Assembly (NCBI RefSeq): GCF_000150275.1
Contig: NW_002060948.1
Location: 2,286,180-2,350,179, forward strand
Origin: Trichoplax adhaerens
Lineage: Eukaryota; Animalia; Placozoa
DNA length: 64,000 bases
Reading direction: 5' to 3'
The notes under the pieces were generated by a model that worked only from the letters and a program-made list of their open reading frames with translations, did no database searches and was not told the origin of the DNA. Both the position numbers and the translations under genes were made by a program. This document shows positions 1-64,000 of this stretch, piece by piece (position 1 is the first letter of the stretch; every line of letters starts with the position of its first letter).

Positions 1-1088
1 CGCGATTAGTGCATGTCCGATATTAACATACGACCCGAACCGGACGAGATTCTAGTGAATAATATTTGTTGACTGTTGTGAAATGGAAACATTTGATTAG
101 CATGAATGCATGATCTTCTTCATATAGTCAAAACTGCATAGTGATATGTATATAAACGATGCATACTATGCTGATTCCTACAATTTACGATTATGTAACC
201 TTGCGAATAACAAAATATATATATTTCATGTCCTGTTGAGTGTATCATACATAGCAGATCTACAAATGATGTGAAGATTGGTCTGAGACATAGTATTGTC
301 GACATATAGTATTCGTATGTATATATGTAATAATTAGTTAGAATACTTTGAATAATTGGCTCTATCTTAAAACGTTGATTCGGAGGAAGACGCAAACTCC
401 AAAGGATATTTTAAGAAACTTCAAAGCTAATTGGAAATGATAATTTAAGCTAACTTTTGCTAATCAGTATTGTAAATTCATAATCTGTTAATATCCGAAA
501 TATGAACAAACCATCAAAAATTTACTAATGGATTAACTCAATTATATACCGATTAGCAAGTGCTAAATTAATCTTTTATTTCTAGACCAAACAATGCTCA
601 TATAGCTTACAGTATTTAGATCTCTTTGGGTTTTAATCATATTGAAAGCATTGCAGTCTTTAGAATTCGTATTAAAATTTACAATTATTATCGACGATAG
701 CTTCATTGATGATTTAAAATCAATGAATGATGATTGTAATATATTATAAATATCGAAATGCACTAAATATATGAGACTATATAATATATACGAGCTTACG
801 CTGAAGTATGCGTATTCGTAGGTGTATGAAAGATACGTAAATTAACTTGATTCGAAGCTATTACACATTGAGTTTCTACACGTATAGTGTAAATAAAAAA
901 TTAATCAATACTCTGCAAGGTGGATTGAAACGAATAACTTGTTTATTTATTGTACATACATTTATTTATTTATTTATTTATAATTATATTTTTTGACTTT
1001 GTGACCTACTGTATTACCATAGAATGGCGTGATCAGTAATAGTACTAAACTGATATGGAAATAAGCACAATTGGTATATAAGATTATA

Positions 1089-3920
1089 ATGCAGGGTGTC
1101 GACAGACTTCAACTGTGGCCACAGGTAGAAGTAATGAATATGCAATCTTAGCGAATAGCTTGATTCTGAGAAATCAGCTTTTTATTTATTCTAGTGTACT
1201 GGTATAGATATTATATTATTTAATTTTATTACCGGAAGAGTATATCAATACCTTTATATAGTTTATTCTTATTTTAAGATTTAAAGTCTATTATAAAGTC
1301 TATTATGTTATTTGACCTGTGATTGCACTTTTTGAGCAGCGCTTAGTAGATTTCTTTATTCTAGAGTTTGATCCAATTTTCCGAGATGTTTGAGATAGAG
1401 GTAAGCAATGTTTAATTTATCTCTGTTAAGGTTTTATTCTCCATAATAAAGATTACTGATAGCGCTAGCTGTGTTAATTAGTCAGCCTATATACTTACCA
1501 ATTAGTGGAAAAATCATTTAATGAATCTTAATCCTAATATGCATTATCATATCTTGGTATTTTACGACGGTATGATGTTAGTCAATCAAACTGTATTGAT
1601 TATAAATAGGTTTCAGCCACAAATATCTTAAAAGCTGCCCGTTGTGGCCGTCGTGATGTTCTTGCAGACCTTGTTAATAAACGATTAGATATAGACTTTC
1701 CAGATAAGGTATGGATTAGGACTAACAATATATCTTTGCGGTTAGATTTGGCTGTGCTATTTAATTTACATAAATAGAATGATAAAATTATGTATTTCAT
1801 TCATGATCACAATTTTAATTCATTATGTTACCTTCTAGGTGATTGAGTAGTCGGTTACTCATTTACGATATCTCTCTTTGATATTCACTAGATTAAGCAT
1901 AAATTTTAATAGCAAGTAGTTTTCATTCAAATTTAGCAATTGATAGTAGCAATTGATGATAGCTGTAGAATAATTCGTTTACTTTCATTTGTAATAGAAA
2001 TAGATATACTTTATTTGATGCTAGCTTATGAAATCTGGCTTTATTCATTCCGCAGAGTGATTATAGTAAAAGTGCGCTACATAAAGCAGCAGAAGGTGGA
2101 GATATCGATGCTGTAAAGCTACTTATTAGTTATGGTGCCGATTTAAACTATCGAGATACATTGGTAAGAGAATGCTATAACCGTGGATGCTGTAAGCACG
2201 TGCTTGTAAATGAACTTATAGAGTTAACAAATGACTTCATGGCAGATAAAATAGGTTATCTTTACATATTTTATGTAGCTATACTTTTCAATTATTAGGA
2301 CTAGTATGGGGCGTTGTCCGCTTGAATTTTTTATATAGCTTCTATCAAACTATTATGCATACTTGTATGATCAAAGCCGACATAATTTTTCGTTCATTAC
2401 ACAGCACTTGTAACTAAGTAATGATTAGTGAAATAGTTGCCTTAATCCAGTAATAAATTTCAGCCTTTGCGGATCTGTTCAGTATCTTAGAGATTCTTGC
2501 ATAAGTTGTAATATTTAATTAGACAGGAATAACAGTTCTACTCTAAAACTTGATTCTCATCATTTAAAAATACGTAACTACAATTTCAAGTAAGAGAAGA
2601 GCAAATTAATTTTTGATATAATACTTGCAAATTTCTAAATTTAAGTTGTTATATACATTACATATTCACATAATACCTAGCGTATTTAGAATCCTGTTTC
2701 CAATTTCAGTTTCGTGCAACACCTTTACTTTTGGCTGCTTCATCAGGAAAACTTGATGTTTTAGAACTTTTAGTCAAGCGAGGTGGCGACGTCGATATCA
2801 AAGATGCAGTACGTATTACTTCCAATTTATAAAAAATATTGTGTAGATATTTTTTTTACTTTAAGTTCATGTCTGGATATAAGCGACTATTTGGTAAACG
2901 ATTTGCTATAAGGAATTTGTATGACCAATTAAATTATTAATGTATCTAGGATGACAGTAACTTATTATTATAGTTTGCATAAACTAATTTAACTACAAAA
3001 TTCTGCGCGAAAAGTGTATTTATAATACAGTCTGCTAGCCAACGTAGAAGTTTAAATTGTTATATTTGCAATTTAAACTTGCTTTGACTATTATATTACT
3101 GTTATTGATTCTATGTAGTGGCGTCGTTCTCCTTGGCACTGGGCTGCTGTAAACGGCCATACACACATTATTAATTGGCTATTCAAGTACTATAGTAATT
3201 TAAAAGTGAGCTTGATGAGATATCTACGACCAGCAGTAAACTCGCTATATATCGATAAAGTAGATATCAACTTTAATTTTATGATTACTAGAAACGCCAA
3301 AATATAAATGAGCAGAAGGTGATTGAATACATTGCAGATGAGATAAACTCGAGGGATTGGGTAAGAATTAATATGATATAACATGATTGTTTATTTTGGT
3401 AGTTAGTCTTTTCTGAGGTATTACAGCTAGTTAGAATATTCTGTCTTTACTGTAGAAAAAACGAACTTCACTACACCTTGCGGTACAAGGCGCCCACGAG
3501 GATGCTTCGAAAGTTTTACTCCAATATGGTGCAGAAGTCAATTGCTATGATTTGGTAAAATCGATAAGACTTCTATATAATATTTTGCATAACTTAGTGA
3601 TTTATATTGCAATGCAATTTAGTATTGTTGAAATCTAACATTTTAATGATTTAGGAACGTAACACTCCTTTGCATATTGCTGCTCGGAAAGGATATAATG
3701 AAATAGTTAAGCAATTACTTCAATACAAGGCTGACGAAACGCTAACCGATAGGGTAATTCATGCCACACTTTATAATTTTAATTATGACTTCAATATTGA
3801 CTAACAAGACTTTATTAGGCTGGAAAAACTGTTATGGAAATTGCTGAAGAGAGAAATGATATAGATATAATTAGAATATTGAATTTGGCCAGGACAACTG
3901 GATTGGCAGTCCCACAGTAA
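1089..3920 (+). CDS. Ankyrin-repeat protein (about 7 repeats, about 277 aa), 10 exons
   Basis: Phase-0 GT-AG exons 1089-1124, 1365-1400, 1610-1708, 2056-2163 (SALHKAAEGGDIDAVKLLISYGADLNYRD), 2710-2808 (TPLLLAASSGKLDVLELLVKRGGDVDIKD), 3119-3205, 3292-3360, 3456-3554 (TSLHLAVQGAHEDASKVLLQYGAEVN), 3655-3753 (TPLHIAARKGYNEIVKQLL), 3819-3920 (TAA). The first two exons are less certain; an alternative ATG lies at 1386. Confidence 0.85.
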
Positions 3921-5740
3921 AGTTTGGTAAGTAATAATCATCTTGATAGTTCTTATCAAAGTTTATTTATTGTGGTTATGATACTAATTGGCATGACTAA
4001 TCTTGGGTTTAACTTAGCAAATATAAATTTGCTTTAAATCGATAAATTAGCAACTTCTTATGATAATGTAAATTCTTACATTTATTTATACTAGATAGAG
4101 AATCAAACTACAGTTTATAAATGGTATTTAAACCGCTTAAAGTGATGAAAATATTGGGAAGATTGCTATGGATATTTCGATATTCTCAATTGAAAAGAAA
4201 CTATTTTAAGTTATAGCTATCGCCAATTTTACGATCGCTATCTACATAATTTTGCAACGTAGAATTTTATGCTGTTATTGGGATAAGATACAAATGTCTG
4301 CACTTGGTTGCTTATAGCAAGCATTCGTTATTATACCAAATATGATTATCTTCCATCTTTATTTTCGTAACATATAAAGTTAAATTAAAATTGTTGATAT
4401 ACTGCAAGGTATGCATCGGTATCTTTATTGGTAGAGATTGAGCTGATTGAGCTTAAGCAAAAATTAAGATTATAAAGGTGCTAGCGGCTAAAAATAAAAT
4501 CTGTCAGATTCTATTCAAAATAGACTGAAATACACGGATGTGGAAATTACATTGTATTTTTAATTATAATTAGTATTTGTTGGTGAATATTTTGTGGTTT
4601 CTAATTAGTTTGCGTTTAAGATTGTCATAAGGCAAATCCAAATTTCACTGTATATTTACATTGATAATTTAATTGCGATTAAAGCAAAACTATTTACAAA
4701 AATATAAGTGAACGTAGTCAATTTTTGCTTGCCAAGCAAGTACTAACACTTATTATTAACATGTTCCATTTTTTCGATTATTGCTAATAATTGCAATTAG
4801 TTTATGATTTTTAGCTCTATAATAAAAGCTGTATTGATATACAATTTATGATCAAGCTTAGAATCTTACTTAAACATAACCATCAAGAAAGAATTGCTCT
4901 CGTAAAGTAATCGGAATCTACGCAGTACAGTATACCAGGATGCAGTATTCTGGGCTTTCCTTGCTCCAAAGATTACTTACGACATGTTACTGTTAATCCC
5001 GAAGCCAAGTAAGCGTACATATACTCTTGTTTATTTCTTTACGTACTTACGCAGAGCGTTGAAAAATAATAATTTTAAAGACTTAACATAAAGGAAACAG
5101 TAAGTGTAAAACTAATTTAAAAGTTCATTATCGGGTCGGTTGTAGTTTATAGACTAACTTCGAAAACCCTCTTACACTTTAATTAAACGTACAATTATTT
5201 TCCGAAACTACATCAATGAATACAAGGTTATTGGCTCAATACATCTTAATGATATCTACGTCTAATCGGTGCCAATAGATTTTATATATCAACATCACAT
5301 TAATTCTTGATCTATAACATACCGAAATTGGCCTCAACCATAACAATTCGTAATTAAAGAATAATTTTATTTAATTAATTGATATCATTTTAACTATTTC
5401 GTATTGACGGTTTAACCTTAAAAACACATAAGCAATAATATTTTGATAGATAGTAAGTGAATTTGATAAGTGCTTGATAGAAATTTAAATGTCAACTTGA
5501 TTTAACATAAATAGTCACAACAGTAATTTGAAGACTTCGTTCTGGTAGGAATTGAAAGAGCTGATAATTAATAACGTCAGCATGCAATAGAAGGGAAATC
5601 TGTAGTATATTGTCAGTCTCAGAGATGATTCTTACATAATATAGAATTATTTTTTTCAATATTCTATGTACAGTGATACCTCCTTTATCAGTACGTATTC
5701 ACATCGTCGAAATAAAAAATACGTAAAGGTCAAAATAGTA

Positions 5741-8700
5741 TTAAATATGAGCTATGCTCTGGTGGTTAGTACTGGAGCATCCCGAACACGTCTGTAATGA
5801 TTCATGCATTAGCATGTCGCATGAATTGCAAAAGTAATTTTGACATCTATTACAGCGAAAGGCCTAAGATAAAAGAAATCTATGTTAATGTGAGTGCGAA
5901 CGTAAAATAGTAGACATGATTTAGTTATACCAAATCGGCGAGACTTTGCGTGCAGGCATGACAGTATCTAAAAGAAAGTTGATATCTTTGAGTTAAGTAT
6001 GCTCACTTATTGAATTTATATATATACGGTATATTTATATGTACGTTTACGAAATAAAGCATTACAAGGGTTTCTCTGCATCCTTCTTATCAAGAGCTAC
6101 TTCCTCAAAATCTTCCAATGGGAATAAATGTTGGTAGGATCTTGCTAAGTGTGGCGCTGAAACTAAGCTTAGTCCTAATAAATTGCAGATAATCGTTACT
6201 ATGTTATTTAGATTTATCGTGCAACTTACGCATATTCCTAGTTTTAGTTGTTATGTTCATTTTACCACATATCTGACATTCTATCGGTAATTCACAATAT
6301 TTTGCTTTACACTATAATAAATTTGATTGATTGATTAGTTTTGCCAATGCATAAAAAGATACTAAATTATCGAAATACAATCATTCATTAATATATTTTA
6401 CTTGAACTTACCTGCGGACAAAAATAGCCGGTAGTGCTGAAACTTTTAACAACTCTACTATCTAAATGGCTATAGCAAATTAAAAAATTGATAAAAAATT
6501 CTATTGGTGCAACCAGTGTTCGTACCTACTCGGAAAGATAGGTGCTCAAATCCATGAGCAATATGAAATTGGTCATAAACTTACCATTGGCACATTGACG
6601 GGTGACTGTTAGTTCTGTATTCTGGAAATCCTGTACGGAACAACGATGATAAAGGGTAAACTTAAAAACAATAATGCCTTTTCGTTCAAGGGTAACATTT
6701 TATTTTTATATTCAAAAGCATACACGAATGAAAGGATACATTACCCATTCGAATTAACGAAGAACCTAACTTTCCCTGTAAAAGATAATGTTTCATATTC
6801 AATCTAGACGCTCAAATACAATACTGTAACAAATACAACATATTTATTTACCGTTGCAACTGGAGGTATAACATAATGAGTAAGAAGCTCTTTATAATGA
6901 TGCTCGTCAAGTATAACTCGATAAGAGCCTACAACATAAAGTACCACAATAGTAATTGAAAATATTAATTTGTAGATATCATTGTATTATTTGCTCTCTA
7001 GCAATTGACTGTTTTTGGCTTAAAATATCCAGTTATTGACGAAGTGAATTGCATATTAAAAGCATATTAAAAATGGACGCGAAACCTAAAGTACCAAGGT
7101 ACTAAAATTTCATAGCTTTTATTTATAGGATCGGTCAGTTGGATACTTACCCCCTGTTTCAGAAGCCAATTTTTTCAATATATACATTTCTGCTGACAGT
7201 CCAATAGCTGAACATCTAATGTTATCTTCGACTAAGTTCTGTATTAAGTATAAATAAGGGGTATTTTCGAAATTTTGGACAAAGCTGAAAGTAAATATAT
7301 ACAAGTAGCTAACCTTAACTGTAGCATGGATATCACTAGGGTCGCAAGAGGTTAAGCTTGCATAAATAACTAAAATTTCACGACTCGCATGACTAGGTAC
7401 ATGCCTGTAGAAATGCAAATAAATTATTAACTCCAGGTATTAATTGTTATGAGCAGAGGTTAGAGGAAAAAGTTAATATATGCTAATTGGTAAGATGGAT
7501 ACATTGGTATAGATCAATAGAGTACAATAAGATTGATGAATTAATATTATTTTGAGTAAATAGTGCTATTATCACGAGTAAACTGAAAAAACCTAGTAAT
7601 TGATATACATACCTTAACGTTTGAGAAGCTAACTCAAGAGCATTCTGCAGCGAAGGCTCTCCAATGCATGGTTTACATGCAGCTTGTCGTAAAGCCGCAA
7701 TATGGCGTCTAGGATTTCCTAAGTTAGAAATGGAAAATATTAGCATAAAAGTTATTTATGATTATAAGTTACACCATATCAGATTTTGTATTTAATACGT
7801 ATATTTATGAAACAACGGACTTGCATGTATACTTCAGCACGACTACAGTACGCTGCATGGTAAATTGTAATTTATTGCTAATTTTAGTGGATAAAAATTT
7901 TAATTTACCTCCTATATCTGTCAATTTCTCAGCTCTTTTATTTCTTGTAATTATGACTCCTAGCTAAAAGTGATGATTTATATCATGAAAGTTACCAAGC
8001 GTACTAACATGGTCTATTTCTAGGTACCTAGCGTATCCTAATGGCAAACATTATTTTATTATCTGAAATAACCTGAGAAATCGGATTTTGATCGAAATAT
8101 TCCGTTATGAAATCATCTAGAAGCTATGAATTAGGATGTAGGTAATTTTGAGTTAATATTATAACTTTAGTATTACGCGCACGTGTCTGAGCTGATATCT
8201 ACATGATGAAACAGCAGTGGAAGTGGATGATTTGATTCACAAGCTATATAGTAGTAATCTTTACCTTCACTGTAGCTACTAGTCGATTAGGCTTTAAATC
8301 TATAATGGATATAGCTGATGACATATCAACAATGATATACATATGACGCATCTAGAAAGTAATAAGAATGTTCAGAATGTGCGACATCTAAAATGAAATG
8401 ATCGACTATATTTACAGCCCAAATTTGTTCATCGCCTATATATTATGTTAGTTCTTACCAAGCCGAGTCGTACATTAGCCTTTCTATCAGCCACTCTGTT
8501 AATGAAGATGTTAATATTATTATCATTGCAATACTATTTCATTTAATCGGTTCAAAACTAAACCAAGTTGTATAGACACCCTGCTTACCTTCGCTTACGA
8601 GCTCGTTGGAGTTCATCGACAGTGCTCTTAAGAGATCCTTGTTCATCTTCAACAAGAACTTCCCTAAAATCGTTATAACCCAGCAAAAGAATAATCAGTC

Positions 8701-9247
8701 ATAACAGTTACCATATATAGTCTAAGCCATTAATTTCAATGCTATCGTATTCGACACATTTGCTATTGGAAATCATGATGGACTCGATTACAGAAAGAGA
8801 CCAGTACATCACTGCGAGAGCATTATGCCCTTCAGGTAGTAATAATACTGTCAACAAACAGATGGACATGATTGGCAAATATAGAATAGAGCAATAATAG
8901 ACTACAGTTTAGTATAGAATAACGAATTTGATAAACCGATTGTTGTTTCCTTTTTCTGGATCTACGAATGCACGCTACCTATATTAATATTTGTGCATAC
9001 TGCAGTACGTCGGGGGAAATCGCAGCAGTAGTTGCACCAATGCTAAGATTTGACTCTCCATTGATGACAAGTAATACTGCACGTTTATAGAAATAGTCAA
9101 GGTAAAATGTATCATCGATGCTATCCTTTGAACAGTTACGTATGCCTATAATTTATTTATTACAAGTATTGCTATTGCCTACCAGGTACGCTCGAATGAA
9201 CTTTCCCATCGATAGCCAGATTCTACATCGTCGGCATCATCAGCCAT
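5741..9247 (-). CDS. GTF2H2: General transcription factor IIH subunit 2 (p44/Ssl1)
   Basis: First exon MADDADDVESGYRWESSFERTW (ATG at 9247). vWA-domain motifs EYFDQNPISQLG, GEPSLQNALELA, PSHASREILVIYASLTSCDP, IRCSAIGLSAE. Zn finger [22 protein letters not shown] and LVSAPHLARSYQHLFPL. C-terminal RING-like FRCNRCQNYFCNSCDMLMHESLQTCSGC, stop at 5741-5743. Confidence 0.97.
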
Positions 9248-9921
9248 TTTGCAAGGTCTTGCTTACTACTGTACAGTACTGTACCGTAGAGTTCAGAAAA
9301 AAAACACTATGGTACAGTACAGACTAGAAGGAAAGCGATTTTCTTGGAGTGGTCCGTCCGACTGTACTCTCCTTTTTGAACTCTATGCAGTTTGAAAGGG
9401 ATTTGTCTCGGGGATATCGAGTGTGTTGTCTCCTATGCTAGAGCTAAATGATAGTGAACGATTAGGAGACAAGCTGGCGCATTTTTTTGCTCTAAACGCA
9501 TCAAGGACTACAGTACTAGAAGAAGACTACTTGTCGTCCTCGTATACAGTAGTAGACCAGTCCAGTTTTGCAGGTAAACGCACTGGACGTCGTACACCGA
9601 AAAACACGCGCTGAAAAACTCCAAACGGACATGATATTAATTTCCCGGAATGGGCCAATTGACCGCATTCAATTGATTTTACGCTGTACAGGATTGTATG
9701 CTGTAAAATAGTCAATCCACCCTCGTAATATCAAAACTTGACTGCATTCCATTCATTTTACGGTGTATAGGATTGAACGCTATAAAGTATTCAATTCATC
9801 CTCGTCATATTAAATCGAGATATCATCTACTGGACATTGTACAGCGGTCCACGTCAAATTGTCCCAGACCCTATTTTATTTATTCTTTTACAGTACTGTA
9901 TACTATTGTACTAGGGAGTTC

Positions 9922-10170
9922 GAAGACTATGACTAGTAGTCCTTCAAGTCCCTGACTGTACTGGCCACTTTTCCATTTCGAAGGTGGCAGTCCTGGGCTT
10001 TGATTATGGAAATTTGGAAGACTATGACTATTACTATTAGTCTTCAAAGTCCCTGGGTTTTGATCATGGACATTTGGAAGACTATGACTATTATTATTAG
10101 TCTTCAAAGTCCCTGATTGCACTGGTAACTTTTCCATTTCGAGGGTGGCCGTCTGGGCTTTAACCACCAT
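9922..10170. repeat. Composite tandem repeat with three GAAGACTA...TAGTC(C)TTC hairpin modules
   Basis: Module A at 9922, 10017 and 10077. Module B (ACTGG..TTTTCCATTTCGARGGTGGC) at about 9955-10000 and 10116-10161. Near-identical 60-bp period between 9992 and 10115. Confidence 0.9.
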
Positions 10171-10218
10171 GCAAATCGCCAAGTAGCAATGCGGTACAGT
10201 ACAGTACTGTATTTAGTC

Positions 10219-10295
10219 TGCACAAAAGTGATGTCACTCTTAGCTCGAATAGACTACATTACTAGCTGCACTAAAAGGTGACATCATTTTGTACA
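10219..10295. repeat. Imperfect inverted repeat (about 25-bp arms, about 27-nt spacer)
   Basis: TGCACAAAAGTGATGTCACTCTTAG (10219-10243) pairs with CTAAAAGGTGACATCATTTTGTACA (10271-10295). Confidence 0.8.
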
Positions 10296-10497
10296 GTACC
10301 AACCGTACCGTACACGTACTGTAAAGTGCACGGTCCATTGAACCACGACGCAACCCTCAAGGATGACAACGACACCAGTCGAAATGTATAGTAGAGATTC
10401 TGATACATGCCTTCATGACCTATACTAAACGCTTCAAATTAAAAATGGTCGTATTTAAGGGTGCACCGGTGGGCCAGTGGCACCCGCATTTTGGATG

Positions 10498-10567
10498 GAT
10501 TACGCCCAGGGTAGGTCGGGGATTACGCCAGGGTATTAGGTAAGGCGTCGGTGATTAGGCCAGGGTA
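10498..10567 (+). repeat. Three copies of GATTA(C/G)GCC(C)AGGGTA
   Basis: Copies at 10498, 10521 and 10553, G-rich, just upstream of the putative AP2M1 first exon. Confidence 0.8.
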
Positions 10568-11169
10568 TAGGCAAAGACTAGTTGATTAAGACTGGAGACT
10601 ACTGTCATTGTACCGTTGGTTAACCGTAGGGTGGTGGCGGCCATTAAGGTTTCTCGAAGTCTAGCAAGGAAAGCGCTTTAAGGTATGTTGTAGTCGACTA
10701 ACATTGTAATTTAAAGCGTTGATCTTATTAGTATGTTACTTATGCTTTCAAGAGTAGATTTTCTGCCCTGATAGGCTACCGTAACATGCATTTTTTTCAA
10801 CATAATCTTCGATCGACTTGTTGCCGTCATTGAGTTGAGTTAACCGCATGTCTATCACCGTCAGCTAGTCGTAGCGCTACTGGGTGGTGGCAAAGCAGCG
10901 TAGTGGCCGAGACTAAAAGCCAATTTATTTGCCAATTTATTCTTGACTACAATAATATTGCGCTCAGTCTTGCTTAGACAATGTAATGTAGAAAGAAATC
11001 AACAAATTGGCTGTGATTGAGACTGCAAGGGCATTTCTACGGTGTCTTTTCACCATTTTTCACTGTAGAAAGCAATTCGACTCATTGCAACCGCGATAGT
11101 AACTTAGTAACTAGACTGCTGTAAAAAGGAGGAGTACAGGAGTAGTAATGGCGCTTGTATTTTCTCGAC

Positions 11170-11370
11170 ATACTGCAGCGCTACATCATTTTTGTACAGT
11201 TATACTATAAAGAAAAACGAAATAGGGCACACGAGTAGGCAATCATTCGATATAGAGTTATAATGGATTGGATGATTTTTAACCCGTGTTACATCATGAA
11301 GTTGAAGGATCACTATGGAAAATGATGCAAAGAAAGTTCTAGCATCATGTCCAAATTGTCAAAAAAGTGA
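11170..11370 (+). mobile_element. Degenerate integrase H2C2 zinc-binding relic (Gypsy/Ginger-like) in the AP2M1 5'UTR intron
   Basis: Frameshifted fragments QRYIIFVQLYYK, LHHEVEGS and TMENDAKKVLASCPNCQK resemble the LYY...H...GH...M..DV...V..C..CQ pattern. Stops and frameshifts are present and no DDE core was seen. Confidence 0.4.
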
Positions 11371-11712
11371 TCAGGACGATAGATCGCAGCTCGTGATGAT
11401 AGACTTTTGCCCCCTAAATAAATACATATATATATATATATACCGTACTAAACTATTTCCATCTAGCCTACTGCATGTTAGCATCCTACTCCTTCATGGG
11501 GTGCTTTCAATTCTTCTGTTGAAAGGGTGACATGATAAAGCCCTGATGAATTATAAATGATCGTAGTAAAGCATGCTACAAGCTACGTCCTAAATTTCAC
11601 GGAATCGTCAATACTAGCTTGAATTGACGTACTTCATGTAGTTATTCGCACCCTTGCAAGTGGAGTAAAATGCCTACTGATACTAACAAGAATTTAATTG
11701 ACTACTTTCAGA

Positions 11713-14298
11713 ATGATCGGCGGTATTTTCATTTATAATCACAAGGGTGAAGTTTTAATATCCAAAATCTATCGCGATGATATTGGGTAAGTTTCAGAGC
11801 AATGATAAAAATAGCTGCTCCATCTGTGATTGGCAATTTAATTTAATATCATTTTAAAATCGTGATTTTTGGTCTTGCGAATTTGTACTATAAAAGCGAA
11901 TTATTATCATATAGAATGATAGAAATTCACCCTGTTGTTACTATACACGGATTTTACAGTTATGATGGCATTGATTCGTCATTTCTGTGCCCGATACCTT
12001 GGATCAGTAATAGTGATAATATATTTTTCCTTCCTTTTCAGGCGATCCGTCATTGATGCATTCCGCGTCAATGTCATTCATGCTCGTCAACAAGTACGTA
12101 AACCAGTCACCAACATCGCTAGAACCAGTTTCTTCCATACTAAACGTGGAAATGTTTGGGTAGCTGCAGTATCCAGGCAAAATTGCAATGCTGCTATGGT
12201 TTTTGAAATGATTAACCATTTGTGCAACAGTTTTGTCTCTTACTTCGGTAAAATTAATGAAGATTCAATCAAGAATAACTTTGTATTAATATACGAATTG
12301 TTGGATGGTAAGCCTGAATCATACACTTCGTTAAATTATTTTTGGAAATAGTTTTAAGATTATTACCTATTAATAGCTGTAGCAATAATATCTTTAGCTT
12401 TAAATTTGTAATTTCCACCTTGGTAATGCTATTTTTTAGAAATGGTCGATTTTGGCTATCCTCAAAAGACTGATGTTGGAATCTTGAAAACTTTCATCAC
12501 ACAACAAGGAATTAAATCAACTGTAAGATATAATACTGTAACTTTCGCTTCTAAAATCATACCTATACATTGTCAGACATGAAAATCTAGTGGTACTTAA
12601 AATTAAGAAATGTCAATTTCTTGCAACTAATCTAAAATTAACGTTATCGAATTCTTTGCCCAAGATAACTACGGAAAATATATTACAATTCACTTTAGTT
12701 AATAGTACGTTTGGGTAAACTTATTTATACAACATTAAATGTAATTGTTACCTCATTGCTGGATGTTTTATAGACGAGAGAAGAACAAAATCAACTTACT
12801 AGCCAGGTCACTGGTCAAATTGGTTGGCGTCGTGAAGGCATCAAGTATAGAAGAAACGAATTGTTGCTTGACGTTTTGGAAAATGTCAATTTATTAATGT
12901 CCGCACAAGGTTATGATTGTGTCCAATTGACTTATAGACTATTGTATCGTAATTATTGGATAGTTACCATATTGAATATAACAACACACAAATAATGCTG
13001 AAGAGTTAAACATATTGTATTTGAAAGATTTTGTTATCGTAATGTTGTGTAGGTCAAGTACTAAGTGTTCATGTATCCGGACGAGTCATCATGAAAAGTT
13101 ATTTATCAGGAATGCCAGAGTGTAAATTTGGCATGAATGATAAAGTCTCTGTGGAAGGCCCAGCAGGTGATGCCAATGCTGAGCGAAGAAAGATAACGAA
13201 GCCTACAATTGCTATAGATGATTGCAATTTTCATCAGGTTTGAATCAATTTATTGCTCTGATACTTTGTGTCCGACGACTTCCATTATGAGTAAAGCAGT
13301 ATTATCTGATGTAATGAATACCAATGAATTTTTTTAATTTTATATAATCGTCATTTGATAGTGTGTTAGACTTAGTAAGTACGAGACGGAACGGAGCATT
13401 AGTTTTATACCGCCCGATGGAGAGTTCGAGTTGATGAAGTGAGTATAAAGTTATAAAAAATTCTTTTCTAGCGGTTGATTGTCCATCCCATAAATCATTT
13501 TTTTTTTGAATCTAAACAAATATTATTTTGGTGTAGATATCGTACCACAAAAGATATTAGCTTGCCTTTCCGTATTATTCCCTTGGTTAGAGAAGTGGGT
13601 AGAACAAAGCTGGAAGTGAAAGTAGTATTGAAATCGAATTATAAGCCTCAACTTTTTGGCCAAAAAATTGAGGTTTGCAATTACATGATCAGGAAAGGGT
13701 GTAATTTATATGACATAGCGACACCTCGTAACAGATAGTTATACGCACATTTTATAGGTAAGAATCCCTACACCAAAGTCTTGTTCTGGTGTGCAGCTTT
13801 TATATCAGAAAGGAAAAGCAAAGTATAAATCGAGTGAGAACGCTATCTTATGGAAGTAAGTCTTTCAATTAGTAATATTTTATGATTCAAAGTTCAAATT
13901 CTCATGAATACAAATTTCATTCGCTATGCAAAAAAAGGATAAAGCGAATGGCTGGCATGAAAGAAAGTCAAATTAGTGCAGAAATTGAACTACTACCTTC
14001 GTCAGATAAGAAAAAGTGGAATAGACCTCCTATCTCCATGAATTTTGAGGTGATATCTTGTACTAGTAATTATTAAATAGTCATTATCTTATTATTTATA
14101 ATTTAAATGGTGTTTTCGACTCTCCTATTCTATTATTGTTACACGGTATAATTTCTTTTGTAGGTTCCATTTGCTTGTTCTGGATTGAAAGTGCGCTATT
14201 TGAAAGTATTCGAACCTAAGATAGGTTATAGTGATCAAGATACTATCAAATGGGTGCGCTATATTAGTAAGAGTGGCTCTTACGAAACTAGAACATAA
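11713..14298 (+). CDS. AP2M1: AP-2 complex subunit mu
   Basis: Exons 11713-11786 ([25 protein letters not shown]), 12042-12307, 12440-12522, 12774-12909 ([21 protein letters not shown]), 13053-13237 ([18 protein letters not shown]), 13362-13438 ([13 protein letters not shown]), 13537-13672, 13758-13855, 13938-14049 ([11 protein letters not shown]), 14164-14298 ([17 protein letters not shown]). Confidence 0.98.
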
Positions 14299-16186
14299 AG
14301 TCTACCGTAATCGATAATATAGCGAATAAATTTATGTTGTGCAAATTCTATTATTGGATTGCATGGCTTAGCACGAATGTATTAGTTATTCTATCGTTAA
14401 GTATTCTAAGTCACTTTCTTTGTTGATATTTCTTGGATTTATGTTTGCATTTAGTCAATTTCGATATGTTTAGATAAATCAAAAATACCATTTAGTTATG
14501 GAGATGTACAGATATTAATTTACCAGCCCTTGTTATTGTGACGTATCTGAATAATTGGAAAGACATCACATTTGGTTATTAGTACCTTATACTGTAGTGT
14601 AATGATAAGTAAGCTATTTCATAGAAAGCTAAAATGATATATGACGATTTAACCGAATGATGATATTTCTTTTTGCCGTAGTTTTACGTAACTAGCTGTT
14701 CACTAAATTGATTCAAATATTCTTGATATATAATTATATTTAACTGGCTGATTTACTAATTAGAACTATCTAAATAGTGAATATTCGATTTAGTTCAATG
14801 ATCAATAATTTTACTATTGTAGTGATCCCAAATCAGCTGTAAGGTTTTCCATTTAACATGGTTAGATCGTGTTGGTAATTTGTAGTCTATTTTCAACTGT
14901 AAAATTAGCCGTGACGCTAAAAAATAAAATTAAGACTGGTCGTTACCATTGGATTCGAGAGTGCGTACTGTAATAGGTTAAGATATCATTAGATATTAAT
15001 AATAACTCAGAAAATAATCATCAAGGACAAATTTAGCTGTTTTCCCTTATTATAGTAAGTTTAAGTAGTTTTATTTAATGTAAGCTAGCATGCTAAATTA
15101 ATGGCTACATAACCATTACAACATACAAAACTTGATGAAGACATAAAATGGAAGATCAACAACTATAATACAGGCTGTTATAATATTGGCGCCAATAAAA
15201 AAATCATACAAGCTAAATTTCGACCCTAAAAGAAAGCTATTAATAAAAGTAAAAATAATATCAACCAAGCATGTCTAAAAATTAATTACTGCAGAATACG
15301 CGTATTTATCACTACTACAATTCTGTATTATTACTGTAAAATAAACATAAATGTAGGACTGTCAGCTAGCCATAAGTTATAGTATTTGTGAGAGAAAATG
15401 TTACAGCCATTAAATAATAATCAAAACAAGTCAAGGTGATCTACAATTGCAATCAATCAGAAGATGTCATTTATGAATTCAGATACCGGAACAATGGTGA
15501 CCACGAAAATTGTACAGGTAGAACTGGGAAATACATATAGTTTACTTAATAATCACAATACCTTAATTCTATTTTTAATTATGCTATCTCCAGTAAAGAC
15601 CTGTTTCGATGTTGTTGATAGAATAACACTAATAAAATTAAATAAACGTAATATCGACAGAAAGAGTGCAAGAAACAACGATAACATTTTTTAGTAACGG
15701 TAATTCTATTATAACCCATTACACAGATTAATTAGTACATGATTAAGGATCGGATTGAATATTCTTATACCAGTCAAGTTAAATGAGCTGTTAGATAGTG
15801 ATGCTATATTTTTGTTAGCCTTGACTGCCATATTATTGGATGGTTAACTGATGTTACTGTTATCGTCATATGAGCATAGAATATGATTAAGGGCATTCTG
15901 GGATTATGATTACTTCTTATTGCAGTGTTATATTTAATAAGTTAGCTATATTTTCCAACCTTGTTTCAGTTTTAAGTTTCCCTTCACTAATTGATATTTT
16001 CTATACTAGAGTGCGTTTTTCTTCTCATTGCTTAAGGCAATGGGATATTATGTAATGGTTTAAGGTTGAGTATGGATGCATTTACGAATAGCTTTTAATA
16101 TCACACTACGGATGTTGCGGATATAGAAATTAAGTATGATATCCTTCCAATCGTTTTAATAAGTATCCGCGATGACTTGAAAGCAT

Positions 16187-19100
16187 TCAAGCCCCAACTA
16201 AATGGCCGGAAAATGAAGTTCTTTGTTGAACGGTGATTGAATGACCAGAAATATTTTCAACATAAATGCCAACTGTGTGGCCAGCCTATTAGGAGTAAGA
16301 AATATATAACTTAATTTAACAAATCAATTGGAACAGATGTTATACCACTATAAGGGCAAAAGTCATGACGGAAATAAGATAAAGGCAATCAGCCTTTTCT
16401 ATATTGTGTACTTTTTCTTTTCAGAATCCTAAGAACATAGTATGAGAAGGGTGTAGAAAGGAAGACTAGTCACAAATGCTATAATGTTACAGATCAATAC
16501 GGATACGTTAAGTGTATAAATGAGTTGTTCTTCGGAGGCAAATCTTATAAATCTGAGATCACGTGTAAATATGATAATATTACCTGATGGTAACAATATT
16601 AAGCAAGACTGAACACTTTATCAAGACAATTTGATAAATCTCCATTTATAAATATATAATTAATAGAAGTAAAAGATTTACTCGTTGATAATTTCCATTC
16701 AGACAAATATACAGTACTTGAAAACTAAAGAGAAATTGTTATTAGTACAGTTAATATCTTAAGCCTATCGTCTATTAGAAGGTTTTATATGATTAGCTTG
16801 GGTAGGCTAGTTCTCTAGGTCAGTCATTAATTTATATTGATATAAAATAGTGAAGTTTGGATAGCAATTAAAGTTGTCGTTTGATATTTGAAAAATGTTA
16901 AAATTTAGGAATACTCACAACTCATTGAGATTGGTGAGAATATGTTTAAATATAGTCGTATGATCTTATGATGTAAAATTTTAATTTAGATCTCAGTGAC
17001 TTGTGACTATTCGGTACGAATGCTTGTAAAACTTAAATTTTTGGTAAATACTAAATGATAATTTTAATTGTGAGTACAATAATAGAATTAATATAGCTAC
17101 TTCCACTAATGGGATGGTTACCTCAACGTATAAAATTCCGTCGGCATAAAGTGTAAACTGTCGGCTGTTAGGAGATATGCCGGATACGTATTTGATTGAC
17201 CTATTACGTGTGCAAGAGAAGTCGATGCAGATATAAGCAGTAACATGTTCGTTCCTGGTGAGAATAGTTGATGGTGAAATTGAATGATGTAGATGAACCA
17301 ATCCAGAGAAACGATAAATAGCTGAGTATGGAGCAATAAATAAGCCTTTTTTCACATCGACTCCATTCCCTCGCATGAAAGCACCACGATGTGATGGCTA
17401 TTTAGTAAAGGAATAGGCATTAAAAATTAGGATATAATTTAATATTCTGCATAAATTAATTACAATAACGTATAGAATAGACTTACTTGAACATAGTTAG
17501 TTAATAGCTTTCGCGTGCCATGGTCAATATTAATGGAAGAATGTAATTCCATATGGAAAGCAGATGGAATAACAGCAATAGGCGCTTTACTGAAACTTAA
17601 ATGATCTTGTGCTTTCTAAACGCAATTTAAAAAGTACTATTAACATGTATTACAATGTTTCTGTTAATATTTTAGAGTTTGAATCTTACCTTGGTTATAT
17701 ATGTGAAAATATTAACGCTGGATTGATTTCTTTTAACGCACAAGCCACACTGGACAATTTAAAATGTTATAAAAGTTAGAATAAACTTACTATGGCATCG
17801 TGATAATATTCCAATCACAATTAAGAATTACCTTTTCAGTTGCTGTAAAATATTCTGTATTGACAGGGTCAATTATTTATAACATTTGAAGAAAAGGTGA
17901 ATATGAGATTTATAATAAAGGAAATTATATTAATCAACTCTAATAATTTTTTTTGCTACCAAATATTGGAGTATAAATTAGTTTATTCTGCTATGATTAA
18001 TTAATAATATATTCGTTTGGATCTTACATCAATAATATCAGATTTTGGACTACAGCAGTGTAGAACAATTTGCGAGTAATATCAATTTGATCAAATTTAG
18101 ATCGGTATAAATAGTGATATAATGCGATAGTAGATATGTAAATGCCTTGACTATACTAATAAATTAGTTTAATTTGTTTTGAGTTGGGTACGAATACGAG
18201 CAAAAAAATAAGTAACTGAGATACTAACCTTCGAAGACTTCACGTATGACTGCAATGACATCGGCTTTCGCTATATTTTTTCCAGGTAATCCCGGTGGTC
18301 CTGGTGGTCCACCAGCTCCCTTAGGACCAGCCTATTGATCAATTTAGCCAATATATGTACTTGTTAAGAGTGATACCACGAAAAGTATTATCTAATATAC
18401 CACCATAATATTCTTGGAGTATTACAATAGTTTATTTTTATGTATATACAAGTTTTGAGTTGACTTGAATTTACTTACAGGACATGTAATCGGGCAATCT
18501 TGCAATTTTTTGCGTTCTTCTTCTTTTGCTTTTTCCAAAAAGTCTTTCCATGCGCTAAATGGGCTCTTGGTAGGTGCTTTTGAGCTCTAAAAGCCATGAA
18601 ATAACGATAATTAATATATGATTGGTATTCTATCGTTAGTAGATATACTGATTACGGGTGATAAGATTGAATATCGGTACTATATAGCATGATAGTCTTT
18701 TACTCTCTATGCATTCATTTACCACCTGTGCATAGTCTTTACAATTCTATCTATTTAGGTCTATATTGTTACTGTATGTAATGTAGATATCCTCCAAATT
18801 TGGAGTTTAATAAGGATTGCATGCATAAATTGATGGTCTTTTGTTATTTCATGGTGTATTACCCAGCTGTAAAGCTTTATTATTGTGTCTATCTTATATT
18901 GGATGTTTTATTCTCCTTTCTATATCTGTTTCTCAATACAAGCCGTCGAGTTATTATGAAATCGTTAAAGCTCTCTTTTGAGGGCTAAAAACCTTAAGTA
19001 TATCGACCGAAGATTAATAATAATGCAGGATTGCCATCATATGGACTACTCAAAATTACTAGCAGTCATTTTTCGTAACCTATGGCTACCACAATGATTA

Positions 19101-22100
19101 TAATTTTGGTACATGTTCCGTCAATATTTTTACAGTGTCTGTTATCCCCTAATGCATCTATGCTTTTTTTAATATCTACTCTAGGTTTATGGAATAAAGG
19201 GCAGTAAAAAAAATCTAGAGCTCTCCAATAAAAGCCAGCTGCCATTGGCCTGTTGCCTGGATATGAATCAATATTAGCGTCATATGATAGCTATCATCAT
19301 CATCAGTAATCTATACACGTCGACAATCTATATGGAGCTTTCTATCGTCTACTTTAGAAATAGTTTATAATGAGCTATTATAATAGGAGAAAAAGCTATT
19401 TTTATAGAGCATAAAGATAATTCAAGTTAATGAGGATTTAAAGGCATGAATAGCTACCGCTATTTGTGTTGAAGATATTATTTATAGTAGTTGTTATGAT
19501 GTAAAAGGAATAAAGTATGGACTTATGTGGAAAAATTTTTTCTCTATTATTCTTAATCATTACAATCATGATGAGGACCTTTTACTTTGCCATTTCATCA
19601 TTATTATCGTCATGAAGAGTTCACCTATTCTAGTGGGCACAATAGACGACAACTATAGGTTATAAGTTAATAAATTGTCTTGTTGATCTGCCCCATACCG
19701 ATTATGATTGTTCGTATCTTACCGTAGGCAAAATTTGCTAAAATAAAATTTGGATAACAATCGTCATTGACTCTAACCGCCATGTCTGTAGTGACAATAG
19801 ATAGCAAAGGAATAATGAATAATCACAGCTTTTGACTTGAGGATAATCAATAGACTCGAAAGCCACAAAGGTGTGATATATTGCCAATGACAGACAACAT
19901 GAAAAATATTAACATGCAATGGTGTCCTGATAACGAGGCAGATCGTCAAAATCAAATAGGATAAATTCCACTTGATCGTGATATCAGTGAAGAAAAAAAT
20001 GTGTTCAACTGATTCGACGTTCAGCCTTAGCCTTTTATACTTATTATTTTAAAAATTGAAAATGTATTACAAATAGAATAATTAGAAAAGAAAAAAATTG
20101 ATTATCGAACGATTGAAATTCGATAATTATTTGAATGCCTATCGGTTTGCTGTAATTAACATGGGTAGATCCATTTTAAATGGAGATAAATTGGATATGA
20201 GTCTATGATTGAGGATTAATCCGTGAGAGATTAGCACTTCAATATAGAATATTAGCAATAATGGAATTCAAGCAGTTGGATTAGAAAGAGCGATTCATAA
20301 CGGTTAGAAAGCTGATTTAAAAATGCTTTCACTGAAATCCTGTTGTTGCAAGTATCGATATCGGTTAATTATTACTTAATGAAAGTGATGATGATGGATT
20401 TTAAAGCTAAGATATTGTAATGAAAGATTTTATAATCATAGTTAAAAAGGTATTAAAATTGACTAGATATCATTTGAATGCATTAAAATCAATTAGAAAA
20501 CAAAGCAGTTACTCGATAGTAAATGATTCCTCAGGTAGTTACTAGGTAGTAAATTCCTACAAAAGTGATTAATGTGATTGATGAAAGGAGAATTAATAAT
20601 GGTAATAGCTCCAGCGAATCTACTGTTAGAAAACTAAAAAACGAAATTCCAATTTTGCTTGACATATTTATGTATTACTGAACAAGTAAGCGTTAGTTGA
20701 ATTAAAGATGAAGAGATTTACAGTGTTATACTACTATAAAATGGAATTAAGCTGATGAATGTAGCAAATTTATCAGGATATTATTGGAATGTGATGGAGG
20801 AGGAGACTTGGTTGATATCACGTGGGAAAGTCAAGGATTAAACGTGGGTAAATGGCGAAGGATGAACTTGAGCTAGAAATGCGATAGACAAGTAATTGAC
20901 GAAAAGACTTTGATAGAAGCTAAATCCATTCCTGAACTAGTTATCCTTGGGGAAACTACCGACACACTAGTCAGTTTGGAAACTTTACTTTACGTACAGT
21001 AAGGTAATATAGTATTTTAATGTTATACTGAAAGGATGAAAAATTAGTCAAATATCATTTTTTATTCTATAAAGATAGATGATATCTCATAAATGGAGAT
21101 AGTCGAAAATTGTAATCAGGTAGAAATGATTCAATTTTCAACTGTCAAATAAAAAACTAAAGAGAATGAATTGAAGTGTAAAACTACGAATTTATCTATC
21201 GTTTTTCCCTTAAGGGGTTCGATGGTGAAGCCTAGGTGAAAATCACCTCATGGATAATTGTAGCCATTTCTCAATGCATCGATACAATCCAGCTAAGAAA
21301 ATAAAACTATGAATGCTAACATGGTAATTATGGATAATTTGTAATCAATTAGGCACACATACAAAGAAAATCCTTTTTCAAGGTGATTGAAAATTAAAAC
21401 AATTATTAGTGAATTATCTTTATTCATTTGTAGTTCTATTGACTATTGCCATTGTCCAATTTTGATCAAATTGACATATTGTGATGACTGTGTTATGTAA
21501 TGTAGTCATAATTGACGTCTTTTCCCCTTCGCCTCGTTGCCTTGTATCAAAAATTGATTAATTTCTAATTTAAGAGATAGGATGATGAGCATCGATTGGA
21601 GAAAAATTGTTTCATCATCTTATTCTGATGGCACACCAACGCATTGAATAGAATGAGATCAATGCATGTCTAGGTTGAACAGTGATAAAATTCATTTTCC
21701 ATAGCTGAGAGAAAGTGATTACAAAAAATTAAAATAAAAAAAAAGGAAAGAAAGAAAGAATGAAATGTCATTCTTGTCCATATTTGTTCTAGTCATGATG
21801 GCACAGTAGAGCATAATGAAAATGATGATCAACATCGGGTAAAAGACATTTCACGCTTTAGTGAATCAATCTCAATTTATTTTAGGTCTAAATTCGACGT
21901 TATAAACTAAAAATAAATCTGGAAAAAGTCCTAGGATTGAACTGGTGTAATTATTATCACCGATTGAGATGATAAAATTATTCTATAATGAAACTTTGAT
22001 ATATTTTTACGGACATTAAATACAAGTAGTCTGTTCTATCTTCACTTCCGTTTAACATTCTAAAACCGTGTACCATTGTTGGAGCTTTCTGTAAATTTAC

Positions 22101-22620
22101 TCATCCTTGTCATTATCAATGGTAATAATTTATTGACCACGTTGTAAAGTTGAATGAGAGTAGGCAACATACAAATAAGAGGAATTTCTACGCAATATAA
22201 ATTTAATCAAACCCCGTCATTCTGGGAAATTGTTGTTGTTGTTTTTGTTGCTTTTATTATTATATTATTATATTTTTTTTCGTCGACGGAGAAAATGTAG
22301 AGTATTACAAATAGTGAACATAATAGCAGAAATAGTTGATCTTGATATCATCTATTGCTTACATGAGTGGTACAATGATCTCAATGTAATTTTAGACTTG
22401 TTCATGAAGTTGATTCAACAAACATTCTTCCGGGGGATACAGCATGTACAGTATTATTGTAAGACTGAAAATAAATTTATTTCAAAAATTGGCTATTTAC
22501 CTCAGTCGTTGCTTTCTTGCCTTGATTTAAAAATCGCTGAAACGGGTCTTGATCTGCCATGACGCAGTTTGATACCAACATTGCAATAACCATGATATAA
22601 ATCTTTTGCACTAATGCCAT
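16187..22620 (-). CDS. Secreted collagen-C1q/TNF-related protein of the adipolin (C1QTNF12/FAM132A) / erythroferrone (ERFE/FAM132B) family, about 301 aa
   Basis: Exons 22620-22501 (signal-peptide-like MALVQKIYIMVIAMLVSNCVMA), 18586-18479 (PFSAWKDFL), 18331-18229 (GPKGAGGPPGPPGLPGKN), 17842-17832 (11 nt), 17749-17690, 17615-17487, 17397-17122 (GAFMRGNGVDVKKGLFIAPYSAIYRFSG...ICIDFSC...VSGISPNSRQFTL), 16285-16187 (AGHTVGIYVENISGHSITVQQRTSFSGHLVGA*). Phases are consistent and the motifs match the FAM132 C1q domain as I recall it. Confidence 0.88.
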
Positions 22621-25600
22621 CTTTTAATCTTTTACTTGTTAACGATTGATAATGTCGAAAGAAAGACAATAATTTTTCAAAGTCCCAATGATGACTATAG
22701 ATATACTTTTGCAGTCCAGTAGTTTAGTTGTGAATTCAACCTTGTAGACAACAGATAAAATAATAAAATATCGGATCATTATATTGCAAATATAAGGGTA
22801 AATACAAATATATATATATATTTATATTTATATATTGGTGTAGTAAATTAGATTCGATCTGAATATGTAGATTAGTAAGTGGATAAATTGTTTCAATTTT
22901 ATCATTTTATTTGAGATATAGCAATTAGCTATAATGTAGATAAATTGGTTAAGAACATGAAAATTGTATTAGAAATGGCTGTCCTGCCTACTTGTTAAAC
23001 TGCAAATACTTTATTATGTATTCACGATAATTTAATACAGGCGGTTAATTGCGAAGATGGCAATCATTTAAGAAAACTAAATCAGACGGCAAAAATATTC
23101 ATTTCAATTTTTCGATTGTATGCAATACTAAAATTTTAGGACGGTAAATAGGATATAATTCTAGCAACAATATGTTAACAACTTATTAAATTGAGGGAAT
23201 ACCGAGCAAATTACCATGGTAATTAATGGAGCGTGAAAGTATAACAAAGTTTGGATGATAAGATAATTAGCTAATAAGAAGAAAAAAGAGGGATTTCAGC
23301 CCCGAAAAGAAGATTTGAATAATAATTTGGTTGTTAGGACCATGAATTACATTAATTTACGTAGTACAGGAAGATACTCTATGAGCATTACCGATATTCA
23401 ATTTAAGAAGGAAGAAGTAATGTAATAGTTAGCAAACGACTGGAAGAAGGATAGTCTAATTCTCAATATTAAACTACAGATTATTCATCCTCGGCCTTTG
23501 AATAAAAAGTAGAAAGTACGGTAGAGATTGCAATTTAGTAAAGCCAATTAAAGCCATAATAACATTGAATAAAGTGAAATTATGCCATGTTGGTAATCAT
23601 AACAAGTGTGATAATTATCTTTATTGACTTCTAATTTCAATGTGGAGACTTTACTGTTTGTTCATGAGTCGTTAGAGGCCAATGGAAGTGAAATTTTACC
23701 GATATTACTGGACTACTAAGCTAGTAACAGTACTCTAACGCTGAGTAAATAGTATTAGGCCAGATACTAAGATCTCTTCCTATCTACTCACTTATATAGC
23801 TATTTAAAATACTTTCAATTCTACCATTAAATTCGATCTGCGTTTTGAATTAAGAAATACATTTAAGATCGTTATTGGCCTATAGACGATAGACTAAATA
23901 CGATGGGTAAAATTATCTTGAAAAGACTCCTAATAGCGATTAATCTCAAGGATAGAATTGACGGATAAAATTCATCATTGATATTTGAATCATTGGCCGG
24001 TAGATTGCTAAAAAAGAAAACGTTGTAGTAGTGTAGGGAATAATTTCATTGAAGCGATTTTCAATCGTTATGCTGATATTAAATATCGAGTTTGAGGATG
24101 TGGCTAAATTGGGACTTTGGAAGTAGGGCATTTAGTCATTGTTCATCAATATTCATGGAAAAAAAATAGATAATGTTTGATGGATTATGTTAAAAAGATA
24201 AATACTAATAGTCTTTCATGTCTGTCGAGAAATGTTTTTACCTATTGATTAGCTATCGTTCAAACCTTTAGGTTCAATTTCTTTCAACTCGATCGGTTGT
24301 ATTTCAATTTTTCTTCTGTGATCCAAGATAAGAATAAAAAGGAAAACCAGTAGGAAAAAACAATTTTTTATTTTTGAATTGAATTGTTTTCTTCTTGATA
24401 GGACTAATTTTAGTTGTAATTGATCAAGTTGTCGATGGATTGGATGCAATTTCCACGTTAATACTATGTTGGTGAGATATAACTGTTTCCTTTTGGAGAT
24501 GGAAGGGTAGGCGATCAATGTGTAATTTGTTCTTTTTAATAATTTGAGTTGAAATAGACGTCAAAGGATCGCTGAGTCGTCGAAATCTTTATTCAAGACA
24601 AATGATGCAAATAGCAATAGTGACGAAAAAGTATTGACCGATTGATACTATGACTGTCTTTGTATATGCTTTCCTTTCTCCTTTCTTATATCATGATTGT
24701 AGGCAAATTGAACTGGCGCTATACGGGGCGCAGTCAATAAGAAGAAAGCTTTGACAAGCCCTACCATTATTAATGACTGTAATTTGAACAAAACATGAGC
24801 AATAGTAGCATGCATCCTCCTGAATCAATAGTATCGTATGGACATTTTGATACATTAGTTATGTATATCGTGCCTGTCGCCATCATGATTATGCAAGCTG
24901 GACACGCGCCCGCAACCCTTGATTTCATTGTATCTATCTAATGCACATCCATGTCTACGCTCTATGATCATCCTATACAGCTATATGCAGAATCTATTTT
25001 TAAATACAGTAGAGAGGGAATAAAAAATAGAGATGTATTGATTGATTATCTCTAGCTATAAAGCGAGAGAGGTTAGACTAGTGCAAATTTGCATCTACAC
25101 CATCTCTCTGACGCTTGCATACGACAAAAGCTATTGAATCGTATCGACTTTTACCTTAGCATTAAGACAATCTCATGCAATTTAACTCAAGTCTATGAGT
25201 AGGTATTGTCTTCCACGATAGACTAGACTATTCTAATAAATCTTTCTTAAGACGATGATTGATTTATTAATAAAATGGGCTGGCGGTCGCCATGAGTAAC
25301 CTTTTCAATCATACAGGTGATAAAAAAAGGAATTCAATCTGTAATATTAGCACATAATTAGACTCTTCGTCTTGTCAAAGAAGCTAGGCGGGGGGCAAAC
25401 TGGCCGCTTTCACGACAATTAGGATTGTTAGTTAAATTCTTTCTTTCAACATCAACAATACAACCTGTATAACTTTAGCAAACAGTTGGCTGCCTTATTC
25501 TCTAAATAAAAATTCAAAAGATTGCCTTAGAATGATCTCGATTCGACTCTAAGCATGATATACAGCGCATCTTGGGTAGATATTATCCTCCAATCGGTCA

Positions 25601-28600
25601 TTTATCTTGCTTAAAGATGGAACTCAAATCGATCCTACTTTTTCACCGATTGATCCAATCATGCCTAATTCTATGTTATCATTCCATGCGGAATGTTTAT
25701 GACATTTCTTTCTACTTGACAATCGTTATTGTACGCTGTAATGCGTAATCGTAGCCTTAATTAATGAATAATATTGTTTAATAGACGTAAAAGGTACTAT
25801 TGATCCATCTTTTGTTTCTTGATTTCGTCATTCAATAATAGCCAACTGGATGTTATGTTGGGCACATTTTTTCATCTGATGCCGAGCCATGTAATAAGCA
25901 TATTAAAATACAGATAGTGGATTGACGTGATTGCTTTATTATTGATCAATCGCTATAGAATGATTTAAATCGGATTACAGGAATTAAAATGGTAAAAGAT
26001 TGTTTCTCTTTACTTGACATCAAGTAGTTTATAGCACAATAATAATACATTGTAGAAGAATGGCAATGACACTATCAACTTTCAATAGTGAACAAGAAAT
26101 AGTTCATAAAATCGATCTAATTGGCGATTAAATGATATTGCAAGTTTGGACTATACATTTTACCGTCATAATAACATTGAAATGAGTTGATCAAGAGATA
26201 CATTGTTAAAACATAAATGTGATCAAAAATGGAAATAGTATTGTAATAATTACATTAGAAGATAAATTGAATTGATATGGAGGATCAGATTAGTTCATAT
26301 TTTCATCTACATGATAGATATTTTTATTACTAGAGTGAATAAAAGGTCAAGGATAGGCTTACTACATAAAAGCAAAATGAAAAGAGAACAGCGTGGATAA
26401 ATTGGGTGTCACGGTCGAGAATCTAAAACAGTCCATAATTCCAATATGCTATTATGGTAATGTATTATTGTTCATGATAGCAACATGTCTGCAAATTTAG
26501 GTTGCCATGTGAGAATAAAATAGATCACTATTCATCAGTAGATGTAAACAACTTGATTCCAATTGTCAACAATAGTGTGTAAATTCAACCAGTTTGTTCC
26601 ATAACATATTATTGCTGTAAGAAAATCAAGATCATAGTCTATTTATAATTCAGCTTCAGAATGCAAATACAATCAAACAAAAATTCGAATTTTATTTATA
26701 ATAGTCATTTTCTCCATACAACATAGCAAATAATAGATAGACAATTGTATAGTTGTTGACAACAAGGTCAAATCCATCTTCAGTCGGTATAGTAGTGAAC
26801 TAATTGCGTTACTTTTACTAGTTTATATCTTAAATGGCAATATTTTACGACTCAATCACGCTTTTGATGTACTACCATTTTATTTTTATTATCGATCAAC
26901 AATACAATCAAGGTGTTGATCGAATTGCTCATTAGCGCTCCCTTTTTGCGTTGATGTTGAAAGAATTCGATGCCGTGAATGTTTAGATAGCATTAGTTAG
27001 CGAGTAAAATTTTTCTTTCTTCAATCATTATCGCTATATTTGTAATCCTTATTGGCATTGTATTCAAACTTGCCATAGCTGTTGACATAAAGATAATGTA
27101 GAAACTAGTTGATAATATGGTCCCTCCCTCATTTGTCGTTATTGCCATGTAAATTTGGACAACATTAGAATGCCCTCCTCCTTTAAAAGCTCATTTATGT
27201 TGTTCTTGTCGATAATTTTATTTACATAATTGAGCTCTGATTTAGGAGACCTATAACTTTAGATCCGTTTGGAGAATTCCTATCTTACGATCCTATTTTG
27301 GACGGCTTTTACTGTCGAGTGATTTAGTTCAAATTTACTTTTAAAGTTACTATTTTTCCTATTTTATCTTGGCTACCATCATATTAGAGTCATCGGTTTC
27401 CAGAATAGCTTAAATACTTAAAGAACAAAGATCGCTAAGGATTATGATTCGGAGAATAGCTTTAAATATAAAAAAAATTACTAAAAACAAATAACATCGG
27501 AGTGTGTTAGAAGAATGATATATTAATGAGTCAATCCAATACTTGATGCTCACTGTAGCAAGTATAGGATAGGTTTATTATAATAGTATCGACGTTAATA
27601 AGTTACATATCAGCTGCATACAGATTAAATGGCTTAGTACTAGAGGAACAAAAATATTATTGCATTTAAGTTGTAGAATTAAATTTGTCAACTAATAATA
27701 TTATTATTATTTGAACTTCGTTAACATGTAGCGATCCGGCTAAAATCATTGACATGAGAAATTTACTGATATTGTAAACGAAAACTGTTACTATTTGGAC
27801 CGAATGTTAATTACTACACTTAAATTTGAAAGAATTGTAAATAAACAGACTCTACTTTTGGCCTAAACTTTATAAACAAGTTTGTAGTGATTGTAAAAAC
27901 GAAAAGAGGAATACAAAACAGAAAGTCAGATTTAAACGCTTGTTAAAATTTAAAAATGTTCTTCTAATGTGCCTTCTATAGAGGCCTATAATTTAATCGA
28001 AAGTAGTTTCTATATTGCACATGTTATCTGTAAATATATTCATGAATTCGAAATTTCAGGAGTTGTTAAATAAACAATATACACAGGTGAGAAGGTAATC
28101 ATAATACATTTAATAGCAGTTGCTCTCTCAGTTAAACTTTCATCAATTTATTAAATAATAATAACTGTTGATCTTAAATATGAGATCCTTAGTAGTATTT
28201 TTAAAATAGTTTATCAAAATGAAATGAAATGCCATTTAAGAGACTTGACATGAATATAATCATTCAGTCAATAACTAAGCTATAAATCAGGCGTAAATAT
28301 TTGAATATGATAAAACTAACTGTGAAGGTGAATAAGCGAACAATATTTTAGTTTAGTAAATGATTATTTGCTATTACAGTTATGAATATTATTATCATCA
28401 TGATGGGAATATATTTCGAATTCAACTATTAATGAACTGCGATGAATGAATTATCTTCTAACTGACATTTTTTCTAATTAGTAGTGGCATTAACCTGTGA
28501 AAAAATACTTGACAAATTGAAGACTATGGACAAATATGTAGTATAAATGACTTAATTCTCCGTAGATGGTAGTAATTAATTTGTTTATACTTTCTGATTT

Positions 28601-31417
28601 GAGAACAATTATTGATTAAATTTGCTAAATAGAATGTTAGGGTTATGTACTTAACACTAGAGGTATTTTATGAAGTAATCAATTATTTAATTATCTCTAC
28701 AAATGTGATACTATTATTAAGACTTAGTAATACTAGATTTTGATTATATATTTTAGCTTACTAATTATTGCAATCAGATATCAAAGATAGATGTAAGAAA
28801 TAAGCCCCTTGCCTGGATTAAATCATGATCGAACTGGAAATTACAGGATTCGCAAATTTGGTTTATGCATTATAGTAGTACAGAATTTGTGGCCGAGCAT
28901 TTCTCAGCATCAAGAGAATTAATTGTTCAGCTTTACTTAAAAGAGATCAAAGATCAAATAAAGTTGTTATCAAGATTCCTGTTGATGTTTAAAATTAAAA
29001 TAGATATTAAATGAAACAAAATACAATAAATACGAATTATCGACTATAAATTAGCAGCGTAGAATTGCGAAACAACCACGACTACATCACGATATATATG
29101 TCTTTGTCATGATAATACGAATGATAGCGATAAATTGATAAGATAATTTTAACGCATTGCAAGGGGTAAGCTTTCGTTACAGCTATCAATTCAAGTTGCA
29201 TTCAAACGAAAGTACAAATAAATATTACTTGCCGAAAAAGAGACTCATGGCGAGAAAGAGCTGCCACAATCAAGATTTATAACAATTACAAGAATTTTAC
29301 TGATTCATAAATAATAATCCACTTAGACATTAACGGTCGAAAAGAGTTATATTTTAGTCAAAAGGGCCAGTGGTTGATAAAAGTAAAATGTTCTAATTCA
29401 TTTTGAGATGGAAACGCGACATAAACTCTTACTATGCGCTCTTAATTGTCCACTAAAATTAGATATCTCCGATTATCATTAATTAATTGTTTATAGATCT
29501 TTCTGATGCTGATTGCAATATAAAATTTATCACGTTATAAAAGTACTTCTTTTGAAAAATTATTATATATGCAAATAACTCGATATTATTATTTACCTTT
29601 ACTATTCTATTATAGTTGCCAGTAGCATTTTTTACTATAAGAACTACTTTTCTAATTCCGATTTTTTTCCGTTAGAGAGTGAAGCTTACGGATAATTCTA
29701 ACTGCGGGAAACATACGGTATATGTGCGTACTGCATATAAGTAATATTGAATAGGCAAAGTATTGTTTCTCTCAAATTGGATTAAAGGTTGAAATTTATT
29801 AATACGAGTATAAATATAATCAATAGATTACATTTTATTTATTGATATATTATGTTTCTTAAGTAATATTACAGCAATCAGATGATAAAATATCAGATTC
29901 TAAAGCCTTTAGGGCTCCATTTTAATTTATGAAAAACAGGATGTTGCAACTACCATTGTAACAGAAATGAATGCTGCCATTTCAATCACCAATAAAATTT
30001 TTCATTCGTCCCACTGATTGAGTCAAACACTACAGTAGTTAATTGAGTCTCTAAGCGTTTAAAAACCTCAGACAACTAAGTACTTGAGTACTGTCTATGA
30101 CTACTATCCTAAGTCTCACACAAAAATAGCCAATAACCGTATACGATAACTAAAACTTATCGCTATGCAAACACGAATGTTCTCATGGACATCTAAATTG
30201 AATTTTATATTTATAGAAATCTTTAGATCAAGACAACCTAAACTGATTTAGGTGATTTATCCAATCACTCGATGACAACTCATTCAAAATGTTTTAAATA
30301 CGACTTCACTTAACCTGAGTCAAAGGCAGTTAATTACTTAAATAGTATAAGCATTTACACAACTAGCTACAGCCTACATGCAAATTGCGTGATTATGATT
30401 ACATTCATTAATCGGAAAGTGTACGACTAGTTTTAACTACACGTATAGCGAATGCTATAATTAAGTTAAGGTTATTTAGATTGTGCGAAAATGCTTCAAG
30501 TTGTACGTTAGAATCTAAAATATAACATATTTGGATTGTAGATTCTGATGCAGTAAAATTCAATAGTTGTAGACTGAAGGTAGATAGCCTTTGGTAAGTT
30601 AATAGATGAATCAATTTATTTAAATTAATTAATAAAGTAAATTTTTTATAAGACATTAAAATTTTAGTTATAATCTTTTAAGGTCTTTTGTCCTAATGAT
30701 TTCATTTCAGAGTAGCGAAAATGTAGTTACTGTCAACTCTATCATCAATTGATATTATTTAAAAGATTACGAGTATTACTGCAGACTGACATCTTTAATT
30801 GCATTTAAATAGCCTTCACGGGCTATGTATTTCATCTCTCTGATGATTCATATACGAAGCATTCACAATATTTTAGAGTACTACCATGAATACTTTAAAG
30901 TATGCTATGTAAATTTATACTGTTGTGTAAAAATGACTATAGTATCTGCACGATCAACTATTTAGATTACCGGTAATTGTTAGCAGATTATAATATCAGT
31001 AAGATAAGATCTACAAGATGACATGCTAACTCCACTAAGTTCGCAATTTATAATATGGTTATATATAGTTACATGCATTTAAGATTCTATCGGGTTGGAG
31101 TCTTGCATTAGTATGGATAATCATCTAGGTCCATTACTTATTTATTAAAAGCTGTAATTGGTCAAGATTTGTCTATCTTGTAACAAAAATAGTATCGCAA
31201 GATCACTACTAAGTTAGGAAATTTTGAAAGTTTATTGTTGTTAATTTCAGTTGATCTTCATAACTAACAGTTATTAATAGCTATATATGGTGTCAGCATA
31301 AATGTAAATAGTGTTGAAGGAATACCAGCTTCAGTGTATTTTACAGTACATTACTGATATAGTAAAGTGTAGGCTAGTTGTTCAAAAGAATTGAAATAAT
31401 TGTAATATCGTGCACAT

Positions 31418-32956
31418 CTAAAAATCTGGATCTGATTCGTCGTTTGAATCCCAGCTACACGCATCAACATCGACTCTTTCAAATTCAACGTCTAAATCGT
31501 ACTGGAAAGTATCATCTCCAGGTTTAATTCTATTAGCTTCAAAGGACACGTCCATTTTCTTTTTAATGCGATCTAGTTCGACTTCATCTACTTTATTGAA
31601 GTCTTCATTTAGTACTTTTTCATCAACAGTAGTGCTAGCGCGTTTAAATGGGTTATCCTCCTTAATGGCATTGTCATTTGAATTTATTTCAGTCTCCGGT
31701 TCTTCAGCCAATGTCAGGTGATTTATTAATTTACCTATCAGTCTTTTTAGCTAAGTTTGAAACGACAGAATAAATTTCATGATTATAATGGTACGATGAA
31801 GTATTTATGGAGGTTTAGTAAATGCTATTTTTACAGTTTAGCTGGAAAGTAAAGAAGTATGTAATGAATTTTTGGGTTTTAAAATTGAAGAATCAGCTTA
31901 CTTGTGATTTTGATATCTTGCTTAGATAGTACGAATTCTTCGATCTTTGCATTAACTGATCGAGTAAATCTTCTGAGCTATAAGCATAAAAGGAGACCAT
32001 TATGGTGTAGATTAAGGTTAAGTTATTGGCCATGGTATGGATTTTGCAATTAAGTACCTACAAGTATATCCTTTACTAGTTTATATGCTAGTGAACTAAA
32101 TTAAATATGCTTTGTAATCGGTATTAACTTTACTTCATGCAATAAGGCGTAGCTTTTTATTTAACTTCTACATACTGTAGATTTGAAACTATTTGATAAT
32201 CAAAAAATTTATGGAAAAGATGATTCAGACGAAAAGATATGGAGTTTAAACAATTTAATAAGTAACATCGAGCTACGTTTTCAAACTTTTTCTTGCTTTA
32301 TGTATAATAAGATTATTGGTTCAATAAGAATTAACCTTTGGATTATTTAGATTAACGAGGTTGCATATCTAGTCAACATATACGTACTTAGAGCTTGAAT
32401 TTATTCCACGTATGGGCATAGACCGCCGATGTGTGCTACCTAATCAAAGATCGATAATAATGATCAAGTTTAGAATTTAATAAGCTCAGGAAGTTTTACT
32501 CTTTTTACTTAGGACCTGCTAGTAGTCAGGCTGCATTGTGCATAGCTCATAATTTACGGAATCGAAGTCAGATATATGGCTATGATGCCAAAATTGAATG
32601 ATTTAGAATTTGTAGTTATGAATTTTTCTTTCGTAGTGTCAACTAGTTAATCGTCAATTTAAAATGAAACTTCTCCGGTTAAACTGAGTCTGGCGCATTA
32701 AACTAGCTAGCATTTTACGATAATGTTCAGTATATCATTGATTAATATGCGGTCTACTTGTGGCAATGATGATGAGATTAGTGGAAATTGATTGTAAATG
32801 GTTGGAATACTGATACGCTATATAAATGATTCATCTTGAACCAATTTAGATGATATTTATTGGTTTAAAATTCGTCCTACCTGTCTCGTCTGATATATAA
32901 AAAATGACCAGTGTTGGTGGCGAGTATCGTATTCCACAGTGTTTGACCACTGGCAT
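31418..32956 (-). CDS. CEP19: Centrosomal protein of 19 kDa (about 178 aa)
   Basis: Exons 32956-32881 (MPVVKHCGIRYSPPTLVIFY), 32439-32388 (THRRSMPIRG), 31977-31902, 31750-31418 (EDFNKVDEVELDRIKKKMDVSFEANRIKPGDDTFQYDLDVEF...SWD). Probable 5'UTR intron 33087-32974. Confidence 0.93.
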
Positions 32957-33587
32957 TTTAAAGGATGAATCAGCTGTAAAATCCAACTTATTTCAGTAAT
33001 TTATTTCAATCATCCATCAATACCCGATATACGAGCAAATATAAGACAACTATCCAATTCTACACAGTAAATTCAAGCTTGACTTACGATGTTCTTTAGG
33101 ATAATGGTATACTGTAAGTCTATCGATTTGTTTGGATAGCCACTACTCTAGCTAGCAAATTTGGATGAAATTCAATAGCATTTGCACCAGGATAGAGGTA
33201 GATGTAATTAATTCTTCAGAGATGTTTTCATCCTTATCCTACCACTACCACCTAGCCTCCAGTTCATTAGTAATTCTAATTATTTCAATCTAAGAGTAAA
33301 TAAATTATTATTTTGAAATGATAAATGAACCGACTGAACCGTTAATCTACAGTACCGTACTATCTGGTTACAGTACTAACTGCGGCAGACTCGTACTGTG
33401 CACTGTAGCCTAGCAGACTCTCCTGAGTCTGCAGTCCTATCGCGCACTCTCAAATATAAAACACTACAGTAGCTGCTATCAAGCCTTTCAGACTGGCATC
33501 TCTATGCTCTGTAGACTAGAGACCGTATAATGTCAAGATATCATTTTGCGCCATTGCTGAAATTCAAGAATTAAATTCAATTTGTTA

Positions 33588-34028
33588 TTTCTGTGTTTGC
33601 CTGACTCTACAAGTAACAACCATTTCATAATAGATAATTAACGGCGCTTGTGTGCGTACAAATGTCCCTTAAAAAAATGTTATAGAAGTTTTGCCCTTTC
33701 TGTCATATCCTGACACTACAAGTATTAAACATTTCATAATTATTGGCGCTCATGTATGTACAAATGCCTGTGAATAAAATGTTATAAGTTTTGGGGTCTC
33801 AGTCTTTGCTTGACTTTACAAAGTAGCAAATATTTCATAATCAAGGTTAACAGTGCTCATGTACGTATAAACGTCCCGGAATAAATTGTTATAAGTTTTG
33901 CCGTTTCTGTCTTTGTCTGGCTCTACAAGTAACAATATTTCATAATATAATTAATTAATTAATAATATAATTAACATCGCTCATGCACCTATAACTGTTC
34001 TTGAATGAAAGTGCTGTAAGTCTTGCCT
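33588..34028. repeat. Diverged tandem array, 4 units of about 105-125 bp
   Basis: Recurring TCTGT...CTGACTCTACAAGTA...ATTTCATAAT...GCGCTCATGTA.GTACAAATG...TGTTATAAGTTTTG; units start near 33588, 33697, 33797 and 33904. Confidence 0.9.
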
Positions 34029-37000
34029 TTAAATCGATAGAAAACTATTATTTTTTCATGGTACAGTTACACTGTACACTGATCGCTTCCCTTTGATATG
34101 TCATGATCGGTAGACTACATTTAAATAAAACGTATAAAAAATACAAGTCATGAATGTAATTAGGCATATCGCAACCATGCATTTTTGATGAATTTCTGAT
34201 GCAAAATTGCAATATCGAATGGAAGGGGTCACAACACTAGTGTACAGTAGAATTGCAGTAGCCCGCGAACCGGTAGAAGCTTCTTTCTTTTTATACTCAT
34301 AGAATTTTTTTGACCTCTTTGGCATTTCCTGCTCTATATGGCTCTAGCACTGAATGTAAATATACAATTGTAAGTAGTATGATCCGTTCAAAGCAAAAAA
34401 GAAATTGCTATTACACAACAGTGTGCATTGCCAGTACTCATTGCAATATCCTTCTCATTCACTCCGAATCCAAAATTATTTCATCTCGATCAGACTCCAA
34501 TCCGAAATCCAATGTTTTTTAATTCAACTGCAATACAGTGTAGGTATGTCGTACACGAATCACGAATGCAGTATGATCTATTTTGAACTTTAAAGTGTAT
34601 ACTACTGTAACTGTACACTGTTATACCATGACACAGCCGGACCCGCTATGCACTGTAGTGTATAGTTAAGTGGACAGGGTTAATTTAAGCTGCCGTTTAT
34701 TATTTAGATAAAAATACTACAAGATTATTTTAATTAAATATATATTAATTAGAATTTATTATTAGCTCAGTTAACAAGTATCCAGTTGTTATGTATGTAC
34801 TTCGTAATACTACTTGAGTCAGGTAATAGTCTTGTATAGTGAGTAAATTGATCTAAAGTTTATTAGAAAGCTGGAACGTAACAAAGATAAGATAGATTTA
34901 GTGGTTATTCTAAATCTGTAAGCATAAATCAGTGACGTATATTCGTATTTGTAGTAATCGTAAGGTAAGTCAAGTATAAGCACAGAGTGAATGCAGATGT
35001 AACAGTATGATTAATGTGAAATTATACCAGTCTCAAGTCGAAAAGAATAGAATAAAAGAACTATTCAGAAAAACTTATTCAAACAACAAAAACATCCGCT
35101 AGCATAGTTACAAATCAGGCGCACTTTCCCATGAGTTACATGCATGAAAGTCTATTCTAGGCGAACATGAAACGCGTGCACTTGTGTAACAATAAGCGTG
35201 ATCACTATATTATGTGCGCGTGATAGTACATAGATGTAGCAATGACATTATGCATGTTAACAACTCTAGATATGCAATATCTATCTAACGTGCTATCATA
35301 TTGTAATACCACTTTAATCGAAGATAGGATATCAAACGGCCAGATGCGTTGGTTGTCAGGCTCTACATAGGCTATAGCTACTGTAAGCAAGCTAATAATC
35401 TGCAGCTGTGCGATCTATATGCTGAACTCGTCTTTGCTAGTTGTCATATCATACTATACTATATTTTCAGTCTACTACATTCACGCTGGAAAAATTTTGT
35501 GTCTACCTATAATTCACTGAGATACAAAATTGATAGCTATATCCACAACTAAATTTCGTACTTTAGTGTTCAATCTGTCTTTTGTGTTATTTAGCTATGT
35601 AATCAATCTACTGTATTTGCTAATCAAATAAGCTTTCCCTTTGGAATATAGACCACTATTGCAGACCACTATTACAGGGGCGTGGCGAGTCCTCTAAAAT
35701 GATTGAAAGATGTTCAACTATAGTGTTGCCTTGAGTTATGTCTTTAAATTGTGAAGAAATGTACTTTAAATTTGGCTCCAATTCCATGCAGACAGATCAG
35801 TACAACCTTGAGCAATTGGCTCTTGATAGTTTGATTACTTTTTATCGCAGTATTGTATAGTTCTATTTCTTTCAAGTTTGTAATATAAGCTATAAGTCGC
35901 TGTTACATGTTTGGTCGATCCAACTATTTTACAAGTCATTTCGTAATATCGGTCTATATTGTCTCGTCGCATAAAAGTTGACCTTAGTAATTGGATCATG
36001 CTGCCCTTTTAAAAGTCAACGCTTTGATTATTCATCTTCTAGATGTTGCTCTTTATGCTTTTCCTTTACATTTAGTCTATCCGATAAATCTTCAATATCC
36101 TTTACATGTATGATATTAGACCGATTCCGAATACACAAAGTTGAAAAAAGTTGTGCTTCGACAGCGTAATATGGAGTAACATGGAATTGTCCAAGATTGA
36201 TTTTTTTCGACTTTGTGCATACTGAATCGGCCTAATATATAAGAAACTGGCATTATAAATGCTAAGATGTACATTTATAATTCTATGTTGTATCAGAATG
36301 ATTTTATCAGCATTATCATAATGCACTCCGTTAATATTTACGTACTTTGAATACTAAACCTTTCCGCTTTATCACTAACAATATCACTCCATGCAATTAT
36401 ACGGACGTGGGCTAGCTTCAATATGAAATTACAAAACGTAGACCATGAATACGAAATCTTTACGTTAAATGAAATCGACTGCTTAATTCCTTTCTACTGT
36501 TACAGCGAAGGAATCGGCAAGGATTGTTAGAGAGATATTATATTTTGCGATCTAATGCAATTAAGCAAGCTAAGGTACCATATCTAGTAGTAAATCTTTT
36601 AAAATAAAGAGCCTTACACACTTTCATTGCAGAGATTTTCATTATAAGATGGAATACGAAAACAAGAGAATTTTAACCTTAGCCTTTGTCTCATACATTA
36701 ATCCTGTTTCAAGCTGGTCCGGATGTTAAAGGTTACGTCCTATTTCATTTTGATCAATGTATCTCTCACCGGCATCACAGTATCAAAGTATCAGTTGTGA
36801 TCGTAGTTATAGATGTCAGTTAATGCAGGAAGTTAAAAAAAATGAACCAACTTCCTGCAGTCAGAATTGTGCTTTTAGGTATGCTAATTAAGATAAGTAG
36901 AATTATGCAGAAGTGTCCGTACTCTTGTAAGAGTTTGATTGTTTTAAGTTCTTACTGGTACTTAGAAGATACGAAGCAATCACATGATGTCATTCCCTGA

Positions 37001-37856
37001 AGTAAAGTATTACTATTCATTACTTTCTATGCTGATAAATACATTCTGATATAGAACATAGGGAAGGTGGCTTTGCTTGCTTACCGAACGAAATTTTTCG
37101 GTGTTATTATGAATACTTTACAAAAATAACTCTTTCGTTAAAACTTTTCATATTATTCAAGTGATTGCAACGGTAAAGAAAAACTTGTAGTAATAACCAG
37201 GAAATGATCAATTACAAAATTTATAATTATGGCTACCGGCACTAGAAATTTCTGCTCAAATTATGCAAACGGAACATCGGATGATGTAACCAACATTCCA
37301 TTGGAAATCTTATTTAAACTTAATACTTGTTTTGGGCATAGACTGATGTATGTTCAACTCCTACAGTGTAGTTGGCACAGACAGTACATTCCAATCATTG
37401 TTGTCATTTAATATGATCATTGTCTATTATCATTCTACAGTAGTTTATACCAGGAATATTAACCGTCATTTAGCAATTGCGGCGCTATGATTTATTAATT
37501 AAAGCGATTGAAGATTGATTGGATATTTTTAAATAATAAAATTAACTCGCGAAAACACCAATATTACAAATTGCCTGTATTCAAGCTGAAAAACTGCAGC
37601 TAGGTATTGTAAAAGTAAAGTGCCAGTATGGTATTGGATGTAGGAGTACTGTACTAGTATTAAATTTATATATGTTACGTATATACGAGTGTGCCCTTAC
37701 GTAATTACGTAAGCAACAGTAAAAATTACTGTATTATGAAAAATATATCGTTGTTTGTCAGTTGTAGACGATCATTTTCTACGGAATCATTTGCTAATAG
37801 TCCCGGACTAGGGATAAAGCAGTCAACCACGCGAAGATATTGGAGTTTACTGTCCT

Positions 37857-38261
37857 GTACTTATTCTTAAGGCACAAAATTTTTCTATTACAGTGCAACA
37901 GATATATCCCGTCCATATAGGCTAATAAGAGTTGTATCGTTCCTATTACTGTCGTTTAGTATTTCTTGATAGTCAAATAGCGTAATGTGTTTGCCGCTTC
38001 ATTCTACCCTGTAAGGTATACGTTACTGAATGGGTAATTACACAAACACCCGAAATTTCGTACTTATTCTTAGGACATACACTTTTTTTTATATCGAGAG
38101 AGAGATATCCCGGTATGTAGACTAATAGAGTTGCATAGCTCCTATTGCTGACGTTTACTATTTCTCTAGAGTAAAATAAGGTGATGTATTTACTAGCTCA
38201 ATCTGTCCTATAATGTATACGTTAATGTATAGACAATTATAAATACACCTGAAATTTCGTT
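37857..38261. repeat. Diverged direct duplication, 2 units of about 203 bp, upstream of HES
   Basis: Both units start GTACTTATTCTTA and end CACC(C/T)GAAATTTCGT, with colinear internal blocks (GATATCCCG-like, CTAATA(A)GAGTTG, CCTATT, GTATACGTTA). Confidence 0.88.
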
Positions 38262-38489
38262 ACCAAGGTAATGACCGGTAAGCGATCGGCGCATGTCTCC
38301 TTTCAGGTAAACAGTAAATTGCATAGCAAGCGTCCACAATTGCGTTACTGTCAACTTGATTCAAGTTATCTCATTTATAAATAGGAAGAGCACTTGGCTA
38401 TTATACCTGTATTAGAGTTTTAATGTAATACTGTAGTATTATAGAATTGGATATCATGGCTGGTGATACCGAGAGGCAACCTAATTAAT

Positions 38490-38580
38490 ATTCCGTTCCC
38501 ACGGTCTTCTATTCATGCCTTGTCCTCTTAGCCAATCATTTGCGACTGGCACGTGCCAGACGTACACTACTATTGGTTAA
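38490..38580 (+). promoter_or_regulatory. HES proximal promoter module: CSL/Su(H) site, CCAAT boxes and E(spl)/HES palindrome
   Basis: TTCCCACG at 38496-38503 (reverse complement of CGTGGGAA), CCAAT at about 38532, CTGGCACGTGCCAG at 38546-38559, ATTGG at about 38572; 350-430 bp upstream of the ATG. Confidence 0.7.
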
Positions 38581-38919
38581 CAATGAGGAACATTTATGTT
38601 TACCACCATTCCACACTTAGCCACGTATATCATTGACTACATGTATTATGTTAGCAATTGGACTGGATCATTTCTAATAATTCTACAATAATTAACAAGC
38701 AAGATTTCTTAATCTTAATCCCTCTTGTTTTCATCTTGTCTACTTTTATTTGATCGACGTCAACGTTGAATCGTTCTTATCATCGGCTTACTAGTTGCCA
38801 AGAAATAGCTTTGATTGCAAGCTTATTCATCTCCATTAAAATTCTAATTGAATCTACAGCTCCCCAGTACTGTCTTGAAAGTAGAATTCCATTTACAATA
38901 CACGACCAAACGAATAAAT

Positions 38920-40610
38920 ATGGCAAGCAGACGTGTAAGTGATTGATATGACAGGTTGTTTATCGTAGTCGAAGTGATTCTTATAACTACCGTTAAAATA
39001 TCAATAGTTCGCGTGTACCGCGCGTGTAACTGAATTATATCAGGTTACCCGTGAATTACTTCAAAGTCTTGACATTTTTAAGTAATATTAGAATATTATG
39101 TTTTATTCTAAATAATTTTTATTGACCCTGACTAATATGTTGGATTGATATAATTTAGTCATCGAAACCTCTCATGGAAAAGAGGCGCAGAGCTCGGATT
39201 AATGATAGTCTCAGCCAACTCAAAATGCTCATCTTAGAGGCTGTGAAGAAAGATGTACGACATAATTTGTTTATATATCTTAGCGCAATAATTGATAATT
39301 CTTGACTAGCTTGCAGAATTATATTTAAATATTGTAATTTAGGCCATATAGAATTATAGTAAAAATCCATAAATTATTATTTTTAGTAATAAAAATATTA
39401 AATTTAAAAAAACATCAAATAGCAAATATTATTATTACTATACAGAACTCAAGTTAACGAGATTTCAATATTGCATGATTATATATCTATATTGCGTATA
39501 TGCATACAGTTAGCTTATATATATATATGCATAGGTATAATTATATAGGCTTTTTAGCTCCATAATTTTGCAGATCTAATCATACTGCTGCCTTAATTTT
39601 AATGTCAATGTTATCATTTTAATTAGCCATCGCGTCATGCTAAATTGGAAAAAGCTGATATTCTAGAAATGACCGTAAGATATTTACGCGCGATGCAAAA
39701 GCAACAAATAACAGGTAAAAGGGGTATTCCGTAATGGAAAAAATTTATAAATAATTGTTATTATTAATTAAATATATTCTAATGAATTATCAGTCTGTGT
39801 TGATCTATCTGTAAAATAACGTTCGTCGATATCGTAAAATTAATGTGATACAGCCTAAAGTTGCTCATTTAGTTTCAAGTTAATATTTTTTGGAATTATA
39901 TTAATGTATCCTTCCACACTATCTATCATACATAACCATAGTTATAGCTTTGACTGCTAGTTTCATTATATTACATACATATATTATTTACTAAAATACT
40001 AAATAAAGTCAGTTTAGATATTATGATCATAATATCTGCCTAATGATAGCATCGATAGATAAAAGCATTAAACGTGAAATTTTGCAGTTAGTGAAGATCT
40101 GATTAATTTACTCTTCAATGAGATACTTTCTTACTTAATAGTACTTATATCTAATATATTATTATCTATATAGCTGCAATGAATTCCGATCCTGGCGTCA
40201 TCAGTAAGTATAGCATGGGCTATAATGAATGTGCATCGGAAGTAGCACGCTATTTACTAACAAATAACAGCATCGATTCTTCGACCAGAGGAGGAATATT
40301 ATCACACTTAGCAGGTTGCCGTAACGCTCTTAATCAACTTACTAATAGCGACTTAGCACGTCAACAAGTATCTTATCCAAGTTTACCTATGGCTACTGCG
40401 AATGATCAGTTAAATATGGCATCTGCTAGCTTCCCAGCTAGTTACGCCGTTCCAACTCGTAATGAAAGAGCAGCTATGATTTTACCAAATCGTTTAGCAT
40501 GTTCATCTCCTATTATTCCTGTCTACGCAGATTCATTCTATTCTCCTTTAAATCATTCACTTACAGCATTTACCGGTCGCTGTGACGATCCAGTTTGGCG
40601 ACCGTGGTAG
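38920..40610 (+). CDS. HES: Hairy/Enhancer-of-split bHLH-Orange-WRPW repressor (HES1/4-like)
   Basis: Exons 38920-38934 (MASRR), 39159-39254 ([32 protein letters not shown]), 39627-39714 ([20 protein letters not shown]), 40174-40610 (Orange domain [17 protein letters not shown]; C-terminal VWRPW*). Confidence 0.97.
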
Positions 40611-43002
40611 AAAAGATGTTATCTCGACGGCATCAAATGATACATATAAGTAATACTGCACTATATTCGTTGCTTATAAAAGTAATCACTTGTTTCGAAT
40701 CTCATCAGTTTTATATCGTACTGTGGATCATGTATATTTACAGCGTACATTCTAAACTCATTTCAATCTGATACGATTGATTATCTCATGATTAATAATT
40801 ATAATTATGAATTATGTTAACTGTAAGTTCTTCATGATGTGGTATAAATTGTATCTTATTCTATTCAGATTAAAGTTAATTATCTATTATGTTTTGATTA
40901 GCGATTTGACTGCTTTTGGATTTATACTATTGCTGGCAATGATGCATGTGATACAGCAACACTCTCTGTTGAACCTTCGCTTAACATAAATTATTAAATT
41001 TGTATCCTCTTAACTATCGTAATGTATATTGCTTTTGATATTTGTTAAAAGAAAAGATATCGTGATTTTCCTGTGTAATCTCTCTTATTTATTAGACTTG
41101 ATGATAACTGTATAGGCATTGAGTGCAAATTTGTGTACAAGTTAGTCATCTGCATGATGTACAGGTTAATAAAAAGATCATCGCTTTGTCAATTAGTTTC
41201 ATAAAATTGGTTATTACGTATCGTAATTATTATAAAAAGACATTCTTCAACGTCGAATTTTCTAGTTTCAATATTAATTTATTGTCCCTTACAGTGATAA
41301 TTGCTCTATTAGGTGTCGATATTCGATTATAGTACAGTTTTCATATTGGACAAGTTCTACGGTGGAAAATAACACCATGATGCATGCATTCAACTGTAGC
41401 CTAAACCTGGAAAATTATAGAAATATTGGTCTATATAGTCTGCCCCTGGTTTTCAGTTCATTTATATGTAGATAATATAATTTTTTATCTTAGTTGTAAT
41501 CTAATGGAGTTAGAGGTTAATTGCTATGAAAGGGTCTCTTGCGTATTGTAATTTAAAAATATATATTCTCTATTGAAAGACTCATGTTGTGACCTCGTGG
41601 CGACACGGATAATTCACGATTATCCGGAGAAGTTCGTGCATTTAATTATATGATGATCAATGCAGACAATTGTGCAATGTGATTAGTAATTAGAACATTA
41701 GGAAATAATAGGGTTAAAAATAATTTATTTGTCTATATAAAAGCAAGCTCAGAGATAACCTAAATTTCGATTAAGTGTTAAATGCGAGTTCATAGGTAAC
41801 TTATCAATTAGATGGCCTAAAATTATCTGCAATTATCCTAGATTAAAGATTGCAAGAATTAAATCTACTGTTTAGGTCTTTTTCTATCTATGTTAGCTAA
41901 GACAGATTAAACGCATGTATTTTACATCAATATTAAACATAAAGAAAGATCATGAGAAATGATGGTTTCAATGTAGTTTTAATCGCGGTAAAGACTACGA
42001 ACCAGAGTAAGCCTATAAGATAAGTGGTACTGCCTTAAATGATCTTATAGTATCCATTATTTTGAACGCCTGCATACATTAATTATGAATTTCAAGTCGA
42101 AAGATTTGAAACGAGTTATAGAAGTAGCGCTATGATTGATCGTGTATTTGACAAAACAGTGATCAAATTGCGTAGCAAACTTAAAATTTTTTAATAGCAA
42201 TGTTAATAAACTGTCCTTTTGCGCATATAGTTTGCCACACAATACAGTAGACACATATGAAGCTTGCACATTCAAATAATTACAATGATTCGTTATTTCA
42301 GTATTGTGAGTATACTTAATTTTAGCCTTGAAAGTAACAATATGTTATGGTTTCTGGTGTCAGTAGGGAGGATTGAGATTAAAAGAAAGGATCACCAAGC
42401 CGGTACTCTCAATAGATTAATATACGCAAAATTAAAATTTAAATTAGCATAACATTGGTTGTGATCTTTGCACGATTGTTACCAAAATCATTAAGACAAT
42501 TATTTAAGCTAATATCTTTGTAAAGATTATTTTCTCAATGGCAGCATTATATTGAATTATGTTATTCGCTAAATATTCTGTTACACAGATTCGTAATGAC
42601 GACAAAATATTTTTCAATGAACTGCTCCTGTAATAGGACCATCCCACTTTTTTAGACGTACGATCATTGCAGTACCGTGAATAGTAATAGTGTAAGAAAA
42701 GGTTAGCTGAAGCTCATCAGCCATTGCCATTTTCTCACCTTTTTCATTCATGATGTCCAACGATAAATGATAATTAAGATTTCGGGTTTCCGTTTTACAC
42801 ATTACTTTTAAATTTTTAACTTCAGAACAAAAAATAATTTAGAAAAATCGATAAGTAGATTATTGAGTTTAATCTGATTTAAAATAGCTGAAGTTCAAAT
42901 GTAGAAAAATTTTATTTGATGGCTTTTTTCTTGTGCTGACTAGTAGAATTTATTAAATCAACTTTATGTATTATCACTGAGTACGATAACGGAATCGTTA
43001 TT

Positions 43003-43276
43003 TAGATGGTATTATTTTAAAGTATCTTTCAATCTAGAAAGAAGTGAACCATTTTAATGACCAGAAATTAAATCAAGACTATAATGTGTTAAAGATAAGA
43101 TAGATAACAATTTAGCGAACAATGCTTAATAGACTTATCTAGATGGTATTACGTTAAAGTATCTTTCAATTTAGAAAGAAAGCGAGCTATTTTGTGGACC
43201 AGAAATTAAGTTAAGGCTATAAAGCATTAAAAAAAGATAAAATATCTATAGATAACAATTTAGCAAACGATGTTTA
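43003..43276. repeat. Diverged direct duplication, 2 units of about 130-137 bp
   Basis: TAGATGGTATTA....TAAAGTATCTTTCAAT.TAGAAAGAA...GACCAGAAATTAA...TAGATAACAATTTAGC.AAC at 43003 and 43140. Confidence 0.9.
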
Positions 43277-46200
43277 TCTCTTATGCCTTCGCGATGATTA
43301 CATTTAGATGCTTTGTACCTGGAAAATAACGTAACCATACACTCCGTTAATTATTGTAGATAAGAGCACTATATAGTAAGAACGAAAAAAGGGGACGGTG
43401 AGATAATTTTAATTGCTATTGTGGAATAAATAAATCAATCATTGATTTTAAGGGATGAGAATGACAAAATTTGGTGAACAATTTTTACTTGTTTTCTCAT
43501 CATTGACTAGAATTATTACAAGTAAAATTTCAAATTGTCAGTTGAACACTTTATTATGACAATGAGAGAAATTCTACTAATTTTATCCTTTTGTATACCA
43601 TAGTTTGGCAAACAGGATGGAGGTATGATCTAAAATGTCGATGCAGCAACTTTTAAAAAGTGATCATTTTATGAAACTGTACAGAAATTGTGATATCGAG
43701 TGGTTTCGAGTTGCCTCTGGTTCTAAATAACTTAGCCTTTTCACATGTAATCTCCTTAGTAAACTGCAAGTTGATACAACGCGGTGATAATATAATAAGG
43801 TACTAGCACATCGAATACAAGGTATTTTATCAGCTGGATTGAATCAATCTACAGCTCTTAAGCGTTATAAATTGATTTATGTAGGTAGTACGTGTTTGGT
43901 GAAGAAAAATTTGAGAGTGTCTAACTTGATCAGTTCGAGCTCATAACAATATGGTTGAGATCTTTAACTCAGATTAGATCATCTAATAATCAAATAGAAA
44001 TTCTAATTGTAACAATTCAACATCAGAATTAAAATCAGTCGTACAATATTATTTTTGATCTGATTCTCTTATTACAAAGGATCAAAACACTGCAATTAAA
44101 GATTTCTACCCGGTAAAGTAGTTCCTACTATATTATTTTTTTTAGATACAGAAAATTTGAGATCTATATCCGCTAAAATAAATTTAAAAAATGTTCTCCA
44201 GTAAACAAAATTATAGAAAAAATTTTAGTTTCAGAGTATTTCGACTTGAATAAAGCTATAGCTATTGAAAGTTAATCATGTATAGGCAAGCAATTATCAT
44301 GAAAAATCGGTAAATACTATACAAGTTTGGTAAAACTACAGCAGTACCAAAAGTAGGGACCATAAAACGTGATCCAATTTTTGCAGTCAACTCAAGGCTT
44401 AGCTACTAATTTGATAGATTAATTAAGCTAATTTTGTCATATATCATATGTTTCTTTATATTTTAGCAGTTGATACTATGTATTCTATCGAAATTACTAT
44501 TCTGTCTTGTTAACTCTGCCATGAAAGGTGGCTACTGCTAGATATACATTAGGCAAAAATCTATCTTCAGATGCGACAATGTATTATAAAATTTATATAT
44601 GTTATGTTATATACCATAGTTACATATGGAATAGTTTGAAAATCGGCTAATATACTTCGATAGCAAAATATGCGAGTAGAGCGAGTGCAATAAATTTACC
44701 CTTTCAATGAATGTCGATTATCCAATAATTATGTGCCCAGTTAAATCTCAATCTATATTTATTATCGTAATTAGAAATCGTGCATTTCAATTTTTACTAA
44801 AGTAGAATAGATTAAGTGTTATTTAATTGATAATAGTTAATGTACAGTTGATTATTTAATTAAGTCATTAGCTGTGACCGTACCACCTATTACAATAACG
44901 GTATTAAAAATATCCTTTTAGGATTAATACTAAAACCTATTGATTTTGCATCTATGCTACCTAGTATTGCTTCTTGATCAGCAGAGTTTTCGTTGTTTAA
45001 TGTATAATTATTTACATCAACATACCGCTTCTGATATTTACCGTTTGGGTTCGCTGTAGCTTCTGTTGTAATAGAGAGATGAATCAGACACTATTATTCA
45101 GTTTTATTATAGTATTACTGGGAAAATGTTGATAATGCTGATAATAATTGATTTCATAACCTCGTTATACTTGACATCAGGCAAGAAATGAATCGCTGTA
45201 ATAGTTTCGAAGAATTTTAGCTAGAAAAGCAAATGCATAAAGGACGATATTTAGAATACTTACTAATTTAGCTATAATAAATATTAAAGGTTGATTTGTC
45301 TTAATCCGGGTTAAATTACATCTATATCTGTATCTATATTCGTTTGTATACAGTGTTCATGAAGTGATATTTAACGAAAAAAGTAGTATACGGGATTTTA
45401 GTTCCGTATTATTGAAGCCTGAACGTGCATACGAGGATTATCAAATTTGCATAAATGCTCTCTTTAATCAATAGCTATAGCGAATAAATTAATTTGATAG
45501 TAAGTCAATTTTTGATATACACACGTTAGCATATATAGTAAGCCTTTGGAAAATTGACCGAGTTACGCATGTCCGTTAGAGTAAAATAATAGTGATTCGT
45601 TTATATATATGAAATATATGGTAACGAGTACAATACATATTATACGTATATATACATATGTTATATATATATGCGTATACACTATCTATGGTGTTTAGAC
45701 GCAGTTTACAGCCATTTTAGCGAGCGCATCATAAAGATATCTTCGATTATTTAGCATTCGAGTTGGAATACGCTCAAGTGAGGACATAGATAGTAGGCCA
45801 AAGGAATTTATTACTATTAACAGGAGGTAAAGATAAACAAATTCTTGATATGTTGACCTATCCTGACATTGTTTTTTTGCTATCTATTGCTAGCTTTGAG
45901 ACTACGTACAGGCTCTACTTATCCAGGAAATAAAAATAGTTTGATTATAAATATATGTTATTGTCTGCTGTCTCTGAAACATAAGATTGCATCGATGTTC
46001 CTGTTTATATCATAAATGCTCGTTCATTGACCGTATAATTTCCGTAATTTTTTTCAATTTCACCGTTTTATTATTACTAGGAATAGGTAGTTACCGAAAC
46101 TGATTGTTGTAGATAGGAAATTATAGACTGCTGTAGCAATTTAAAGAGTATTTTATGATTCTACTCGTGAAGGATATGTTTCGGTCGCAATAACAGATAA

Positions 46201-46602
46201 TGTATAGTAAATTTATAGATCGTCAATCGTATCCATATGATACTTACATTGCACGAAGTGAGGTTATTTATTGTTCTCGTATATCAGAGAATAGAAAGGT
46301 ATTGTAACTACCTGTAGATACATTAAGTAATTGTCTTAATATCTTCTTTATCTTAAAAGATTGATCAGCATAATTAATACGAATGACAAATGGCATATTA
46401 TAATGCTACTAAGTGTTCATGATCTTGAAATTGTTGCAGTATCCATCCTTCTAAATAAAGCGTCATGCTAATCATATATATTCTTTGATTTGACTTTAGT
46501 TTCTATTGACTCTTTTGAAATATTTCTTAAATAGTATCAAAAGTTCTATTTTTACAGGTAAAGATAGAACAAGCTAATTCTTAATTAGGTATTTGCTGCC
46601 GG

Positions 46603-49600
46603 ATGAGTACGATGGATAAAGTAGATGATCCTGTAAGCATGATTTTAAGAGCTAAAGATTGACTATATCATTAGTTTTGATCACTTTCCTTAATCTCTGT
46701 AAAATATACTTTCATAATATAATTTATATAGCTATTTTTACGTAGAAAAAAATTACTATTATGGATATCGTATGCCTAATATAAGCTCATATCTGTGCTT
46801 GTTCGTTACCCTACATATTCATTACATCAACACAATAATTGTAAAATTATATATTATTTGAATTTTCATCATGAAGAGTATTTGCAATTATTTGCGTGAA
46901 TTTAAAAAGAAATCCTGTCAAGCCTATAAACCGGACAAAAACCATACAGGTAGAAATAAGTAAGTGTTCATTATGAATTAAAATCTTGTCTTTCAAGACA
47001 TTCTATAAGATTATTATCGAATTCATACGACATGATATAATTTATGTATAATAAACTTCCAGGTGTACTTGCGGATTATATAGAGAAGACCATGAATGTA
47101 TAGGTCGATTTCCGCAACAACCTTCAGACCAATATGTTCATTTACCAACAGATGCTTATGGAAGTATAGAGTTTATTGATCAGGTTCATGGATTTCAAAA
47201 TGCTAAAGTGAGTAAGTTAGACGTAATTATGTCTAAATTGAACTATGGGTCATTCATTGATGGTAGTTTGACGTTTATTAATGATTCCACGTTTTATTCA
47301 TTCCCGAAATTTGTACTTCTGGATATATTCTTTAATAATATAATATATCTGTGACCGTAGTTAGATATGATATACGAGATATTGAAAGGTATTTACATCA
47401 TAATTCAGTTAAGTGGAGTATCCTAATAAAGCAATTAATGATGCCCTTTTCTTTCAACTTATATAATAGCTGCATGGATTTTGTACGCTATATTTTGCAC
47501 ATATTACCTTTGAGTATGCTCATGATTTTAATAATTGCATTGAGCGATTTTAAGTTATTATTATCATTTCTTCATAGTACATTCGTTTAGCTAATGATAC
47601 AAAAATGGATAAGGTGGCACGTTTGCTTCGTGATGTGTGGAAGTTAATTGATAATAAGCAGCTACCAGATGTTATTTTATCCATTGGTGGCGGAGTTAAA
47701 GAATATAGGCCTAATAAAATTCTCGAAGAGAAGTTCCATGCCACCTTGATCAACGCAGCTGAAAATAATAACGTGTGGCTACTTACATGTGGCGCATTTG
47801 TTGGAGTCAGTAAAAATGTTGGAGAAGCTATGTTCGAATCTTTCTTTGAGCAATGGGCGTGCAATGATCGCATTAAGAAACCGAATAACTTAAAGTGTAT
47901 TGGTGTTGCACCTTGGGGTTACATAGCTGACTCAAATAAATTAATTAATGACCCTAAAAATAATCTTAATGTATGTAGGATAGGACTCCAGTTCAATATA
48001 ATTCAATTCATATTCTGACTTATTAGAGACTTATTTTATAATAAAATCGTTCAAAGAAATAATTTTTAGCCAATTTACAAACATTTATCGCTTTTAGCTG
48101 TATTTTATGTCCATTTGGCTCTCATTACTTACTGTTTTTTTGTGAAAAAGGAAGTTTAAGTCTTAAAAATTTTCGATTATAAGCCACTATGGCTATTAGT
48201 ATAGTCAGATAAAAGAAGTGACTGCATTTCGTAATCCATTAATCAATTTTATAGCTAACACTGAAAGATTAAGTCGCTAATTTTATTTCGTTGTGGGTTG
48301 ATTTATCTATAATTATAATCAGAGGGTTACCGTCTAAAATTTTGCCACCTTTAAATATTTAGCCAAAGAAGTATTCCGTGAATGCGTTGGTTGAACGTGG
48401 AAAGCCAACTTCGCTTGATCCATATCATACTCACTTTCTCTTGGTAGACGATGGTTCCCATGGCCGTTACGGCACAGAAATCGAATTTAGAGCTATGCTG
48501 GAAGCTTATTTAACAAAGAACTTAGGTGAATGTTAGAATAGTTTCATTCTTTGAAACACCTACGAGTATCTCTTTTGGCATGCTTATTATTATCTAAGAA
48601 AAGCTCTTATGATCGTTTGATATCAAGTAAATTAGGTTAATACAGAAGCAGTTGTAATGGGTAATTAAAGTTAAATATCATTATTAATGAGTCATATTAT
48701 AACTGTTGTGTACGTAAACTATCATGATAGTGAAGGAAGTTACGAGTATAAACGTCAGATACGTATGTAGTTTATAAACAGATTAGATAGATTAGACCTT
48801 ATGCCGTACTATGGGTATTCTAACTTTCTATAACTAGGTCTCTCTAAAATTAGTTTTTATATCAATTGATTATCTTACGAATACTGTAGTCCCAGCTAAA
48901 TAATCTAAAGAATGTAGCATTATACATCATTGACTTACTTACTTATTTTAACTTTAGTCGGATGCTTTGCCATTATATACAGATTAGTACACGAGTAACA
49001 ATTCGTACTATATGTTCTTGCTTTATACATTCTTGAATTGGTTATTTTAACTTCTAGCCAGATGCTTTGCCATTGTAGTGTTTTCATTTGTATGCAGTAG
49101 CAATGTATGTAATTAATTACAGCATTTAGTGCTAAGGTAATGGCATTAATATTTTTGATTGTTAAAGCAGTGTAAATAACAGTATAATATGGGCAATAAA
49201 TTCATAATATTACATTTTATAAGAAGTAATGATGCTTTCATAAATGATATATAGTGGTAGGTGCTGGCTATGACTATAAGAAGTTTAAATTTTCTATCGA
49301 ACATTATCCATTACAGCAGACCAAGGTGAAAAGGTTCAGATTCCTACTGTCTACGTTGTACTAGAAGGAGGTCCAGACATCTTTACTGCAGTTGCTGAGC
49401 GACTTAAGCGCGAGGTACCAGTTATTGTAATAGAGGGAAGTGGTCGAGCATCCTCTATTATCGCGTATGCCGTTCGTTCATGTGAAGAAAGGTAAAGATT
49501 GAATTGATGACCACCACATTAAACTTTGTGTAGACTCACTTCACGTGTAGTCACGTTGAGAAGTTATAATTACTAAAAATTGAGTTATTAATAACTATTT

Positions 49601-52600
49601 AAAGTATAAAATGATACTAGTGTATACCCCTAATCGCATTGCGTTGAGAAGTTACGATTACTAAAATTTGCGTTGACTAATGTCTATTTAATACATAAAA
49701 TGATGTTAGTACCTAACTTGAATCGCAAATTAGATATTAAATCATGCCACTGATTAGAGATTTTCTTGATTTTTGACTTTTTATTGTTAATGGGCAAAAG
49801 AAATAATGAGTACATACTCACTATGGATCAAGAAAGGCTATTAAGAAAGATGATAGGCAAGATCTTTAGATTTTTAAAGGATGATAACAGACGAATGGAA
49901 GAATTGTTGAATCAGATAAGAATTATTATAAAGCAAAAAAATTGGGTAATTAATGCTTGTATATTAGCAAATTGAGTATGGGGTATTATTCATTAGGTTA
50001 ATTAGAGGTATCTAAATTATTATTTTGCTCGCTAATTGTCCGTGAAAAGCTAATACTCTATATATTGTAGTATCTATTCAGCTTTTCGACTAGAAAATAT
50101 TAAAGACTATAAATAAGAATTAAGCGATTGAAATTTATTTCGGGCTATACCGTATAGATTATGATCTTGATTCGCTAATATTGACACGAAGCTGATAATA
50201 AAGCAACTCTTTGCCTTTACTGTATAAACAATACCAAATCCGGAATAGGCTGGATTAATAGGCTAGCAAGCCTTCACTTTTTGCCAAGTGACTGATAACT
50301 GTATTGCATTGATAGACTCAACTCGTTAATTTGTCTCAGAAGGAAGATATAGCCACTGCTATCGCCAACTTATGGATTAAAGGTAAGATACCAAGATCAA
50401 ATTTAGTTTTCAAGCAGAAGATAGCGGTAAGCAATTTATACTGTAGTTTATTTAGTTTTTGTATAAATGAGCTTTCCGCACAAATACTTTCGATAATTTG
50501 ATACAGTATGTGATTAATTAATCAAGGTGATTTATTATTTTTGATAAATAAGCTTTATGTATGACAATTAGGAATATTTTCGATAATTTAATACGATTTA
50601 CAATTAATTAATCAAGATGATTTATTGTTTTGATAAATGAACTTCTGCACAGCTATTACCAATATTTTCGATAATTTAATACGGTATACAAATAATGATG
50701 ATTTATTATTTTTTCGATAGACGAGCAGTCTGTATAACTTTTAGCAACATTTCCGATATTTTGTAATTAATCAGGATAATTTACTATTTATTTCAGTGAA
50801 AGAAAAAGAGTATTCGAATACTACTGAAAATAATAATTCGACTACTGCTGAAAAAAAGGATTCGATTACTGCTAAAAATCTAAAATTTGCCTTAAAATGG
50901 GGCTGCGCAAATTTAGCGAGAGACCAAATAGAGAAAATGAGCTCATATGAACTGTCGGTGAGAATATTGAATCAACGGCTCATATTTTAATAGACAGCCC
51001 ATCATAGATAGCATACTCTGCGGAGCTTTTGGCCCAGACCAAATTTAATTTCTTAATATTGAAAAACTATCTGAAATTAGATTTGTGGAAGCCTATCATA
51101 TTTACTACTTTTGCATTCTGTTTGGTTTTTTGAGGCTAGTCTGAAAATTGTTGGACATTGATTGAAGAATCCATCAGTAACAACCGAGTAGAATGTATAG
51201 CAGTATTGCTAGAGAAGCTTGTTAATATTGATGATTTCTTAACGATAGCGATATTAAAAAATATGTTAAATAAGGTATGGTACTTTAAGAAATTTAAATG
51301 GATAATATGTTCGTGCTAGGGTGGCATTCCTTGCTAGCTATAGCTGAGGATTATTGTTATCGATTCTATTTTTAGTAAGTTGAGATATTTTTTGTAGCTA
51401 TTACTGCCAAATGGAGCGGCTCATGTAGATTACAAGAAAGCTTTCGAATTTCTGAAAATGATGAAATCGAGTCAAGATAATTATAATACATATTTGTACC
51501 CTTGGATAATTGCAGAAAAAACAGTACCAGATGGCCATAACAGAATCCATTGTGATACAGGTTAGTACGGATAAATGTTTGAAAGTACTGAAATGATGTT
51601 TGAAAAATGAATTAGATTTCTCCTATTGATGTTTAAGATTTCATTTCAGCAAGTCAATTAAAAAATAGTCTAAAGATCTATTATTAGTCCTCCTGTTGAT
51701 GAGCCTTAATTAATTAGGCCACCAAGAGTAAGAAATAGCTTATAAATGTTTAGAGTAATTTGCCTTTTGCTCTTTAATCTTTATTCATTCCGACATGTCT
51801 GACTATTGATTATAGGTCAAATAAGAGCCTATAAATTATTCATATGTAAAGCAACAATGTTTTTAAAAGAATATAAGATTACATAAAATTGTGATTGAGA
51901 GATTTTTCAATCTGAGTAATTTTGTTAATATGCTTGGCAATCTTAATCAATATTGAAAGTAATTTTATCGCGCCACCTTTGCATATCGACTATGATAATG
52001 GATACTCTTTACTTGTAATAACAGATGTTTTCCATCACCTATTTGTTCTGTGTGTTTTGAGCCAACGCTTTGAAATGGCTATGAAGATATGGGAGCGTTC
52101 ATCGCATCAAATAGCCACCGCTTTGGTTGGGAAAAAATTAGTTGATAGTATTATTGCGCAGATTAATTTTAAAAGGGACACATCGGAATTGCAGGAAATG
52201 TCAGGGTAGGTTGATTAAAATTGAAATAAAATGAAATTCAGATCCATCGTGATGATTAAGCTTAGTGGTGTAATTCTATCGAGTGAGTTAATATGTAATT
52301 TTGTGCATCTTTAATTATAATACTACAGAAAATTTCAAGATAAAGCTGTTGAATTACTAGAAACTTGTTATCAAAACAGACTTTCATTAACGTCTATACT
52401 TATAACTACTCCAATTCCGGCTTGGGGCGGCAATAACTGTCTAAGATTAGCAGCTTCTAGTGAAGCAACTACCTTTATTGCTCACGTCTGTTGTCAGCAT
52501 TGGCTAGAGAATGAGTGGGTTGGCAATACTACAGCAAAGATAAAAGGAAGAGTAAGTTACTATTGACTACTGCTGGAGTTAGTAGTCTAGAATTAGCAAG

Positions 52601-55077
52601 CTTTGCATTATATCTTAGTTTGCTGTTATAAATTTAAAAATTCTATCTAGTAGAAATATTTATTGCTTGACTAGAATATGAATTATTTAAGGAACGAAGG
52701 GGATGGTGTAATAACTTAAAGTTATGTGACTACTGCGGTATCGTATTACTCTGTCATATCTAGGAGGAGGGATCATCCAAAGCAGATTTCAATTGCAATC
52801 ATTTTAAAGATTCTTGTTTAAAGTCACTACATGAAATTTGGAAATTCCTAAATGTTCCTAGAAATAAATTTTTCATTAGCTGGGTAAAGAATAATTGAAT
52901 AAAGCTGCTGTACTAGTTAAATAAGGACTATATATTACTAGTGTTGCCTCATGACAGAAAAGGCATCGCAGGTTGCAACTAGTTTTACATTTTTAAATAA
53001 TTTCATTCTATGTATTGGATGGCAATATTTATATATTTGGTATACAATGCCTGAAATTAGCATGAATACTTTTATTTTTGGCTTTTATATAGCTATTTTA
53101 TATTGGGTTCCTAGTATTGTACGCTATAATGATTTTACTACAGCAACTACAACCACAGATTTCATCATTGGAAATCGCTCTCTTAATTTGGCAATCTACG
53201 ATATTCATCGAATTTTCCCTGAAGGTAAAATAATTGAAACAAATTAGTCGGTATATAATAAGTGATTTGAACTATAAATTATCGACGATTAAAGATAATA
53301 ATTTAGGGCTAATTTCTTGAAATAATTTTGTGTTCTCGTTATTAGTTCCTTGGCTCCAACAAACTACGATCTAAACCACAAAAAAAAATTAAGAGGCTGT
53401 ATAAATTAGAAACAATCAACATTCTTCTCTTTTGGCTCTGTTTACTTCGATTTTTTTCAAGTCTTTTTGAAGTTGCTCGAATTTTCTATTGCTTCAATTT
53501 TGCTGTATATACCGTAAGAATTTTATCAGTCTGCAATGCAAGCGTTCACTTAGGACCAAGATTACTAATACTAAAGTCTGTGGTAGGAATGAAAATCTCT
53601 TTACTGACACTAACTACTTTTCGTCACTCATTGTGTTGCATTTAAAAACAATTCTAATCATTCTCACGTGAAGGTATATCTATAAATTGTCTGATCTATC
53701 TTCTTTGATGCTCTCATAATCTAGACGAAAGAAATTGGCTTTTTTTTGTTGTTGCTAGTTATTTTCATGATCAGTTATAGTGTGGCTAACTTCGGAATAC
53801 TACAGGCTTCACAAACGCCCCAGCAGACAATTTATTCTCTATTTGCTGTTCCATATTGGAACATGTTTGGAGAATTGGATATCGACAGGATCACAGGTGC
53901 CCTTCCTTTCATTTATTTACGTTATGTCAATAAAATAACTAAAAACTTCGTATGACAGTACAAAGAGAGTTGGAGAGTTGGCTTTATTATTTCTAGAGAT
54001 CTCAAATGAAATCGATAAAAATAGCTATTACTGAATATCTAATTTTTAGGAATGGATCAGGGCTGTTTTTTAAGTAATAGAACTATTGGCATTGATGGTA
54101 AACCTTGTCCTCGCAATATATGGCTAGCTCTACTTATGTTGGCAATCTATATGATTATAACAAACGTTTTGCTTTTGAACTTATTAATTGCCGTGTTCAA
54201 GTAAATAATTAGTAAACTTAATAATGTTTAAAACAATCTGATTATACTTATAGATCTAATCATTTTAATCTTTAACAGTCCATAGTCTACGGTATTACAA
54301 GAGTAATTTTATTTGCTTCCTTTTCGAATTGCAGCTATAAAATCAATTGATTCGGATAATTTAAATTGCATTTTAGCAATATTTTCACAGAGGTTGATCA
54401 AAATTCTAAAGAACTTTGGAAATATCATCGATATGAGATGATTCTGAAATATAAACGCAAATCACCCTTTCCTTCTCCCTTTTCCATCATTGGTATCTTA
54501 ATAAATTGTTGTCGAGGAAAATTAGGGGCAGTAGATCAAGAAGGGCGTAAGTGTAATAGATAATTGATAGTGCTGCAATTTCAATATAATCGCTAATGAA
54601 AGTTAGCAGTAGCACTAACAAAAATGTCCGATACTGAGCAACATAAGTAATCCATTCTCAGTCGAATTCGATAAAGGCTATTCTAATTCATGAATTAATA
54701 AATTAATTATTATCAAATACCAATCACTTCAGCATCCACAGCCAAGCAACGTGAACACAAGTTATTTCTAAAATTTGAAGTAAACTGCTATCGACAAATG
54801 CTAAGGAAAAATTTAGTAGCTTCTGAACTAGGCACGACTAAGGAAAATGAAAAATCTAGGTAGTATTTGAAAAGCCTATTAGCTAACCCTAATGATTCTC
54901 GTAGTGGCTATTCGAGAAATTTATTGTGTTATTCATATAGTTACCTTGTTTCTTTATCTTAGCTATGCCGATGAAATTGATGCCCAAGTAGATGTCTCAG
55001 ATTCAGAAAATTCATCAGAAAGACAAGCAACAAACAGAGCAGATAATAATTCTAAAACATCAATAACGTGTGTTTAA
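46603..55077 (+). CDS. Transient receptor potential melastatin (TRPM) family cation channel
   Basis: Multi-exon gene. MHR motifs CTCG...PTDAYGSIEF, VILSIGGG, WLLTCG, CIGVAPWG, LDPYHTHFLLVDDGSHGRYGTEIEFRAMLE, VVLEGGP, IEGSGRA. S1-S6 with pore PYWNMFGELD, S6 NVLLLNLLIAVF and TRP box WKYHRY. Last exon 54963-55077. The start exon 46603-46632 (MSTMDKVDDP) is less certain. Confidence 0.93.
49554..49710. repeat. Intronic direct duplication, period about 88 bp
   Basis: CGTTGAGAAGTTA..ATTACTAAAA.TTG.GTT...CTATTTAA...ATAAAATGAT..TAGT occurs twice in a TRPM intron. Confidence 0.85.
50447..50795. repeat. Intronic tandem array, about 4 units of 80-90 bp
   Basis: Recurring TTTATT.TTTTTGATAAAT.A.CTT...TTTCGATAATTT.ATAC...ATTAATTAATCAAG.TGA, ending at the TRPM acceptor near 50796. 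Confidence 0.85.
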
Positions 55078-56398
55078 GGAGTTGCAATGCTTTGTCTATC
55101 TCTTGATCAGGTGTCAGTCCTTAATCTTTGATTCTTTTAAATTTATTAAAAATTATTTTATGAGTTCTATGCATGATAAATCTATTATCACAACACTACA
55201 TTGATAGGGGTACCTATGGACATTAATTTATACAGAATAATTTGGTATTTTTGTATAATGATGTAACAAATACACATCGTATAATTAATATTTTTTGAAA
55301 AGGAATATACACACTTCAATATGTAATTCAGAAATCGTAAATATATACCTTTAGAAATTTCATTTCTTACATTTTAGTATTTATTAATTTAATTTAAATC
55401 AATAAGATCAGCTTATCTTGATGGAGTACTTAAAATTAAAGTGAATGTCAGAGCAAACCTTAACTATAGTTCTGAACCTTCACATGAAAATCGAGGGTAC
55501 ATATTGATAGCTCTGGACTGATTTCTATAATCTGATAGATCACTTAAAAGGTATATTTCAAAAATTTTATTGGATTTAAGGAATCATTTGGTAGCTAGAA
55601 CTCTGATGTACTTATGATATTTTAGATTAAATTGTTACAGTAATGCCCTATGAGACTTGAAAAAGAAATGTTGATATCAATAAATTGCCATAGTTGATTA
55701 TCTTCTAAGCTGCATGCAATATAGATTATAAACGCAAGCTTTTATTATTAGTTTTTAAATTCAGTAGCATAAGTCCAACAGTCTACATGTTGAGTTCATG
55801 ATGGCTACAGTTGTTGCTTTTGTAAAAGCCAGCAATACCTACAGGTATGCAATCGAATTGGTACACTGTGATAGTGAATTTCTATTTCAAATTACATTTA
55901 TTCAGAATTAAATCACTGACTTAATCCAAAATCTGCTATTGACCCTTCATACATATTTGATGGATGACCGAGTATACGCACTGTACATTAATGTTGAGCA
56001 TTCTATTAAAGGTATTTATCCAATCAGGTAGGTTATCTACCAATATAGATACCGAAAAGCGTGAATTTTTAGTAAATTATTCCAAATTTAGATGATGAAA
56101 AGCCTTCAAATAAGAGTAAAAATACCCATACATATCAGTACATAAACAGTAAATGCCTCCATAGAAATATCAAAATTGGCAAAGCCTGATTTGATCTAGT
56201 GTCTGGATATCAGTTTTCAGCAAAATAGAGCAATTTTAATGACCCGCTAAAACTATAATTTTAGCACATAGTACCTTTATACTTTTAAAATCCTTCAGTA
56301 TAAATATAATATGCATACTTATTACAGTGCAGTGAACATGGAAAAATTTTATAGATATCCTAGAATATAATCTCCGCAAATAATAAATCATATTATGA

Positions 56399-59300
56399 TC
56401 ACTTGTTATCCTGGTTTAAGCATTTGACAAACTCTACCAATCTACTCTGTATGTGCTTGACTTTTTCTGTAAGATAAAAAAAATACAGTTACATCAGGAT
56501 AGACCCTAATTTACAGTACAAGCATTTCAGAAAATATATACGGTTAAGGTAAAAGGAGGTCTTACTTAGTTTTTCAGCTAGAATAACTTGATCTCCAGTA
56601 AGAAGTTTCTTTTTACAGCTATCATCATCCTCTATTTCGTCAAGCGCTTGCTTCGCTTCTTCTTCTAGTCTTCCAAATTCATGGTTTACTACTTGTTGCC
56701 GTAAAAATCTGCTGCTACTGTTCAGCATTGATTGCATTCTCCAAAATAATACTACGGCATCGCATTGCAACTATAATTTTTAGAGTACATGTAGAGAATA
56801 TTATTATTGTTAGGCATTGTTTCGCATACCTTCCCATTTATGTCTTACCTCATCATTTCCTAACTTCCGGTGAAAAAATGCACCTTTGCATTCTTGGGCT
56901 TCCGCTATAGCCATCTGCAAAAAATGCTTTCGATACTGCAAGCGCCATATCTCTTCAATCTTAATCATAATAGAAAGATATACTAATGAATCGAAAATGA
57001 CAGTTGCTATACGATTACAAATATTTACCAGTTCTTCCGAAACCGTATGTCCTTGCGTTTCTAGGTTTCTTTTTACCATTATTACTTCATCGAAATCTAA
57101 GTGTGACTTATGACTCTATTAAACAATATATTTAGCGCATTAACCTAACAATTTCTTGAATATATGGCTTATAACTAATAAAGGAAAGAAAAGGCTACCT
57201 TTCGACTTTGTAGCAATTTTTGAAATTCTAATCCTGCTGCTTGTCGTAACAGCTACAAATACGATCGCAAGGCTAAATTAGCTAAGAGTTATCGTTTTAT
57301 TGCTCTAAAACAGCTGATAATGCAAGAAAAATATACTGTACTAATCTCAATGACTAGTAAATATACCTGCTCAGGTGTGGTTGATCTCCATGACATCCAC
57401 CTTTCAGTGAAGTTAGGGCCTGTTAGTTGGTTCCACTCATTAATTGCTTGCTTAAGTTTATCGTTTAAAGTTTCTTCCAAGAATTTAGCTGCAGATTCCC
57501 ATTGTTGTTTGTCAGGAACTGATAAATCTTCCAGTGCATTTGACTGGATGACATGCTGCGAAGCAATAATGCGACCAATTACACATTGTGATGGTTCAAT
57601 GAAATATAACGCTAAAACTAACTCACCATTTTTTCAATATTATTGTTTGAGATGGTATGATTTCTGTTACAAATATTAATAACAGCTTCTTTCAGATCAT
57701 CAAATAGCTTGTTATCTACGCTAGACATTCCAGCACTTCGGGAGACAGCAACGTTCTAATGCCCAAGTCAAGTATAGCCAGGCGATATCTTAAAATTTTT
57801 ATAGCAGGAAATCAATTACATAGTTAAGAGGTACTAATACCTTTCGCAAAGCAGCTGCAAATTCATCCAGTAACGTTTCCCATCCAATCTGTGTACATCC
57901 GGCATGGTAGAAACTTACATCAGATACATAGTAGAATATCAAATTTTAAATTAGAATAGTGCAACATACCGTAACACAGTTGCCGGATAAGTGGGACTTT
58001 GACCATTCTTTTAACTTGATATCGGCATAGGTATTAAATTTACTAAAATGAACTGATTATTAGTTTCCTTGCATTTATAAGATTACGTGGGATATGCTGT
58101 ACAATAGGAGCACATTCATACCTAGATGACTCCGTTTGTGCAGCTGGAATATAAATATTTTCTACAAAATGTTCTGAAATGCTGAGCCATAGTTTATCCT
58201 TGAGTTTCGTCTCCCTATAAATATTTATGATAGATACATAAGCAATGATATAAAATAATTACAAATAAGTGACTTTCCAACACATACCATTCCATCGGTT
58301 GCAGTTGACTTAAAGTTAAGACCGTATCTAATATTTCAGCTTTACCTCGATCGAATAATTCATTCTATAACAAAATTATAGTATCGAAATATTTTACTCC
58401 TAATACGTATATAAGCAAGGGCCTACTATTATTTGCAAAACAAACCCTATCAAGCTCTCTCCTTCCAGGAAATCTATTTTTCCATTCAGTTTCTAAGTTG
58501 AATCGGATAGCTAGTCGAAATTGACATATGAAAATTGAATATTAGACGTTAGAGCAGTTAATACGTATAAAACAGAAGTGCATAAAAATAGTGAAACATT
58601 GGAAGTATTTCATGTAGACAAACCTTGGTAACTATCAGATTGTTGTTCTACTGATTCCTTCACCATTTTCCAAAAGCACTCAGAAACTGCACGGCTAAGA
58701 TTTTGAGTATTCATTTGTGTAGCCTTGATAACGTTACTTCTGTATCATCATAGCAAATATACATGAGTAACAAATCACAAGATGCCAGTTTATAGTTTAC
58801 AGTACTATAATAATTGAGTTACTCATGCAAGATATAACGAACCTAAATAGTTTAGAATTTCTGAAGTATTCTTCTTCATGTTGTCTAATAGTCTCAATGC
58901 TGTCTTCGGTGTTACCTTTAAATTTTTCAATAAGGAGTCAACGATTTACAAGACAGAAATGCACATCATTTTGTGATACTAACCTCTACCGGTAACAACA
59001 GCAAAATAACCTAGAGCCTTCATTGGAAATAGTCGTCCTTCCAAAGTTTTCTTTATCTGATCAACAAGAACGGAACAATTTTTAGAGTATCCGTGTAAAA
59101 TAAATAAATATAATACAGCGCCAGCTTTGATTGCTTAATAACATACTCTATCTGGGTTAGCTAGCGATTTCTCTGCCAGATCAGCTTTAGTAAGAACAAA
59201 AATGGTCCTCTTTCCTAAAGTCAGACAGAAGACGCTATATAAGGATAAAAACTGATTCTATTGAAATTTAGACAATTCGACTTGCCATACCTTGCTTATC

Positions 59301-62300
59301 AACGGAGTTGACAAGGTCGGTAACTATACTTCGTTCAGCATCTACGGAACCATCTAAAAACGCATATAATGTATAAGGAAAATATAAATTCTTCTTAACG
59401 GCTACTATGCTAGCTATTACCGGCAGTAACTCTTTAATTGTTATACAACTACTCATTTTTGTTACCTTGAATACATAAAATGATGGAATTTGGATTTTTC
59501 ATGTATTTTCTAAGCAACAGCATACAATTTAATGCTTAATTACAAATTTAGTAACAATATTCAAAATAAAAATAAAAACAACGAACTTGCTCATTTCAAT
59601 AATGTCTTCTCTGGTACTTGTAGCCATTCCAGCTGTTACCGTCTGTAGTAAGGTGATCATAAGAAATGCCAAGTCATTAATAGATCGAAATAATTTTTGT
59701 TAATTAGCACAAACAAATGATTACACTAATTATTCCGGGCAGGTCTACGAGAACCATTCTCTGTAATCCAGGTCCTTTAACACTCATTGAAATAGTCTAT
59801 AGTTGTAAGTACCCAATATATGCGAATTAATTGTAAGTTATTAGCTAGTGCAAGTGAGGTATCGACATTACCGATCTAGATACTAGCATCTACAATAATA
59901 TACGCATAAATAGTACTTACTTCATGGCTAACTGTCTGCCCATTTTGAACGCTGGCTTTCATCCTTCTTTCAACTTCTTGTCTAAGGGCGTTCAACTATA
60001 GGTAATCCATCATAACGGATAGTGTTTTATAGTTAAATTTGGTTAGAATAAAGTGATAATACAGTATTGGCGTGGTATATACCTCAGGCTCCTGATTTAA
60101 GTCATACTCTCGGTCGTTGTTTTTAAATTGTGCAATATGGCGCGGACCTTCAGATAAAGTTACCATAACAGGAGATCTTGTCATCATTTCACCAGAGCCT
60201 CTGGGAAATATTCTTGCTCTTGCAATCATTTCTAGGACACTGGTCTTACCAGCACTTTGATCACCGACAACGACAACCTGAAATATATATTTCGAAATTA
60301 ATACAGGGAATGTGGTTATGGAGAAATTCATCAAAAAGGAATTGGAAAACTAAAACGTAAACAAATTTTGGGTGATTATACGTGTATTACATATAACTAG
60401 CTAGTGGTAGAGGAAACTAATATACCCGGGGTAAGCTATCCTGGGTATCATAATTGGCGTCGTAGTCAGCCAATAAATCCAATACATCTGAATACATGTC
60501 AATCAGAGATTTCTTGATATATTTAGCTTTTTCACTTTTTCCCATCTTCAATATTTGCTGTCGTAAGTCTCTATTAGTCTTTTCAAGCCTAAAAGGAGCA
60601 TTGAATGTCAGGAAATAGTATATTATTGTTGGATGCATACCTACATAAACTTTTCTACATCTATATGCGTAATTTATCTATTTCATATACGCATAAACAC
60701 ATAATTACATTAAAATTTGCTAACAATTTCTGCCAATGGAGAACTAAAATAACCATATTTATCATTCTTTTACACAGTATTTTCTATTCTTACTTGTCAA
60801 TTTCATGTTGTAAGCGTTGTTGAATTTCTACTAATTCACGTTCGGCCTTATCAGCCCTTTCTTTTAGGCTTTCTTTATCCGCTGCATCTTCACTCATAAA
60901 ACTGTTCTTAGGTACTGTATGGTCTTCATTGGAATTATTATTATTATCTTTGTTAAATACATCTGAAAAGATCATTTTTAAAGTAAGCCTTTTGAAGGAA
61001 ACAGCAATCGATATCAAGATCAGATCCACATCGTCAATTCTTATTTAAATTTACTCTCAAGAAAGGACTTGCTGGCTTGGGTTTTGTCGCTATCGGCGGA
61101 TTCTATCAATAATGCAAGAGCTGATTAGTTCATAACAGTAACAATTTAATTTTCTGGATATAGTGTAGCCTTATTTACTACTGAAATGATGTACATATCT
61201 ATCTTGACGATAAGTAGATCAAATGAGTACGCTAATGGCCATAAACACTTATATACGAGTAATAATAACATTTTTGACTCTTCTAAGTAATCAATCATCA
61301 CTGTAGTAGTTACAAGTTCGATTGGAATTTAAAACTACCATAAAACTTACGTAGCATTTGAGATAGTGTAGTTTTAATTCGAGCCAACGAATCGCTTAAG
61401 CCATTGGCCCAGGTTAAGTCAGGTAAAGAGCTTTTTAATGCGTCATATTTCTGTAGTGAATTAAATGGTTTGAAGAATAGTATTTTGATTAGTTAATTCG
61501 AGATACGAAACAGTAATTACTATTTCTGTTGCAACCAATGAAGAAGTTAATAACGGTATTTTCATCAACTCATTTAAAGTATGAGCTAGCTATCATATTA
61601 GTACCATTACCAACGAAATTGTTTAAACTATTTAAGCAGATTAAATCGGGTCAAGAGCTATTAAAAGAGTTTATAAACTAGTCTTATTTCTACAATAGAT
61701 TGAATAGTTGTTAGGCAAGGTACGAGTATTGCTATTATTTCTTTTGGAGTGTGAGTTAACCATTTTAACTAGGCATTAACAACGTGTTATCCGAAAAACT
61801 GAGTTAATTATATGATCAATCGATACACTGTCAGTTGCATCCATTTACCACTTTGACATAAACTCCAATACCAACAGCGGAACCAAGAATAATATATCGT
61901 GGTTTGACCAGCCATAGAAAGGGAAAGGAAGTGGTTCCTTTGGTAGTCTTTTGGCTACAATATCGCCTTAACCATTGTCGTTGTCGACCATTACAAGGTC
62001 TGTGGTTATTGAGTACAGGAGTAGCGATGGATCTCGATCGCACCCTAGATAGAATATGGATCCAATTTCAAAATTACTCTACTATTACAATAAACGACGA
62101 ACATTGTGTATAGCGAGTAACTTATTTCAAAGATTTATCAAGTTGACTACGGTCAAAAGTAATTATGGAGCATGATGCAATGGCTAAGCATATTGAATTT
62201 AATCGTCGACGCTACAAGGCGTAGTAGTGCTACGATGGTACCTATTATCGTTATAATTGAAGTCCTTTTTGTAAAATTTTAGTCTCTTTTACCGTCGTTA

Positions 62301-62547
62301 AAAGTAATGTATCATTTATGAAAGATATTTTATGAAGAATTGGATCAATATCAAAACGTTCAATCAAAGTATAGTGGCATAGACTAAATTATAGAGGCAT
62401 ATTCTCGATGCATGGGAAATTTGCAATGACATCATCAACAGTACAAGTATCTGGCCTATCGACTCGATATCTTATTGCATAACGCCTAACAGACATTATC
62501 TTAAGATCAGTACTCTACCTGCAGGTATAGGTGCATAATCTATACAT
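56399..62547 (-). CDS. OPA1: Dynamin-like GTPase OPA1, mitochondrial
   Basis: First exon 62547-62519 ([10 protein letters not shown]) joins a basic presequence-like stretch and a TM segment ([16 protein letters not shown]). Conserved [16 protein letters not shown]1 [37 protein letters not shown]3 [23 protein letters not shown]4 [41 protein letters not shown]...LRQQV; stop at 56399-56401. Confidence 0.97.
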
Positions 62548-62699
62548 TCGATTGGATCGATGTCACCAATTGAGCAGTGAATGATCAAGTTGTAAAAGCA
62601 AGAAAGAATAAGGTCAGTGCCTTCCCTGAAAGCACCAAGATGGAGGTCGTTAACCGAAAAGTCTCCAGTTTATCTAACAGTCAAGTCGAAGAGTTGTTA

Positions 62700-63005
62700 T
62701 GGTGCAGTACAGTGTACAGTACAAAGTGAACCAAAGTGTACTGTACTGTACTGTACGTACTGTACGGAATACACGGACTGCACTGTACGGACTATACGGA
62801 CTGTACTGTACAGTACAAACCGCGTGGACAGTACGGACTACAGTACTGTATACTGTACAGTACTGTACCGTGCCGTACTGTACTGTACTGTACAGTACAG
62901 TGCCTTCCAAAATACTGTACTGTACAGTGTACACTGTACACTGTAAATCTACAGCTGGACGGGACGGGAATTCCCTACCCATGGTACTTTACAGGTACGG
63001 TACGG
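62700..63005. repeat. Palindromic pentamer array (TACAG/CTGTA)n upstream of OPA1
   Basis: Dense GTACA/TGTAC units in both orientations. Perfect 20-bp palindrome TGTACAGTGTACACTGTACA at 62921-62940 and GTACAGTACTGTAC at 62855-62868. Confidence 0.92.
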
Positions 63006-64000
63006 CATAGTATATGGCTAATATTGGTCAGTAGACCAGCCATCGACAGGCCATGGATTTCTAGAAGTAGCTAGAAGTCCATCGCTGAGTGGAAACCTTG
63101 TCAAAATATCGTCAGGCCATCATTTAAAACTTGCGATATTAATTTGTTCATTCTGTGTTTACCTGACTTTAAAACTAGCAAATAAACGATGCTGTACGTC
63201 CTAATGTCCCTAAAATACTTTTATTGTAAAAATCGATAGTGAATGATTAACGTCAGCCCCGGAGGATTGCCAGTTGCAAATGAAACCACTGAAACCAATT
63301 TTCCTCTTCTTGTCATATTAAATGACTATACTATGATGTCATTGCCCATAAGTAGCGAAAGCCTTTACCCTACCTCTAAGCTTAAGCACTTAACCAGGCT
63401 TCAAAAGTACGAGTTGTCTATCACTTTTAAAATTGTCTTGTGTCATGCACAGGCGGGATAAGATATTTTTCTCAAGTACTACATCGATCTGATGCACTTT
63501 ACTTTAGGTACAAGATATTTTGCATAGATTAGCCTCACTGGATGGTATAAGACATTTTTTCCATCAAAATGGATGTGTGTATATTACATATTACAGCATT
63601 CTCTTTTAGCAACAAGACAAAAAAAGAAGTCAAAAGTAAAGTGTCTACTTGCTAGTAACATTCTGATGAGTGCTTTTGTAGTTTAGTTATCTCACTGTTG
63701 AGTTACTACGGTATATACGGGTGGGTTGATTATATTATACTGCACACTCTGTACTATATTAATAGTACTGTATAGTATAAAAATATCTTATAATAGATCA
63801 GTTACTGATATTCTTCAACCAATGGATAGTGTAAAAATATCAGAATCATTCATTTTAGAAATAATTAACCAATAGACCATTTATTGATTCATTAACATTT
63901 TACACAGGATTATTATGATAGGCTTATTCAATATGTAAACGTTCTAGTGGTAGGTGAGTTATGATCGCCTATGCGGTATCGTTATAGATTTGCAGTTATA

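What the first reader, a model, noticed from the sequence alone, without database searches (positions are those of the whole stretch)
11713..62547. Ancient HES-centred linkage block: AP2M1 - FAM132 - CEP19 - HES - TRPM - OPA1
Seen in the sequence: these six genes lie within about 51 kb. Established knowledge (recalled): human AP2M1 is at 3q27 and OPA1, HES1 and CEP19 are at 3q29, with OPA1 and HES1 near neighbours. C1QTNF12/FAM132A is at 1p36.33 near HES4/HES5; ERFE/FAM132B is at 2q37.3 near HES6; TRPM8 is at 2q37.1. Inference: this window preserves a single pre-duplication block whose pieces survive around several vertebrate HES paralogues. It may be a genomic regulatory block with HES as the target and housekeeping genes as bystanders.
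Basis: partly seen in the sequence, partly recalled or inferred. Interest (0 to 1): 0.8.

Follow-up and report, generated by a model that had tools for sequence, protein, structure and literature searches.

The report
Trichoplax HES neighbourhood mirrors human paralogon
The six genes are really there, in the placozoan Trichoplax adhaerens, but the cluster is one stretch of a megabase-scale, already documented kind of conserved linkage with human chromosomes; only the HES-OPA1 and HES-adipolin pairs look like retained close neighbours, and nothing yet shows a regulatory block.

Summary
The window is Trichoplax adhaerens, scaffold C1409 at 2.286-2.350 Mb. It carries AP2M1, an adipolin/FAM132-type gene, CEP19, the genome's only Hairy/E(spl)-type HES gene, a TRPM channel and OPA1 within 51 kb.

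- The genes do map to the vertebrate 1p36/2q37/3q26-29/17p13 paralogon.
- The linkage is not a special 51-kb block. SKI and SDHB lie just upstream. A P5B ATPase, mitofusin, DVL, class-IA PI3K and p53 lie on the same scaffold at 2.49-4.04 Mb.
- Five of six detectable, pre-chosen marker families fall on this scaffold (P about 3e-6). This is the macrosynteny already published for Trichoplax.
- Within the region, Trichoplax and human distances do not correlate, so order is scrambled.
- The TRPM link to TRPM8 fails: there are at least 10 TRPM loci and no TRPM8-specific similarity.
- Real residual proximity is plausible only for HES-OPA1 and HES-adipolin. HES-OPA1 are adjacent in vertebrates and were proposed as a regulatory block in 2009.
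- For a regulatory block I found no support. CEP19 introns hold no conserved non-coding sequence. Adipolin loci in five other invertebrates have no block gene within 10 kb.

The scan has about 20 similar linkage notes in this genome. Exons were never joined, so no full-length phylogeny was made.

The parts
11713..14298 (+). AP2M1 (AP-2 mu subunit) gene; human orthologue at 3q27.1 (position recalled)
   Evidence: Pfam Adap_comp_sub on exon pieces. PDB AP-2 mu E 1.5e-41 against AP-1 mu 2.3e-9. Start and stop read.
16187..22620 (-). Adipolin/FAM132 (C1QTNF12/ERFE)-type secreted gene. It has a signal-peptide-like exon, a short collagen stretch (18227-18331), and C1q/TNF-like exons (16996-17397 and 16190-16285).
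   Evidence: Exon pieces. HMMER scan against all representatives gives 52 hits, and all named top hits are adipolin. Those hits carry weak Pfam C1q and collagen matches. The H2 annotation calls a 305-aa product here. PDB cerebellin motif, E 0.06.
31418..32956 (-). CEP19 gene, four exons; human orthologue at 3q29 (position recalled)
   Evidence: PF14933 E 2.3e-27 and 1.7e-5. 99% identical to Trichoplax sp. H2 CEP19, 178 aa. Small exons at 32381-32442 and 31909-31973.
38533..38919 (+). HES promoter and 5' region, the only non-coding stretch found conserved with a divergent placozoan lineage. The 72% alignment runs from 38533 into exon 2 at 39269.
   Evidence: blastn of contig L030 against the window. 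HES introns do not align.
38920..40610 (+). HES gene (Hairy/E(spl) type): basic region with proline, bHLH, Orange domain, terminal WRPW. Four exons. It is the only such gene in the genome.
   Evidence: Pfam HLH and Hairy_orange. PDB HES-1 E 5.4e-12. The genome search finds no second HES-type bHLH. The other two Orange-domain loci are HEY-like and HELT-like. TRIADDRAFT_57355 matches at 100%.
47055..55074 (+). TRPM-family channel gene (approximate ends). It is one of at least 10 TRPM/SLOG loci in the genome and is not specifically TRPM8-like.
   Evidence: Pfam LSDAT_euk, TRPM2-like and Ion_trans. 22 SLOG matches at about 10 loci. PDB hits: zebrafish TRPM2 9e-14, TRPM7 1e-11, TRPM8 1e-8.
56400..62514 (-). 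OPA1 gene (approximate ends); human orthologue at 3q29, adjacent to HES1
   Evidence: Pfam Dynamin_N and OPA1_C on three exon pieces. Human adjacency from PMC11031983 and PMC2707624.
7122..7755 (-). GTF2H2 (Ssl1) exons. This gene lies between SDHB and AP2M1, and its human orthologue (5q13, recalled) is outside the paralogon.
   Evidence: Pfam Ssl1 E 5.6e-21 and 1.9e-8.
1610..3801 (+). Ankyrin-repeat gene of unresolved orthology
   Evidence: Pfam Ank on exon pieces. Repeats read.

Best explanation
This is a correctly read gene neighbourhood of Trichoplax adhaerens. It belongs to a megabase-scale segment of scaffold C1409 that descends from the same ancestral animal linkage group as the vertebrate 1p36/2q37/3q26-29/17p13 paralogon.

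Shown here:
- The genes are real.
- HES is single-copy in this genome.
- The paralogon's marker genes sit on the same scaffold.

Inferred:
- The six genes lie together because placozoan chromosomes have mixed little between linkage groups. That makes any run of neighbours here likely to map to one human paralogon.
- After the two vertebrate genome duplications, the single ancestral segment became four. Differential loss left AP2M1, CEP19 and OPA1 beside HES1, adipolin and SKI near HES4/HES5, and ERFE beside HES6.
- Within the segment, order is largely scrambled.
- Two pairs are probably remnants of ancestral close linkage that have simply not yet been broken: HES-OPA1 (one gene between in Trichoplax, adjacent in vertebrates) and HES-adipolin (one gene between in both Trichoplax and human 2q37.3). 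I put this at about 60-65%.
- No selective or regulatory constraint is needed to explain what is seen.
For: - Gene identities.
- Organism.
- Flanking genes: SKI/SKIL-type gene about 12 kb before the window, SDHB just before it, and a RAP1GAP-type gene at 2.227 Mb.
- Markers chosen beforehand from the human paralogon, all on C1409: p53 at 4.040 Mb, mitofusin at 2.759, class-IA PI3K at 3.327, DVL at 3.088, P5B ATPase at 2.489.
- Five of six detectable families are on a scaffold that is 5.66% of the genome, binomial P 3.3e-6.
- Distance correlation with human is absent: chr3 set rho 0.02, p 0.37; chr1 set rho -0.14, p 0.87.
- Published background: Trichoplax scaffolds preserve ancestral linkage groups while order is scrambled (PMC8809688).
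- Vertebrate adjacencies: ATP13A4-OPA1-HES1-...-ATP13A3 within 960 kb (PMC11031983); the Opa1-Hes1 synteny block from mouse to zebrafish (PMC2707624); the order ERFE-ILKAP-HES6-PER2 (PMC12748216).
Against: - Most human coordinates other than those three loci are recalled, not looked up.
- The 100 kb downstream of OPA1 holds only lineage-expanded families (lectins, GPCRs, M1 peptidase), so the paralogon signal is patchy.
- The KIF1-type marker is not on C1409.
- The CEP19/HES1/OPA1 trio is tighter in human (3.1 Mb) than 98% of triples from the chr3 set. Together with the two HES-adipolin proximities, this could point to constraint rather than slow decay.
- I could not examine HES or OPA1 loci in any third phylum.
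Confidence: 0.68

Rival explanations
1. This is an HES-centred genomic regulatory block. Enhancers of HES lie in or beyond the neighbouring housekeeping genes (CEP19, TRPM, OPA1, adipolin, AP2M1). Breaks are therefore selected against, and the linkage has been held since before placozoans and bilaterians split.
For: - In mouse, an enhancer trap inserted between Opa1 and Hes1 reports a Hes1-like pattern. The authors describe a 4-gene synteny block centred on Hes1, conserved to zebrafish, and call it a possible regulatory block (PMC2707624).
- HES has about 6 kb of gene-free DNA on each side.
- HES-OPA1 and HES-adipolin are close in both Trichoplax and human.
- The CEP19/HES1/OPA1 trio is tight in human.
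Against: - Contigs of a divergent placozoan lineage align to the CEP19 gene only at its exons. No intronic or downstream non-coding stretch aligns, although the HES promoter aligns at 72%.
- Adipolin loci in Xenia, Clytia, Hydra, Holothuria and Branchiostoma belcheri show no HES, CEP19, AP2M1, OPA1, TRPM, SKI or SDHB within 10 kb, either by annotation or by tblastn.
- In human, CEP19 and AP2M1 lie about 2.5 and 10 Mb from HES1 with many genes between (recalled), which does not fit bystander status.
- No entry for these genes was found in the microsynteny papers I could read.
Confidence: 0.12
2. All of it is macrosynteny plus coincidence. Even the HES-OPA1 and HES-adipolin proximities arose by chance within a scrambled linkage group, and no ancestral close adjacency survives.
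For: - Trichoplax and human distances show no overall correlation.
- DVL3-AP2M1 and PIK3CA-MFN1 are neighbours in human (recalled) but lie 790 and 570 kb apart in Trichoplax.
- The pairs were picked after seeing the window.
- Vertebrates have HES genes in all four paralogous segments, with several on 1p36, which raises the chance of some proximity.
Against: By a rough estimate of mine, OPA1 being the immediate coding neighbour of HES1 among about 230 genes has a chance of about 0.01. ERFE being within two genes of HES6 among about 130 genes has a chance of about 0.03. Jointly this is about 3e-4 before correction for choosing among four or five neighbours and four segments. Gene counts are recalled.
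Confidence: 0.18
3. There is no ancestral linkage at all. The resemblance to human chromosome regions is a reading artefact from wrong orthology calls.
For: - The TRPM8 link is unsupported.
- Pfam does not recognise the C1q domain.
Against: - Five genes have strong, specific family or orthologue-level matches.
- The independent markers fall on the same scaffold, P 3.3e-6.
Confidence: 0.02

Closest known systems
Conserved macrosynteny (ancestral linkage groups) between Trichoplax and human: Srivastava et al. 2008 (cited from memory and through PMC8809688); Simakov et al. 2022 (PMC8809688)
   Same: Genes linked on one Trichoplax scaffold have human orthologues concentrated on one set of paralogous chromosome segments, without conserved order. 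That is what searches show for C1409.
   Different: Those papers work at scaffold and chromosome scale. In the texts I could read they do not name this HES neighbourhood. Here a specific 51-kb stretch is resolved gene by gene.
Vertebrate Hes1-Opa1 synteny block, a candidate genomic regulatory block (Rochais et al. 2009, PMC2707624)
   Same: HES and OPA1 are close neighbours, a developmental repressor beside a housekeeping mitochondrial GTPase.
   Different: - In vertebrates the two are adjacent across a gene-poor interval of about 480 kb that has enhancer-trap evidence.
- In Trichoplax they are 16 kb apart with a TRPM gene between them.
- No non-coding conservation or enhancer evidence is available for Trichoplax.
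Ancient metazoan microsyntenic pairs (Irimia et al. 2012, PMC3514665)
   Same: The proposal that unrelated neighbouring genes stay together across phyla because of cis-regulatory constraint.
   Different: That survey required conservation in several lineages. Here only placozoan and vertebrate are shown. In the main text, HES appears only as a cluster of paralogues. The supplement was not available.
Vertebrate 2R paralogon 1p36 / 2q37 / 3q26-29 / 17p13, known from families such as TP53/63/73, DVL1/2/3, MFN1/2, SKI/SKIL and PER1/2/3 (established knowledge, recalled)
   Same: The single Trichoplax copies of these families lie on one scaffold together with HES.
   Different: The paralogon is a vertebrate concept. 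The Trichoplax segment is its unduplicated counterpart, not a member of it.

Membership tests
Conserved macrosynteny / ancestral linkage group | Orthologues of genes from one human paralogon lie on one scaffold far more often than its share of the genome predicts | tested here: met
   Five of six detectable pre-chosen marker families are on C1409, which is 5.66% of the genome; P 3.3e-6. SKI, SDHB and a RAP1GAP-type gene are in the flank.
Conserved macrosynteny / ancestral linkage group | Gene order within the group is not conserved | tested here: met
   Mantel tests give rho 0.02 (p 0.37) and -0.14 (p 0.87), using recalled human coordinates.
Ancient conserved microsyntenic block (multi-phylum) | The same genes are near neighbours in the focal genome | tested here: met
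   Order AP2M1-adipolin-CEP19-HES-TRPM-OPA1 within 51 kb, with no other gene called between adipolin, CEP19 and HES.
Ancient conserved microsyntenic block (multi-phylum) | The same genes are near neighbours in vertebrates | tested here: inconclusive
   Met for OPA1-HES1 and ERFE-ILKAP-HES6, from the literature. Not met for AP2M1 and CEP19, which are megabases from HES1 (recalled). Not met for TRPM, whose orthology is unresolved.
Ancient conserved microsyntenic block (multi-phylum) | Adjacency is present in at least one further independent phylum | tested here: inconclusive
   Only adipolin loci could be reached. There is no block gene within 10 kb in Xenia, Clytia, Hydra, Holothuria or B. belcheri. 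HES, OPA1 and CEP19 loci of other phyla could not be fetched.
Genomic regulatory block (Kikuta et al. 2007 sense) | A developmental regulator as the target, flanked by functionally unrelated bystander genes | tested here: met
   HES lies between CEP19 and TRPM/OPA1.
Genomic regulatory block (Kikuta et al. 2007 sense) | Conserved non-coding elements inside or beyond the bystanders | tested here: not met
   This was a limited test. Divergent placozoan contigs L031 and L032 align only to CEP19 exons, whereas the HES promoter aligns. OPA1, TRPM, adipolin and AP2M1 introns were not testable.
Genomic regulatory block (Kikuta et al. 2007 sense) | Those elements regulate the target and not the bystanders | not testable with these tools
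   Needs reporter assays or chromatin-contact data.
Adipolin/erythroferrone (FAM132, C1QTNF12/ERFE) family | Secreted protein with a short collagen stretch and a C-terminal C1q/TNF-like domain, whose nearest relatives are family members | tested here: met
   Signal-like exon, collagen stretch and C1q-like exons. All named top hits are adipolin, E 6e-15 to 7e-8. Product of 305 aa. Pfam C1q itself is below threshold, as it is in most of the hits.
Hairy/E(spl) (HES) family | Proline in the basic region, bHLH, Orange domain, C-terminal WRPW | tested here: met
   The two other Orange-domain loci have HEY/HELT-type basic regions.
TRPM8 orthologue | Specific, reciprocal closest similarity to TRPM8, or a single TRPM2/8-type gene in the genome | tested here: not met
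   About 10 TRPM/SLOG loci. The SLOG exon scores TRPM2 9e-14, TRPM7 1e-11 and TRPM8 1e-8.

The most novel reading that the evidence does not exclude
HES-OPA1, and perhaps HES-adipolin, is a microsyntenic pair that dates to the placozoan-bilaterian ancestor. It would have been kept together for more than 600 million years because HES enhancers lie in or beyond its neighbours. That would make the vertebrate Hes1-Opa1 candidate regulatory block one of the oldest known.
Probability: 0.12. Interest if true: 0.6.

Novelty: new member of a known kind. Interest (0 to 1): 0.33.

Why it matters
- The result gives a gene-level picture of the unduplicated counterpart of the vertebrate paralogon that holds HES1/4/5/6/7, TP53/63/73, DVL1-3, MFN1/2 and SKI/SKIL. 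This helps in reasoning about which HES neighbours are ohnologue remnants.
- It places an adipolin/erythroferrone-type gene beside HES in a placozoan, which parallels ERFE-HES6 in human.
- It also sets a baseline for this scan. In Trichoplax, a window whose genes map to one human paralogon is the expected state, so such findings need a test against macrosynteny before they count as special.
- If HES-OPA1 proved adjacent across phyla, it would be a tractable case for asking whether compact non-bilaterian genomes already use shared regulatory landscapes.

Tried and rejected
- Pfam C1q on the adipolin exons and on the whole genome gave no hit. The identity was resolved only by the full HMMER scan.
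- Word searches with the CEP19 last exon, the HES last exon and full-length CEP19 of Trichoplax sp. H2 returned only placozoan proteins. CEP19 and HES loci of other phyla could therefore not be fetched.
- OPA1, AP2M1 and TRPM orthologues of other phyla could not be reached. Single exons are too short for the length window of the word search, and exons were not joined.
- One look-up of the Clytia adipolin isoform failed and was repeated with the longer isoform.
- Supplements of Irimia 2012 and Touceda-Suarez 2020 are not held. The supplements of Robert 2022 have no entry for these genes.
- The Trichoplax genome paper itself is not held.
- The vertebrate hes-family synteny paper does not mention OPA1 or PER2.
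- The Dishevelled-domain and CG-1 markers gave no hit anywhere, so they are uninformative.
- A piece I read by eye as an oxoglutarate-carrier-like mitochondrial carrier (L010 6197-6457) was not confirmed by Pfam or PDB, so it is not counted.
- Rejected idea: that the ankyrin-repeat gene at 1610-3801 is an ACAP or ASB orthologue. Only Ank repeats were seen.
Full report
**What the window is.**
The window is G000:C1409:2286180-2350179, in an assembly of 105,631,681 bp in 1414 contigs. The last HES exon is 100% identical to TRIADDRAFT_57355 of Trichoplax adhaerens, on a contig of 5,978,658 bp. That is the length of C1409. The CEP19 exon is 99% identical to CEP19 of Trichoplax sp. H2. The DNA is about 30% G+C, and genes are split by short introns. 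All proteins were therefore tested exon by exon, by reference.

**Check of the observation.**
All six genes are there.
- AP2M1 runs from ATG 11713 to stop 14298 on the plus strand. It has Adap_comp_sub matches. Its PDB match to AP-2 mu is E 1.5e-41, against 2.3e-9 for AP-1 mu.
- CEP19 (minus, 31418-32956) matches PF14933 at 2.3e-27. It has two small internal exons.
- HES (plus, 38920-40610) has a bHLH exon with the Hairy-type proline in the basic region, an Orange domain and a terminal WRPW. Its bHLH exon matches HES-1 in the PDB at 5.4e-12.
- The TRPM gene (plus, about 47055-55074) has SLOG, TRPM2-like and ion-transport matches.
- OPA1 (minus, about 56400-62514) has Dynamin_N and OPA1_C.
- The sixth gene was the doubtful one. 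Pfam C1q finds nothing on its exons or anywhere in the genome, and the PDB gives only a cerebellin motif at E 0.06.
  - Its exons nevertheless show a signal-peptide-like start, a short collagen stretch and a C1q-like C-terminus.
  - A full HMMER scan of 1.84 billion representatives with the exon 16996-17397 gives 52 hits.
  - Every named top hit is adipolin: Hydra, Clytia, Xenia, newts, marmot, Polypterus and Holothuria.
  - These hits are about 290-350 aa, and the match sits near their C-terminus.
  - They too have only sub-threshold Pfam C1q matches.
  - The H2 annotation calls a 305-aa product at this place, and no other gene between it, CEP19 and HES.

**Orthology caveats.**
- HES is the only Hairy/E(spl)-type gene found. 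The Orange-domain search finds three good loci, and the other two have HEY-type and HELT-type basic regions. A search with the HES bHLH exon finds no second copy. The gene is therefore pro-orthologous to all vertebrate HES genes. The question 'HES1/4 clade or not' does not arise.
- The TRPM gene is one of about ten SLOG/TRPM loci. Its SLOG exon is no closer to TRPM8 (1e-8) than to TRPM2 (9e-14) or TRPM7 (1e-11). The TRPM8/2q37.1 link should be dropped.

**Is it a special block, or macrosynteny?**
I read 60 kb upstream and 100 kb downstream.
- *Upstream* lie a RAP1GAP-type gene, RPL4, a cNMP-binding gene and MRPL2. A SKI/SKIL-type gene lies about 12 kb before the window, and SDHB immediately before it. 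From memory, human SKI is at 1p36.33 and SKIL at 3q26.2. SDHB is at 1p36.13, and RAP1GAP and RAP1GAP2 are at 1p36.12 and 17p13.3.
- *Markers.* I chose marker families from the human 1p36/2q37/3q26-29/17p13 paralogon before knowing where they lie in Trichoplax.
  - On C1409: p53 at 4.040 Mb, mitofusin at 2.759 Mb, class-IA PI3K at 3.327 Mb, a DVL-type N-terminal DIX at 3.088 Mb, and an ATP13A2-like P5B ATPase at 2.489 Mb.
  - Not on C1409: the KIF1B domain.
  - No hit anywhere: two other markers.
  - Five of six detectable families on a scaffold holding 5.66% of the genome has a binomial P of 3.3e-6.
- *Conclusion.* At least 1.8 Mb of C1409 is the unduplicated counterpart of this paralogon. This is the conserved synteny already described for Trichoplax. 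Its scaffolds preserve ancestral linkage groups, while order within them is scrambled and collinear runs between phyla are rare (PMC8809688).
They are unchecked, but they fit the view that such windows are the norm here.

**Is there anything beyond macrosynteny?**
- I used recalled human coordinates for ten genes on each of chromosomes 3 and 1. Trichoplax and human pairwise distances do not correlate (rho 0.02, p 0.37; rho -0.14, p 0.87).
- DVL3-AP2M1 and PIK3CA-MFN1 are neighbours in human (recalled). They are 790 and 570 kb apart in Trichoplax.
- The four window genes with chromosome-3 orthologues span 12.5 Mb in human, which is unremarkable: 14% of four-gene subsets are as tight.
- What stands out is a core:
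  - CEP19, HES1 and OPA1 lie within 3.1 Mb. Only 1.7% of triples are as tight, but this was noticed after the fact.
  - OPA1 and HES1 are adjacent coding genes inside a 960-kb interval flanked by ATP13A4 and ATP13A3 (PMC11031983).
  - ERFE-ILKAP-HES6-PER2 is the human and mammalian order (PMC12748216).
- In Trichoplax, HES-OPA1 has one gene between (TRPM), HES-adipolin has one gene between (CEP19), and the P5B ATPase is 139 kb beyond OPA1.
- My rough estimate for both pairs being that close in human by chance is of order 3e-4 before, and perhaps 1e-2 after, allowing for post-hoc choice. I therefore think retained ancestral proximity is more likely than not for these two pairs. That is slow decay, and it does not by itself imply constraint.

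**The regulatory-block idea.**
- *In its favour.* In mouse, an enhancer trap between Opa1 and Hes1 reports a Hes1-like pattern. The authors describe a four-gene synteny block centred on Hes1, conserved to zebrafish, and suggest a genomic regulatory block (PMC2707624).
- *Test 1: non-coding conservation.* Metagenome contigs of a divergent placozoan lineage (76-84% protein identity) align to the window over the HES promoter and first exons, 38533-39269, at 72%. Otherwise they align only at HES exons. Over the CEP19 gene they align only at its exons, and not in its introns or in the roughly 650 bp downstream of its stop codon. Non-coding conservation is thus detectable at this distance but was not seen in the one bystander I could examine.
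- *Test 2: other phyla.* Adipolin loci were fetched from Xenia, B. belcheri, Clytia, Holothuria and Hydra, 198 kb in all. Within 10 kb they contain no HES, CEP19, AP2M1, OPA1, TRPM, SKI or SDHB, by annotation or by tblastn with the window's exons. The Xenia neighbour is OST48/DDOST, whose human gene is at 1p36.12 (recalled). That again points to macrosynteny, not microsynteny.
- *Weight of these tests.* Both tests have low power, but they are the only ones available and neither supports a block.

**Comparison with what is known, and verdict.**
- The kind of thing, conserved linkage between Trichoplax and human paralogons, is known.
- The vertebrate Hes1-Opa1 block and its possible regulatory nature were proposed in 2009.
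- I found no paper that names this placozoan neighbourhood, or HES-adipolin linkage, in four literature searches. The key supplements were not available.
- I therefore class it as a new member of a known kind. It is a well-resolved, correct and moderately informative example, with one wrong link (TRPM8), an over-narrow boundary and an untested mechanism.
- No contig that I took for human was met or handled.

Noticed in passing
window 9100-10500 and 62600-63010; also L010 9000-10000, L011 9680-10000, L012 1-230 and 4998-5315, L013 5294-6257, L017 6946-7810, L033 about 4660-4970: Arrays built on TACAG/CTGTA-type units recur in many intergenic and promoter-proximal places along the scaffold. Their translations are full of YSTV/QYCTV. 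They raise local G+C to about 0.38.
   Followed up: no
G000:C1409:2186180-2224179 (L004-L007): 38 kb reads as N. This is either an assembly gap or a withheld stretch, and it limits the upstream survey to about 60 kb.
   Followed up: no
L012 6409-7935 (C1409:2272588-2274114): A SKI/SKIL-type gene with both the DHD and the Smad4-binding domains in a single 509-codon open frame, about 12 kb before the window. Human SKI lies about 0.2-0.3 Mb from HES5 (recalled), so SKI could be added to the HES-linked set.
   Followed up: partly
L030, L031, L032 (ENA metagenome assemblies ERZ27263980 and ERZ23499115): Short genomic contigs of a placozoan lineage clearly distinct from Trichoplax H1/H2 (76-84% protein identity) are present in public metagenomes. 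They are useful for phylogenetic footprinting of Trichoplax promoters.
   Followed up: partly
window 16996-17397 against L002, L003, L026, L027, L029: The Trichoplax adipolin C1q exon is continuous. In the cnidarian, sea cucumber and amphioxus genes the tblastn match is split at about residue 65 of this exon, which suggests an intron gained or lost at that position.
   Followed up: no
G000:C1389:666461-677864: Two further P5-type ATPase N-terminal matches lie 11 kb apart on another scaffold. They could be a tandem pair or one gene with a duplicated exon. Whether they are P5A or P5B type was not determined.
   Followed up: no
L014-L023 (C1409:2350180-2450179): The 100 kb downstream of OPA1 is filled with C-type lectin, M1 aminopeptidase, adhesion-GPCR-like and rhodopsin-type GPCR genes. 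These are lineage-expanded families that interrupt the paralogon signal.
   Followed up: no
L002 15047-17493 (Xenia sp.): The gene next to Xenia adipolin is OST48/DDOST. Its human orthologue is at 1p36.12 (recalled), in the same paralogon as C1QTNF12.
   Followed up: no
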